From Heterodontus francisci (taxonomy: Eukaryota): a stretch of DNA of 64,000 nucleotides. Shown here piece after piece: positions 1 to 64,000 of the stretch. The stretch covers positions 186,001 through 250,000 of the forward strand of contig NW_027141721.1 of the NCBI RefSeq assembly GCF_036365525.1, written 5' to 3'. Position 1 is the first letter of the stretch, and each line of letters starts with the position of its first letter. Under the pieces are notes generated by a model, which was not told where the DNA came from, ran no database searches, and saw nothing but the letters and a program-made list of their open reading frames with translations. Position numbers and translations under genes: made by a program.

Positions 1-540
1 TAACATCTCTGTGAATCCCTCCATTGTCTCTGCTCTGTCACACTGCTTGTCTAACATCCCATACTGGATAGCAGATATTTTCTCCGACCAAATATTGGGA
101 AGACTGAAGCCATTGTCTGTGGTCCCCGACACAAATGTCATTCTTGGACCACCGACACCATCTCTGGTACCTGTCTGAAACTGATCAAGACAGTTTTCAG
201 CCTTTGTTGTTGTGTTTGACCCCGAGATGAGTTTCCGACTACATATCCGCACTATCACCAAGACTGTCCATTTCCACCTCCATACCATCTCTCTACTCCG
301 ACACTGCCTCAGCTCATCTGCTGCTGAAACCCTAATCCGTGTCTCTGTTACCTCGAGCCTGGACTATTCCAATGCTCTCCTGGCCAAGCTCACATCTTTC
401 ACACTTCCTGATCTTATACTCATGCAATCATTTGCTGTGTCTTAACTCACTCAGAACCTTGTTCACCCATCCCCCTGAAATGATTGTCATTCAGTGACTC
501 CCTGCTACTCTCCAATTTCCCAATATTAACATCCTGATCA
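1..540 (+). mobile_element. L2 LINE 3' ORF2 fragment, degenerate
   Basis: ...KTVHFHL...SSSAAETLI...VTSSLDYSNALLA motif typical of the L2 ORF2 C-terminus; paralog at ~48570-49120. Confidence 0.8.
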
Positions 541-1999
541 GTCAGTTGCACTGTTGTGAAATGACTCATTGGTCACAACTCTCGAGTGTAACGATGTAAA
601 ACGTCTGCAATAAGTGAATATGGCTGCGTATCTTCCATTGATGGACATTCAGACAAGGAGAGCTGCAGCTTGGAAAGGGCTTTTAACGTGTTTGACTCCC
701 TGAACACCCAGTGTGATTGCAAATCTGATTGTAAACCGTGTGTTTAAAGTTTTATTGCATTCTCTGTCTGCTCAATATATCTATGAATATTGAACCTGAC
801 CGTCTCAAGAAGATTATTGATGTTGCTGGAATGGCTTTCCCATCTGATCATGGAAATCCAGTGTTTTCTTGTTCTGGGAGGGAACACGCACTGTTAAATG
901 ATTGCTGAGGGCTGGGATCAGAAGGGATGTGACTGTACGTAGTGGATCTGCCCAGCATTCCCCAAACCTCATGCTGCTCCATTCTATTCTGGTCAGTGCT
1001 TCCACCCTGGATATTCCAGCTCACTTGAGGACTCACAGAGGAAAATGAGAAATCCTGGCAACAGGAGTGGACCATTCGGCCCATTCGAGCTTGCTGTTGA
1101 CGTGATGAACCTGGCCCTTCAAAAGACATTTGATACAGTTCCACACAACAGACTTGTGAGCAAACATGTAGTTCATTGAATAAAAGGGATGGTAACAACA
1201 TGCATATAAAACTGGCTGAGTGACAGGAAACTGAGAATAGTGATTAATGGATGTTTTCGGGCTGGAAGAAGGTTTGTGGTGGAGTTCCCCAGGGATCGGT
1301 GGTGGGACCCTGGCATTTCCTGATATATATTAATGTCCTAGACCTCGGTGTACAGGGCACAACTTCAAAATTTGCAAATGATACGAAACCTGGAAGCATT
1401 GTGAACTGTCAGGAGGATAGTGTAGAACTTCAAAAGGACATCGACAAATTGGTGGAATGGGCGGACAAGTGACAGATGAGGTTCAATGTGGGGAAATGTG
1501 AAGTGACTAATTTTGGGAGGAAGACCATGGAGAGACAATATAGAATAGAGGTTACGATTCTAAAGAGGGTGCAGGAGCAGAGAGACCTGGATGCATTTGT
1601 GCATAAGTCATTGAAGGTGGCAGGACAGGTTGACAGAGTGGTTCATAAAGTATACAGTATCCTGGGTTTTATTAATAGTGGCACAGATTAAAAGAGCAAC
1701 GAAGTTATTTTGAACTTGTGCAAGGCACTAGTTCGTCCTCAACTGGAGTATTGCCTCCAGTTTTGGGTGCTGCACTTGAGAAAAGATGTGAGGGCATTGG
1801 AGAGAGTACAGACGAGATTCACAAGAATGGTTCCAGGGATGAGGAATTTCAGTTATGAAGATAGATTCGAGAAGTTAGGGCTGTTTTCCTTGGAGAAGAG
1901 AAGGCAGAGAGGTGATTTGAGAGAGATATTCAAAATCATGAGGGGTCTGGACAGAGTAGATAGAGAGAAACTGTTCCCACTCGTGAAAGGATCAAGAAC

Positions 2000-4756
2000 A
2001 GGGTGCACAGTGATGTAGTGGTTAGCACTGCAGCCTCACAGCTCCAGCGACCCGGGTTCGATTCTGGGTACTGCCTGTGCGGAGTTTGCAAGTTCTCCCT
2101 GTGACCGTGTGGGTTTCTGCTGGCTGCTCTGGTTTCCTCCCACAGCAATGACTTGCAGGTTGATAGGTAAATTGGCCATTGGAAATTGCCCCGAGTGTAG
2201 GTCGGTGATAGGGAATATGCAGGGTTAGTCTTCATGGGTGGTTGTCATGGACTGCGACACCGACCAGCCCCTGGTGTGCAGCAAGGTTGGACTCAAACCA
2301 AAGAAGCTGCATCACTCCAAGCAGAAGGGCTGCCCGCGCATCACACTGGCAGAATTTCTCATCCACAGCGGTTACATAAGTTTCTAAATTCACCTGAAAA
2401 AGCCCTTCAAAACACTCCCACAGGGGATGCAGAGACCAAATGGGCCCACATCAGAGACGCCATCTATGACTCAGCAATGACCACCTATGGCAAATGTGTG
2501 AAGCGGAATGCAGACTGGTTTCAATCTCACATTGAAGATCTGGAACCGATCATAGCCACTAAGTGCATTACACTGCTGAACTACACGAAAGCCCCCAGCG
2601 AGTTAACATCCGCAGCACTTAAAGCAGCCAGAAGCGCTGTGCATATGACTACTGGCAGCCCCTATGCAGTCATATTCAGCTGGGCTCGGACACTGGAAAT
2701 ATCAGAGGAATGTATGATGGCATGAAGAGAACTTTTGGGCCAACCATCAAGAAGATCGCCCCTCTCAAATCTGAATCAGGGGACACAATTACTGACCAAC
2801 GCAAGCAAATGGACCGCTGGGTGGAACACTACCTAGAACTGTACTCCAGGGAAAATGTTGTCACTGATACCACCCTCAATGCAGCCCAGTCTCTGCCAGT
2901 CATGGATGAGCTGGACGTACAGCTAACAAAATTGGAACTTGGTGATGCCATTGATTCTCTAGCCAGTGGAAAAGCCCCTGGGAAAGGATAGCATTACCCC
3001 TGAAATAGTCAAGAGTGCCAAGCCTGCTATACTGTCAGCACTGAACGAAGTGCTTTGCCTGTGCTGGGATGAGGGAGCAGTACCACAGGACATGCGCGAT
3101 GCCAATATCATCACCCTCTATATGAACAAGGGTGACCACGGTGACTGCAACAACTACCGTGGAATCTCTCTGCTCAGCATAGCAGGGAAAGTCTTCGCTC
3201 GAGTCGAATTAAACATGCTCCAGAAGCTGGCTGAGCATGTCTACCCTGAGGCACAGTGAGGCTTTCGAGCAGAGAGATCTACTATTGACATGCTGTTCTC
3301 CCTTCGCCAGCTACAGGAGAAATGCTGTGAACAACAGATGTCCCTCTACATTTCTTTCATTGATCTCACCAAAGCCTTTGACCTCGTCAGCAGACGTGGT
3401 CTCTTCAGACTACTAGAAAAGTTTGGATGTCCACCAAAGCTACTAAGTATCATCACCTCATTCCATGACAATATGAAAGGCACAATTCAGCACAGCGGCG
3501 CCTCATCAGACCCCTTTCCTATCCTGAGTGGCGTGAAACAGGGCTGTGTTCTCGCACCTACACTGTTTGGGATCTTCTTCTCCCTGCTGCTCACACATGC
3601 GTTCAAGTCTTCAGAAGAAGGAACTTTCCTCCACACAAGATCAGGGGGCAGGTTGTTCAACCTTGCCCGTCTAAGACCGAAGACCAAAGTACGGAAAGTC
3701 CTCATCAGGGAACTCCTCTTTGCTGACGATGCAGCATTAACATCTCACACTGAAGAGTGTCTGCAGAGACACATCGACAGGATTGCGGCTGCCTGCAACG
3801 AATTTGACCTCACCATCATCCTCAAGAAAACGAGCATCATGGGACAGGATGTCAGAAATGTTCCATCCATCAATATCGGCGACCACGCTTTGGAAGTGCT
3901 TCAAGAGTTCACCGACCTAGGCTCAACTATCACCATTAACCTGTCTCTCGATGCAGAAATCAACAAGCGCATGGGAAAGGCTTCCGCTGCTATGCCCAGA
4001 CTGGCCAAGAGGGTGTGGGAAAATGGCGCACTGACACAGAACACAAAAGTCCAAGTGTATCATGCCTGTGTCCTCAGTACCTTCCTGCATGGCAGCAAGG
4101 CCTGGACAACGTATGTCAGCCAAGAGCGACGCCTCAATTCGTTCCATCTTCACTGCCTCCGGAGAATGCTTGGCATCAGGACCGTATCTCCAACACAGAC
4201 GTTCTCGAGACGACCAACATCCCCAGCATATAAGCCAGCGGAGCATCAGATGGCTTGGCCATGTGAGCCGCATGGAAGATGGCAGGATCCCCAAGGACAC
4301 ATTGTACAGCGAGCTCGTCACTGGTATCAGACCCACCAGATGTCCATGTCTCCACTTTAAAGACGTCTGCAAATGCGACATGAAGTCCTGTGACATTGAT
4401 CACAAGTCGTGGGAGTCAGTTGCCAGCGATCGCCAGAGCTGGCAGACAACCATAAAGGTGGGTCTGAAGAGTGGCGAGTTGGAGAGACTTAGCAGTTGGC
4501 AGGAAAAAAGACAGAAGCGCAAGGAGAGAGCCAACTGTGTAACAGCCCCGACAACCAATTTTATATGTAGCACCTGTGGAAGAGTCTGTTACTCTAGAAT
4601 TGGCCTTTATAGCCACTCCAGGCGCTGTTCCACAAACCACTGACCACCTTCAGGCGCTTACCCATTGTCTTCGAGACAAGGAGGCCAAAGAAGAAGTTCG
4701 GCATGACTGGGTGGGCCGAAGGGTCTGTTTCAATGCTGTATCTCTAATAAATATTA
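2000..4756 (+). mobile_element. tRNA-derived SINE (HE1/V-SINE type) split by an RTE insertion: 5' part ~2000-2246, 3' part ~4697-4756
   Basis: gtagtggttagcactgcagcctcacagctccagcgacccgggttcgatt (A/B boxes); tail gggccgaagggtctgtttcaatgctgtatctctaa. Confidence 0.85.
2249..4696 (+). mobile_element. RTE-clade (BovB-like) LINE, 5'-truncated, frameshifted
   Basis: NYRGISLLS, FIDLTKAFD, GVKQGCVLAP, LLFADD, RWLGHVSRM and C-terminal CSTCGRVC...HSRRC; ends in GAAGAAG. Confidence 0.92.
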
Positions 4757-6149
4757 AACGAGAGGACACAGATTTACAATATTTGGTAAGAGAAGCAAAA
4801 GTGACATGAGGAAAGACTTTGCACACAGCGAGTCTGGAATGCGCTACCTGAGAACGTGGTGGAGGCAGGTTCAATTGAAGCATTCAAAAGGGAATTAGAC
4901 AGTTATATGAAAAGGAAGAATGTGCATGGTGAAAGGAGGAAGCCGGGGGAATGGACCTGAAGAAGTTGCTCTTTCAGAGAGCCAGTGGACATGATGGGCT
5001 GAATGGCCTCCTTCTGCATTATCACAATTCTATGATTGTTATGAGGAAAGGTTGAAGAGTTTGGCCAAATCGACTCAACTCAAAGGTTGAGTCTGTGGAA
5101 CTCGGTTCCCCGGAGAGCATCGGAGGCTGGGCCATTGAATATATTCAAGCTTGAGTTGGACAGATTTTTGATCTACAAGGGAGTCAGGGTTATAGGGGGA
5201 AGACAGGAAAGTGGAGTTAAAGCTACAATCAGATCAGCCATGATCTTATAGAATGGCTGAGCAGGCTCGAGGGGCCAACAAACACGCAATGATATCAGTT
5301 CAACTCCTGTTGAGTTAATTGCTGATATCAGGAATGGCTCTGTCACTGAACCCCCTCACTGTTCATACACAGAGCAGACTTCTCAACCTCTGCTTATAGG
5401 ATAATCCCCACATATCCCTTCCACTGTTTGCAACAGGCAAGGTACGGGCCGTATCTCACCAGCCCATGCTTGCAAAACTAAATACACAGTTTCCAACATG
5501 AGATGTGATTCTGCAAATGGACAACATTTGCTAAATAATCATATGCTAAGAATTACACTGACAAAAAATTTAAAATTGGCATTCTTGCGGATTGTCCTGG
5601 TGAGTGCAAGATGAAGAGCTTTGACAACATGTCGCTATTTTCGGCAATACTCAAGTTCTGTACTTCCAAACGACTACCTCAATGACATCACCCTTTAAAT
5701 TCCTATACTCAAGGGAATATGACACATGACCATACAAACTGTGAAGCTAATTTAACCCTTTTAAACCCGATGTCACTGCCTCCAAGGCTGAGATATCCTT
5801 CCTGAGCTGCGGTGCAGGTGCACAGAACTGAACAGAATTCCTCCAGATGGGGTCGAATCAGAGCTTCATACAACAGTAACACAACATCAAGCGCTTTCTA
5901 TTCCAGCCTCCTTGATGGAAAAAGGACAATATTCTTTGTTGTAGTAGTTACTTCATTTTAATTATTTGACCTGGAAACAAATCTGCAGAAAGGTTATTTC
6001 AGCGAGCGGGAGGTCACTCCATGGAACAGGCTTCCAGGGAGATGCTGGAAGCAATTAATACATGTACATTCGAGAGATTTCACTCAGAGATACAGTTTTA
6101 GTGTAAGCTGAGTCATGAGGGGTGGTGAGTGTAACATGTTTAGGAGGAA

Positions 6150-7100
6150 CAGGGGAATTCAACAGTAATTTCAGGAGGGGGAAAAAGAACAACAAATACA
6201 ATAACTTCAGGAGCAAAAATACACGAACAAATACAGCAATAACTTCAGGAGGGAAATAAACAAATGCCACAACAAGTCGAACAGGGAACGAGCAGCAACA
6301 AATTCAACAACAACCTCAACAGGAGAGAAACACCAAGAAATTCAACAGCATCTTGAACAGGGAAAGAGCACCAACAAATTCAACAACAACCTCACCAGGA
6401 GAGAAACACTAACAAATGCAACAACAACTTGAACAGAGAACGAGCACCAACAAATTCTACAACAACCTCAACAGGAGGGAAACAACAACAAAGAACAACA
6501 ACCTCAGCAGCAGAGAAACCAACAAACTCAACAACAATCTCAACAGGAGAAAAACACCAACAAATACAAAAACCTCCTCAACAGGGCAGAAACACCAACA
6601 ATTGCAGCATCAATTTCAAGAGGAGAAAAACACCGACAAGTTCCAAAACACGGTCAGCAGGAGAAACACAGCAAATTCAAAAACAACTGCAGGTGGAGAA
6701 AAGCACCAAGAAATCGAGCAACATCGAGTGAAAAACACCGACAGATACAGCAACAACTTCAAGAGAAAAACACCAACAGATACAACACCACCCTTGGCAG
6801 AAGCAAAAACAGTTAACTTCAACAACAAGTTCAGCAAGCGAAAAGCACCAACAAATTCAAAAGTAATTTCGGCAGAAAAACACAAACAAATTCAACAGCA
6901 ACGACGTCAGCCAGAGAAACACCCCAACAAATACAAAAACAACCTCAACAGGATAAAATACCAACAAATTCAACAATTTCAACCGGAAAAGAACAGCTTT
7001 GTGAGGACAAAAAAAATCTAACAAATACAACAACTTCAGTAGCTGATAATCACAAACAAATTCAACATCAGCAGAAGGGGAAAACACACCGATAAATTGG
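6150..7100 (+). repeat. CAA-rich ~36-38-bp satellite (AACAAATTCAACAACAACTTCAGCAGGAGAAAAACACC)
   Basis: Degenerate tandem units; the same family occurs at 11975-12290(-), 13435-13670(-), 56900-57350(-), 58550-59240(+), 61050-61410(-). Confidence 0.85.
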
Positions 7101-7329
7101 GCAATGGCACAAGCTGTTGGAGGGACAGGAAATCGTTCACGGGGGGACATAGTATCTGATTGGCTGCAGCGCCCCACATGTTTGGAGGTCAAAGGGGTCA
7201 AAAGCTGCCTCCAGCTTCCGCGCAACCGCGGTTTCGGCGACATGTGAGCACGCATGTGGGGGGAGGGGCCAGCACCAAACTGCACCGCCAGAACTGTCCC
7301 AAACTCTTAAAGGGACCCAACGTGGACAG

Positions 7330-7840
7330 ACAGAGCAAGAGACTGAGAGAGCAAGTGACAGAGAGGGAAATAGAAAAGAGAGAGTGATGGGGGAGAGAGA
7401 GAGAGAAATGAGCTTGAAAGAATAATAGAGAGATGGAGAGACTGAGAGAAAATAGGTGATGGGGAGAGAGTGAGAGAGCAAGAGATGGTGAGAAATGGAG
7501 GGAGAATTTCCTCAATTGGATAGAGATGGAGAGAGAGTGATAGAGAGATGTAAAGAGCGATCAAAGAGAAAGGAAGGTGGAGAGTGAGGGACTGGTAGAG
7601 TTTGAGAGTGAGGAAACAGACAAATGGAGAGATAAAGGTGAGGAAAGAGTAACAGAGTGAAAGAGAGAGAGAGAGTGGGAAGGAAAATGAGAAATCAGAG
7701 GAAACGAGTAGACACAGGGTGTACAGAAAGAGCGAAAAATGAATGAGTGTCCGTCAGAGAGAGAGGGGAATTCCGGGATAGATGTGGGCAGAGAGAGAGG
7801 CAGATAGTGTGTGTGTGCGTGAGAGAGAGAGAGAGATCAG
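7330..7840. repeat. GA-rich low-complexity tract
   Basis: Imperfect (GA)n; similar GA/CT tracts at 8590-9030, 29300-29670, 46430-46960, 47490-47800, 62900-63200. Confidence 0.85.
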
Positions 7841-9389
7841 CACACGTTCATAGTATAGAAAGACTCGCCGTGTTAATCAGTCATTTAATTGGGTGCACAA
7901 CCAGACAAAAGTAACTTTATTCCCGGGTGAATGAGTGGAGTCAGACATATAAAAAACAGATTGCAGGTTAAGGCCCAGATAAGCTTTATTAAAGATTAAA
8001 AGTTGCAGAGAGAAGTCACCCAGTAATCCTGGTTGCAACCCATTGGACTCGATACAATGGTCCAAAAATATTATCACTGCCAATCAAACAAATTCATCAG
8101 CTCTACAGCAAACAGTGAAATATCCATAAACTGCAGTGTTTAATGATTGGAGGAAGATGGCAGAGCATGACTGAGAACATGTAGAAAGACACAAAGTATT
8201 TGTTTAGTTTCTCTGCCTTTGTCCTCTGATGAGAGGCTGAGTAAATTGGACCTGTATTCTCTGGAGTTTAGAAGAATGAGAGGTGATCCTATTGAAACAT
8301 ATCAGATTCTAAAGGGACTGGATAGGATCGACACTGAGAGATTGTTACCGCTGCTCGGGAAATGAAAGCCTCCCTTATCCCTTCCTAACCAGCTTACCCA
8401 CCTGTCCTGTCAGCCTCAGGAATCAGTGAACATTCACTTCAAGGCCCCCCAGGGTTCACAGACAAAGAGACAATGTTGGAGAACAGTCACGTTGTTAGGC
8501 TAGATCGAAAGGGCAAATGTCAAATATATTCATAGTTTGATGTAATCCTGTGTACACAGATGTACAAGAAATAGGCTTAGAGTGAGAAACATCAGGAGAG
8601 AGGGATAAATACAGATGGAGAGAGGGTACCAGTGAGAAAGGGAGAGATAGGCATGGAGAGAGAAGTGGAGAGCTACTCTTACTGGTAATCTCTCTCCATC
8701 TCTGTCTTCCCCTCTCTCTTACTCACTCAATCACTAGTTCCCCTCTCTGCTAATCTGTCCATGTTTATCTCTCTCCTCTTCTCTCTCTATCTCGATCTCC
8801 CTCTGTACCCTCTCAATCCCAATCTCTAGCCGTTTCATACCTTCAACGATGCTGCACACAGTTTTGCGGAAACACTGACCGACACTGTCCTTCCCAATCT
8901 CTTCCTCTTTCTCTCTGGTAATCTCTCCCCAGTGCTATCCTTCCCTCTCTCTTTGTTCTTTTCTATCTCTATACCCATCCCTGTCTTTCGCACTGTTACT
9001 CTCTCCATCTGGATGGAGGAGGAGAAGGAGAGGCATATATAGCTTTACTCTGTATCTAACCCCACACTGTACCTGCCCTGGGAGTGTTTGATAGAACAGA
9101 GAAGGCAGAGATTGACTCAATAGCTAACTAATAGCTTGGCAGCATTTGATGGGACAGTGTAGATGGAGCTTTACTCTGTATCCCTGCAATTTAGAAGGTT
9201 AAGGGGTGATCTGATCAATGTTTGAAGTGGTGCATGGGGTGCCAATCAAGTGGGCTGCTTTGTCCTGGATGGTGTCGAGCTTCTGGAGTGTTCTGTAGAG
9301 GGACAGAGTGTATACAACATTGGATAAGGGACAGAACACAGAGAGTAGTGGTGAATGGTTGGTTCAGACTGGACGTCCGAATCTATCCC

Positions 9390-11465
9390 TGAAATAATCT
9401 TATGCACTTCTATTCACTCTTCCCACAATCTCCTTTGCTCTATGGAGACCAAACCCAGCTTTTCCAACCTAACTTTGTCGCTAAAATCCCTCATCCCAGT
9501 AACCATTCTGCTAAATCTCCTCTGCAACCTCTCAAGGACTATCCCCTCCTTCCTAAAGTGTGGTGACCAGAACTGGACACAATTCTCCAATTGGGGCCTA
9601 ACCAGAGCTTTATAAATGTTCAGCATAACCTCCCTGCTTTTGTACTCACTGTATACAGTGTACATTATGGTGCAGGGGTATTCCCCAGTGGTTTGGATTA
9701 GGACAACTGATCGTTTTGATATATATTAATGACTTGGACTTGGGTTTACAGGGCATAACTTCAACATTGTGCCATCTGCAATGGAACAAACAGGGAAGGG
9801 AATAGTAGTAGACTTCAGTTGGATAGAGGCAGTCTGGTGAAATGGTGAGACTCATGGCAGGTTAACTTCAATGCTGAGAAATGTAAAATGATGCATTTTG
9901 GAAGGAAGGCTGAGAAGAAGCGATATAAACTAAATGGTATCATGTTAAAATGGGTGCAGGGACAAAGAGATCTGGGATTTCACTTGTGTCACTTTTTATA
10001 TCTTAAAGATTCAATTTGGGGCTTGCAATCTGTAAGTTGAATCTAGCTTCATCCCGAAAAGTGTTAACAAACGTGTTGGGAAATGTGTCAAAAGCTGTTT
10101 CCATTCAGACATTCCTGCATTGTGGACGTTTGAGCTATCTTTGCAGAGACAGGAAATAGGGGTGTTTGAATGGACCAGCAGGTTTTGGTTGATGCAATAA
10201 GGTGAGAATTTGAATAGTTTCCCTTACAGATCCACAGAATTGAAGGTATTTACAGAACACCACATGAAGTAGTTTACCAATGTCTGACAAACTTCAAAGA
10301 ATTCAGACACATGGAAGAAGAGGAGAAGGGAACAATATACAAAACCTGAGACAGTCAGACAACAGCAGTAGGAAAATGAATCGCTTTTTATGTGTTTTAA
10401 TTTGAAGGCCTGAACTGATGATTGAAAAAGCAGGAGTTCAAATCCCACACTGGGCTGTTGTGAATTTGAATTCTGTTTTTTCAAAAAGAAACATCAATCT
10501 GGAATTAAAAAACCTCTCGGATGGAATGATTCACTCCTGTCTACTAGTGCAAAGCCCGTGTGTGTCTCAATTTTGCTGCATTCATGAACGATTTAAGATG
10601 ATGGGGTAGAATGACACCAATGACACAAAAATAGGCAGCGTTGTAAGCAGTGTAGCTGGAAGCATCAAATTACAAAGAGATAATAATATCTTAAATAAAT
10701 GGGCAAAACTGTGGTAGATAGATTTCAATGTCGGTAAAAAATACTAGAGCAGAGTACTTTACAAATGCTGAAAAACAAGAAACACTGGTGGTCCAAAGAG
10801 ACTTGGGGGGTCCATGTCCATTTGAGTGCAGTGTAGATTTACCAGAATGATAACTGGACTCAAAGGGATAAATTACGAGGTGATATTACACAAACTGGGG
10901 ATTTATTCCCTGAAAGTTAGGAGGATCAAGGTGATTTGTTCAAAGTTGTTGAGATATTAAGGGGAACTGATGGGGTAGTTTTGGAGAAAGTATTTCAGCA
11001 GCTTGGGAACATAGGAACAGGAGTAGGCCATTCAGCCCATCGAGCCTGCTCCACCATCCAATACTATCATGGCTGATCATCCATTTCAATGCCTTTTCCC
11101 CAGACTATCCTCATATCCCTTTATGTCATTGGTATTTAGAAATCTGTCAATCTCTGCTTTAGACATACTCAATGACTGAGCTTCCACAGCCCTCTGGGGT
11201 AGAGAATTCCAAAGATTCACAACCCTCTGAGTAAAGACATTTCTCCTCATCTCCGTCCTAAGTGGCTTCCCCCTTATTTTGAAATTGTGTCCCCTGGTTC
11301 TAGACTCCCGAACCAAAGGAGACATCTTACCTGCATCGAACCTGTCTATCCCTTTATGTATTTTGTATATTTCAATAAGATCACCTCTCATTCTTCTGAA
11401 TCCCAATGAGTACAGGCCCAACCTGTTCAACCATTCCTCAGAAGACAACCCCATTATCCCAGGAG
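9390..11465. mobile_element. Cluster of degenerate CR1 fragments (9390-9650 -, 9670-9985 +, 10615-11010 +, 11010-11465 -)
   Basis: YKSREVML..YKALVRPQLE and LGLYSL..RRMRGDLIE..FTQRVVNLWNSLP motifs. Confidence 0.8.
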
Positions 11466-11814
11466 TAAAACATCAGCCGCGGCTCCTTCGCCTGTCCTGT
11501 CTGTACCAGAACATGGAACCGTTACCCTCACCCTCCACACGACACTCCAGTCCTACTCCCTCCCTAGGAAGTCTGGAGATGGCGGTGGAAGCTGACGGAC
11601 CCTCGCTGAGATCGTGCCTGGGGGAAGAGACAGGGAGAGAAGAAGATCAGTGAACAGGGACAATCTGGAATGTGAGGAATGAAGGAAGGAGAGAAAGATA
11701 GAGAGAAAGACAATAAGAAAGAGAGCTGTTAGCACAAACAATGGGGGTGTGGGGTGGTGGTGAGAAAGATCCCTTACTTTGAAATAAGACCATGAGACTC
11801 AGTAACAGATACAT
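11462..11814 (-). pseudogene. TRBV pseudogene (paralog of the 60396-60888 V), frameshifted and 3'-truncated by CR1
   Basis: Leader 11814-11778 is identical to that of the 60.9 kb gene. The V exon from 11617 has a 1-nt deletion after RVRQ and another frameshift after WYRQD, and ends at 'MFYS' where a CR1 3' fragment begins. No second Cys and no RSS. Confidence 0.9.
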
Positions 11815-12299
11815 CTTCCACTGGAAGCTGATCCTGCAATTGGGAAATCAGTGGAAAGAAGAGAGTTGAGTCTTGTGTGCAGCCACATGAAAACTCAAGG
11901 AAGTGATTCAAGTTTGCACAACACCTCCCTCCCTGATGGGAAACACACGCCCCTTTCTCTACCATTGGCTTCCACTCGTTGCTGTTGAATTTGTTGGTAT
12001 CATTCTGCTGCTGAAGTTGTTGGTGTATTTGTTGCTGTATTTGCTGGTGTTTTTCTCCGACTGAGGTTGTTGAATTTGTTGGTGTTTGAATCTCCTGCTG
12101 ATCTGTTGTTGAATTTGTTGGCGTTGTTCTCCTGCTGAGGTAATTGTTGTGTTGGTTGGTGTTTTCCCTTCTGAGGTTTTTGTTGAGTTTGTTGTTTCCT
12201 TCCCTGCTTAACTTGTTGTTGCATTTTTTAATGTTGTGGTTGTTGTTGTATTTTTTTGCGTTTATATTCCCTGCTGAGGTTATTTTCTCTTTTTGAATT

Positions 12300-13430
12300 C
12301 ATTCTTGAGATTTTGGGCGATGCTGCTGGAGGCCAGCATTTATTGTCCATCCTTTTCGCCCCTTGAGAAGGTGGTGGTGAGCTGCCTTCTTGAACTGCTG
12401 CAGTCCATGTGGGGTAAGTACACCCACAGTGCTGTTAGGAAGGGAATTCCGGGATTTTGACCCAGCGACAGTGAAGGAACGGCGATATAGTTCCAAGTCA
12501 GGATGGTGTGTGACTTGGAGGGGAACCTGCAAGTGATGGTGTTCCCAAGGATCTGCTGCCCTTGGCCTTCTAGGTGGTAGAGGTCGAGGGTTTGGAAGGT
12601 GCTGACGAGGGAGCCTTGGTGCATTGCTGCAGTGCATCTTGTAGATGGTACACATTGCTGCCACTGAGCATCGGTGGTGGAGGGAGTGAAAGTTGTGGAT
12701 GGGTGGAGGGAGTGAAAGTTTGTGGATGGTTTGCCAATCAAGCGGACTGCTTTGTCCTGCATGGTGTCGAGCTTCTTGAGTTTTGTTGGAGCTGCACCCA
12801 TCCAGGCAAGTGGAGAGTATTCCATCACACTCCTGACTTGTACCTTGTAGATGGTGGACAGGCTTTGGGGAATCAGGAGGTGAGTTGCTTGTCACAGGAT
12901 TTCCAGCCTCTGTCCTGCTCTTGAAGCCACAATATTTATATGGCTATCCCAGTTCAGTTTCTGGTCAACGGTAACCCTTTAGGATGTTGATAGTGGGGGA
13001 TTCAGCGATGTTAATGCCATTGAATGTCAAGGGGAGATGGTTAGATTCTCTTTTATTTGAGATGGTCATTGCCTGGCACTTATGTGACACGAATGTTTCT
13101 TGCCAATTATCAGCTCAAACGTGGATGTTGTCCAGGTCCTGCGACATCTGAACACGGGCTGCATCAGAATCTGAGGTGTCACGAATGATGCTGAACATTG
13201 TGCAATCATCAGTGAACATCCCCACTTCTGATCTTTTGATTGAAGGGAGTTCATTGATGAAGCAGTTGAAGATTGTGGGACAGGACATACCCGGGGATGG
13301 GGATGACGAGGTGTGTGACATTGTCTGTAAGGCATAATTCCCTGAGTATGACGATGTCAGGCTGTTGCTTGACAGCTCTCCCAACTTTGGCACAAGCCCC
13401 TAAATGTTGGTAAGGAGGATTTTGCAGGTT
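12300..13430 (-). mobile_element. Non-LTR retrotransposon (CR1/L2 group, second family), RT and 3' end
   Basis: IFNCFINELPS..RSEVGMFTDDCTMF and MEYSPLAW..AAPTKLKKLDT.QDKA; 3' end ggccagcatttattg...; related fragments at 22470-23670 and 61420-61575. Confidence 0.75.
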
Positions 13431-13675
13431 CGACATGTTGTTGCATCTGTTGCTGTGTTTCGCCTGCTGAAGTTGTATTTATTACTTTTCTCCTCCTGAA
13501 GCACTTGTTGAATTCTGTTGATGTTCTTTCTCCTCCTGACGTTGTTGTATTTGTTGGTGAGCTTTTTTTTTGCCAACGTTGCTTCTCAAATTGTTGGTGT
13601 TTTCCCCTGCTGAGGTTGTTGTTGAATTTGTTAATGATTTTCGTGCTGAGGTTTTTGTTGCATTTGTCGTATTGC

Positions 13676-15130
13676 CCGGAGGAGGTTACAGAGATACGAA
13701 GGGTTGTCGGGGCTGGAGGAGGTTACAGAGATAGGGAGGAATGTTGGGGCTGGAGGAGGTTACAGATAAAGGGAGGGTTGACAGGCGGGAGGAGGTTACA
13801 GAGATAGGAAGGGTTGTAGGGGTCTGGAGGAGGTTACAGAGAGAGGGAGGCTTCTTGGGGCTGGAGGAGGTTACAGAGAAAGGGAGGGTTGTCGGGCAGG
13901 AGGAGGTTACACAGATAGGAAGGGTTGTAGGGGCTGGAGGAGGTTACAGAGATAGGGAGGGATGTTGGGGCTGGAGGAGGTTACAGAGAAAGGGAGGGTT
14001 GTCGGGCTGGAGGAGGTTACACAGATAGGAAGGGTTGAGGGGCTGGAGGAGGTTACAGAGATAGGGAGGGATGTTGGGGCTGGAGGCAGTTACAGAGATA
14101 GGGAGGGTTGTAGGGGCTGGAGGAGGTTACAGAGATAGGGAGGTTTGTTGGGCTGGAGGAGATTACAGTGATAGGGAGGGTAGTTGGGGCTGGAGGAGGT
14201 TACAGTGATAGGAAAGTTTGTAGGGGCTGGAGATGGTTACAGAGATAGGGACGTTGTTGGGGCTGGAGGCTGTTACAGAGATAAGGGGCTTGTAGGGGCC
14301 GAAGGAGGTTACAGAGATAGGGAGGCTTGTTGGTTCTGAAGGAAGTTACAGAGATAGGGAGAGTTGTCGGGCTGGAGGAAGCTACAGAGATAGGGAGGGT
14401 TGTAGGGGCTGGAGGAGGTTACAGTGTTAGGGAGTGTGGCAGGGTCTGGAGGAGGCTACAGAGATGGGGATGGTTGTCGGGCTGGAGGAAGCTACAGAGA
14501 TAGGGAGGGTTGTAGCGGCTGAAAGAGGTTACAGAGATAGGGATGGTTGTTGGTGCTGAAGGAAGTGACAGAGATAGGGATGGTTGTCGGGCTGGAGGAA
14601 GCTACAGAGATAGGGAGGGTTGTAGGGGATGGTGGAGGTTACAGAGATAGGGAGCATTGTAGGCTGGAGGAGGTTACAGAGATAGGGAGGGTTGTACGGG
14701 ATGGACGAGGTTACAGAGATCGGGACGGTTGTAGACTGGGGGAGGTTACAGACATAGCGTTGGTTTTCGGGGCTGGAGGTCATTACAGAGATCGGGATGG
14801 TTGTCGGGGCTAGAGGAAGTTACAGAAATAGGGAAGGTTGCAGTGGGCTGGAGGAGGTTACAGGGATAGGGAGTGTTGTCGGGGCTGGAGGTGATTTTAG
14901 GGAGATAGGGAGAGTTTTCGGGGCTAGAGGAAGTTACAGAAACAGGGAAGGTTGTCGGAGTTTGGAGGAGGTTACAGATGTCGGAAGGGTTGCATTATCT
15001 TACGGAGGTAGCAGAGATAGGGAGGGCTGTATTACCTTGAGGAGATTGCTGTGATAGGGAGGGCTGTAGGAGCTGCAGGAGGTTACAGAGATAGGTGGAG
15101 TTGTTTGGACGTGAGGAGGTTACAGAGAGA
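13676..15130. repeat. ~38-bp tandem repeat GGGCTGGAGGAGGTTACAGAGATAGGGAGGGTTGTAG (L2-derived)
   Basis: Tandem units; the reverse complement matches the single-copy L2 segment at ~20780-20825. Confidence 0.9.
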
Positions 15131-17590
15131 GTGATATCTCTCACTGATCATGGAATGTATTCACTGTCAACCCCAGTATCATTCTGGTGAATCTCAGCTG
15201 TGTCTGGTCGGTGGCCAACAGCTGCTTGCTGAGGTAAGGTGTCCAGACTGAGTGCAATATTCCGGACATAGTTTAACCAGAGCCTCCTACAACTGTGGCA
15301 TTACCTCCAAACCCTTTGTATTTTAGACTCTTTCATTAATCACACGTTCAATAATACATGACTGGATGCATGCACACACACACTCCCAACTCTCACTCCC
15401 TCTCTCTCTCTCCCTCCTCAGTTTGTTTGACTATGTTGTTAGTTGTGCACCTTTGCCCTTTAGCTGATCTTACCTGTGCCTATGATGTGAAGAGTCTATT
15501 GTTCTCAGTCCTTGACAAACACAACAGCTTCCTGCTTTGTAAAGGTTGATATTTTCCTATCAGTGACACACGGCACAACATTCAAATCTGTTAGTCCCAG
15601 GGAATGCAAATATCAAAGCCGGCTCAGAAGTGTTAATGGGCCGATTGTGGGACTGAATGAATATCTGACAACCTGGCATGGACTCAGGGGCACTGACAGA
15701 ATCAGCAATCCAGAGAGAATGGAAACTGTGGAAACTATCAAGGACTAGGCGTCGGACATGGGCTGGTTGGGACTGAGATGCACATTCAGACGCCCCTTTT
15801 CACAGGCACAGGTAACATTGAATAACAATGTGCTGCAAGGTGATTGTGATTACTGAGGGGACAGTGACATTGTGATTCTGTCACAGGAATATTATCTAGA
15901 GCCCTGGACTGACTGCACTGCCCAATGTGCTAATGATCTAACAGAGAAATGTGGGGACAGACGAATCCCACCCCATCAGAAACAAATCCTAGAATAGTAC
16001 AACAGAGGGAGGCCATTCGGCCCATTGAGGTTTTGCCATCTCTTTCGAAAATCAACCCAGTTAATCCAAATCCCCACTCTTTCACACTTAATTCCCTCAA
16101 TTAATTCCCCTTCAATTATTGAGTCAATTCCCTGTTTGAATAATACCATTGAATTTCCACCACCCTATCAGACATTGCCCTCCAAATCCAAACCACTCAT
16201 GACATTAAAAAACATTTATCCTCATATCACCTCTGGTACCTTTCCCCATCATATTAAAGCTGTGCCCTCTGGTGATCTATCGAATCTCCCCTGAACCTTC
16301 TCTGCTCGAAGGAGAACGTCCCTTTCTTGCCCAGTCTTTTTACTTGACTGAAATTCCTCACTAACTGAACCATTCGAGCAAATCTCTTCTGCACCCTCTC
16401 CAAAGCCTACAGGTCTTTCCTGAAGTGTGGTGCCCTGAACTGGGCACAATATTCCAACAGGGGCCGAACTGGTGGTTTATACAGGTTTGACATGACTCCC
16501 GGACTTTTGTACTCGACCTCTCTATTTACAAAGCCCAGACGCCAATCTGATTTATTGATCGCTTTCTCAACCTACCCTGCCGCCTTTAAATATTCCTGCA
16601 CAAGCATCCCCCAGGTCTCTCTGTTCTTGCACCTCTTCACAAATTGTATTGTTTCATCTCTCCTCATTCTTTCAGTCAAAATCAAACATATCAAAGACTA
16701 ATCCCACTCATATCTGGGACAAATTACCCGCTTATTATTATTCAGTCAGTAATGGACAATGGTCTGCCAGTAACTCGATAAAGTTTACATACAACACTTT
16801 TCCTTCCATAAAACAATATTCTCGGTGATTCTTGTATTGAAGTTTATACCGAAAGCCCACTGCTATCCCAATGTTAGCAGGTGTGGAGCAGTCAGTGACT
16901 GAGACATTAACATTTGGTCAGGGACCCCTCACAATATCCCATGTCCTGAATACTCAAACACTCTCTCACTGAGAAATTTATGTCCTCCTCATTCTGGTTT
17001 GTATGTGTTACTAACGCTGTATCTGTGCTATTTCGGAGATGGTATCACTGTCGCTGATGTGAGGATTTCATTGTTCTCATTCTGTGACTATATTCTGAAA
17101 AACACAATCATTTACTTTATCCCCAACGACCTCAAGGAAGAAAATGGATGTCATGTCATTTGTCTCTGTGGAGCATCTTGTTTCTCTGGCCCTCTCATCA
17201 TCCCCCCAATACTGACCCACGACTGATAAGAGAGGCATGTCTCCTGGGAATATTCTCTCCCTAACATTCAGTGCCTATGAAAGATCAAATATACACAGCC
17301 AATTGGAAAATACCGACACAATACTGACTATAATTTTCAGAGACCCAGCCCCAGGCTCCAATCTCCCTACACCCTTCCTGTTGGGTAAGTGACGACAAGT
17401 TATGTTACAACAGCAAAGTCCAGTTGGTTAGCAAAGGCCCAGGAGAAATATTAACTTGCTTTATTATGGCAGCTCCTTTCACCGAAAGGCCTTCGTTTGC
17501 ATAGATTATGTCATATTATTAATTATTACTGAATGTAAATATTTCAGCCAACCAGCACTGCGGTCAGTCACTGGTCAATCCGCCGTGGTG

Positions 17591-17720
17591 TATATAGGGG
17601 TTGGAGCTGTCACTGAGACTGACACTGTTCACAGCAGAGTGGACCCGAGACTGAGGAGCAAGCAGCTGGAACTGAACCGACAACATCTCCCACCCAGCGA
17701 CATCTACTTTGGAGACTCTG
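17591..17720 (+). promoter_or_regulatory. TATA box and putative non-coding exon 1 of the D8C gene
   Basis: TATATAG at 17591; strong donor CTG|gtaag at 17720/17721; the next acceptor tttccag at 18169 precedes the ATG at 18185. Confidence 0.6.
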
Positions 17721-18184
17721 GTAAGCAGTCGGGTATGGGAGGAGTGTTAGAAAAAGCACAGGAGTTTGTCATTTGCTAGGTGTTGACCCAGGGGGAATGT
17801 GTCCTGCTTTTCCTGAAACAACACCATCCTCAGTAATAACCTTTGTCAGAAATTCAAAGAGGTTCGTTACAGGAATGCAGGAGACAGACCTGGAGGAGAG
17901 AGTCAGGAACACATGTGGTTTGTTCATAAAAGTTTTGGAGAGTGGAAAGGGTGAAGGATTGGAGTCAAGTTACTGAGGTTTATCAAGAACATATAGTTGA
18001 GCTCACCTCTGTCTGTAGGAGCCACAGTGAGAGAGAGATAGATAGATGGAGCTCACCTCTCTGAACAGATATACTGACAAACTCCTCTTCAACTCCTTAT
18101 TTAATATTCCCTCCAATTGCACGATTCCTTTAGCTCTCTCAAATGTTTGTCTTGTGTTTCCCTTTCCAGAATCTCACCAGTAAG

Positions 18185-21100
18185 ATGTGGACTCTGCTGA
18201 TCATTCTGGGTTACCTGAGTGAGTAACTTTCATTCTCGACAAAGTTCACCCCCAGTACAACTAGAACAAGCTGTGTTTATTCACACCGTTATATAGAATA
18301 ATCTCCCAAGCTGTTGCACAGAAATCTGATGGAAGAAATGTCTGACACGGCAGGGAAGGAGATGATTGGAGGGCTGACTGTTAGTTTAAAAGAGCAGGTG
18401 GAGGTGGAGAGGCAGAAAGGTTTAGGAGGCTGGACATCTTGAAGCCACATCAGACACTGCTGGAGGAAAGGGAGTGGAGGGAAGTTCTACAGGAGGCTTG
18501 GGTCAGAGAAACAGAGAGTTGGTGAAGATTACAGAAATGAGGTGGGAGAGGGAGGAGAGGTCATGAAAGAATTTGAACAGGAAGATGGTAGTTGTACATC
18601 AAAGGCGTTTGCAGCTGTGAACCAATGTGGGTCAGAGAGCACAGGGGTGATGTGTGACTTAAACTTTCTGCAAGATAACATGCAACAGCAGTGTGTTGGA
18701 GGAGACCTGACTTCTGGAAAGTGGAAGCTGGGAGGCTGGCCAGGAGAGGATTAGAAGATTTGATTCTCTAGAAGTTGAGGGTTTTTGGTAGAGGATTGGC
18801 TGAGGCAAAATCTGTGATGGTGGATATTAAGGAGGTTGTAATTGGATGTCCTTGTGATGAGGAGGCGACAGGGAAGGAAGCTGGGCACAGTCGGAAGCTG
18901 ATGAGAAATTGGAGAGGGACAAGATAGATCCTCGGGATACCCTAGAGGTAACAGTGCTGGAGTGGGTAGGGAAGACACTGCAGGAGATTCTCTGCCTGAG
19001 ACTAGACTGGGTAGAGTGGAAATAGGCCAGAGCAGTTCCACCCAACTGGACATGGAAGGAGTGGTGTTGGCGATGGATAGTGTGGTGAATTGTGTCAAAG
19101 GCTGCCGACAATTCGAGAAGGATGATCAGAAACAGTATTCCTGACTTGGCTCTTGCAGCTTCACTGCTGCTCAAACACTTTACCAGTTCTTTGGTAACTC
19201 TAGTAGAGACAGCCCTGGTAATTATAGACCTGTGAGCCTCACTTCGGTTGTGGGTAAAATGTTGGAAAAGGTTATAAGAGACAGGATTTATAATCATCTT
19301 GAAAAGAATAAGTACATTAGAGATAGTCAGCACGGTTTTGTGACGGGTAGGTCGTGCCTCACAAACCTTATTGAGTTTTTCGAGAAGGTGACCAAACAGG
19401 TGGATGACGGTAAAGCAGTGGATGTGGTGTATATGGATTTCAGTAAGGCGTTTGATAAGGTTCCCCACGGTAGGCTATTGCAGAAAATACGGAAGTATGG
19501 GGTTGAAGGTGATTTAGAGCTTTGGATCAGAAATTGGCTAGCTGAAAGAAGACAGAGGGTGGTGGTTGATGGTAAATGTTCATCCTGGAGTTTAGTTACC
19601 AGTGGTGTACCGCAAGGATCTGTTTTGGGGCCATTGCTGTTTGTCATTTTTATAAATGACCTGGAAGAGGGTGTAGAAGGGTGGGTTAGTAAATTTGCAG
19701 ATGACACTAAGGTCGGTGGAGTTGTGGATAGTGCCGAAGGATGTTGTAGGGTACAGAGAGACATAGATAGGCTGCAGAGCTGGGCTGAGAGATGGCAAAT
19801 GGAGTTTAATGCGGAAAAGTGTGAGGTGATTCACTTTGGAAGGAGTAACAGGAATGCAGAGTACTGGGCTAATGGGAAGATTCTTGTTAGTGTAGATGAG
19901 CAGAGAGATCTTGGTGTCCAGGTGCATAAATCCCTGAAGGTTGCTAACCAGGTTAATAGGGCTGTCAAGAAGGCATATGGTGTGTTAGCTTTTATTAGTA
20001 GGGGGGTCGAGTTTCGGAGCCACGAGGTCATGCTGCAGCTGTACAAGACTCTGGTGAGACCGCACCTGGAGTATTGCGTACAGTTCTGGTCACCACATTA
20101 TAGAAAGGATGTGGAATCTATGGAAAGGGTGCAGAGGAGATTTACTAGGATGTTGCCTGGTATGGAGGGAAGGTCTTACGAGGAAAGGCTGAGGGACTTG
20201 AGGTTGTTTTCGTTGGAGAGAAGGAGGAGGAGAGGTGACTTAATAGAGACATATAAGATAATCAGAGGGTTAGATAGGGTGGATAGTGAGCGTCTTTTTC
20301 CTCGGATGGTGATGGCAAACACGAGGGGACATAGCTTCAAGTTGAGGGGTGATAGATATAGGACAGATGTGAGAGGTAGTTTCTTTACTCAGAGTGTAGT
20401 AAGGGCGTGGAATGCCCTGCCTGCAGCAGTAGTAGATTCGCCAACTTTTAGGGCATTTAAGTGGACATTGAATAGACACATGGATTCAAATGGAATAGTG
20501 TAGGTCAGATGGTTTCACAGCTCGGCGCAACATCGAGGGCCGAAGGGCCTGTACTGCGCTGTAATATTCTAAAAAAAAAAATTCTAACTTGACTATTCCA
20601 AAGACCTCCTGGCTGATCTCTCACATTCCACCTTCTGTACATTTTGGTCATCCAGTATGATACTGCCCAAGTCCCGTTCACCTTTCATCTCCGTGCTCAC
20701 TGACCTGCACTGGCTCCCGGTTCAGCAAGGCCTGGATTTCAATATTCTCACAATCGTTTCCAGATCCTTCTATCACCTCGCCGTTCCCTACCTATGAAAT
20801 CATCTCCAGCCCCACAACCCTCGGAGATCTCTGCGCTACTCTAATTCAGGCCTCTTGAATATTCCCGATTCGAATCCCTTCCACCATTGGCAGCTATGCT
20901 TTCACCTGCCGAGGCTTAACGCTATGGAATTCTCTCCCTCAACTTCTCCGTCTCTCCACCTCTCTTTCATCCTTTCAGACACTCCTTAAAACCTACCTCT
21001 TTGACATAGCATTTGGCCACCTGCCCGACCAGCTGCTTCTGTGGATCGGTGTCAGTTCGGGATGGTAACACACCGATGAAGTGCTTTGGGACATTTTATT

Positions 21101-24100
21101 ACATCAAAGGCAGTACATAAATGCAGGTTGTTGTTGGTTTTGAGACTACACGTTCCCTCTCCAGGACCCACCAGTCACACTGGGTCGCTTGTGCTCCACC
21201 TGGCAGTTCTCGCTCCTCCTCCACTTTACATCTTTCCTACTGGGATGAAGTGAAGCTGAGATATTTACTGCTTTCTGCTACCTGAGAGCTGGTGGTTAAT
21301 CCAGAATAGGGAGTACTGTCTGTGAGCAGTGAGTTAGAGGGGGAGGCTGAGCTGGGAGACAGATGGAAACCCAGTTTAGAGAAGGAGGACATTTTCCAGC
21401 TTTAATCTGGGGGGTTTTGACCAGGACGGAGGGTGAAACTGAGATTATTGGTATTTTGGGAGGGTACAAGGCGCTGTGTAACATTAACTGTACTTTATAT
21501 TAACATTAAACATCTTTCTGTCACTCAGTCACAGACTCCACACTCACTGACCCGTGTGTAAATCACACAGTCCTGGACCAGTCCTGGAGGAGCATCGATT
21601 GTAATGAGACTGAGTGCTCTGATCAGGTTAAGTGTGATCAGAATCTTGCTCAAGGATGGTACAGATTTAAAAGGTAATGTAAAGGAACAAATTCTGGGTA
21701 AATCAGTTAATGAGGGAGGAGTAAGGGATTTCCCCCAGTTTCAGGTACTATCTGCTGTTACCAGTCTCTCTAACAGTTAATATTTGCCATCAGTTCAGGG
21801 ACTGACTCTGTGATTGTTGTTTCAGTTCTGGTGGATGGAAGATTCCGGACACTGTTGTCCCAGATAGCCACTGCTCCACACGTGCCACAGGCTGGTTACA
21901 GGGTAATTTCCGTCATAAAAATATCAGATTTTCATTCACTGTCCAGCACTGTTCACGTGGGTTACCTTCTTCAATATTTATAAACTCTCATTTCAGGTTC
22001 CCATCCCAGTGTGGGAAATGGGGAAGTAACGAGGACAGTTTGTTTTAACAAGGCTGGAAATCGCTGTCACTGGACCCAGGAAATAAAGATCATAAACTGC
22101 AGCAGTTATTTTGTTTATGAGTTGAAGCCTCCACCTGACTGTGAAGCTGTTTATTGTACAGGTAGATTGCTGTTTGTATATGGTGCAGATGGGTGATTCT
22201 GGGATGTCCCGTGTCACCCATAGAAATGAGACAGTTTACTCACTGCCCTCCTTTTTGTAAGGGACACAGTGAATAAAAGATCTGTAAAACAGAGTGAACT
22301 CTTCACTAAAACTCTAGGGAACTGAACCAGACGCTCACTGTCTGGAGAGAGGGCTGGCATGTCTGGGTCGTATTCTGTCAGGTCTGCAATTGAGGAGATT
22401 CAGGTTTTCTGGTGAGTATCAGACACAGCAGCAGGATCCTGACAGACTCTATGTGAAGGGCAGTCACTCTCACCTCACCTCTTGAGTTCCACTCTTTTGT
22501 CCATGTTTGAACCACACTGTAATGAGGTCAGGTGCTGAGTGACCCCGGCGGAACCCAAACTGACCATCACTGAACAGGCGATTGCTGAGCAAGTACCACT
22601 TGATAGCACTGTCGATGACACCTTCCATCATTTTACTGATGATAGAGAGTAGACTGATGGGACGGTAATTGGGTGGGTTGAACTTGCCCTGCTTTGACTT
22701 GTCCTGCTTTTTATGTACAGGACATGCCTGGGCAGTTTTCCACATTGCAGGGTAGATGCCAGTGTTGTAGCTGCACTGGAACAGCTTGGCTAAGGATGCA
22801 ACAAGTTCTGGAGCACAGGTACTTCCGCGATATTGTCAGGGCCCATAGCCTTTGCAGTATCCAGTGCCTTCAGTCATTTCTTGATATCAAGCGGAGTGAA
22901 TCGAATTGGCTGAAGACTGGCATCTGTGATGCTTGGGACTGCAGGAGAAGGCCGAGATGTCTCATCAACTCGGCACTTCTGGCTGAAGAATTTTGCAAAT
23001 GCTTCAGCCTTATCTTTCGCACTGATGTGCTGGGCTCCCTGATCATTGAGGATGGGGATGTTTGTGGGGCCACCTCCTCCAGTTAGTTGTTTAATTGTCT
23101 ACTGCCATTCACGACTGGATGTCGCAGGACTGCAGAGCTTAGATCTGATCCGTTGGTTATCGGATCGCTTAGTTCTGTCGATCACATGCTGCTTCTGCTG
23201 TTTGGCATGCAGATAGTCCTGGGTTGTAGCTTCACCAGGCTGACACCTCATTTTGAGGTATGCCTTGTGCTGCACTTTGCATGCACTCTTCATTGAACCA
23301 CGTTTGGTCTCCTGGCTTGATGGTCATGATAGAGTGGGGGATATACCGGACCATGAGGTTACAGATTGTGGTTGAGTACATTTCTGCTGCTGCTGTTGTT
23401 CCCACAGCACCTCATGGATGCCCATTGTTGCATTGCTAGACTTGTTTGAATCTATCCCATTCAGCACGGTGATAGTGCCACACAACACGATGGACGGTAT
23501 CCTCAATGTGAAGGCGGGACTTCGTCTCCACAAGGACTGTGCGGTGGTCACTCCCACCAATACTGTCATCAGCAGATGGTTATGTGGCAGGCAGATTGGT
23601 GAGGATGACGTCAAGTATATTTTCTCCCCTTGTTGGTTCTGTCATCACCTGCCGCAGTCCCAGACTAGCAGCTCGGTCAGGAGTGGGCTGCAGCGACTGA
23701 GGGCAGTGGGATGTAGTGACTGAGGGGAATGAGATGTAGTGACTGAGGAGAGTGGGATGCAGTGAATGTGGGGAGTGGGATGTAGCGACTGAGGGGAGGG
23801 GGATACAGTGACTGAGGGGAGTGGGATACAGTGACTGAGGGTAGTGGGATGTAGTGACTGAGGGGAGTGGGGTATAGTGACTGAGGGGAGTGGGATGTAG
23901 TGACTGAAGGGAGTGGGATACAGTGACTGAGGGGAGTGGGATGTAGTGACTGAAGGGAGTGGGATGCTGTAATTGAGGGAAGTGGGATGCAGTGACTGAT
24001 GAGTAGGATGTGGTAACTGAGGGGAGTGGGGTACAGTGACTGAGGGGAGTGGGATGACGAGACTGAGGGGAGTAGGATGTAGTGACTGATGGGAGTGGGA

Positions 24101-27100
24101 TACAGTGACTGAGGGTAGTGGGGTACAGTGACTGAGGGGAGTGGGATGACGAGACTGAGGGGAGTAGGATGTAGTGACTGATGGGAGTGGGATACAGTGA
24201 CTGAGGGTAGTGGGATGTAGTGACTGAGGGGAGTGGGGTACAGTGACTGAGGGGAGTGGGATGTAGTGACTGAAGGGAGTGGGATACAGTGACTGAGGGT
24301 AGTGGGATGTAGTGACTGAGGGGAGTGGGGTACAGTGACTGAGGGGAGTGGGATGTAGTGACTGAAGGGAGTGGGATACAGTGACTGAGGGTAGTGGGAT
24401 GTAGTGACTGAGGGGAGTGGGGTACAGTGACTGAGGGGAGTGGGATGTAGTGACTGAAGGGAGTGGGATACAGTGACTGAGGGTAGTGGGATGTAGTGAC
24501 TGAAGGGAGTGGGATACAGTGACTGAGGGTAGTGGGATGTAGTGACTGAAGGGAGTGGGGTACAGTGACTGAGGGTAGTGGGATGTAGTGACTGAGGGGA
24601 GTGGGGTACAGTGACTGAGGGGAGTGGGATGTAGTGACTGAAGGGAGTGGGATACAGTGACTGAGGGGAGTGGGATGTAGTGACTGAAGGGAGTGGGATA
24701 CAGTGACTGAGGGGAGTGGGATGTAGTGACTGAAGGGAGTGGGATGCTGCAATTGAGGGAAGTGGGATGCAGTGACTGATGAGTAGGATGTGGTAACTGA
24801 GGGGAGTGGGGTACAGTGACTGAGGGGAGTGGGATGACGAGACTGAGGGGAGTAGGATGTAGTGACTGAGGGGAGTGGGATGTAGTGACTGAGGGTAGTG
24901 GGGTACAGTGACTGAGGGGAGTGGGATGTAGTGACTGAAGGGAGTGGGATGCTGTAATTGAGGGAAGTGGGATGCAGTGACTGATGAGTAGGATGTGGTA
25001 ACTGAGGGGAGTGGGGTACAGTGACTGAGGGGAGTGGGATGACGAGACTGAGGGGAGTAGGATGTAGTGACTGATGGGAGTGGGATACAGTGACTGAGGG
25101 AAGTGGGATGCAGTGACTGATGAGTAGGATGTGGTAACTGAGGGGTGTAGGATGTAGAGATGCGGGGAGTGAGGTGCAGTGAATGAAGGGCATGTTATAG
25201 AGTGATTCGGTGGACTGGGTGTGGTGACATAGAGAAGTGGGATGCAGTGATTGAGGGTAGTAGGAGCAGTGACTGAGGGGAGTGGGATACAGTGACTGAG
25301 GGTAGTGGGATGCAGTGACTGAGGGGAGTGGGATACAGTGACTGAGGGGAGTGTGATACAGTGACTGAGGGGAGTGTGATACAGTGACTATGGGGAATGG
25401 GATACAGTGACTGGGGGGAGTGGGATACAGTGACTGAGGGGAGTGTGATACAGTGACTGAGGGGAGTGGGAAGCAGTGACTGAGGGGAGTGGCATCCAGT
25501 GACTGAGTGGGAGTGGCATCCAGTGACTGAGTGGAGTGGGATCCAGTGACTGAGGGGAGTGTGATGCAGTGACTGAGGGGAGTGGGATGCAGTGACTGAG
25601 GGGAGGGGGATGCAGTGACTGAGGGGAGTGGGATACAGTGACTGAGGGGCGTGTGATACAGTGACTGTGGGGAATGGGATACAGTGACTGAGGGGAGTGT
25701 GATACAGTGACTGAGGGGTGTGTGATACTGTGGCTGAGGGGAGTGTGATACAGTGACTGAGGGGAGTGGGATGCAGTGACTGAGGGGAGGGGGATGCAGT
25801 GACTGAGGGGAGTGGGATACAGTGACTGAGGGGCGTGTGATACAGTGACTGTGGGGAATGGGATACAGTGACTGAGGGGAGTGTGATACAGTGACTGAGG
25901 GGTGTGTGATACTGTGGCTGAGGGGAGTGGGATGCAGTGGCTGAGGGGAGTAGGATACAGTGACTGAGGGGAGTGTGATACAGTGACTGAGGGGCGTGGG
26001 ATACAGAGACTGAAGGAAGTGGGATGCAGTGACTGAGGGGAATGGGATACAGTGACTGAGGGGAGTGTGATACAGTGACTGTGGGGAATGGGATACAGTG
26101 ACTGAGGGGTGTGTGATACAGTGGATGAGGGGAGTGTGATACTGTGGCTGAGGGGAGTGTGATACAGTGACAGAGGGGAGTGGGATACAGTGACAGAGGG
26201 GACTGGGATACAGTGACTGAGGGGAATGGGATACAGTGACTGAGGGGTGTGTGATCCCTTCCATTTATCTTCACATCCTCCTCGCTTTCACTTGTCACTT
26301 GAACTTTTCCCAGTTCTGATGTAAGGTCACATATTAACATTAAACATCTTTCTGTTACTCAGTCACAGACTCTGCACTCACTGACCCGTGTGTAAATCAC
26401 ACAGTCCTGGACCAGCCCTGGAGGAGCAGCGATTGTGATGACACTCGGTGCTTCAGCCAGGTGAAGTGTGATGATGGTCTTCACTTCGGATGGTACCGAT
26501 TTAAAAGGTAATGTAAAGGAACAATTTCAGGGTAATCTCGTCAATATGGGCAGAATAAGGGATTTCCCCTACCTTCTGGTACTATCTGATGGTACCAGTC
26601 TCTCTAACAGTTAATATTTACCATCAGTTCAGGGACTGACTCTGTGATTGTTATTTCAGTTCTGGTGGATGGAAGATTCCGGAGACTGCTGTCCCACATC
26701 ATCACTGCTCCACACATGTTACAAGCTGGTTACAGGGTACTGTCAGCCTTTATAATATCAGATTTACATTCACTGTCCAGCACTGTTCACATGGGTTACA
26801 TTCTTCAATATTTCTAAATTCTCATTTCAGGTTCCCATCCCAGCGTGGGAGAGGGGGAAGTAACACGGACAGTTTGTTTACACTGGGGTACAAATCACTG
26901 CTACAAGGTCCATGAGATAAAGATCAAAAACTGCAGCAGTTACTTCGTTTATGAGTTGAAGTCGTTGTTTCGTTGTGCTGCGTATTGTACAGGTACATTG
27001 ATGTTTCTATATCATTCAGAGGCTGATTCTGGGATATCCTTTGTCACTCACCGAAATGAGACAGTTTACTCGCTCCCCTCCTTATTGAAAGGGACACAGT

Positions 27101-30100
27101 GAATAAAGTGTCTGAAACACAAAGTGTACTTCACTGAAACTCTAGGGAACTGAACTCTGCTGTCCCTGTCTATCAGGCACTCTGATCCCTGCAGTGTTCA
27201 TGGCTCACGTCAGGTCCCCACTGCAGTGCTGGATACCTCACACTCCCTCTCCAGGAAACAATGTTCACGAGGAGTCAGATTGGATAGTCGAGGGTTTGAT
27301 AAAGATGAAAATCTGACACTGTCTGGACTCGAGTACTAAATACATGAGCTCTTCGGGTTTCCTCCTCTCCGCCCTCTTCCTTTATTACAGATCCAGAGAC
27401 TGCCACAACTGAGGAACCCGAGGAACAATCAACTCGAGAATCCACGAGGGGATCATCGTCTACCCCAGCGGTGTCTGGAACATCAGGTACCCCCCTTGTG
27501 GGCCCATTCGAAACAGATTCCACACCCAATGTTACATCATAGAAGATCAGTCCTGGAGATCATCCAGTCTCTTACTGAGGGAAGTGGGATGGAGTGACTG
27601 AGGGGAGTGGAATGTAGTGACTGAGGGGAGTGGATGGGGCGACTGAGGGGAGTGGAATGGGGTGACTGAGGGGAGTGGGATGGGGTGACTGAGGGGGAGT
27701 GGGATGTAGTGATTGAGGGGAGTGGGATGTAGTGACTGAGGGGAGTGGGATGTAGAGACTGCGGGGAGTGGCATGCAGTGATTAAGGGGAGTGGGATGAT
27801 GTAATTGAGGGGATTGGGATGTAGTGAAGGAGGGGAGTGGGATGAAGTAATTGAGGGGAGTGGGATGCAGTGACAGAGGGGAGTGGGATGCAGTGACGGA
27901 GGGGAGTGGGATGATGTAATTGAGGGGAGTGGGATTTAGTGACTAAGGGGATTGAGAAGATGTGATTGCGGGGAGTGGGATGCAATGACTGAGGGCAGTG
28001 ACATTTTATGACTGGGGAAAATGTAATGCAGTTCCTGTGCCAACTGGGATGCGGTGAGTGTGGACAGTGGATTGTCTCACAATGGTTTTCATATAGACTA
28101 GCATCTGTGATTTACTGTACTCTAATCTATCCAGTTCGAGCTTCCTCTCACTCCTGCTCTCCCCCATGTTTCTTTCCCTTTATTACACATCCAGAGACTT
28201 CAACAACCTCAAGAACCAAGGAGCAAACAACTCCACACTCCATTGAGAAATCACCATCTAACCCAATCGATACTTTCACCTCAGGTGTCAGTTTTGTGTT
28301 GATCAAGCAGGACGGGTAGATTCTTACACTGACTGCCTGATTTGGGTGAATGGAATCTACCGCACAGTAAGAGGCCACTCGGCCCCTCTTGCTACTCCTC
28401 TTTATCCAACCTTATCCCTCTTTTCCTTTCTCCTTCAGGTGTTTAACCAGATTTACCTCAAATTTCATTGCCCTGGACAATTCAGGATTAATTCTACATT
28501 CTCACTACACCTTGGTGTACTTGTCCATAGTTCACTGAAGGCAGCAGCACAGGTAGATCATGTGGTTTGGAAGGTATATGGGATACTTGCCTGTCTTAGC
28601 CGAGGCACAGAATATAAGAGCAGGGCGGTTATGATGGAGCTGTACAAAACACTAGTTAGGCCACAGCTGGAGTACTGAGAACAGTTCTGGGCACCACACT
28701 ATAGGAAGGATGTGATTGCACTGGAGAGGGTGCAGAGGAGATTCACCAGGAGGTTGCCTGGGCTGGAGCATTTCAGCTGTTAAGAGAGGCTGGCTAGGCT
28801 ATGGTTGTTTTCCTTAGAGCAGAGAAGGCTGAGGGGGGACCTGATTGAGGTATACAAAATTATAAAGGGCATTGATCGGTTAGATTGGAAGAAACTATTT
28901 CCCTTAGCGGAGGGGTCAGTAACCAGGGGGAATAGACTTAAGATAAAAGGCAAGAGGTTTATAGGCGATTTGAGGAAACAGATTTTCACCCTGAGGGTGG
29001 TTGGAATCTGGAACACACTGTCTGAAGAGGTGGTAGAGGCAGGAACCCTCACAACATTTAATAAGTATGTAGATAAGCACTTGAAACGCCGCAGCATACA
29101 TGATTACGGGCCAAGTGCTGGAAAATGGGATTAGAATAGCTACGTGCTTGATGATCGGCATGGACACGATGGGCCGAAGGGCCTGTTTCCATGCTGTATA
29201 ATTGTATGAGTCTAGGGCTGTGACGCACTTTTCAGTAAAGAGGCTTCCTCTGAAATCACCACTGGATTTACTTGTGACTGTTTTATTTTCTATCCCTCTC
29301 TCTCCACCCTCCTCTCCCACTGCCTCTTTCTGCACTTCCTGTCAGTATCTCTTTTGCTCTCTGTGTATCTTTCTCTTTATATCTCTATATTTGCTCTCTC
29401 TCTCTGTCTGCCATTTTCACTTAGTCTCTGTCTATCTCTATCTGACAATTTCGTTTTCCCTCTGTCTCTCTCTTTATCTCTGTAACTCACTGCTCTCCCC
29501 ATTTCGCTTCTTCTCTCGCTGTCTGTATCTGTTGCTCTCACTCTCGGACTCTTTCTTGATCTCTCACATTTTCTATCGCTCTCTTTCTTCTCATTTTTCT
29601 CTCCCTCTGTTGCCCTCTTTCACTCTGTCTCCCACTCTCACTGTCTCTAACTCTCACACGTTATCTCTCACTCACAGTGACTGAGGGCAGTGGGATGCAT
29701 TGACTGAGGGGAGTGGGATGCATTGACTGAGGGGAGTGGGATGTAGTGACTAAGGGGAGTGCAATGTAATGGCAGAGGATGGTGGGGTGTAATGACTGAG
29801 AAGAGTGGGATAGACTGATGGAGGTGAATGGAATGCAATGACTGAGGGGACTGGGATGGAGTGGCTGAGCGGAGTTGTGTGAAAGGTTTGAGGGGAGTGA
29901 GTTGTAGTGAATGAGGGGAGTGGAATACTGTGACTGATATTAGATCCAGAGAGTGAGGGAGAGTGGGAGGCAGTGACGGAGGGGCTTGGGATGCCGTGAC
30001 TGAGGGCAGTGCGATGGCCTGACTGAGGGAGTGGGATGTTGTGACTGAGGGAAGTGGGAGTGCGAGTTAGAGCCTGAGAGTAGTGGGATGTAGTGACAGA

Positions 30101-33100
30101 GGGAGGTGGGATGCAGTGACTGAGGGGAGTGGGATAGACTAACGGAGCTGAGTGGGATGTAGTGACCTATGGGAGTGGGATGCGGTGACTGAGGGGAGTG
30201 GAATGTAGAGACCGAGGGTTGTGGGTTACACAGGCTGAGGGGAGTGTAACACAGTGACTGAGGGGAGAGTGATACAGTGACTGAGGGGAGTGGGATACAG
30301 TGACTGAGGGGAGTGGGATACAGCGAAAGAGGGGAGTGGGATACAGCGACTGAGGGGAGTGGGATACAGCGACGGAGGGGCATGGGACACAGCAACTGAG
30401 GGGAGTGGGATACAGTGACTGAGTGGAGTGGGATACAGTAATGTCATGATCAGGATGGAAGATGATGGATTTATAAAGATTGATATCTCACTTTCTCCTG
30501 ACACTAGTACCATCCTGTTGAAATGTTGTGTTTTTCTCCATCTCTCACTCTGCAATGTTTCCCTCCCTTTATTACAGAGCCCATGACTTCCCAAACTCAG
30601 GAATCCGAGGAACAATCGACTGGAGAATCCACTGAGGTTTCATCCTCTATCCCAGTGGGCTCTGGAACCCCAGGTATCTGCCGTGCCGGATTATAATTAC
30701 AGAAAGATGGAATCAGAGACTGGTTACAGCACAGAAAGAGGCCATTCAGCCCATCGTCACCGTGCCAGCTCTCTGCCAGAGCAATCCACCTACTCGCACT
30801 CCTGCCATTTCCCCATCACCCAGCAGATTGTTTCTCCTATGATAATTTTCCAATTCCCTTTTGAAAGCCTCAATTGAACCTGCCTCCAGCGCACTCACAG
30901 GCAGTGCATTCCAGACCCTAACCACTCGCTGTGTGAAAAGGTTTTCCTGTCTCTGTTGCGACTTTTACCACTCACCTAAAACCGGTGTCCTCTGGTTCTG
31001 GATTCTACCACCAATGGGAACAGTTTCTCCCTGTCAGCTCTGTCCACATCCCTCGCGATTTTGAACACCTCGATCAAATCTTCTCTTAATCTTCTCTTCT
31101 CCAGGGAGAACAGCCCCATCTTCTCCAATCTATCCAAGTAACTGACGTCCCTCATCCTGGGAACCATTCTCGTAAATCATCTCCGCACCCTCTCGAATAC
31201 CTTAACGTCCTTCCTAAGTATTCACCGCTCTCTGTCTTGCCACCTTCAATGATTTGTGCACACGTACGCCCAGGTCCCTCTGCCCCTGCACCCCCTTTAC
31301 AATTGTATCCTTTATTTTATATTGCCTCTCCTCGTTCGTCCGACCAAAATGAATCACTTCACAATTCTCTGCATTAAATTTCATCTGTCACTTGCCTGCC
31401 CATTCCACAGGTCTGTCTATGTCCACTTGAAGTCCATCACTATCCTTCTCACTGTTCACAATACTTCCAGGTCTTGTGCCCTCCACAACTTTTGAAATTC
31501 TGCCCTGTACACACAAATGCAACACATTAATATACATCAAGAAAAACAGGGTTCGATCAATATTAAAGAGTAAAACACAGATGCACAGAGAATTAGGAGG
31601 GACAGATAACACTGGAGTAGAAAAGAGTAACGTATTGGACTGGGACAGTGCAAGAGGGATGGTGATGAGCTGAAAATTCAGTTTAATGTGTGTATATGGA
31701 TGCACGGAGAGTGGTAAATAAGGTTGTTGAGCTGCAGGCGCAGATAGCCACGTGGAAATATGCTGTTGTGGCAATAACCGAGTCCTGGTTCCAAGAGAGG
31801 CAGGACTGGGTAGTGAATATTCCTGACAAGGTGTTCAGGAAAGAGAGGGAAGGAAGGAAAGGAGGAGGGGCATCAGTATTGTTTAAGGGGAGAATTACAG
31901 TGCTGGAAGAAGATGATGTCGGAGAGGAACCAAGGATAGAATCCATCAGATTAAAGTGAAACAACGAAAGAAATACCATGACCTTTCTGGGTGTATGTTA
32001 TAGGCCAACAACTAGTGGGAAAGATATAGATGAACAGATTTGCATAGAGCAACCAAGAGATGCAAGAGTTAAAGTGTAGATATATCATTGGGCTATAATT
32101 ATCTGAATATACTCTGGAATAGTAATAGTGTAAACGGCAGAGAGGGACAAGAGTTTCTCGAGTGTGTTCAGGAGAATTTCCTACGTCAGTTTGTTTCAAG
32201 TCCAACGAGGAAGGAGGCATTGCTGGATCTGGTTCTGGGAAATGAGGTTGGACAAGTGAATTAAGGGTCAGCCGGGGAACATTTGGGGACAGTGACCAGC
32301 GTATCATGTGGTTTAGGTTGGTAATGGAAAAGGACAAGGAGAAATGCGGAGGAAAGATAATTCAGTGAGGGAGAACCAATCTCAATAGAGTGAGAACAGA
32401 TCTGACCCAAATAATCTGGAATCATATTACAGATTCCCACACTGTGACGCCTGAAGTGCTCATTCCAAGAGACGCATCCAGTCTCTTAATGATGGAGTGT
32501 GGGGCAATGATAGAGGGCAGTTGGAAAACAGTGACAGAGGGGAGTGGGATGAAGTGACTGAAGGGAGTGTGATACAGTGACTGAGGGGATGGGACACAGT
32601 TACTGAGGGGAGTGTGATACAGCGACTGAGGAGAGTGTGATACAGCGACTGAGGGGAGAGTGAATCAGTGACTGAGGGGAGTGTGAAACAGTGACTGAGG
32701 GGAGTGTGATACATTGACTGAGGGGAGAGCGATACAGTGACTGAGGGGAGTGGGATCGGGCGACTGAGATGAGTGTGATACACTGACTGAGATGAGTGTG
32801 ATGCAGTGACTGAGGGGAGTGTGATAGAGACAGAGGGGAGTGTGACGCCGTGACTGAGGGGAGTTTGACACAATAATGTAGTGAACAGATGGAAGACTAT
32901 GGTTTTATAAAGATTGATATCTGACATTCTCCTGACACTAGTACCATCCTGTTGACCTATTGTGTTATCCTCCATGTCTCACTCTGCAATGTCTCCCTCC
33001 CTTTATTACAGAACCCGTGACTTACCAAACTCAGGAATCCGAGGAACAATCGACTGCAGAATCCACTGAGGGGCCCTCCTCTATCCCAGCGGGCTCTGGA

Positions 33101-36100
33101 AGCTCAGGTATCTGCCTTGTGGGGTTATCATCGCAGAATCATGGAATCATAAACCGGTTACAGCACAGAAAGAGGCCGTTCAGACAATCGTCACCGTGCC
33201 AGCTCTCTGCCTGAGCAACTCAACTGCTCCCACTCCTGCAATTTCCCCATCTCCCTGCAGATTGTTTCTCCTGTGATAATTATCCAATTCCCTTTTGAAA
33301 GCCTCAATTGAACCTGCCTCCAGCACAGTCTCAGGCAGTGCATTCCAGATCCTAACCACTCGCTGTGTGAAAAGGTTTTCCTGTCTCTGTTGCTACTTTT
33401 ACCACTCACTTAAAGCCGGTGCCCTCTGGTTCTGGATCCTCCCACCAATGGGAACAATTTCTCCCTGTCTACTCTGTCCACATCCCTCGTGATTTTGAAC
33501 ATCTCGATTAAATCTCTTCTTAAGCTTCTCTTCTCCAGGGACAAGAGCCCCAGCTTCTCCAATGTATCCATGTAACTGACGTCCCTCATCCCAGGAACCA
33601 TTCTCGTAAATCATTTCCGCACCCTCTCGAATACCTTCACATCCTTCCGAACGTATTAACCGCTCTCTGGACCTGTCTTGCCACCTTCAATGATTTGTGC
33701 ACACGTACGCCCAGGTCCCTCTGCCCCTGCACCCCCTTTGCAATTGTATCCTTTATTTTATATTGCCTCTCCTCGTTCGTCCGACCAAAATGAATCACTT
33801 CACAATTCTCTGCGTTAAGTTTCATCTGCCACTGTCTGCCAATCCCACCAGCCTGTCTATAACCTCCTGACGTCTATCACTATCCTCCTCACAGTTTACA
33901 ATACTTCCAGGTTTTGTGTCATCTGCAAATTTTGAAATTGTGGCATGTACGCCCCAGTCTATGTCATTAATATACACCAGGGAAAACAGGGGTCCGAGCA
34001 ATATTACAGATCAAAACACAGATGCACAGAGAGTTAGGAGGGACAGATAACACTGGAGTAGAAAAGAGTAACGTATTAGACAGGGACAATGTAAGAGGGA
34101 AGGTGATGAGCTGTAAATTCAGTTCAATGTGTGTGTATATGAGAATGCAATGAGAGTGGTAAAAAAGGTTGTTGAGCTGCAGGCGCAGATAGCCATGTGG
34201 AAATATGATGTTGTGTCAATAACAGAGTCCTGGCTCTAAGAGGGGCAGGACCTGGTAGTGAATATTCCTGACTACAATGTGCTCAGGAAAGGGAGGGATG
34301 GAAGGAAAGGAGGAGGGGTATCAGTATTGATAAAGAGGAACATTACAGTGCTGGAAAGAGATGATGTCGGAGAGGAACCAAGGATAGAATCCATCAGATT
34401 AGAATGAAACAAGGAAAGAAATACCATTACCTTTCTGGGTGTATTCTATAGGCCAACAAGTAGTGGGAAAGATATAGAGGAACAGATTTGCATGGAGCAA
34501 CCAAGAAGTGCAAGAGTTAAAGTGTAGATATATCGTTGGGCTTTAGTTGTCTGAATATAGACTGGGATAGTAATAGTGTAAAGGGCAGAGAGGGACAAGA
34601 ATTTCTAGAGTGTGTCCAGAAGGATTCCCTCCGTCAGTTTGTTTCCAGTCCAACGAGGAAGGAGGCATTGCTGGATCTGGTTCTGGGAAATGTGGTTGGA
34701 TAAGTGAATTATGGGTCAGTCGGGGAACATTTAGGGGACAGTGACCATCATATCATGTGGTTTAGGTTGGCAATGGAAAAGGACAATGAGAAATCCGGAG
34801 GAAAGATAATTCATTGAGGGAGAACCAATCTCAGTAGAGTGAGAACAGATCTGACCCAAATAAACTGGAATAATATTATAGACACACATAGTGTGATACC
34901 TGACGTGCTCAGTCTCAGTGACCCATCCAGTCTCTTACTGATGGAGTGTGGGGAAATGACAGAGGGCAGTGGGATATAATGACCGAGGGGAGTGGGATGT
35001 ACTGTCTGAGGGGTGAGGGATGTAATGACTGAGGGGAGAGGGATATAGTGACTGTGGGCAGTGGGATATAGTGAGTGAGGGGAGAGGGATGCAGTGACTG
35101 AGGGGAATGGGACATCGTGACTGAGGGGAGTTGGATATAGTGACTGTGGGCAGTGGGACATAGTGATTGAGGGTACTGTGATAAAGTGACTGAGGGGAGT
35201 ATGATACAGTCACTGAGGGGAGTGGGATGCTGCGACTGAGGGCTGTTTGATAGTGTGACTGTGGGGAGTGGGATACAGTGACTGAGAGGAGTGTGATACA
35301 GTGACTGAGAGAGTGTGATGCAGTGACTGAGGGGCGTGTGATGCAGTGACTGAGGGGAGTGTAATACAGCGACTGAGGAGAGTCTGATACAGCGACTGAG
35401 GGGAGTGAGATACAGCGACTGGCGTGTGTGTGATACAGTGACTGAGGTGAGTGTGATACAGTGAGTGAGGGGAGTGTGATATAGGGACTGAGGTGATTGT
35501 GATTGAGTGACTGAGGGGAATGTGATACAGTGACTGAGGGGAGTGTGATATAGTGACTGAGATGAGTGTGATGCAGTGACTGAGGGGAGCGTGACGCCGT
35601 GACTGAGGGGAGTGTGACACAGTAATGTATTGAACAGGATGGAAGATTATGGTTTTATAAAGATTGTTATCTGTCATTCTCCTGACACGAGCACCATCCT
35701 GTTGACCTGATGTGTGTTTCTCCATGTCTCACTTGGCAATGTCTCCCTCCCATTATGACAGAACCCGTGACTTCCCAAACTTAGGAATCCGAGGAACAAT
35801 CGACTAGAGAATCTACTGAGGTTTCATCCTCCACCCCAGCGGGCTCTGGAAGCTCAGGTACCTGCCTTGTGGTGTTATCATCGCAGAATCATGGAATCAG
35901 AGACTGGTTACAGCACAGAAAGAGCCCGTTGAGCCCATCGTCACTGTGACAGCTCGACGCCTGTGCAACTAACCTACTCCCACTCCTGCTATTTCCCCGT
36001 CGCACTGCAGATTGTTTCGCCAATGACAATTTTCCAATTCCCTTTTGAAAGCCTCAATTGAACCTACCTCCAGCACACTCTCAGGCAGTGCATTTCAGAT

Positions 36101-39100
36101 CCTAACCACACGCTGTGTGAAAAGGTTTTACTGTCTCTGTTGTAATTTTTACCACTCACCTAAAACCGGTGCCCTCTGGTTCTGGATCCTCCCACCAATG
36201 GGACTTAGGGGTGTGGGGCATAGTTACTGGGGGAGAGGGATGTAGTGACTGAGGGGAGAAGGTTGCACTGACCGAGGTGAGTGGGATATAGTGACTGAGG
36301 GCAGTGGGACATTGTGACTGAGGGCAGTGGGATATAGTGAGTGAGGGGAGAGGGATGTAGTGACTGAGGGGAGTGGGACAGAGTGACTTAGGGTAGTGGG
36401 ATATAGTGAGTGAGGGGAGAAGGATGTAGTGACTGAGGGGAGTGGGACATAGTGACTTAGGGTAGTGGGATATAGTGAGTGAGGGGAGAAGGATGTAGTG
36501 ACTGAGGGGAGTGGGACATAGTGACTGAGGGGAGAGGGATATAGTCATTGAGGGCAGTGGGACATAGTGACTGAAGGCAGTGGGATATAGTGATTGAGGG
36601 CACTGGGATGTAGTAACTGAGCGGAGTGGGACGTAGTGACTGAGGGCCGTGGGATATAGTGACTTAGGGCAGTGGGATGTATTGACTTTGCGGAGTGGGA
36701 TGTGGTAACTGCTGAGAGTGGGATGTAGTGACTGAGGTGAGTGGGATACAGTGACTGAGGGGAGTGGGATACAGAGACTGAGGGTAGTATGATGCAGTGT
36801 CTGAGGGGAGTGGAATACAGCAACTGAGGGGAGTGTGATGCAGTCACTGAGGGTAGTATGATACAGTGTCTGAGGGGAGTATGAAACAGTCACTGAGGGG
36901 AGTGTGATGCAGCGACTGAGGGTAGTGAGATACAGTGTCTGAGGGGAACTTGATACAGTGACTGAGGGTAGTGTGATGCAGTGACAGAGGGGGTGTGATA
37001 CAGTGAGTGAGGGGAGTGTGATACAGTGACTGAGGGGAATGTGATCCAGTGACTGAGGGGAGTGTGATACAATGACAGAGGAAGTGTGATACAGTGACAG
37101 AGTGGAGTCTGACACAGTGAGTGAGGGGAGTGTGATACAGTGACTGAGGGGAGTGTGATGCAGTACAGAGGGAAGTGTGATACTGTGACTGAGCGAGTGT
37201 GACACAGTGACTGAGGGGAGTGTGATACAGTGTCTGAGGGGAGTGTGATACAGTGTCTGAGGGGAGTGCGATACAGTGACTGAGGGGAATGTGATACATG
37301 ACTGAGGGGAGTGTGATACAGAGTCTGAGGGGAGTATGAAACAGTCACTGAGGGGAGTGTGATGCAGCGACTGAGGGTAGTATGATACAGTGTCTGAGGG
37401 GAACTTGTTACAGTGACTGAGGTTAGTGTGATGCAGTGACAGAGGGAGTGTGATACAGTGACAGAGGGGAATGTGATACAGTGAGTGAGGGGAGTGTGAT
37501 GCAGTGACTGAGGGGAATGTGATACAGTGACTGAGGGGAGTGTGATACAATGACAGAGGAAGTGTGATACAGTGACAGAGTGGAGTCTGACACAGTGAGT
37601 GAGGGGAGTGTGATACAGTGACTAAGGGGAGTGTGATGCAGTGACAGAGGGAAGTGTGATACTGTGACTGAACGAGTGTGACACAGTGACTGAGGGGAGT
37701 GTGATGGAGTGACTCAAGGACTGTGATACAGTGTCTGAGGGGAGTAGGATACGGTCACTGAGGGGAGTGGGATGCAGCGACTGAGTGTACTGTGACACCG
37801 TGACTGAGGGGAGTATGATACAGTCACTGAGGGGAGTGGGATGCAGCGAATGACGGTAGTGTGATCGAGTGACTGTGGGGAGTGGAATACATTGACTGAG
37901 AGGAATGTGATATAGTGACTGAGGGAAGTGTGATACAGTGACTGAGAGAGTGTGATGCAGTGACTGAGGGGAGTGTGATGCAGTGACTGAGGTGAGTGTG
38001 ATACAGTGACTGAGGTGAGTGGGATACAGTGAGTGAGGGGAGTATGATATAGTGACTGAGGTGAGTGTGATGCAGTGACCGCTGGGAGTGTGATGCAGTG
38101 ACTGCTGGGAGTGTGATACAGTGACTGAGGGGAGTGTGACGCAGTAATGTAGTGAACAGGATGGAAGATAATGGTTTTATAAAGATTGTTATCTGTCATT
38201 CTCCTGACACGAGCACAATCCTGTTGACCTGATGTGTTTTTCTCCATGTCCCGCTTTGCAATGTCTCCCTCCCTTTAATACAGAACCCGTGACTTCCCAA
38301 ACTCAGGAATCCGAGGAACAATCGACTAGAGAATCTACTGAGGTTTCATCCTCCACCCCAGCGGGCTCTGGAAGCTCAGGTACCTGTCATGTGGGGTCAT
38401 CATCGCAGAATCATGGTATCAGTGACTGGTTACAGCACAGGAAGAGGCCATTGAGCCCATCATCACCTTGACAGCTCTATGCCTGTGCAACTCATCTACA
38501 CCCACTCCTGCAATTTCCCCGTCGCACTGCAGATTATTTCTCCAATGACAATTTTCCAATTCCCTTTTGAAAGCCTCAATTGAACCTGCCTCCAGCACAC
38601 TCTCAGGAAGTGCATTTCAGATCCTAACCACTCGCTGTGTGAAAAGGTTTTCCTGTCTCTGTTGTGACTTTTACCACTCACCTAAAACCGGTGCCCTCCA
38701 GTTCTGGATCCTCCCACCAATGGGACTTAGGGGAGTGGGGCATAGTTAGTGGGGGAGATGGATGTAGTGACTGAGGGGAGAAGGTTGCACTGACCGAGGT
38801 GAGTGGGATATAGTGACTGAGGGCAGTGGGGCATAGTGACTGAGGGCAGTGGGATATAGTGAGTGAGGGGAGAGGGATGTAGTGACTGAGGGGAGTGGGA
38901 CAGAGTGACTTAGGGTAGTGGGTTATAGTGAGTGAGGGGAGAGGGATGTAGTGACTGAGGGGAGTGGGACATAGTGACTGAGGGGAGTGGGATGTAGTTA
39001 CTGAGGGCAGCTGGACATAGTGATTGAGGGCAGTGGGATGTCGTGACTGAGGGGAGTGAGACATAGTGAATGAGGGGAGTGGGATATAGTGAGTGAGGGG

Positions 39101-42100
39101 AGAGGGATATAGTGACTGAGGGGAGTGGGATATAGTTACTGAGGGCAGTAGGACATAGTGATTGAGGGCAGTGGGATATAGTCATCGAGGGGTGCGGAAC
39201 ATAGTGACTGAGGGGAGTGGGATATAGTCATTCAGGGGAGTGGGATATAGTCATTGTGGGCAGTGGGACATAGTGACTGAGGGCAGTGGAACATAGTCAC
39301 TGAGGTGAGTGGGATATAGTGACTGATGGGATATGGATGCAGTGATTGAGGGCAGTGGGAGATAGTCACTGAGCAGAGTGGGTCGTAGTGACTGAGGGCA
39401 GTGGGTTATAGTGACTGTGGGCAGTGGTATGTATTCACTGTGCAGAGTGGGATGTGGTAACTGCGGAGTGTGGGATGCAGTGACTGAGGTGAGTGGGATA
39501 CAGTGACTGAGGTGAGTGTGATACAGTGACTGAGGGCAGTGGGATACAGTGACTGAGAGGAGTTGATACAGTGACTGAGATATTGTGATGCAGTGACTGA
39601 GGTGAGTGTGATGCAGTGACTGCTGGGAGTGTGATACAGTGACAGAGGGGAGTGTGATGGAGACTGAGGGGAGCGTGACGCCGTGACTGAGGGGATTGTG
39701 ATGGAGACTGAGGGGAGCGTGACGCCGTGACTGAGGGGAGTGTGACGCAGTAATGTCGTGAACAGGATGGAAGATAATGGTTTTATAAAGATTGTTATCT
39801 GTCATTCTCCTGACACGAGCACCATCCTGTTGACCTGATGTGTTTTTCTCCATGTCTCACTTTGCAATGTCTCCCTCCCTTTACTACAGAACCCGTGACT
39901 TCCCAAACGCAGGAATCCGAGGAACAATCGACTAGAGAATCTACTGAGGTTTCATCCTCCACCCCAGCGGGCTCTGGAAGCTCAGGTACCTGCCTTGTGG
40001 TGTTATCATCGCAGAATCATGGAATCAGAGACTGGTTACAGCACAGAAAGAGGCCGTTCTGCCCATCGTCACTGTGCCAGCTCTCTGCCTGAGCAACTCA
40101 CCTACTCCCACTCCTGCCATTTCCCCATCTCCCTGCAGATTGTTTCTCCGATGATAATTATCCAATTCCCTTTTGAAGGCCTCAATTGAACCTGCCTCCA
40201 GCACACTCTCAGGCAGTGCATTTCAGATCCTAACCACTCGCTGTGTGAAAAGATTTTCCTGTCTCTGTTGTGACTTACATCACTCACCTAAAACCGGTGC
40301 CCTCTAGTTCTGGATCCTCGCACCAATGGGACTGAGGGGAGTGGGACATAGTTACTGAGGGGAGAGTGATGCAGTGACTGAGGGGAGAAGGTTGCACTGA
40401 CCGAGGGGAGTGGGATATAGTGACTGAGGGCAGTGGGACATAGTGACTGAGGGTAGTGTGATACAATGACAGAGGAAGTGTGATACAGTGACTGAAAGAG
40501 TGTGATACAGTGACTGAGAGAGTGTGACACAGTGACAGAGGGAAGTAGGATACAGTGACTGAATGTTTGGGATACAGTGACTGAGGGGATTGTGATACTG
40601 TGACAGCGGGGAGTGTGATACAGTGACTCCGGGAGTGTGATACAGTGATTGAGGGGAGTACGATAAAGTTACAGAGGGGAGTGTTATACACTGACTGAGG
40701 GGATTGGGAAACAGTGACTGAAGGGAGTGTGATCCAGTGACTGGAGGAGTGTGATACAGAGACTGAGGGGAGTGTGATACAGTGTCTGAGGGTAGGATGA
40801 TACAGTCACTGAGGGGAGTGCGATGCAGCGACTGAGGGTAGTGTGATGCAGTGTCTGAGGGGGATGTGATACAGTGACAGAGGGGAGTGTGATACAGTGA
40901 CTGAGGGGAGTGCGATAAAGTTACGGAGTGGAGTGTTATACACTAACTGAGGGGATTGGGATACAGTGACTGAAGGGAGTGTGATACAGTGATTGAGGGG
41001 AGTGCGATAAAGTTACGGAGTGGAGTGTTATACACTAACTGAGGGGATTGGGATACAGTGACTGAAGGGAGTGTGATACAGTGACTGAGGGCTGTGGGAT
41101 GCAGTGACTGAGGGGAGTAGGATACAGACACAAAGGGGAGTGGGATGCAGCGACTGAGGGTAGTGTGATACAGTGACTGAGGGGAGTGTGATACAGTCAC
41201 TGAGGAGAGGGGAATGCAGCGACTGAGGGGAGTGGTTTACAGTGACTGAAGGGAGTGTGATACAGTGACTGAGGGGTGTGGGATGCAGTGACAGAGGGGA
41301 GTAGGATACAGACACTGAGGGGAGTGGGATGCAGCGACTGAGGGTAGTGTGATACAGTGACTGAGGGGAGTATGATACAGTCACTGAGGAGAGTGGAATG
41401 CAGCGACTGAGGGGAGTGGGATAGAGTGACTGAAGGGAGTGTGATACAGTGACTGAGGGGTGTGGGATGCAGTGACTGAGGGGAGTAGGATACAGTCACT
41501 GAGGGGAGTGGGATGCAGCGACTGAGGGTAGTGTGATACAGTGACTGAGGGGAGTGTGATACAGTCACTGAGGAGAGGGGAATGCAGCGACTGAGGGGAG
41601 TGGTTTACAGTGACTGAAGGGAGTGTGATACAGTGACTGAGGGGTGTGGGATGCAGTGACTGAGGGGAGTAGGAAACAGTCACTGAGCGGAGTGGGATGC
41701 AGCCACTGAGGGTAGTGTGTTACAGTGACTGAGGGGAGTATGATACAGTCACTGAGGAGAGTGGAATGCAGCGACTGAGGGGAGTGTGATAGAGTGACTG
41801 AGGGGAGTGTGATAGAGTGACTGAGGGGAGTGTGATACAGTGACTAAGGGGAGCATTATACAGTGGCTGAGAGAGTGTGATACGGTGACTGGGGGAGAGT
41901 GATACAGTGACTGTGGGGAGTGTGATACACTGTCTGAGGAGAGTAGGATGCAGTGACTGAGGGGAGTGTGATGCAGTGTCTGAGGAGAGTGTGATACAGT
42001 GACTGAGGGGAGTGTGATGCAGTGACTGAGGGGAGTGTGATACAGTGACTGAGGGGAGTGTGATGCAGTGACTGAGGGGAGTGTGATACAGTGACTGAGG

Positions 42101-45100
42101 GGAGTGTGATACAGTGACTGAGGGGAGTGTGATACAGTGACTGAGGGGAGTGTGATACAGTGACTGAGGGGAGTGTGATGCAGTGACTGAGGGGAGTGTG
42201 ATGCAGTGACTGAGGGGAGTGTGATACAGTGACTGAGGGGAGTGTGATGCAGTGACTGAGGGGAGTGTGATACAGTGACTCAGGGAGTGTGATACAGTGA
42301 TTGAGTGGAGTGCGATAAAGTTACGGAGGGTAGTGTTATACACTGTCTGAGGGGATTGGGATACAGTGACCGAAGGGAGTGTGATTCAGAGACTGAGGGG
42401 AGTGTGATACAGTCACTGAGGGGAGTGGGATGCAGCGACTGAGGGGAGCATTATACAGTGACTGAGGGGAGTGTGATACAGTGACTCCGGGAGTGTGATA
42501 CAGTGATTGAGGGGAGTGCGATAAAGTTACAGAGGGGAATGTGATACAGTGTCTGAGGGTAGTATGATACAGTCACTGAGGGGAGTGCGATGCAGCGACT
42601 GAGGGGAGTATGATACAGTCACTGAGGAGAGGGGAATGCAGCGACTGAGGGGAGTGGGATACAGTGACTGAAGGGAGTGTGATACAGAGACTGAGGGGTG
42701 TGTGATACAGTGACTGAAGGGAGTGTGATCCAGTGACTGGAGGAGTGTGATACAGTGACTGAGGGGTGTGGGATGCAGTGACTGAGGGGAGTGCGATGCA
42801 GCGACTGAGGGGAGTGTGATACAGTGTCTGAGGGTAGTATGATACAGTCACTGAGGGGAGTGCGATGCAGCGACTGAGGGGAGTGTGATGCAGTGTCTGA
42901 GGGGGATGTGATACAGTGACTGAGGGTAGTGTGATACAGTCACTGAGGGGGATGTGATACAGTGACAGAGGGTAGTGTGATGCAGTGACTGAGGGGAGTG
43001 TGATGCAGTGACTGAGGGGAGTGTGATACAGTCACTGAGGAGAGGGGAATGCAGCGACTGAGGGGAGTGGGATACAGTGACTGAAGGGAGTGTGATACAG
43101 TCACTGAGGGGAGTGCGATGCAGCGACTGAGGGGAGTGTGATGCAGTGTCTGAGGGGAGTGGGATACAGTGACTGAAGGGAGTGTGATACAGTGACTGAG
43201 GGGTGTGGGATGCAGTGACTGAGGGGAGTGGGATACAGTCACTGAGGGGAGTGGGATGCAGCGACTGAGGGTAGTGTGATGCAGTGACTGAGGGGAGTAT
43301 GATACAGTCACTGAGGAGAGTGGAATGCAGTGGCTGAGGGGAGTGTGATAGAGTGACTGAGGGGAGTGGGATACAGTGACTGAGGTGAGCGTGATACAGT
43401 GAAAGAGGGAAGTGGGATACAGTGACTGAGAGAGTGTGATACAGTGACTGAGAGAGTGTGATACAGTGACAGAGGGAAGTGGGATACAGTGACTGAATGT
43501 GTGGGATACAGTGACTGAGGGGTGTGTGATACTGCAACAGCGGGGAGTGCGATACAGTGACTGATAGAGTGTGATACAGTGACTGGGGGAGAGTGATACA
43601 GTGACTGAGGGGAGTGTGATACACTGACTGAGAGAGTGTGATACAGTGACTGAGGGGAGTGTGATACAGTGACTGGGGGAGAGTGATACAGTGACTGAGG
43701 GGAGTGTGATACACTGACTGAGAGAGTGTGATACAGCGACTGAGGGAAGTGGGATACAGTGACTGAATGTGTGGGATACAGTGACTGAGGGGAGTGTGAT
43801 ACAGTGACTGAGGGAAGTGGGATACAGTGACTGAATGTGTGGGATACAGTGACTGATAGAGTGTGATACAGTGACTGGGGGAGTGTGATACTGCGACAGC
43901 GGGGAGTGCGATACAGTGACTGATAGAGTGTGAAACAGTGACTGGGGGAGTGTGATACATTGACTGAGGGGAGTGTGATACTCTGTCTGAGTAGAGTGGG
44001 ATGCAGTGACTGAAGCGAATATAATGCAGTGACTGAGTGGAGTGTGATACATTGAATGAGGGGAGTGTGAGACTCTGTCTGAGGGGAGTGGGATACAGTG
44101 AACTGAAGGGAGTGTGATACTGTGACTGGGGGAGTGTGATACAGTGACTGAGGAGAGTGTGATACACTGTCTGAGGGGAGTGGAGTGCAGTGACTGAAGG
44201 GAATATAATGCAGTGGCTGAGGGGAGTGTGATACAGTGCCTGAGGGGCGTGTGTTGCAGTGACTGAGGGGAGTGTGATACAGTGCCTGAGGGGCGTGTGT
44301 TGCAGTGACTGAGGGGAGTGTGATACAGCGACTGAGGAGAGTGTAATGCAGTGACTGAGGGGACTGTGATAGAGACTTAGGGCAGCATGATGCTCAAACT
44401 CAGCAATCCGAGGAACAATAGACGAGAGAATCTACTGAGGTTTCATCCACTACCCGAGCGGGCTCTGGAAGCTAAGGTATCTGCTTTGTGGGGTTATCAT
44501 CGCAGAATCATGGAATCAAAGACTGGTTACGGCACAGAAAGTTTCTGTTCAGCCCATCTTCACTGAGCCAGCTCTCTGGCAGTGCAACTCACCTACTCCC
44601 ACTCCTGCCATTTTCCTGTCGCCCTGCAGATTTTTTCTGCCATGACAATTATCCAATTCCCTTTTGAAAGCCTCAATTAAACCTGCCTCCAGCACACTCT
44701 CATGCAGTGCATTTCAGATCCTAACCACTCACTGTGTGATAAGGTTTCCCTGTCTCTGTTGTGACTTTTACCACTCACCTAAATGCGTTGCTCTCTAGTT
44801 CTGGATCCTCCCACCAAGAGGAACAGTTTTTCCCTGACTACTCTGTCCAGTTCCCTCTTGATTATGAACATCTTGCTCAAATCTCGTCTTAATCGTCTCT
44901 TCTCCACGGAGAACAGCCCCAGCTTCTCCGATCTATTCATGTCACTGACGTCCCTCATCCCGGGAACCATTCTGGTAAATCTTCTCTGCACCCTCTCGAA
45001 TACCTTAACATCCTTCCAAAGTATTGACCGCTCTCTCGACCTGTCTTGCCACCTTCAATGATTTGTGCACATGTCCCCCCAGGTCCCTCTGCCCCTGCAC

Positions 45101-47930
45101 CTCCTTTAGAATTGTAGCCTTTATTTTATATTGCCTCTCGTTCGTCCGACCAAAATGAATCACTTCACAATTCTCTGTGATAAATTTCATTTGCCAGTGT
45201 CTGCCCATCCCACCAGCCTGTCTATGACCTCCTGACGTCTATCACTGTCCTCCTCACAGTTCACAATACAACCAGGTTTTGTGTCATCTGCAGAATTTGA
45301 AAGTGTGCCCTGTACGCCCCAGTCTATGTCATTAATATATACATCAGGAAAAACAGTGGTCTGAGCAATATTAGAGAGCAAAGCACAGATGCACAGAGAA
45401 TTAGGAGGGACAGATAACACTGGAGTCGATAAGAGTATCGTATTAGACGGGGGCAGTGGAAGAGGAAAGGAGATAAGCTATAAATTCAGTTTAATGTGTG
45501 TGTATATGGATGCACGGAGAGTGGTAAATAAGGTTGTTGAGCTTCAGGCGCAGATAGCCACGTGGAAATATGATGTTGTGGCAATAACAGGGTCCTGGCT
45601 CTAAGTGGGGCAGGACTGGGTAGTGAATATTCCTGACTACAAGGTGTTCAGGAAAGAGAGGGGAGGAAGGAAAGGAGGAGGGGTATCAGTATTGATTAAG
45701 GGGAACATTGCAGTGCTGTTTTCTTTTCTCTCTCTTGTTCTCACTCATTCCAGATCTCCCTTACTCTTTTCTGTCTCACTCCTGTCGCCTTCCCTCCTTT
45801 TCTCTCATTCCTGCTCTCTGTTGTTCTCTGACTCCACTTTCCCCCTGTCGTTTCGCTGATCACTTTGATAATCTCCTGAATTTTCTCTGTTAGTTTTTTT
45901 TCCTTGTCGGAGTCGTAACTGATTCTGCAGCCGATGATGTCTGGTGTCTCCCCTCGGTAAAGGCTGGTATACATTGATTCAGTGTGTCGAGGGAGTTAGA
46001 TTACATACGAGAGGAGGTTCTGTGTTAAAACACTTCTGTCCACTCATCCAGCGTTCTGAATCCCAGTGAAATTCCTCTTGTCTTTATTTGATCCTCTCAG
46101 ACTCGGGGATTCCGTCTACTCCCGAGGAACCTCCCGACTCCCAGCCTGTTTCTGATGATGGTGGGAACATTTCAGATTCTCCACATTTCAGGAATATTAA
46201 ATCCCTCCTCCTGTCTCAGTCTGGCACAAATATATCAGGACCGAGGGCCTCCAAACAGCTGTGTGATCGTTCTGTGTAGGGAAACCCATCGTTCTCACTC
46301 TCTCTCTCTGCCTTGTCTGTGCTGTCAGACAAGAGTTGCAGTCGCTTGTGTTCAGTCTGAGTGGAATCATTGGGAAACACAGAAACGTAAACGTTCAGAA
46401 ATTCCTTCAGAAATATCTTTGAGCTTCTATCTCACATCCCTCTCTCTCTTACTCTCAGTTTTATCTCTGTCTCTCCTTTATCTGCCTTTCACACGCATAT
46501 ATAAATATATTTCATTTCTGTAACCGCCTCTCTCCGATGCGGGTCTCAGTTTCTCCAGCTCCCTCTTTCGCCTCACTCTGTCTCCCACTCTCTCTGATGT
46601 TCTGTCTCCCTGTCTGTCTCTCTGACTCTCACTTTCTCTCTCTGTCTCTCTCACAGATGCTCTTTGTCTGTCTCTCTGTCTTTGTCTTTGTCAGAGGGAC
46701 AGAGAGCATCAGAGAGAGAGAGAGAGAGTGAGAGTGAGAGACAGAGACAGAGAAAAGGGCAGTGAGACCGGAGTAAACACGGAATGCAAATGATCTCGGG
46801 AGATGGAACAAGAGGCAACAGAGAAGAGAGTGCAGGATAGAGGATGATAACAAAGGGAGGTCAGATTAGAGACAAGACGAGTTGAGATAGAGAGAATAAC
46901 AGAGACAGATGAACAAACGAGTTTATGACAAACTGGAGGAAAGAGAGTTTAAATTAGAGAGGAGAGTTCAGTCGAAATACGTCCCGTGCCCTGTGCTAAA
47001 CTCTGGGTGTGTTCAACCTGTTGATGTTGTGACTGTTGTGTTTAGGTACCAAATACAAGAGGATTAATGTGAAGATCACTTCAATGACTGATCTGGATGA
47101 AGAATCTGCAAAGAGAATCGTTGTGGAGAGGGTGAGAGACTGCACTGTACTGAGGAGAAACACGGGAGACAACAGATCCTCCCTCTCACTGTCTGTATTC
47201 ACTGAATGGGAACTCCAGGTCATTATTTAAACAGCTCTAATTCCCCTCTGCTTATCAACTGGTCCCCCAGATCAGGCTTGTGAGGGGTTGAATGGGCTTC
47301 CTCCTGAGCCTGTGTGAAAGGCTCGAGAGCGGGTGAGGGGGCTGAATGGCCTTCTCCTGTTCCTGTGTAAGAACTCGAAAGAGGGGCTCAGTGGCCTCCT
47401 CCTGTTCCTGTGTAACAGATTCGAGGGGATGAATGGCCTCCTCGTTGTACGGTAACCTCTCTCTGATCTTCCCTCTCACTCACCCCATTCTCTCTTTATG
47501 TCCTTTCTATCTCTGTCTCTTTCTCTGCCTCGCTCACCCACTCTGTATTTCTCTTTCTTTGTCTTTCTTTCTGTCTGTGTCTGTCTCTCCCTCACTGCAT
47601 CTCTGACGACCTCTCGCTCTCACGCCATCTGTTTCTCTACCTCTGTCTCAATCCCTGTAGCTCTCCCACCCTCCCTCTCCATCTCTCCCTCTATCTGAGT
47701 ATCTTTGCCTCACCCTGTCTCTCACTGTCTTGTCCCCACCCTTTCTCCCGATCTCTGTCTGTATCCTCTCTGTCTCTTTCTATTCACTCCTCCCCTTGCA
47801 GTAATACTCATCGTTTCTCCTCTCTGCGATGCAGATGAAGCACATGTTCCAGGATCAGTGTCCACACACGAAGCTCGAATTGGATCCAGAAAACGTTCAG
47901 TGCTCGGCTAGTGCGCCTGTGGAAGTGTGA
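18185..47930 (+). CDS. Secreted GP2/uromodulin-like tandem-D8C protein with repeated S/T/E-rich stalk (multi-exon, ~538 aa if the stop-containing exon is skipped)
   Basis: Phase-compatible GT-AG exons: 18185-18218 (MWTLLIILGYL), 21529-21673, 21826-21902, 21997-22161, 26363-26507, 26660-26736, 26831-26992, 27391-27486, 28195-28284, 30578-30673, 33012-33107, 38284-38379, 39890-39985, 46101-46160, 47046-47131, 47835-47930 (stop TGA). Domain motifs DPC.N.T.LD..WRS, CD..L..GWYRF, WL.G.HP, RTVC, I...NC..YFVY.L, YCT are the D8C signature. The exon chain is a manual model without transcript support. Confidence 0.8.
18240..21140. mobile_element. L2 fragments (18240-19140 -, 19140-19212 and 20586-21140 +) flanking a CR1 insertion
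   Basis: Minus strand LILLELSAAFDT RT motif; plus strand ctctag|acttgactattcc is split by the CR1. Confidence 0.7.
19213..20586 (+). mobile_element. Young 5'-truncated CR1 LINE with uninterrupted RT ORF (423 aa)
   Basis: NYRPVSLTSVVGK, QHGF..GRSCLTNL, YMDFSKAFDKVPH, GVPQGSVLGP, KFADD, no stops; 3' tail gggccgaagggcctg...attctaaaaaaaaaaattcta. Confidence 0.95.
21529..22161 (+). CDS. D8C/D10C domain 1 (3 exons)
   Basis: ITDSTLTDPCVNHTVLDQSWRSIDCNETECSDQVKCDQNLAQGWYRFKSSGGWKIPDTVVPDSHCSTRATGWLQGSHPSVGNGEVTRTVCFNKAGNRCHWTQEIKIINCSSYFVYELKPPPDCEAVYCT; 10 Cys. Confidence 0.9.
22470..23670 (-). mobile_element. Non-LTR retrotransposon ORF2 fragment (same family as 12300-13430)
   Basis: WKTAQACPVHKKQDKS...NYRPISLLSIISK...QFGFRRGHSAPDL; EPTRGENILDVILTN. 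Confidence 0.8.
23690..26255. repeat. 23-bp G-rich minisatellite (CAGTGACTGAGGGGAGTG[G/T]GATA)
   Basis: Direct tandem repeats; they generate the 23-aa periodic minus-strand ORFs. Confidence 0.95.
26363..26992 (+). CDS. D8C/D10C domain 2 (3 exons; tandem duplicate of domain 1 including introns)
   Basis: VTDSALTDPCVNHTVLDQPWRSSDCDDTRCFSQVKCDDGLHFGWYRFKSSGGWKIPETAVPHHHCSTHVTSWLQGSHPSVGEGEVTRTVCLHWGTNHCYKVHEIKIKNCSSYFVYELKSLFRCAAYCT; exon sizes 145/77/162 nt vs 145/77/165 nt in domain 1. Confidence 0.9.
27391..39985 (+). CDS. Array of 96-nt phase 1-1 mucin-like stalk exons (27391, 28189/28195, 30578, 33012, 35762, 38284, 39890)
   Basis: Each has a polypyrimidine tract + acag acceptor (mutated in the 28189 copy), 32 codons such as EPVTSQTQESEEQSTRESTEVSSSTPAGSGSS, and a G|gt donor. 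Confidence 0.8.
28500..29215 (+). mobile_element. CR1 3' fragment
   Basis: LYKTLVRPQLEY, FSLEQRRLRGDLIEVYK, 3' tail gggccgaagggcctgtttccatgctgtat. Confidence 0.9.
35762..35857 (+). pseudogene. Stalk exon copy with in-frame stop
   Basis: CAG>TAG at 35782-35784; the acceptor tract is altered (cattatgacag). Confidence 0.8.
44395..44476 (+). pseudogene. 5'-truncated, stop-containing stalk exon remnant
   Basis: caa act cag caa tcc gag gaa caa TAG ... agc TAA g|gtatc; the acceptor is replaced by minisatellite-adjacent sequence. Confidence 0.75.
47046..47930 (+). CDS. Last two coding exons of the D8C gene (C-terminal module)
   Basis: GTKYKRINVKITSMTDLDEESAKRIVVER|gtgag ... gcag|MKHMFQDQCPHTKLELDPENVQCSASAPVEV*; no hydrophobic TM or GPI signal. 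Confidence 0.7.
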
Positions 47931-48577
47931 AGGAGTTTGGACATGTCAACAAGCATCCAACACGTGTGATCCAGTCTCTGTGTGTTTTGCATCCTCACTC
48001 AATCACTGTGCCATCTTATCTTCACCTTGTTTAACTCAAGGAAATTGTCAGCAAAGGGTTAATCTCCGACTAGAAGTATGCTAATGTTATACTGTAATTG
48101 GTGTGTCTTTATACTGCAGGGGTGTGGGAGCTTTAAGCTATTGCTTTGTTAAATAGAGAAGTACGATCCCATTTGTATCCAGTGACCACTGGTCAGCTGA
48201 ACCCAGACTAACCTGACAGCTCTGGCCAGTTTCAGGATGAAGTGATCTCAGGTTTAATGAGGGAGTTTCTTTAAAGATCTACCATTGAGTAGAGGTCCCT
48301 AAGCTTCATGGAGCTGTCAGCACTGAGAATAGGGGCAAGGAAAACAGTTGGTCCTTGTCCAAGGAGAACCTCAGGGTAGATAACATCTTTTAAATTGAGG
48401 GTTCATGCAGAATGGGGGATCGGTTGATGCTGAACTTTGCAGAATCAAAATATATTGAAAAGGAAAGATTTCATTGAGTACAAAGCATTTATGTGTGGCA
48501 TATGTCAAATGTTTAATAACAAAGGAAGGGAGTTGTACTGAGCTCAGGAACCTCATGCTGACAACACTCCATCTCAA

Positions 48578-51220
48578 TAACACCTCTGTGAACGCTTCCA
48601 TTGTCTCTGCTCTGCCACACTGCTTGTCTAACATCCAATACTGGATGAGCAGTTATTTTCTCCTACTAAATATTGGGAAGACTGAAGCCAATGTCTGTGG
48701 TCCCCGACACAAATGTCATTCTTGGACCACCGACACCATCTCTGGTACCTGTCTGAAACTGATCAAGACAGTTTTCAGCCTTTGTTGTTGTGTTTGACCC
48801 CGAGATGAATTTTCGACCACATATCCACACCATCACCAAGACTGTCCATTTTGCACCTCCATACCATCTCTCGACTCCGCCCCTGCTTCAGCTCATCTGC
48901 TGCTGGAACCCTCATCAGTGCCTCTGTTACCTCCAGACTGGACTATTCCAATACTCTCCTGGCCAACCGCACATCCTTCACACTTCCTGATCAGATCCTC
49001 ATACAAACATTTGCTGCCTGTGTCTTAACTCACTCCGAACCCTGTTCACCCATAATCCCTGGAACTATTGCCATTCACTGACTCCCTGCTCCTCTCCAAT
49101 TTCCCAATATTAACATCCTGATCAGTCTGTTGAACTGTTGTGAAATGACTCATTGGTCACAACTCTCCAGTGTAACAATGTAAAACGTCTGCAATAAGTG
49201 AACATGGCTGTGTATCTTCCATTGATGGACATTCAAACAAGGAGAGCTGCAGCTTGGAAAGGGCTTTTAACGTGTTTGACTCCCTGACCACCCAGTGTGA
49301 TTGTAAATCTGATTGTAAACTGTGTGTTTAAAGTTTTATTGCATTCTCTGTCTGCTCAATATATCTATGAATGCTAAACCTGACCGTCTCAAGAAGCTGA
49401 TTGATGTTGCTGGAATGACTTTCCCATCTGATCATGGAAATCCAGTGTTTTTTTGTTCTGGGAGGGAACACTCACTGTTAAATGATTGCTGAGGGCTGAG
49501 ATCAGAAGGGATGTGACTGTACGTGGTGGGACTGCCCAGCATTCCCCAAACCTTGTGCTACTCCATTCTATTCTGGTCTGTGCTTCCACCCTGGATAATC
49601 CAGCTCATTCAAGGCCTGACAGAGGAAAATGAGAAATCCTGGCCTTTCAAAAGGCATTTGATACAGTTCCACACATCAGACTTGTGAGCAAACATGTAGC
49701 TCTTCGAATACATAGGACGGTAGCAACATGGATTACGAAATTGGCTGAGTGACAGGAAACAGAGAATAGTGGTTAATGGATGTTTTTCGGACTGGAGAAA
49801 GGTTTGTAGTGGAGTTCCCCAGGGATCAGTGTTGGGACCCTTGCTTTTCCTGATATATATTAATGTCCTAGACCTCGGTGTGCAGGGCACAATTTCAAAA
49901 TTTGCAGATGATACGAAACTTGGAAGCATTGTGAACTGTGAGGAGGATAGTGTAGAACTTCAAAAGGACAGAGACAAGTTGGTGGAATGGGCAGACAAGT
50001 GACAGATGAGGTTCAATGTGGAGAAATGTGAAGTGATTAATTTTGTTAGGAAGAACATGGAGAGAAAATATAGAATCGAGGTTACAATTCTAAAGGGGGT
50101 GAAGGAGCAGAGAGACCTGTGTGTATCAGTGCATAAGTCATTGAAGATGGCAGGAAGGATTGAGAGAGTGGTTGATAAAGCATACAGTATCCTGGGCTAT
50201 ATTAATAGGGGCATAGATTACAAGAGCAAGGAAGTTATGTTGAACCCGTATAAGACACTAGTTTGTTCTCAGCTGGAGTATTGACTCCAATTCTAGGTGT
50301 TGCACTTGAGAAAAGATGTGAGGGCATTTGAGAGAGTACAGACGAGATGCACAAGAATGGTTCCAGGGTTGAGGAATTTCAGTTATGAAGATAGATTGGA
50401 GAAGTTAGGACAGTTTTCCTTGGAGACGAGAAGGCTGGGAGGTGATTTGAGAGAGATATTCAAAATCATGAGGGGCCTGGACAGTGTAGACACTGTTTCC
50501 ACTCGTGAAAGGATCGAGAACGAGAGGGCACAGATTTAAAGTATTTGGTAAGAGAAGCAAAAGTGACATGGGGAAACAAGTTTTCATGCAGCGAGTGGTT
50601 AAGGTCTGGAATGCGCTGCCTGGGAACATGGTGGAGGCAGATTCATCTGAAACATTTAAAATAAAATTAGACAGTTACATAAAATGGAAGAATTTGCAGG
50701 GTTCCAGGAAGAGGCCGGGGGAGTGGAACTGAGGGAGTTGCACTTTCAGAGAGCCGGTGCAGACACGATGGGCCGAATGGCCTCCTTCTGCGTGGTCACA
50801 GTTCTGTGATTCTACGATTATTATGAGGAACGTTTGAAGAGGTTGGGCAGATACTCATTGCAGTTTAGAAAAATGAACCATGTAAGATTCTGACAGGGCT
50901 TGACTGGGTAGATGCTGAGTGGATGTTCCTCCTCGTGGGGGAATCTAGAACTTGGGGGCACAATTTCAGAATAAGGGGGTCTCCCATTTAAGACGTAGAT
51001 GTGGAGGATATTTTTCTCTCAGAGAATTGTGAGTCTGTGGAACTCCGTTCCCTGGAGAGCAACGGAGGCTGGGTCATTGAATATATTCAAGCCTGAGTTT
51101 GACAGATTTTGATTCTACAAGGGTGTCATGGTTATAGAGGGCAGAAAGGAAAGTGGAGTGAAAGCGACAATCAGATCAGCCATGATCTTATAGAATGGCT
51201 GAGCAGGCTCGAGGGGCCGA
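48578..51220 (+). repeat. Segmental duplication: direct paralog of 1-2000 + 4757-5277
   Basis: Colinear L2 + unique module + CR1, offset ~48.6 kb. Confidence 0.9.
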
Positions 51221-51240
51221 ATGGCCTACTCCTTGCTCCC
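49640..51240 (+). mobile_element. CR1 RT/3' fragments (uninterrupted paralog of 1115-5280)
   Basis: Near-identical to 1115-2000 + 4757-5277, lacking the SINE/RTE. Confidence 0.9.
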
Positions 51241-51619
51241 ATTTCGTATAATCTTACTGACTGCCCAATTCAATATCGGGGTAGTTAAAGTCTCAAATCA
51301 TCACATAATTTTTTTCACCCTCAGTTATTTCTTTTCAGCTCTGCTCCTCTGTATCCTTCCTGCTCTATGGCAGCTGATAAAATACCTGCAAAGTAAAAAT
51401 GTTTGTCAGAAGATGCTCACAGTCGGAGAACAGTGGACTGTTCATATCAGAGGCACAGATAAGATCTCCCACAGGCCACAGGTACACATTCAGCAACATA
51501 TGCAAACAACAATGAGCAAAGCCAGAGAGCTGGGAGAAGGCTTTTGTAGGCAGTACACACGACACTGTGAGGCCCCTGAGCAGATATCAATGTCCCTGCT
51601 GCGGCCACCAGTGGTTGAA

Positions 51620-52990
51620 CGATTAAGGTCGGGGTTGCTCAAAAGCCCAGTATTAGAGGAGTGCAGAGATTGCGGGAGGTTGTCGGGGCTGGAGGACGTT
51701 ACAGAGGGAGGGAGGGATTTAGGTGCAGGTGGAGGTTACAGAAATAGGGAGGGCTCGAGGTGCTGGAGGTGGTAAAAGATATGGAGGGCTCTAGGGACTG
51801 GAGGAGGTTTCAGAGATAGGGGGCTGTTGGGGCTGGAGGCGGATACAGAGATAGGGAGGGTTTTCGGGCTGGAGGCTGTTACAGAGTTAGGGAGGGTTGC
51901 AATGGCTGGAGGAGGTTACAGAGATAGGGATGGTTGTTGAGACTGCAGGAAGTTTCAGATATAAGGAGGGCTGTCAGGGCTGGAGGAAGTTAAAGAGATA
52001 TCGTGAGTTGGAGGGACTGAAGGGGGTTACATCGATAGGGAGTGTTGTCGGGCTGGAGGCAGTTACAGAGATAGGGAGGGTTGCAATAGCTGGAGTAGGT
52101 TATTGAGACAAGGGAGGGTTGTAGGCGCTGGAGGACGTTACAGAGGAAGTGAGGGCATTAGGGGATGGAGGCAGTTACAGAGATAGGGAGGGTTGTAGGA
52201 ACTGGAGGTGGTAACAGCGATAGAGAATTTGCAGAGACTGGTGGGGGTTACAGAGATAGGGAGGTTTGCAGAGACTGGTGGAGGTTACAGAGATAGGGAG
52301 GGTTGTAGAGACTGGAGGAGGTTACAGAGATAGGGAGGGTTGTAGAGACTGGTGGAGGTTACAGAGATAGGGAGGGTTGTAGAGACTGGTGGAGGTTACA
52401 GAGATAGGGAGGGTTGCAGAGACTGGTGGATGTTCCAGAGATAGGGAGGGTTGGAGAGACTGGTGGAGGTTACAGAGATAGGGAGGGTTGTAGAGACTGG
52501 TGGAGATTACAGAGATAGGAAGGGGAAAGGCCATGGGGGGATTTGAGGACAAGGACGAGAATTTTAAAATGTGGATGTTGCTTGACCGGGAGCCAATGTC
52601 GGGCAGCGAGCACAGGAGTGACAGGGGAACGGGACTTGGAGTAGCTGAAGACACAGGCAGAAGAGTTTTAGATTACCTCAGGTTTACAGAAAGTGGGAGA
52701 GCATCAGGAGTGTCTTGACATTGTGAAGTCTAGAGCTGACAAAGGCGTGAATGAAGGTTTCAGCCGCAGATCAGCTGAAACAGGGGCGAGTTTGGGTGAT
52801 GTTACAGAGGTGGAAATGGGCAGCGTTAGTGATGGTGCCTACATGAGGTCAGAAGCCCATTTCGGCATCAAATGTGACACCAGCCTTTCGAACAGACTGG
52901 CTTAAACTCAGACTGCTGCCAGGGAGAGGGATAGAGTCAGTAGTTAAAGAGTGGAGTTTGGAGCGGAAACTGGAAACAATAGCTTCAGTC
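51620..52990 (-). mobile_element. L2 fragment containing an in-situ expanded ~38-bp tandem array (51670-52520)
   Basis: L2-like sequence continues on both sides of the GGAGGTTACAGAGATAGGGAGGGTTG array. Confidence 0.8.
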
Positions 52991-52994
52991 ATGA

Positions 52995-53650
52995 GGGCAG
53001 TACTGAGGGAGAGCTGCACTGTCAGAGGGTCAGTACTGAGAGAGTGCTGCACTGTCAGAGGGGCAGTACTGAGTGAGTGCTGCACTGTCAGAGGGTCAGT
53101 ACTGAGGGAATGCTGCACTGTCAGAGGGTCAGTACTGAGGGTGTGTTGCACTGTCAGAGGGTCAGTACTGAGTGAGTGCTGCACTGTCAGAGGGGCAGTA
53201 CTGAGGGAGTGCTGCACTGTCAGAGGGTCAGTACTGAGTGAGTGCTGCACTGTCAGAGGGTCAGTACTGAGGGTGTGTTGCACTGTCAGAGGGTCAGTAC
53301 TGAGGGAATGCTGCACTGTCAGAGGGTCTGTACTGAGGGTGTGTTGCACTGTCAGAGGGTCAGTACTGAGTGAGTGCTGCACTGTCAGAGGGTCAGTACT
53401 GAGGGAGTGCTGCACTGTCAGAGGGTCTGTACTGAGTGAGTGCTGCACTGTCAGAGCGGCAGTACTGAGTGAGTGCTGCACTGTCAGAGGGTCAGTACTG
53501 AGTGAGTGCTGCACTGTCAGAGCGGCAGTACTGAGTGAGTGCTGCACTGTCAGAGGGGCAGTACTGAGTGAGTGCTGCACTGTCAGAGCGGCAGTACTGA
53601 GTGAGTGCTGCACTGTCAGAGCGGCAGTACTGAGTGAGTGCTGCACTGTC
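52995..53650 (+). repeat. 33-bp tandem array (~20 copies) CAGTACTGAGTGAGTGCTGCACTGTCAGAGGGT
   Basis: Highly homogeneous; gives 11-aa periodic ORFs on both strands. Confidence 0.95.
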
Positions 53651-53965
53651 AGGATGCCCTCTTTCAGATGTCACCTTAAACAGAGACTCCATCCTCTTAC
53701 TCCCGTGGATATAAACGATCCCATTGGACTATTTTGAAGAAACACAGGGGAGTTCTCCCTGGTGTCCTGGCCAATAATTATCCCTCCATCAACGTCATTA
53801 AAACAGATTACCTGGTCATTCTCACATTGCTGTTTGTGGGAGCTTGCTGTGCACAAATCAGCTGCCATGATTCTTACATTACAACAGTGACTGCACTGCA
53901 GCAAAACAAGCATTTCATTGGCTGTAAAGCACTTTGGCGGGTCGTCATGAGGGTGTTATAAAATA
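53620..53965 (+). mobile_element. Deu-domain SINE (SacSINE1/AmnSINE1-like) body and tail
   Basis: gatcccattggactatttt gaagaa...ggggagttctccctggtgtcctggccaata...ctggtcattctcacattgctgtttgtgggagcttgctgtg...attggctgtaaagcactttg. Confidence 0.75.
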
Positions 53966-54829
53966 TTCTGTCAATAATTCCCTCTTTCTATTTGATATTG
54001 AAAGTCCAAGTGAATCGCTGTTTCACCTGGAAGGAGAGTTTGGGGTCCTGGACTGTTGCTGACATATTGAAGCACTTTATCATGAGAATGATCTGTCTGG
54101 GACACTCAGTGTCCATTTATGATCTAATATACACAGCCTATTGCTCAATACTGACACATTACTGATATGGGATGTATTTATCCTGTGAATATTTTCTGTC
54201 GGATACTCAGTGTCCATTAATCTGAGAGGATACAGAGCACATTGCCACAATATGACCCAGTACTGATGTCGTGCCAGTCAGATGAGTCTCACAGACTGAG
54301 GACAATGGACTGTTTAGATCAGAGGCACAGATAGGATCTCCTGAAAAGGCACCGGTACATATTCAGGTACATAGGCAAACAAGAGTGAAGACAGCCAGAG
54401 AGAGAGAGAGAGAGAGGGAGAGAGCTGTGAGAGTCGCTGTGTAACCAGGAAACGTGACATTGTGAAGCCTCTGCCCAGCTATCAATGGACCAGACACTGA
54501 CTGCTGGTCACACCCTAACATTGGGACAGTGATGGGACTGCGATGGGCTCTGTATTTAAATTTCAAGTCAAACATTGGCAAGGGTGTATTTCTCGAAGCA
54601 TTAGTCTGTATATCTGAGGGAGTTATTGACAGGCTATTGTCAAATACTGACCCATTACTGATATGGCTGGGATTAATATCAGAGCCATAGCAAGGGGCTG
54701 ATGGATTCAAACATGGAATTCTGGGAAAGATGGGCACAGCTTGTTCCAGGATTTCGGAGAGGAAAGGGATGTTGGAGATGGGACAGTATTTTGTAAGGAC
54801 AGAGGAGTCAAGGGTTGCTTCTTTTGAAG

Positions 54830-56700
54830 GAGGCATCGAGCCATTTACGGCACTGAAGAAGGCCATTCGGACCATCGTGTTCATGCTGGCTGTCCACGGT
54901 GCTGTGAAGTAAGTCCACTCCCCAAGCTCGATCCCTGTAGCCCTGCAAGTCTATTTCTCTCAGGTGGAAATCCAACTTCCTCTTGAAGTCATTGATCATC
55001 TTCGCTTTCACCACCCTGTGGGCAGCGAGTCCCAGGTCATTAACACCCGCAGTGCCAAAAATGTTCTTCCTCATATTCCCCTGCATCTCTAACCCAAACC
55101 TACAACCTCCCTATTGTACCATTAGTTAATGGGAACCGTTTTTTCTTGTCTGAGTTATCTAAGTCTGTCATAATCTTGTACATTTCTGTCAAACCACCTT
55201 TGTTCTAAGGAGAACAAACACAGTTTTTCCAACCTAACCTTGCAACTAAAGTCCCCCATCACTGGAACCATTCTGGTAAACCTTCTCTGCACCTCTCAAG
55301 GACCCTCATATCTTTCCTGAAGTGTGGTGATCAGAACTGGACACAACTCTCCAACTGGGGCCGAACCAGAGCTTTATAAGGTTCACAATGGCTTCACTGC
55401 TTTTGTGCCCTATGTCTTTATTTATGAAGCCCAAGATCCCACCTGCTTTCCTAACCACTCTCTCACGATGTCCTGCCACCTTCAAAGATGTGTGCACATA
55501 CACCCCCAGGTCCCTCTGTCCCTGCACAATCTTTACAACTGTGCCATTAAGTATATATTGCATCTCCCTATTCCTTCTGCTAAAATGCATCATCTCACAC
55601 TTGTCAGTATGAAATTCCATTGACCACCTCTCTGTCCATTCTGCTAGCCTATCTATGCCCTGATCCAGGCAGTTCATATCATCCACACTGTTTGCCGCAC
55701 CTCCAAGTTTGGTGTGGAGAGCAAATTTTGAGATTCTGCTCTGTATTTCAAGATCCAAGTCATTTATATATAGCAGAAAAAGCAGTGGTCCCAGCACTGA
55801 CCCATGGGGGAACAACACTGACTACCATCCCTCAGTCTAAAAAGCAACCATTTACTACGATTCGCTGTTTCCTGTCCTGACGGCACTTTTTCAGGGAAAT
55901 TTCGGGACAGGTGGGGATGTGGTAGGAATATGGGATTAGTGTAGGATTAGTATAAATGGGTGGTTGACGGTCGGCACAGACTCGGTGGGCCGAAGGGCCT
56001 GTTTCAGTGCTGTATCTCTAAACTAAACTAAACTGAACACTGACCCTCTCATCCATGAGCCTCAGTTGTGTTAACCAGCCTTTTATGTGGTAAATTGTCA
56101 AGCGCTTTCTTAAAATCCACATAAACAACATCCACCACATTCACTCCATCGACCTTCTCTGTTGCTTCATCAAAGAATTTAATTAGATTAGTCAATAATG
56201 TTCTGCCTTTTGAAAATCCATGCTGGCTATCCTTAATTAAACTCGAACCTCTCCAACCGTCTATTGATTTTTCTCTGATTATTGTTTCTAGAACCTTACC
56301 CATCAGTGATGTTAAACTAAGTGGCCTGTAGTTGCTCGGACTGTCCTTACACCCTTTCTTGAATATGGATTTGCCACTCTGTCATCCTCTGGCACCTCCC
56401 CCATAACCAGGGAAGATTTGAAGATTACGGCAAGCCCTTCTTCTATCTCTATCCCCCACTTCCTTTCGCAACCTGGGATACAAGTTATCTGAACCAGGTG
56501 ACTTATCCACCCAAAGCATAGCCAGCCCTTTTAGTACCAGCTCTCAATTGTTATCCTATCCATTGCCTCTACTCTCTCTGCTTCTACAGATAATTTTCAG
56601 CCTCCAGTTCCTTCGTGAACACTGATACAAAGTTCTCATTAAGTATATTAGCTTTGCCCTGTGCCTCAAAGCACATATTACTCTCTCCGTCCTTACTTGA
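54830..56700 (-). mobile_element. CR1 fragments (-) with a SINE 3' end inserted at ~55900-56035 (+)
   Basis: PHGSVLGPLLFLLYINDL; DSQHGFSKGR..LTNL; SINE tail gggccgaagggcctgtttcagtgctgtatctctaaactaaactaaa. Confidence 0.8.
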
Positions 56701-57199
56701 CCCCTCTTTACCTCTTACTACTCACTTACTATTTACGTGCTGGTAGTAGATCTTTGAGCCCCTTTTATGAATCTCCCTCTCCGCTTTCCACATTGAGGCT
56801 GAAATGGGCTTTGTTTGCAACGATTACATCATCCAGGTCTGATCAGATACTCGGAGCTTTTGTGAACGAATTCCCATCAACCTCAACAAGTTGTGCAATT
56901 TCCCCATTTGTCAGTGTTTTACCCCCTTCTGATGTTGTTCAATTTGTTAGTGTTTTTCCCCTGCTGAAGTTGTTGCTGTATTTATTGTCTTTTTTTCACT
57001 GAAGTTGTTGTTGAACTTGTTGGTGTCTTTCCCCAGCTGAAGTTGCTGCTGCATTGCTTGATGTACTTCCCTGAAGTTGTTGGTGAAGTTGTAGGTGTTT
57101 CCCCTGCTGACGTTATGAGAATATTAGTTGTTTTCTTTACTCCCCCCTTCCCCTAAAGTTGCAGGATTTGTTGGTGATTGCTTCCTGAAGTTGTTGTTG

Positions 57200-58545
57200 A
57201 ATTTGTTGGTGTAATTTTCCTGTTGAAGTTGTTGTGATGTTTGTTTTTATTTCTCCTGAAGAAGTTGTTGAATTTGTTGGTGTCTTTCTGCTCCTGAAGT
57301 TGTTGTATTTGTTGTTCTTTTTCCCCCTCCTGAAGTAGTTGTTGAATTCCCCTGTTCCTCCTGAACATGTTACACTCACCACCCCTCATGACTCAGCTTA
57401 CACTATAAGTGTATCCCTGAGTGAAATCTCTCTAATGTGCAGGTAATATCTGCTTCCAGCGTCTCCCTGGGACCCTGTTCCACAGAGCGACCTCCTGCTC
57501 ATTGAAATAACCTTTCTGCAGGTTCGTTTCCAGGTCAAATAATTAAAACATTAAGTAACTATTACAACAAAGAGTATTGTCCCTTTTCCCTCAAGGGGGC
57601 TGGAATAGAAAGCGCTGGATGTTGTGTTACTGTTGTATGCAGCTCGGATTAGACCCCTTCTGGAGAAACCATGTTCAGTTCTGTGCATCAAAACTCAGGA
57701 AGGATGTCTCAGCCTTGGAGGTAATGACACCAGGTCTAAAAGGGTTAAATTAGCTTCACAGTTTGCATGGCCTAATGTCATATTCTCTTAAGTGTAGGAG
57801 ATTAAAGGGTGATCTCATTGAAATATTTAGGACGATTAAAGGATTCGATGATGTTAATGGACAGAAACAATTTCCTCTGCTGGGGGAGTCCAGGGCAAGG
57901 TGGGGTGGGGCTGTTCAGGAGTGATGTCAGGAAACGCTGGTTCACACAGCTGGTAGTGGAAATCTGGAATTCTATCCCTCAAAAGCTCTACAGATGGGGG
58001 TGTGAGGGGGGTTAATCAGACATTACAAAGCAGAGCTTGCTAGATTGATGTTAGGTGAGGGTATTAAATGATATGGAACCCAGATGGGCAAATGGAAATA
58101 AGTTGTAGATGATCCATGATCTCCCTGAATGGCGGAACAAGCTTGAATGGGCCGAATGGCCCATTCCTGCTGCCAGGATTTCTCATTTTCCTCTGTCAGG
58201 ATTTGAGTGAGCTGGATTATCCAGGGTGGAAGCACTGACCAGAAAAGAATGGAGCAGCACGAGGTTTGGGGAATGCTGGGCAGACCCACCATGCACAGTC
58301 ACATCCCTTCTGACCCCATCCCTCAGCAATTATTTAAGAGTGAGTGTTCCCTCCCAGAACAAAAACACTGGATTTCCATGATCAGATGGGAAAGTCATTC
58401 CAGCAAAATCAAAACCTTCTTGAGACGGTCATGTTCAGCGTTCATAGATGTGTTGAGCAGACAGAGACTGCAATAAAACTTTAAAGACACAGTTTACAAT
58501 CAGATTTACAATCACACCGGGTGGTCAGGGAGTCAAACACGTTAA
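57200..58545 (-). repeat. Inverted paralog of 5680-6300 (at 57200-57810) and 690-1095 (at 58140-58545)
   Basis: For example gtgtaagctgagtcatgaggggtggtgagtgtaacatgtt (6101) vs its reverse complement at ~57365-57405. Confidence 0.85.
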
Positions 58546-58549
58546 AAAC

Positions 58550-59240
58550 ACGTTAAACACGGAAAAACACCAAAACATTCAGCAACAACCTCAACAGGAA
58601 AAACACCAACAAATTCAACAATAACTTCAGGAGAAAAACAACAACATCGAGAAAAAACACCAATAGATTCAACATCAAATTTAGCAGGAGACAAACAGGA
58701 AAAAATACAAAAACAACTGCACCAGAAAAATAACCCACGAACAAGCTCAGCAATAACTTTAACAGGAGAAAAATAAAGTACGAATAAAATCAACAACAAC
58801 TTCAACAGGAGAAAAACACCAACAAAGTCAACAACAACTTTAGCAGGAGAAAAACACCAACAAATTCAACAACAACCTCAAGAGGAAAAGCACCAACAAA
58901 TTCAACAACAAGAAAAACACCAACAAATTCAACAACAACTTCAGCAGGAGAAAACAACAACAAATTCAAAACAACAACCTCAACAGGGAAAACACCATCA
59001 AATTCAACAACAACTTCAACAGGAAAAACATCAACAAATTCAACAACAACTTCAGCAGGAGAAAAACACCAACAATTTCAATAACAACCTCAACAGGAAA
59101 AACACCAAAAAATTCAACAACAACCTCAACAGGAAAAAAAGCAACAAATGCAACAACAACTTCAACAGGAAAAACACCAACAAAGTCAACAACAACTTCA
59201 GCTGGAGAAAAAAACAGCAAATTCAACAACAACCTCAGCA
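58550..59240 (+). repeat. CAA-rich satellite, best-conserved block
   Basis: Tandem aacaaattcaacaacaac(t/c)tca(g/a)cagga(g)aaaaacacc. Confidence 0.9.
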
Positions 59241-59379
59241 GGCTCTGCACGTTGTCTGTTCGTGGGATCTTGCCTTGTAGAAACTGGCTGCCACACTTCC
59301 TGCATTACAGCAGTGGCTGTACTTCGAAACAGTCGCAAAGAATATGGGAATAGCAAAACATATGAGATTAGCAAAACTG

Positions 59380-60250
59380 TGAGATCTTGGGCTTCATAAA
59401 TAGCGGCAGAGCCTACAAAATATGGGAAGTTATGCTGAATCTTTATAAAGCTCTAGTTAGGCCACAACTGGACAATTGCATCCAGTTCTGGTCACCACAC
59501 TTTAGGAAGGAGGTGAGTTTCCTTGAGAGGTTGCAGAGGAGATTTACCAGAATGGTTCCAGGGATGGGGGATTTTAGTTACAAGGTTAGGTTGGAAAACC
59601 TGGAGAAAATGAGATTGAGTGGAGACCTGATAGAGGTGTGCAAGATTGTGACAGGTTTAGATGAGGATCACAAAGAAAAGCTGCTCCTCACCCAGGAGTC
59701 AGTTCCCCAGCTCCACTGACTAGTCCCACAGTGTTGGTGTTCCTGCTCCTCGCTCCAGCTGCAGGGAATTTACAGCACAGAAACAGACCATTCGGCCAGA
59801 CACGTCCATGTAGGCCTTTTTGGTCCACACGAACATCGTTCCACGCCCTCTTCATCTCGCCCCCAGCCGCATCTCCTTCTGTTCCTCTCTCCCTCATGTC
59901 CTATGCAGCTTCCCCATCCCCCCAAGCTTAAATACATCTTGCCTATTCCCCTCAGCCTGTGGTAATGAGTTCCACATTCTCCCCACTCTCTGGGTGAAGA
60001 TGTTTCTCCCGAATTCCAAATTGGATTTATTGGTGACTGTCTTATATTGATGACCCCTCCCCCTTTTTCTGGTCTCACCTGCAAATGGAAAAAATCTTCT
60101 CCACAATAATGTGATCAAAACCCGTTTCATAATCTTAAAGAGCTCTATCAGGTCACTCCTCAGCCTTCTCTTTTCTAGGGAAAAGAGCCCCAGTCTGTTC
60201 AGTCTTTTCCTGATCATTAAAACCTCTCAGTTCTGATATCATCCTTGAAC
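59380..60250. mobile_element. CR1 fragments (59380-59690 +, 59770-60250 -) downstream of the minus-strand V
   Basis: LYKALVRPQL..CIQFWSPHFRK; LGLFSLEKRRLRSDLIE. Confidence 0.8.
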
Positions 60251-60356
60251 ATCTTTCTGTGTCTTCTTCATGTCGAAGACATGTTCACACTGCAGTAGAT
60301 AAACCCAACAGGATACAGAGCTGCAGGCTTTTATCTGAAACAGGTGTTTCTGTTGG

Positions 60357-60395
60357 TGTTTTTGTTGAACTGCTCCATCTCTCTGAGTCACTGTG
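60357..60395 (-). promoter_or_regulatory. 23-bp-spacer recombination signal sequence (23-RSS)
   Basis: Minus strand: CACAGTG + actcagagagatggagcagttca (23 nt) + ACAAAAACA, immediately 3' of the V exon. Confidence 0.95.
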
Positions 60396-60888
60396 CAGAC
60401 TCCAGGCACAGAAATACAGCGCCGAGCGATTCTCCTGCAGGCTGGAGGACTCCAGGTTGAACTGGGAACCAGTCGGTCGTTTGGCAGTGAAACCCTCCAC
60501 CGTCCCCTCTGAGTTCACACTTGGTGTAACTGCGGAGTAAAACATCAGCCGCAGCTCCTTCCCCAGGTCCTGTCTGTACCAGAACATGTAACCGCTACTC
60601 TCGCCCTCCACACGGCACTCCAGTCCCACTCCCTCCCCAGGAAATCTGGAGACGGCGGTGGGAGTCTGGCGGACCCTCGCTGAGATCGCGCCTGAAGGAA
60701 GAGACCGGGAGAGAAGAAGGTCAGTGAACAGGGACAATCTGGGATGTGAAGAATGAAGGAAGGAGAGAAAGATAGAGAGAAAGAAAATAAGAAAGAGAGC
60801 TGTTAACACAAACAATGGGGGTGTGGGGTGGAGGTGAGAAAGATCCCTTACTTTGAAATAAGACCATGAGACTCAGTAACAGATACAT
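60396..60888 (-). CDS. TRBV: T-cell receptor beta-type V gene segment (TRBV30-like), apparently functional: leader exon 60888-60852, V exon 60691-60396
   Basis: Leader ATG...MYLLLSLMVLFQ+A|gtaag; phase-1 intron ending tcttccttcag. The V exon reads (S)AISARVRQTPTAVSRFPGEGVGLECRVEGESSGYMFWYRQDLGKELRLMFYS...FTAKRPTGSQFNLESSSLQENRSALYFCAWS, with both Ig Cys, WYRQ and the CAWS end typical of TRBV30-like genes. An RSS follows directly. Confidence 0.9.
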
Positions 60889-62698
60889 CTTCCACTGGAA
60901 GCTTATCCTGCAATTGGGAAATCAGTGGAAAGAAGAGATTTGAGTCTTGTGAGAAGCCACATGAAGACTCAAGCAAGTGATTCAGGTTTGTCCAACACCT
61001 TCCTCCCTGATGAGGTACCCACGCCCCTCTCTCTACCATTGGCTGCCAGTAGTTGCTGTTGCATTTGTTGGTATAGATCTGCTGCTGAAGTTGTTGTTGT
61101 ATTTGTTGTTGTATTTGCTGGTGCTTTTCTCCGACTGAGGTTGTTGAATTTGTTAGTGTTTGAATCTTCTGCTGATCTGTTGTTGAATTTGTTGGTGTTT
61201 GAATCTCCTGCTGATCTGTTCTTGAATTTGTTGGCGTTGTTTTCCTTTTGAGGTCGTTGTTGTGTTTGTTGGTGTTTTCCCTGCTGACGTTTTTGTTGTA
61301 CTTGTTTCCTTCCCTGCTTCAGTTGTTGTTCAATTTGGTTTTTGCATGTTGTTGTATTTTTTGGAGTTTTTTCCCCCCTGCTGAGGTTATTTTCTCTTTT
61401 TTAATTCATTCATGAGATTTTGGTTGTGGCCAGCATTTATTGTCCATCCCTAATCGTCTAATTGAGAAGGTGGTGCTGAGCTGCCTTCTTGAACCGCTGC
61501 AGTCATGTGGGGTAGGTTGACCCACAGTGCTGTTAGGAAGAGAGTTTCAGGATTTTGACCCAGTGACAGTGAAGAATTTTCACAATGACTGGACTTCAGT
61601 GCGGTGAAGAACTTAACGCTATAACTCCCGTTTAGCAGAAGGGGGTGAAATAAAACTGTCTTGGCCCCGAAACAAGGCAGCAGGTTGACGGGTCGCATTG
61701 GGTCATAGAATCATGCAGGTCAAATCCAGGCCGTTCAGCCCATCGATCCTGGCCTGGCAGCTCGAAAGAGCGACTTCCTCCCATCTTTCTTCGTCTTACC
61801 CTATCAACAGATTCTTCTATTCCTTTCTCACTCATGTATTTATTCAGCTCCCCCTTAACTGCATCGTCTCTATTCGACCTCAACCCATTCCATTTGGTCT
61901 GTAATTCCACATTATCACCGCTCCCTGGGTTAAAGAACCTCCTCCTGAATTCCCAATTGGATTTATTAAGGACTACCTTACATTTATGATCCCTTATTTT
62001 CATCTTCCCTGTCCAATTGCTCCCACTCCCTGTTCTTTCTGAATAACCCTGCTCTTGATCTTGCAGCTTGTCTGCCTCCTTCCCGACATGACAACAGTGA
62101 CTGCACGTCAAAATGTATTTGACTGGTTAAGGCTTGAGTGAAGCAGAGAACTGTCGGGCCGAATGGCGCGGATCTTTGCATTAACTTCCATCTAGTTCTG
62201 TGCCACAAGCGCCAACACGAGTCGAGTAGGAGAATATAACTAATGACTGAAACAGGTTCAGTATCTGACAATGAAACGCCTGCAGAATCAGTGCTTGCAG
62301 TTGCACCTGGAGCCACTAGGTGCCAGTGTTACTCCACTGTAGCCGCTGCCCAGAACATGCTCAGACAGAGTGAGCTTTACCCACAGCAGCTCCACAGGTC
62401 AACTTGGCTGCTTCTGAAATGTTTCACTTCTCAACTATTTCACAGACACACAAAAAAAAAAACGCAGTTGGACTTCATCATGTTTGGTCTTTAATAGTGA
62501 CCAGAGCACCCCGGATTCGCCTGAGGCCTCCTTAGCTCAGCCCATGAAATGACCTGTCAACATGTCAACATGTGGGAGCCAATGAACCATCAGGAATTTG
62601 CACCCCCTCCCTCCCCCCAATGGGAACATGAAACAGTGGGGAGGAGGAGACAGTAAATGTCACTCAGAACATTGAGATTTTCTGCAATAAACCAGCTC

Positions 62699-62708
62699 AG
62701 TGATTTCA
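62699..62708 (+). promoter_or_regulatory. Candidate V-beta promoter decamer (CRE-like)
   Basis: AGTGATTTCA lies ~35 nt upstream of the leader ATG, one mismatch from the mammalian Vbeta decamer AGTGAYRTCA. A CCAAT is present at ~62579. Confidence 0.4.
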
Positions 62709-62742
62709 CACAATGAACACATGGATCTGTCTCCCTCCAGAG

Positions 62743-63636
62743 ATGACTGTGTCTCACCTCTGCGTTGTGTTGCTGGTGTTAAGGGGTAAGGTGGACCTCG
62801 ACTGGGAGATGTCAGTCATCTTCACTGCTCTTTCCCTGTGTGACCCCATTGGGAGTTTACCCCCTTACAAGGCACCGTCACTGTGATTGTTAATTTAGCT
62901 GCTCTCTTTCTCTTTTTGTATCCCTTTCTCTATCTCTCTTTCTCTCTGTCTAACAATAAATGTTCCTCTATGTCTGTCCCTCCCAGTCTCCCTGTCTCTC
63001 TGTCTCTCTTACTCTCTCTCCCTGTCCTCTTAGCTCCTTCATGTCTGTTGCCGATGTCTAGAATGTTGCTGTTTTTCTCTCTCTGTCTGTGCTTCCCTCT
63101 CTCTCTCTCTCTCTGTCTCTGCTTCTCTCCTTTTCTCTCACTCTTTTTCACTCTATGTCTCTCTCTCTCTTTGCAGCTCCCCGTCTCCCACCTCTCCCTT
63201 CTTACGAAGAAACACGGGACATTTAGGGCACACAGCAGGTCATTCAGCCCATCGTGCCTCTCCCCTCTTCGTGGCCGATGTCAATTTAAACATTGTCCCT
63301 GGGTTTATCTCTCTCTCTCTCTCTCTCTGTTTTACAGATGTGGGGGCCGTGTTGATGCAACAGATTCCCGCTTCCATATCCTATTCCCCAGGCTCTCCAG
63401 TCAGTATCCAGTGTATTTACACAAAGGCAGATGCTGGCTCCGATATCCACTGGTACCCGTGGCATCCGGACCGTGAGCCCGAGAACCTTTTCTATTCCAC
63501 CTCTGCTGGAACAGTCATTCCCTCCAGAGAGGTTGGCGGTTTCACCGCCAGGAGACCCAGCAACACCCATTTTTCCCTGGAGTCCACCAGCCTGTGGGTG
63601 AATCAATCAGCCGTGTATTACTGTGCCTGGAGTCTG
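62743..63636 (+). CDS. TRBV: T-cell receptor beta-type V gene segment, second family: leader exon 62743-62785, V exon 63338-63636
   Basis: Leader MTVSHLCVVLLVLR+G|gtaag; acceptor tttacag. V exon DVGAVLMQQIPASISYSPGSPVSIQCIYTK...IHWYPWHPDREPENLFYS...FTARRPSNTHFSLESTSLWVNQSAVYYCAWS is open, with conserved Cys/Trp/Cys. Confidence 0.88.
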
Positions 63637-63675
63637 CACAGTGACTCAGAAAGGTGCCAGATTTCAGCAAAAACT
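63637..63675 (+). promoter_or_regulatory. 23-RSS
   Basis: CACAGTG + actcagaaaggtgccagatttca (23 nt) + GCAAAAACT. Confidence 0.92.
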
Positions 63676-63764
63676 CTAAAGGGGGAGGAAAGCACTTGTG
63701 GGAGATGAACCCGTCTGTCTATCTCAGTGTCTTTCTGTCTCTCTGACTATCTGCAGGTTTCTGT

Positions 63765-63962
63765 NNNNNNNNNNNNNNNNNNNNNNNNNNNNNNNNNNNN
63801 NNNNNNNNNNNNNNNNNNNNNNNNNNNNNNNNNNNNNNNNNNNNNNNNNNNNNNNNNNNNNNNNNNNNNNNNNNNNNNNNNNNNNNNNNNNNNNNNNNNN
63901 NNNNNNNNNNNNNNNNNNNNNNNNNNNNNNNNNNNNNNNNNNNNNNNNNNNNNNNNNNNNNN
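63765..63962. other. Assembly gap (N run)
   Basis: Run of N. Confidence 1.
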
Positions 63963-64000
63963 GGTTATTTGCACTATTTATCTATCTATTTACCTTGATT

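Follow-up and report, generated by a model that had tools for sequence, protein, structure and literature searches.

A stretch of 64,000 nucleotides from Heterodontus francisci (the window) carries a real and intact gene for a secreted protein with tandem D10C domains on a mucin-like stalk. The gene is a member of a large multigene family, found throughout the elasmobranchs and hitherto without characterisation. In the reading preferred here, to which a probability of about 0.6 is given, this intact family member acts as a soluble, glycan-presenting decoy or agglutinin for microbial lectins and owes its linkage to T-cell receptor (TCR) V segments to co-duplication.

Exon chain, stalk cassettes and transcripts

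The gene lies on the + strand as a chain of 17 coding exons, running from ATG 18185 to TGA 47928-47930 with AG/GT sites throughout and consistent phases, and encodes, in order, a signal peptide, two three-exon D10C (D8C) domains, the stalk cassettes and a three-exon tail. Its features, together with the repeats in its introns, are as follows.

17591-17720, + strand: TATA-like motif TATATAGG at 17591 and candidate non-coding first exon to 17720, recognised from sequence only; GTAAGC donor, GT at 17721
18170-18218, + strand: signal-peptide exon; ATG 18185, MWTLLIILGYL plus one base (phase 1); acceptor TTTCCAG, donor GTGAGT
21529-21673, + strand: D10C unit 1 exon a; 145 nt, phase 1 to 2; DPCVNHT sequon and variable Cys loop
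21826-21902, + strand: D10C unit 1 exon b; 77 nt, phase 2 to 1
21997-22161, + strand: D10C unit 1 exon c; 165 nt, phase 1 to 1; Pfam D8C_UMOD 29.4 bits
23680-26255, no strand assigned: 23-bp minisatellite, about 112 copies, in the intron between D10C units 1 and 2
26363-26507, + strand: D10C unit 2 exon a; 145 nt, under transcript contigs
26660-26736, + strand: D10C unit 2 exon b; 77 nt, under transcript contigs
26831-26992, + strand: D10C unit 2 exon c; 162 nt, Pfam D8C_UMOD 36 bits
27391-27486, + strand: stalk exon R1; 96 nt, phase 1-1; Ser/Thr in 14 of 31 whole codons
28195-28284, + strand: stalk exon R2; 90 nt, phase 1-1; acceptor moved, the ancestral CAG being CAC
30578-30673, + strand: stalk exon R3; phase 1-1; first 14 letters seen after R1 in a contig
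33012-33107, + strand: stalk exon R4; phase 1-1
35762-35857, + strand: stalk exon copy R5; phase 1-1; disabled by an in-frame TAG
38284-38379, + strand: stalk exon R6; phase 1-1; a downstream GTCHVGSSSQNH extension, as in XP_067884563.1, is open here too
39890-39985, + strand: stalk exon R7; phase 1-1
44395-44475, + strand: R8, a 5'-truncated stalk-exon remnant; in-frame TAG, spoiled donor (TAAGGT)
27574-28004, 29675-30439, 32528-32872, 34957-35623 and 36222-44371: further tracts of the 23-bp minisatellite among the stalk exons
46101-46160, + strand: exon X; 60 nt, phase 1-1; reads (D)SGIPSTPEEPPDSQPVSDD(G)
47046-47131, + strand: exon Y; 86 nt, phase 1 to 0; TKYKRINVKITSMTDLDEESAKRIVVER, strand and helix of the tail module
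47835-47930, + strand: exon Z, last coding exon; MKHMFQDQCPHTKLELDPENVQCSASAPVEV, then TGA 47928-47930; hydrophilic end

The phase-consistent chain proposed in the first-pass annotation is thereby borne out element by element: the signal peptide, the two D8C domains, with exon c of each passing the Pfam cut-off, and the C-terminal module are all present, and the figure of up to six intact repeats is exact, R5 having a stop and R8 being a remnant. Several exons recur in RefSeq models of the same species. The signal-peptide exon matches the N-terminus of XP_067884563.1 at 10 of 11 residues, and three exons are each 100% identical to model sequence, namely X (residues 393-413 of XP_067884563.1), R2 (the corresponding part of the paralogue model P0127) and R4 (one stalk repeat in the paralogue models P0174 and P0177).

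The six intact stalk exons, of 30-32 aa each, contain 39-48% Ser+Thr, 6-10% Pro and 10-19% Asp+Glu, a composition that qualifies them as tandem Ser/Thr/Pro-rich repeats and points to an acidic, mucin-type and putatively O-glycosylated stalk. Because the cassettes are symmetric (phase 1-1), any combination of them can be skipped with the frame kept. Minisatellites and fragments of LINEs and SINEs surround these exons, and transposon sequence enters some of the RefSeq paralogue models, as would be expected if the chain were a chance or repeat-derived artefact rather than a gene. Such an origin can nevertheless be practically dismissed, given 17 exons in consistent phase, significant D10C homology including the Pfam matches, family members conserved across many species, and spliced transcripts.

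The transcripts are contigs from one sample of one study. Mapped onto a2, b2, c2 and R1, they cover those exons and leave the flanking introns empty, and their joints and overhangs correspond to the predicted SP-a, a-b, b-c, c1-a2, c2-R1, R1-R3 and R1-Y junctions. The c2-R1 joint (26992|27391, GT..AG) was seen in two runs. In one contig, the last 30 letters of the signal-peptide exon (with 1 mismatch) are joined to an 'a' exon; elsewhere, the exact end letters of a1 precede a 'b' exon, those of b1 precede a 'c' exon, and those of c1 run into a2, while R1 is followed either by the first 14 letters of R3 or by letters 47051-47080 of exon Y exactly. The RNA junctions that the first-pass annotation had proposed to look for are thus present in this sample, from this copy or a near-identical paralogue. 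The contigs show splicing in the family, and as their source this copy and a near-identical paralogue are not separable.

The same contigs bear on whether this copy has fallen silent or is decaying within a tandem array of which the paralogues alone are used. Against exon c2, the overlying contig shows 10 differences in about 155 nt (~93-94% identity) and therefore derives from a paralogue; the search of RefSeq models yielded no protein identical to the exons of this copy; and R5 and R8 are already disabled, next to an upstream V segment that is a pseudogene. Silence of this copy is still improbable, since none of its other 15 coding exons is interrupted and all have canonical splice sites and the right phase, contig overhangs match its a1, b1, c1, R3 and Y exactly, and skipping of R5 leaves the frame unchanged.

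Two D10C heads without polymerisation or anchoring modules

Exon c exceeds the gathering score of Pfam PF23283 D8C_UMOD (27 bits) in both units, and in a PDB sequence search it retrieves uromodulin (E 4e-8) and GP2 (E 3.5e-7). The fold was studied on P0171, the closest natural paralogue, rather than on a joined model of the gene itself; its D10C and R1 exons are 70-93% identical to those of the gene, and exon Y is ~87% identical. P0171 (360 aa) scores 75 bits against D8C_UMOD in two stretches and matches GP2 (E 9.5e-25) and uromodulin (E 7e-24) in the PDB, with DPCVNHT aligned to the GP2 segment DPCQN65YT. Its AlphaFold model has a pLDDT of ~90 in both heads and a disordered stalk. Superposed on GP2 decoy-module crystal structures, it gives a TM of 0.80-0.85 and an rmsd of 1.2-1.4 A over 124 columns, and Foldseek aligns it to GP2 7P6R with E 1e-15, TMt 0.84 and rmsd 1.4 A. 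As modelled on P0171, and in line with the Pfam and PDB matches, both heads are predicted to adopt the GP2/uromodulin D10C fold.

In GP2, the D10C domain is held by five disulfides (C1-C8, C2-C9, C3-C6, C4-C10 and C5-C7). Each shark unit likewise has ten Cys, of which none occupies the GP2 C3 and C6 positions and two are extra, in the exon-a loop, as judged from alignments to GP2 and to uromodulin. Both heads keep an N-x-T sequon (DPCVNHT) where GP2 has N65, and the UMOD N275 sequon is absent, the shark heads reading FVYELK at that position. In GP2 and UMOD, a beta-hairpin before the D10C builds a groove that keeps the glycan high-mannose. This hairpin is absent from the shark protein: in the P0171 alignment, the opening ~31 residues of the GP2 construct are unmatched, and only ~6 residues separate the signal peptide from the first Cys of unit 1 and ~8 lie between the units. 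Hence, the 'decoy module' claimed earlier stands in its larger part, the D10C half, and falls in the beta-hairpin half of the bipartite GP2/UMOD module.

Neither a ZP nor an EGF domain accompanies the heads. Among eight family members, D8C_UMOD was the sole Pfam domain above cut-off, with no ZP or EGF; ten downstream open stretches gave no Pfam match; and tblastn of ZP-bearing frog uromodulins against the 64-kb window hit only the D10C exons, with no ZP or EGF. No transmembrane segment or GPI-type hydrophobic tail was found, the last exon ending in ...DPENVQCSASAPVEV before the stop. What follows the stalk is a tail module of ~60 residues, comprising a strand, an amphipathic helix and two Cys, which is conserved from cow sharks to rays. 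Some RefSeq names suggest a gel-forming mucin (MUC5AC-like), an assignment rejected on the ground that Pfam finds no VWD, CysD or cystine-knot domain in the family members. The domain search envisaged in the first-pass annotation, with D8C_UMOD twice and no ZP as its expected outcome, thus gave D8C_UMOD in both units and no ZP among the sequences searched. Its picture of a secreted protein that has neither ZP module nor anchor and carries two D10C heads on a stalk rich in Ser/Thr, with a short module at the C-terminus, agrees with the phases, the Pfam, PDB and fold matches, the tblastn search and the hydrophilic C-terminus; RefSeq paralogue models share this ZP-less architecture, and the contigs are spliced as predicted.

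Relatives and proposed role

The gene had been called 'cryptic', a description that does not hold, as the family is already predicted in RefSeq for H. francisci and many other cartilaginous fishes. A database search for D8C proteins returned 1065, and RefSeq predictions comprise H. francisci paralogues and relatives in ~20 shark and ray species under names such as 'uncharacterized', 'uromodulin-like', 'GP2-like', 'OIT3-like' and 'mucin-5AC-like'; no publication on this shark and ray D10C-stalk family was found. The H. francisci models XP_067884563.1 (P0010), P0171, P0174, P0177 and P0127 are alike in architecture, with exon identities of 70-100%, and some of them run into transposon sequence. 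This exact copy is absent among the RefSeq proteins found, and since none of the models is identical to it, it is a further paralogue.

To our knowledge, the one setting in which D10C has been understood so far is that of a glycan-presenting head on ZP-polymerising filaments (uromodulin, GP2 and fish omcins). Uromodulin (UMOD, PDB 7PFP/7Q3N) shares the homologous D10C domain, whereas the shark protein does not conserve the N275 sequon and lacks the EGF domains and the ZP polymerisation module; for the latter reason, a UMOD-type filament is not expected. The decoy module of human GP2, in which N65 carries the FimH-binding oligomannose, is similar in its D10C fold, with 40% identity to P0171, 8 of 10 Cys aligned and the N65 sequon in common (PDB 7P6R/7P6S/7P6T; PMC8930769). 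Compared with GP2, the shark protein has two D10C in tandem; it lacks the beta-hairpin, EGF, ZP module and GPI anchor, and probably the C3-C6 disulfide pair; and it gains two Cys in the variable loop as well as a new module at the C-terminus, preceded by a mucin-like stalk. A second point of comparison is the zebrafish omcins (omc1-15), which have expanded in tandem within one fish lineage and carry several D10C domains in each protein; E. coli induces omc5, which confers protection against infection. Omcins keep EGF IV, the ZP module and a predicted GPI anchor and have been described as teleost-specific (PMC11415648). Tandem expansion and multiple D10C per protein are thus common to omcins and the shark family, whereas the stalk and tail module occur in the shark protein only, and omcins are not reported beside TCR V genes.

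Since both heads keep the GP2 N65 sequon, a soluble glycan-decoy role is the best guess for this protein. The mucosal-defence function put forward in the first-pass annotation is an inference. It would be released in soluble form, heavily O-glycosylated and not as a filament; the N-x-T sequon at the N65 position of both heads would present a glycan to microbial lectins; and the protein may thereby act in a secretion as an extracellular decoy or agglutinin, with a stalk whose length could be varied through exon choice and copy number. The absence of the beta-hairpin counts against this role, since the glycan need not then be high-mannose, and so does that of the UMOD N275 sequon. Were such soluble decoys or agglutinins confirmed, jawed vertebrates would have used the decoy strategy for longer and in more ways than mammalian examples suggest, and an accessible, as yet uncharacterised innate-defence family would be available for study. 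What sets the architecture apart is a D10C head with the GP2 N65 sequon placed in tandem on a mucin-like stalk, free of any polymerisation or anchoring module.

A signal peptide, Cys-rich heads and a mucin-like stalk also make up a generic secreted-glycoprotein architecture, and GP2 itself is a zymogen-granule protein; the protein might accordingly have a non-immune role in mucus structure or lubrication, as secretory-granule cargo like GP2, or in reproductive or egg-case secretion. Such a role seems doubtful, because the kept N65 sequon, fast change in copy number and diversification of the heads are more typical of host-microbe interfaces, and the related teleost omcin family gives resistance to bacterial infection (PMC11415648).

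The differences between the heads fit direct recognition of a protein ligand by surface loops as well as a glycan-decoy role. Between units 1 and 2, conservation of the exons (78-87% identity) does not exceed that of the introns (85-87%); with intron divergence at ~0.15, dN reaches 0.19, and overall dN/dS is 0.61. These differences, like those among the Heterodontus paralogues, fall in four patches, mostly surface loops (the exon-a Cys loop, the middle of exon b and two exon-c loops), and one transcript contig diverges from this copy exactly within the exon-a loop. All this would suit heads that are germline-diversified binders, a lectin-like or pattern-recognition repertoire working through variable protein loops of their own, with the conserved glycan incidental. 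That account seems unlikely: dN/dS does not exceed 1, the small excess of dN concerns few sites, D10C protein surfaces have no known ligand, and the core and the sequon are strongly conserved.

V segments and a probable shared duplication cassette

Three V segments flank the gene.

11462-11830, - strand: upstream V pseudogene; leader, intron and 5' portion of the V exon, truncated where a LINE 3' fragment begins; carries a TAG and two 1-nt deletions
60357-60710 (open V 60396-60710), - strand: intact TCR-beta-like V exon ending YFCAWSL; 23-bp-spacer RSS (CACAGTG ... ACAAAAACA)
63334-63680 (open V 63334-63636), + strand: second V exon, ending YYCAWSL; 23-bp-spacer RSS; orientation opposite to the first

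Both downstream segments consist of a V-set exon with the conserved Cys, Trp and Y-x-C, followed by the 23-bp-spacer RSS. In PDB searches, the - strand segment best matches the beta-chain half of a single-chain TCR, with several TCR beta chains next, and the + strand segment matches antibody light-chain-type V domains about equally well. No D, J or C segment lies within the 64-kb window. Of the TRBV segments claimed on both sides of the gene, the two downstream are thus open and equipped with RSS, whereas the upstream one is a frameshifted, LINE-truncated pseudogene.

The window matches itself at 1-2010 against 48578-50533 and at 11462-12476 against 60534-61574. Most simply, the gene and the TCR V segments share a cassette of ~48.6 kb that has been tandemly duplicated. 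Trypsinogen genes likewise are secretory-protein genes, unrelated to the receptors, that stand among mammalian TRBV segments and duplicate with them. By this analogy, co-amplification rather than functional coupling is the likeliest reason for the linkage of the D10C gene to the V array; the shark case differs in its protein family and in its regular ~48.6 kb cassette with V segments in between. It is conceivable, at long odds, that elasmobranchs hold a large, fast-duplicating repertoire of soluble D10C heads on stalks, diversified in loops, head number and spliced stalk length as a germline innate recognition or decoy system; shared duplication cassettes would then couple the expansion of this repertoire mechanically to that of the TRBV array. 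The regular duplication of the gene together with TCR V segments is in itself a useful marker of V-array growth.

Exon chain and splicing of the gene

The window is vertebrate DNA with many LINE fragments and minisatellites, in which the exon chain of the gene was rebuilt base by base from 18.2 to 47.9 kb of the + strand, with the following parts:

18170-18218, + strand: signal-peptide exon, in which the ATG at 18185 opens MWTLLIILGYL plus one base
21529-21673, 21826-21902, 21997-22161, + strand: the three exons (a1, b1, c1) of D10C (= D8C) unit 1
26363-26507, 26660-26736, 26831-26992, + strand: the three exons (a2, b2, c2) of D10C unit 2
R1-R7, + strand: full-length copies of the stalk exon, 96 nt each (R2, 90 nt), all of phase 1-1
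46101-46160, 47046-47131, 47835-47930, + strand: tail exons X, Y and Z, the last closing with TGA

In the sequence, AG acceptors and GT donors bound all of the exons. The chain keeps a consistent phase from end to end, as the first-pass annotation had proposed. It had also counted six intact stalk repeats, and the base-by-base reading agrees: R5 carries an in-frame TAG, and of R8 only a truncated piece remains, which has a TAG and a damaged donor; six stalk exons are therefore intact. The gene and its architecture are well supported. Position 17591, at which the gene had been taken to start, is a TATATAGG motif upstream of a candidate non-coding exon ending at 17720. At the R2 acceptor (28185-28195), the ancestral TTACAG now reads TTACAC, and a CAG 6 nt downstream is used with the frame kept; the resulting 30-aa exon is also present in the RefSeq paralogue model P0127. 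An open LINE reverse-transcriptase stretch of 452 aa (19145-20500, +; RVT_1, E 8.5e-36) sits in sense orientation in the intron that separates D10C unit 1 from the signal-peptide exon. Long 'ORFs' on the - strand (up to 894 aa; 23580-26264, 36156-37550 and 42848-44167) were rejected as genes because they are a 23-bp minisatellite, GGAGTGGGATGCAGTGACTGAGG, read in frame; they repeat SVTVSHSPQSLYHTPLSHCITLP, three 23-bp units giving a period of 23 aa.

Transcript evidence comes from one sample containing parts of the stretch, sequenced in three runs and available as contigs. These were placed on the 1.3-kb repeat-free interval 26256-27573, which avoids the minisatellites, and junctions beyond it are seen from overhangs only. 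Coverage is confined to a2, b2, c2 and R1, with nothing in any intron bin; the contigs are therefore RNA. The c2-R1 splice (26992|27391, GT..AG) occurs in two runs, a-b and b-c splices are seen in contig joints and overhangs, and an overhang shows the end of the signal-peptide exon spliced onto an 'a' exon. In one contig, the last 31 letters of c1 are followed by a2, which places both D10C units in one transcript. R1 is spliced to R3 and also directly to exon Y, and the overhang letters match the window exactly at a1, b1, c1, R3 and Y. For the family, these contigs prove both expression and the predicted splicing, and they show that stalk exons are skipped. Given that the contig over c2 differs from the window at 10 positions, and that many letters are common to paralogues, the transcripts can be assigned to the family but not specifically to the window's copy, so that the junctions predicted in the first-pass annotation are borne out in RNA for the family but not specifically for this copy. 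One contig is identical to the window up to 26423, in exon a2, and then fully divergent inside the Cys-loop; it is thus in the Cys-loop of exon a that paralogues differ most. A 205-nt continuation past R1 in another contig lies outside the window sequence and was set aside as a paralogue's.

D10C heads and domain architecture

Homology searches were run exon by exon, and whole-protein analyses were carried out on the closest natural paralogue, the RefSeq model P0171 (360 aa), which is 70-93% identical to the D10C and R1 exons of the gene. Exon c of unit 1 and of unit 2 each exceeds the Pfam gathering score for D8C_UMOD, confirming the two D8C domains claimed at first reading. Against solved structures, exon c matches uromodulin and GP2, and a library-wide HMMER search with it collected 1065 D8C proteins, the nearest being predicted proteins of cartilaginous fish. 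P0171 matches GP2 with E 9.5e-25, and in its AlphaFold model both heads are predicted with confidence and the tail helix with moderate confidence, the stalk being disordered; the heads superpose on GP2 decoy-module crystal structures with TM 0.80-0.85 and rmsd 1.2-1.4 A. Each D10C unit contains ten cysteines; in the alignment, the C3-C6 pair of GP2 is missing from both units, and two extra cysteines lie in the variable loop of exon a. The heads are members of the D10C family.

The product had been proposed to lack both a ZP module and an anchor, and several searches agree. Among family members, Pfam returns only D8C_UMOD above the cut-off, with no ZP, EGF or TM, and none of ten open stretches located beyond the stop codon gives a Pfam match. 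In tblastn with two frog uromodulins bearing EGF and ZP, matches are confined to the six D10C exons. A hydrophobic C-terminal signal was not found at the protein end, which reads ...DPENVQCSASAPVEV. In GP2 and uromodulin (UMOD), a beta-hairpin provides the other wall of the glycan groove; it too is absent from the heads, because the signal peptide leads almost directly to the first cysteine. A ZP module, EGF domains, a GPI signal and the beta-hairpin were each looked for and are lacking, and so the gene does not encode a ZP glycoprotein of the GP2, UMOD or omcin type. The nearest functional precedent is provided by the teleost omcins, which show tandem expansion, carry multiple D10C domains and protect against bacteria; unlike the shark gene, omcins retain ZP and GPI.

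In GP2, the FimH-bound glycan sits on N65, within DPCQN65YTLL, and mutation of N65 abolishes FimH binding (PMC8930769). Both units of the shark gene read DPCVNHTVL at the position aligned to this peptide, the sequon being kept in the family consensus, and the position of uromodulin N275 is without a sequon. Judged from these sequence features, each head is a D10C domain and not the full bipartite decoy module of GP2 and UMOD, and it is reasonable to infer that the protein would act as a soluble glycan decoy. The two units are 78-87% identical in their exons and 85-87% in their introns, with dN 0.19, dS 0.32 and an intron divergence of about 0.15, and replacements are concentrated in a few loops. 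This pattern would fit relaxed or patchy diversifying selection without establishing it.

Paralogues, stalk and tail

The best match to the gene is the Heterodontus francisci protein XP_067884563.1 (P0010), which aligns exon by exon (signal peptide, 10/11; exon X, 21/21; exon Y, 29/31; tail, 30/31). A second search added the Heterodontus paralogues P0171, P0174, P0177, P0127 and P0167 and relatives in about 20 sharks, skates and rays. Because no Heterodontus protein found is identical to the gene, the window's copy is a further paralogue. No publication on the elasmobranch family was found in the literature on D8C, uromodulin-like proteins and the shark TRB locus; the family exists solely as automatic RefSeq predictions. 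Models P0167 and P0174 include stretches matching an antisense LINE or other repeat at 44792-44974 and 227-442 of the window, which are probably annotation artefacts and not coding exons.

The intact stalk exons contain 39-48% Ser+Thr, 6-10% Pro and 10-19% acidic residues, and lie within repeated units flanked by the 23-bp minisatellite and transposon fragments. Family proteins carry from 1 to 5 D10C heads and at least three kinds of short C-terminal module, of which type A is that of the gene, type B reads ...EECE.MI..VQVLY.GQN...LPCK and type C reads ...IKLVIKFMGHVGVEVMQNIILELQLSLKNRFPDVDLHLSI. The gene's tail consists of a strand, an amphipathic helix and then C...C, and is conserved across Heptranchias, Heterodontus, lamniform, carcharhiniform and orectolobiform sharks, skates and rays. 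Searched alone, the tail module retrieved Heterodontus paralogues only and had no meaningful look-alike in the ESM Atlas; complex prediction with two tail copies (P0171 residues 298-360) scored 0.10 against a mark of 0.32, which speaks neither for nor against oligomerisation.

V segments and the repeated cassette

Positions 1-2010 of the window match 48578-50533 at 89-92% identity, and 11462-12476 match 60534-61574 at 86%; these paired matches place the gene within a cassette of about 48.6 kb that is repeated in tandem. The V segments of the window are as follows:

11462-11830, - strand: upstream V pseudogene, counterpart of the V at 60396-60710, which retains the leader, the intron and the 5' part of the V exon
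60396-60710, - strand: downstream V segment of the cassette, intact, ending YFCAWSL, with a 23-bp-spacer RSS
63334-63636, + strand: second V segment, with a 23-RSS

TRBV segments had been claimed on both sides of the gene. Downstream, the V segments are intact, about 3 kb apart and diverging in opposite orientations; upstream, the claim needs correcting, the V being a frameshifted pseudogene with two 1-nt deletions and a TAG, cut off after 'MFYS' by a LINE 3' end (11089-11472). The best PDB match of the - strand V is to the beta-chain half of a single-chain TCR, followed by several TCR beta chains. A protein search with its exon returned no candidate, so it is PDB matches and motifs that support the 'beta' label. 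The + strand V has WYPW in place of the WYRQ usual in V domains, and in the PDB it matches light-chain-type V domains and TCR beta equally well. No D, J or C element was found within the 64-kb window. Most simply, the gene's tie to the TCR locus is one of co-duplication.

Minisatellites with A/C-rich 36-38 bp, G-rich 37 bp and 33 bp units (copies match at 92%) flank the V segments, at 6259-6976, 56933-57348 and 58563-59242; 13678-15128 and 51674-52524; and 52988-53652. Some of them recur at matching cassette positions.

What the first reader, a model, noticed from the sequence alone, without database searches (positions are those of the whole stretch)
60382..60411. Perfect AP-1 site fused to the V 23-RSS heptamer, conserved across two divergent V families
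Seen: the two functional V genes differ strongly in protein sequence, yet share 30 identical nt across the coding end and RSS (CTGTGCCTGGAGTCTG-CACAGTG-ACTCAGA). This creates TGACTCA at heptamer positions 6-7 plus spacer 1-5 (60384-60390 and 63642-63648). Known: in mouse Tcrb an AP-1-like site at this position of the 3' D-beta 23-RSS binds c-Fos, promotes RAG loading and D-J-before-V-DJ ordering, and V-beta RSSs generally lack it. Inference: these V segments have 'D-like' RSSs, which could mean different rearrangement order, direct V-J joining or AP-1-boosted usage. Gene conversion is an alternative cause of the identity.
Basis: partly seen in the sequence, partly recalled or inferred. Interest (0 to 1): 0.7.

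Follow-up and report, generated by a model that had tools for sequence, protein, structure and literature searches.

The report
Inherited AP-1 word in shark TCR-beta
Two intact shark T-cell-receptor beta V gene segments share an AP-1-like word in their DNA-cutting signal, but the word marks one heavily duplicated gene clan, changes as often as the rest of the spacer and is missing from this shark's D segments, so it is likely an inherited by-product of an ordinary signal rather than a Fos/Jun switch.

Summary
The AP-1 reading is not supported. The word belongs to one expanded clan ending in CAWS: 317 of 355 such ends genome-wide, 0 of 80 sampled V genes of six other families. None of 24 D-beta 3' RSSs carries it, so these V signals are not 'D-like' here. 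Spacer positions 1-5 change no less often than the rest (13 of 51 events, 11.1 expected), and open-frame and broken genes keep it equally. Four of eight readable shark and ray relatives have lost it. The two 'divergent families' share a block of about 140 nt (FR3 to nonamer; 0.78 identity against 0.44 upstream), likely from an old segment exchange, so they are one origin, not two. In mice, a V-placed D-beta RSS boosts usage without its c-Fos site (PMC7478721). Binding and junctions were not tested. The scan reached the same reading before on other DNA (e1-9894028, e1-9514546). Side finding: 21 D-J-C units in this assembly.

The parts
60852..60888 (-). V1 leader exon (MYLLLSLMVLFQ, phase-1 GT donor)
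60396..60691 (-). V1: TCR-beta V exon, CAW-A subfamily, open frame ending YFCAWSL
60357..60395 (-). V1 23-RSS (heptamer 60389-60395, spacer 60366-60388, nonamer 60357-60365)
60384..60390 (-). TGACTCA word at V1 heptamer 6-7 plus spacer 1-5
60357..60500 (-). FR3-to-nonamer block of V1 shared with V2; contains the identical 30-mer 60382-60411
   Evidence: left edge approximate, from the changepoint
62743..62785 (+). V2 leader exon (MTVSHLCVVLLVLR, phase-1 GT donor); V1 and V2 lie head to head
63338..63636 (+). V2: TCR-beta V exon, CAW-B subfamily, open frame ending YYCAWSL; likely mosaic (5' two-thirds as distant from V1 as unrelated families)
63637..63675 (+). V2 23-RSS (heptamer 63637-63643, spacer 63644-63666, nonamer 63667-63675)
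63642..63648 (+). TGACTCA word at V2 heptamer 6-7 plus spacer 1-5
63532..63675 (+). FR3-to-nonamer block of V2 shared with V1; contains the identical 30-mer 63621-63650
   Evidence: left edge approximate, from the changepoint

Best explanation
The TGACTCA word is part of the ordinary 23-spacer recombination signal of one heavily duplicated shark TCR-beta V clan, and it likely arose once as a near-consensus spacer head, spread by duplication, likely passed into the second subfamily by an old exchange of the FR3-RSS block, and likely serves as a RAG site rather than a Fos/Jun site. Shown: clan restriction, absence from D segments, no excess conservation, the identity step at FR3. Inferred: single origin, the exchange, the lack of an AP-1 role, and that these V genes join D-J in the usual way through the strong 5' 12-RSS of D.
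For: Clan-bound: 317 of 355 CAWS-type ends with an intact heptamer carry ACTCA; in 1.05 Mb of fetched DNA 124 of 158 CAW-clan ends and 0 of 80 ends of six other families. CAW-A and CAW-B form one clade, support 100/98. D segments: 0 of 24 3' RSSs have the word; they begin ATAGA (21) or ATAAA (3). No excess conservation: 13 of 51 spacer changes in open-frame CAW genes fall in positions 1-5, 11.1 expected, p=0.80; in CAW-B the heptamer has 0 changes while positions 1-5 have 5. Open-frame genes 84 of 108, broken genes 40 of 50, Fisher p=0.84. Between the two subfamily consensuses positions 18-23 are as well kept as 1-5 (6 of 6, 5 of 5; middle 6 of 12). Exchange: identity steps from 0.44 to 0.78 at the start of FR3, 0 of 1000 permutations; fourfold sites 0.32 against 0.76; control pairs with the CACS family show no such step (p=0.14, 0.28). 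Cheap by chance: the heptamer gives TG; among 26 other RSS types A1 is 17 of 26 and A5 19 of 26, about 0.02 per family and about 0.4 for one of 27 families. RAG itself prefers consensus letters at spacer 1-5, most at 5, with C the consensus at 4 (PMC212687 section 12). Relatives: of eight shark or ray CAW ends whose protein read-through keeps heptamer and spacer frame, four cannot encode the word. Mouse V2 and V31 given the D-beta1 RSS are boosted about 5-fold even with the c-Fos site destroyed (PMC7478721 section 10).
Against: The test of selection has little power in CAW-A, where even the heptamer shows 1.1 changes per site; there C2 and A5 show 0 changes in 93 sequences. C at spacer 2 is not the RAG optimum (top four dinucleotides all have T2, measured on 12-RSSs; PMC9723617 section 17), yet it is kept. 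Bamboo-shark paralogues still fit the word (P0001, P0002, P0004), so it is old; the rest of the spacer reads through the same way, though. Tree topologies of the 5' and FR3 halves differ only weakly (support 81 and 46), and a CAAG/CAASD pair also has high FR3 fourfold identity (0.72, 8 columns), so the exchange rests on the identity step. The sampled copies are recent duplicates and possibly uncollapsed haplotypes, so counts are not independent. No binding, usage or junction data.
Confidence: 0.8

Rival explanations
1. Fos/Jun binds the word and helps load RAG on CAW-clan V segments, raising their use; in this shark the AP-1 aid would sit on V rather than on D.
For: The word is a perfect AP-1 consensus (recalled) at the same RSS position as the mouse TGATTCA (PMC2642999); it marks about two-thirds of sampled V genes (158 of 238 are CAW); C2 is unchanged in 93 CAW-A sequences and fits in bamboo shark; c-Fos raises D-beta1 RSS activity on plasmids (Wang 2008 as cited in PMC7478721).
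Against: No excess conservation of positions 1-5 and no difference between open and broken genes; 13 of 79 fully intact CAW genes lack the word; four of eight readable relatives lost it; the site is dispensable on mouse V segments in vivo.
Confidence: 0.12
2. These V signals are D-like and allow direct V-to-J joining or a changed order of rearrangement.
For: CAW RSSs are near consensus (heptamer exact, nonamer 0-2 off), unlike the poor mouse V-beta RSSs described in PMC7478721.
Against: This genome's D RSSs lack the word. Every unit seen has a D with near-consensus 12- and 23-RSSs, and most of the 30 J 12-RSSs found on C1675 are 4-6 letters from consensus, the pattern that blocks V-J joining in mouse (PMC2642999). 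Other V families have RSSs equally close to consensus without the word.
Confidence: 0.04
3. The shared 3' block comes from plain common descent with faster change in the 5' two-thirds of CAW-B, or from continuing gene conversion at V 3' ends, not from one old exchange. The AP-1 word is still a by-product.
For: CAW-B nests inside the CAW clade on a long branch (0.83); half-gene trees give weak support for conflict; raised FR3 fourfold identity also appears between CAAG and CAASD.
Against: 5' identity to CAW-A (0.46) is no higher than between unrelated families (0.45, 0.43) and fourfold sites there are near saturation; a catshark CAW-B-type protein already has the CAW FR3 (P0055).
Confidence: 0.25

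Closest known systems
Mouse 3' D-beta1 23-RSS with putative AP-1 (c-Fos) site TGATTCA (Wang et al. 2008, not held, seen only as cited in PMC7478721 and PMC2642999)
   Same: Same position: heptamer 6-7 plus spacer 1-5 of a 23-RSS in a TCR-beta locus; one letter apart.
   Different: Here it is on V, not D; this shark's D RSSs lack it (0 of 24); no binding shown; no sign of selection.
Mouse V2F and V31F knock-ins (PMC7478721, section 10)
   Same: The direct experiment of a D-type RSS on a V-beta segment, with and without the c-Fos site.
   Different: The boost did not need the site, which argues against a large AP-1 effect at V RSSs; mouse, not shark.
CAWS-ending TRBV genes of tetrapods (TRBV30 type; P0088 is named 'T cell receptor beta variable 30' in a lizard; link to the mammalian 3' inverted V recalled)
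   Same: CAWS end and similar FR3; hit at E 8e-13.
   Different: Here a clan of over 300 copies on both strands; the lizard read-through cannot encode the AP-1 word. Orthology was not tested by a tree.
Generic RSS spacer preference of RAG (PMC212687; PMC9723617)
   Same: Heptamer-adjacent spacer letters are constrained by RAG; A1, C4 and A5 of the word match the letters common in other RSSs of this genome.
   Different: C2 departs from the preferred T2; those assays used 12-RSSs and mammalian RAG.

Membership tests
Functional TCR-beta V segment with 23-RSS | Leader, splice sites, open V exon with both cysteines and the core tryptophan | tested here: met
Functional TCR-beta V segment with 23-RSS | Heptamer, 23-nt spacer, nonamer | tested here: met
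Functional TCR-beta V segment with 23-RSS | Same-strand D (12/23), J (12) and TCR-beta C downstream on the contig | tested here: met
   V2 faces D-J-C at C1675:308-334 kb (+), V1 faces D-J-C at C1675:10-35 kb (-); C exon matches many TCR-beta chains at about E 1e-17, though five to six Ig chains rank above them
Functional TCR-beta V segment with 23-RSS | Rearranged and expressed | tested here: inconclusive
   no RNA holder listed; contigs showed no V-D-J junction
AP-1/c-Fos-assisted RSS (mouse 3' D-beta type) | AP-1-type word at heptamer 6-7 plus spacer 1-5 | tested here: met
AP-1/c-Fos-assisted RSS (mouse 3' D-beta type) | Word on the D 3' RSS and absent from V RSSs, giving D priority | tested here: not met
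   0 of 24 D, 124 of 238 V
AP-1/c-Fos-assisted RSS (mouse 3' D-beta type) | Word conserved beyond the rest of the spacer | tested here: not met
   13 of 51 changes against 11.1 expected; lost in four of eight readable relatives; power is low in CAW-A
AP-1/c-Fos-assisted RSS (mouse 3' D-beta type) | c-Fos binds and raises RAG loading or recombination | not testable with these tools
   needs EMSA, ChIP or a substrate assay
AP-1/c-Fos-assisted RSS (mouse 3' D-beta type) | Sets the order of rearrangement | not testable with these tools
   needs thymocyte intermediates or repertoire reads

The most novel reading that the evidence does not exclude
Sharks place the AP-1 aid on V instead of D: Fos/Jun loads RAG on the CAW clan, the largest V group of a 21-unit TCR-beta locus, and the FR3-RSS exchange handed that advantage to a second V family, helping both expand.
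Probability: 0.1. Interest if true: 0.65.

Novelty: new member of a known kind. Interest (0 to 1): 0.2.

Why it matters
If Fos/Jun acted at these V signals, it would be a natural case of a transcription factor biasing V choice through the RSS, and it would reverse the mouse layout. The evidence points the other way. What stays useful: this shark's D-beta 3' RSSs lack the AP-1 word, so the c-Fos ordering model of mouse is unlikely to be ancestral in its present form; one V family looks like a chimera that took FR3 and RSS from another; and the assembly shows a TCR-beta locus of many D-J-C units, where a review calls shark TCR loci translocons (PMC6795676).

Tried and rejected
RNA: no RNA holder was listed for V1. 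Three same-sample runs, RNA only by guess and kept as contigs, were laid on a J stretch and on V1-V2; contigs of at least 85% likeness cover both V exons, mostly in X1, but the listed joints and loose ends were all at repeats, so D-less V-J joining stays untested. A recalled mammal-type D motif found nothing; D segments were then found by an RSS scan. One more D pattern did not run, so the D count of 24 is a lower bound; a variant D at C1675:34816 was missed by the pattern and also lacks the word. The open-frame calls were faulty (they included intron) and were redone. 'HNVK' read-throughs in P0001 and P0002, and 'HSDL' and 'HSLT' in P0028 and P0026, were dropped as likely gene-model splices at the GT inside the heptamer; P0055 and P0057 stop too early; P0052, P0094, P0108 and P0133 were not named and were not counted. 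CAW genes with spacer deletions (among them 9 that lose the word) are in the counts but not in the change counts. Wang 2008 and a guessed id for an early horn-shark TCR-beta paper were not held. Eight paper searches listed no paper on AP-1 words in shark V RSSs or on this locus's genomic layout; subscription papers are mostly not searched. Supplements were not read; Figure S4B of PMC2642999 (D-beta RSSs across species) may bear on D conservation.

Full report
Observation. V1 (minus strand, exon 60396-60691) and V2 (plus strand, exon 63338-63636) lie head to head, each with a leader, splice sites, an open frame and a 23-RSS. They share 30 identical letters, and TGACTCA falls on heptamer 6-7 plus spacer 1-5 in both. 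The proteins agree in 38 of 98 columns.

Setting. The window is G000:C1675:186001-250000 in a 6.0-Gb genome. A V of this genome (L049) reads the same as the V in a protein named Heterodontus francisci (compared by eye), so the animal is likely a horn shark. On C1675 I found D segments with 12/23 RSSs, 30 J segments and two copies of a constant exon. That exon matches many TCR-beta chains, with some Ig chains ranked above them, and V1's best matches include TCR-beta V domains. The locus is TCR-beta. V2 faces a D-J-C unit about 58 kb downstream; V1 faces one about 210 kb the other way.

How common is the word? An exact RSS pattern with ACTCA has 303 matches, control 0. Of 355 CAWS-type V ends with an intact heptamer, 317 carry ACTCA. 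In 1.05 Mb of fetched DNA (all of C1675 plus tiles of C761, C2233 and C876, the tiles chosen where V genes were already known), 238 V ends were collected by similarity to nine seeds, independent of the spacer. TGACTCA is in 93 of 119 CAW-A ends (V1 type), 31 of 39 CAW-B ends (V2 type) and 0 of 80 ends of six other families, which begin TTTGA, CTTGA, GTTCA, ATTCA, CTGCA, ATACA or TAACT. CAW-A and CAW-B form one clade. The word is a clan trait.

Is it D-like? No. All 24 D segments found genome-wide have 3' RSSs beginning ATAGA (21) or ATAAA (3); none has TGA(C/G)TCA or the mouse word TGATTCA. A 25th variant D also lacks it. The D heads CACTGTGAT and CACGGTGAT are among the best in a mammalian 12-RSS screen (PMC9723617 section 17). 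Most J RSSs are poor. That is the strong-D, weak-J pattern that enforces D use in mouse (PMC2642999 passages). The exact mouse word does occur here, on the small CAASD V family (6 of 6).

Is the word under selection? Not detectably. Open-frame genes keep it in 84 of 108 cases, broken genes in 40 of 50 (p=0.84); 13 of 79 fully intact genes lack it. On trees built from the V exons alone, 13 of 51 spacer changes in open-frame CAW genes fall in positions 1-5, against 11.1 expected. In CAW-B the heptamer has no change while positions 1-5 have five, so the test can see constraint there. In CAW-A even the heptamer drifts, so power is low, and C2 and A5 show no change in 93 sequences, a small point for the AP-1 reading. 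Between the two subfamily consensuses both spacer ends are kept (1-5 and 18-23) and the middle differs in 6 of 12; the chance that six differences miss the first five places is 0.18.

Other species, from protein read-through only. Eight shark or ray CAW ends were readable in named proteins. Compatible with the word: P0001, P0004 and P0016 in bamboo sharks, plus P0002 in another frame. Incompatible: P0006 and P0013 in bamboo shark and both ends of P0008 in a stingray. Two further ends in a manta protein (P0007) split one compatible and one not, read by eye, and an unnamed protein (P0005) is compatible; these three are outside the count. A lizard protein named TRBV30 is incompatible. Read-through cannot tell C from T at spacer 2 in the main frame, so 'compatible' is an upper bound. 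P0004 reads through the whole RSS as V1 does, so the full spacer, not just the word, changes slowly.

Why do two divergent families share it? The likeness is not confined to 30 letters. Across all open-frame genes, CAW-A and CAW-B agree at 0.46 of letters in the 5' two-thirds, no more than unrelated families (0.45, 0.43), but at 0.77 in FR3. A changepoint falls at the start of FR3 (0.44 to 0.78; 0 of 1000 permutations), fourfold sites rise from 0.32 to 0.76, and control pairs show no significant step. The simplest reading is an old exchange that gave CAW-B the FR3 and RSS of a CAW-A gene; a catshark protein of CAW-B type already has this FR3 (P0055). Half-gene trees support the conflict only weakly (81 and 46), so this step is inferred.

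Chance. The heptamer supplies TG. Among 26 other 23-RSS types of this genome (18 from other loci, picked from the first 100 of 687 listed matches, plus six TRB V families and two D types), A is at spacer 1 in 17 and at spacer 5 in 19; three types are one letter from ACTCA. A rough independent-position estimate gives 0.02 per family and 0.4 for at least one of 27 families. RAG selects consensus letters at spacer 1-5, most strongly at 5 (PMC212687 section 12).

What is known. Mouse 3' D-beta RSSs, not V-beta RSSs, bind c-Fos, which raises activity on plasmids (Wang 2008, seen only as cited). When the D-beta1 RSS was placed on V2 or V31 with the c-Fos site destroyed, V use still rose 4.9- and 5.4-fold (PMC7478721 section 10). 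Papers seen: PMC7478721 (passages, section 10), PMC212687 (passages, section 12), PMC9723617 (passages, section 17), PMC2642999, PMC2193808, PMC11754216 and PMC6795676 (passages only). That TGA(C/G)TCA is the AP-1 consensus is recalled.

Earlier notes of this scan on other DNA reached the same reading (e1-9894028, e1-9514546). They were opened after the clan, D-segment and conservation tests; the first prompted the cross-species check.

Verdict. A real feature with an ordinary cause: an inherited, near-consensus RSS head in an expanded TRBV clan, shared by two subfamilies through a common FR3-RSS block. An AP-1 role is not excluded, since binding and usage were not measured, but nothing tested here favours it. 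Interest 0.2.

Noticed in passing
G000:C407, C761, C779, C1317, C1675, C2233: 21 near-identical TCR-beta constant exons (98-100%) and at least 24 D segments on six unplaced contigs, six C exons on C407 alone, on alternating strands: a TCR-beta locus of many V-D-J-C units with several hundred V genes. Some copies may be uncollapsed haplotypes.
   Followed up: partly
window 63338-63675; CAW-B family: The V2 family looks chimeric: 5' two-thirds as distant from CAW-A as unrelated families, FR3 and RSS shared.
   Followed up: partly
window 60396-63636: The head-to-head V1/V2 pair, about 3 kb apart, recurs at eight or more places in the assembly and marks where V orientation switches on C1675.
   Followed up: no
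G000:C1675:298677 (+), 44030 and 48188 (-): The CAASD V family, nearest to D on this contig, carries TGATTCA, the exact mouse D-beta word, in 6 of 6 sampled copies.
   Followed up: partly
G000:C1675:333100-333140 (+), L099: A J-like relic (YSGVGTKLT) lies about 100 nt upstream of constant exon 1 in both units of C1675.
   Followed up: no
window 11470-11620 (-): A broken 5' fragment of a V1-type gene without FR3 or RSS.
   Followed up: partly
G000:C34:5466336-5466563, L232: Four tandem 23-RSS copies about 60 nt apart behind one alpha/delta-type V gene; similar doublets and triplets recur on C34.
   Followed up: no
G000:C1675:444592 (-) and copies: Nine sampled CAW-A genes have a 5-nt deletion at the spacer head that removes the word and leaves an 18-nt spacer; two still have open frames.
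   Followed up: no
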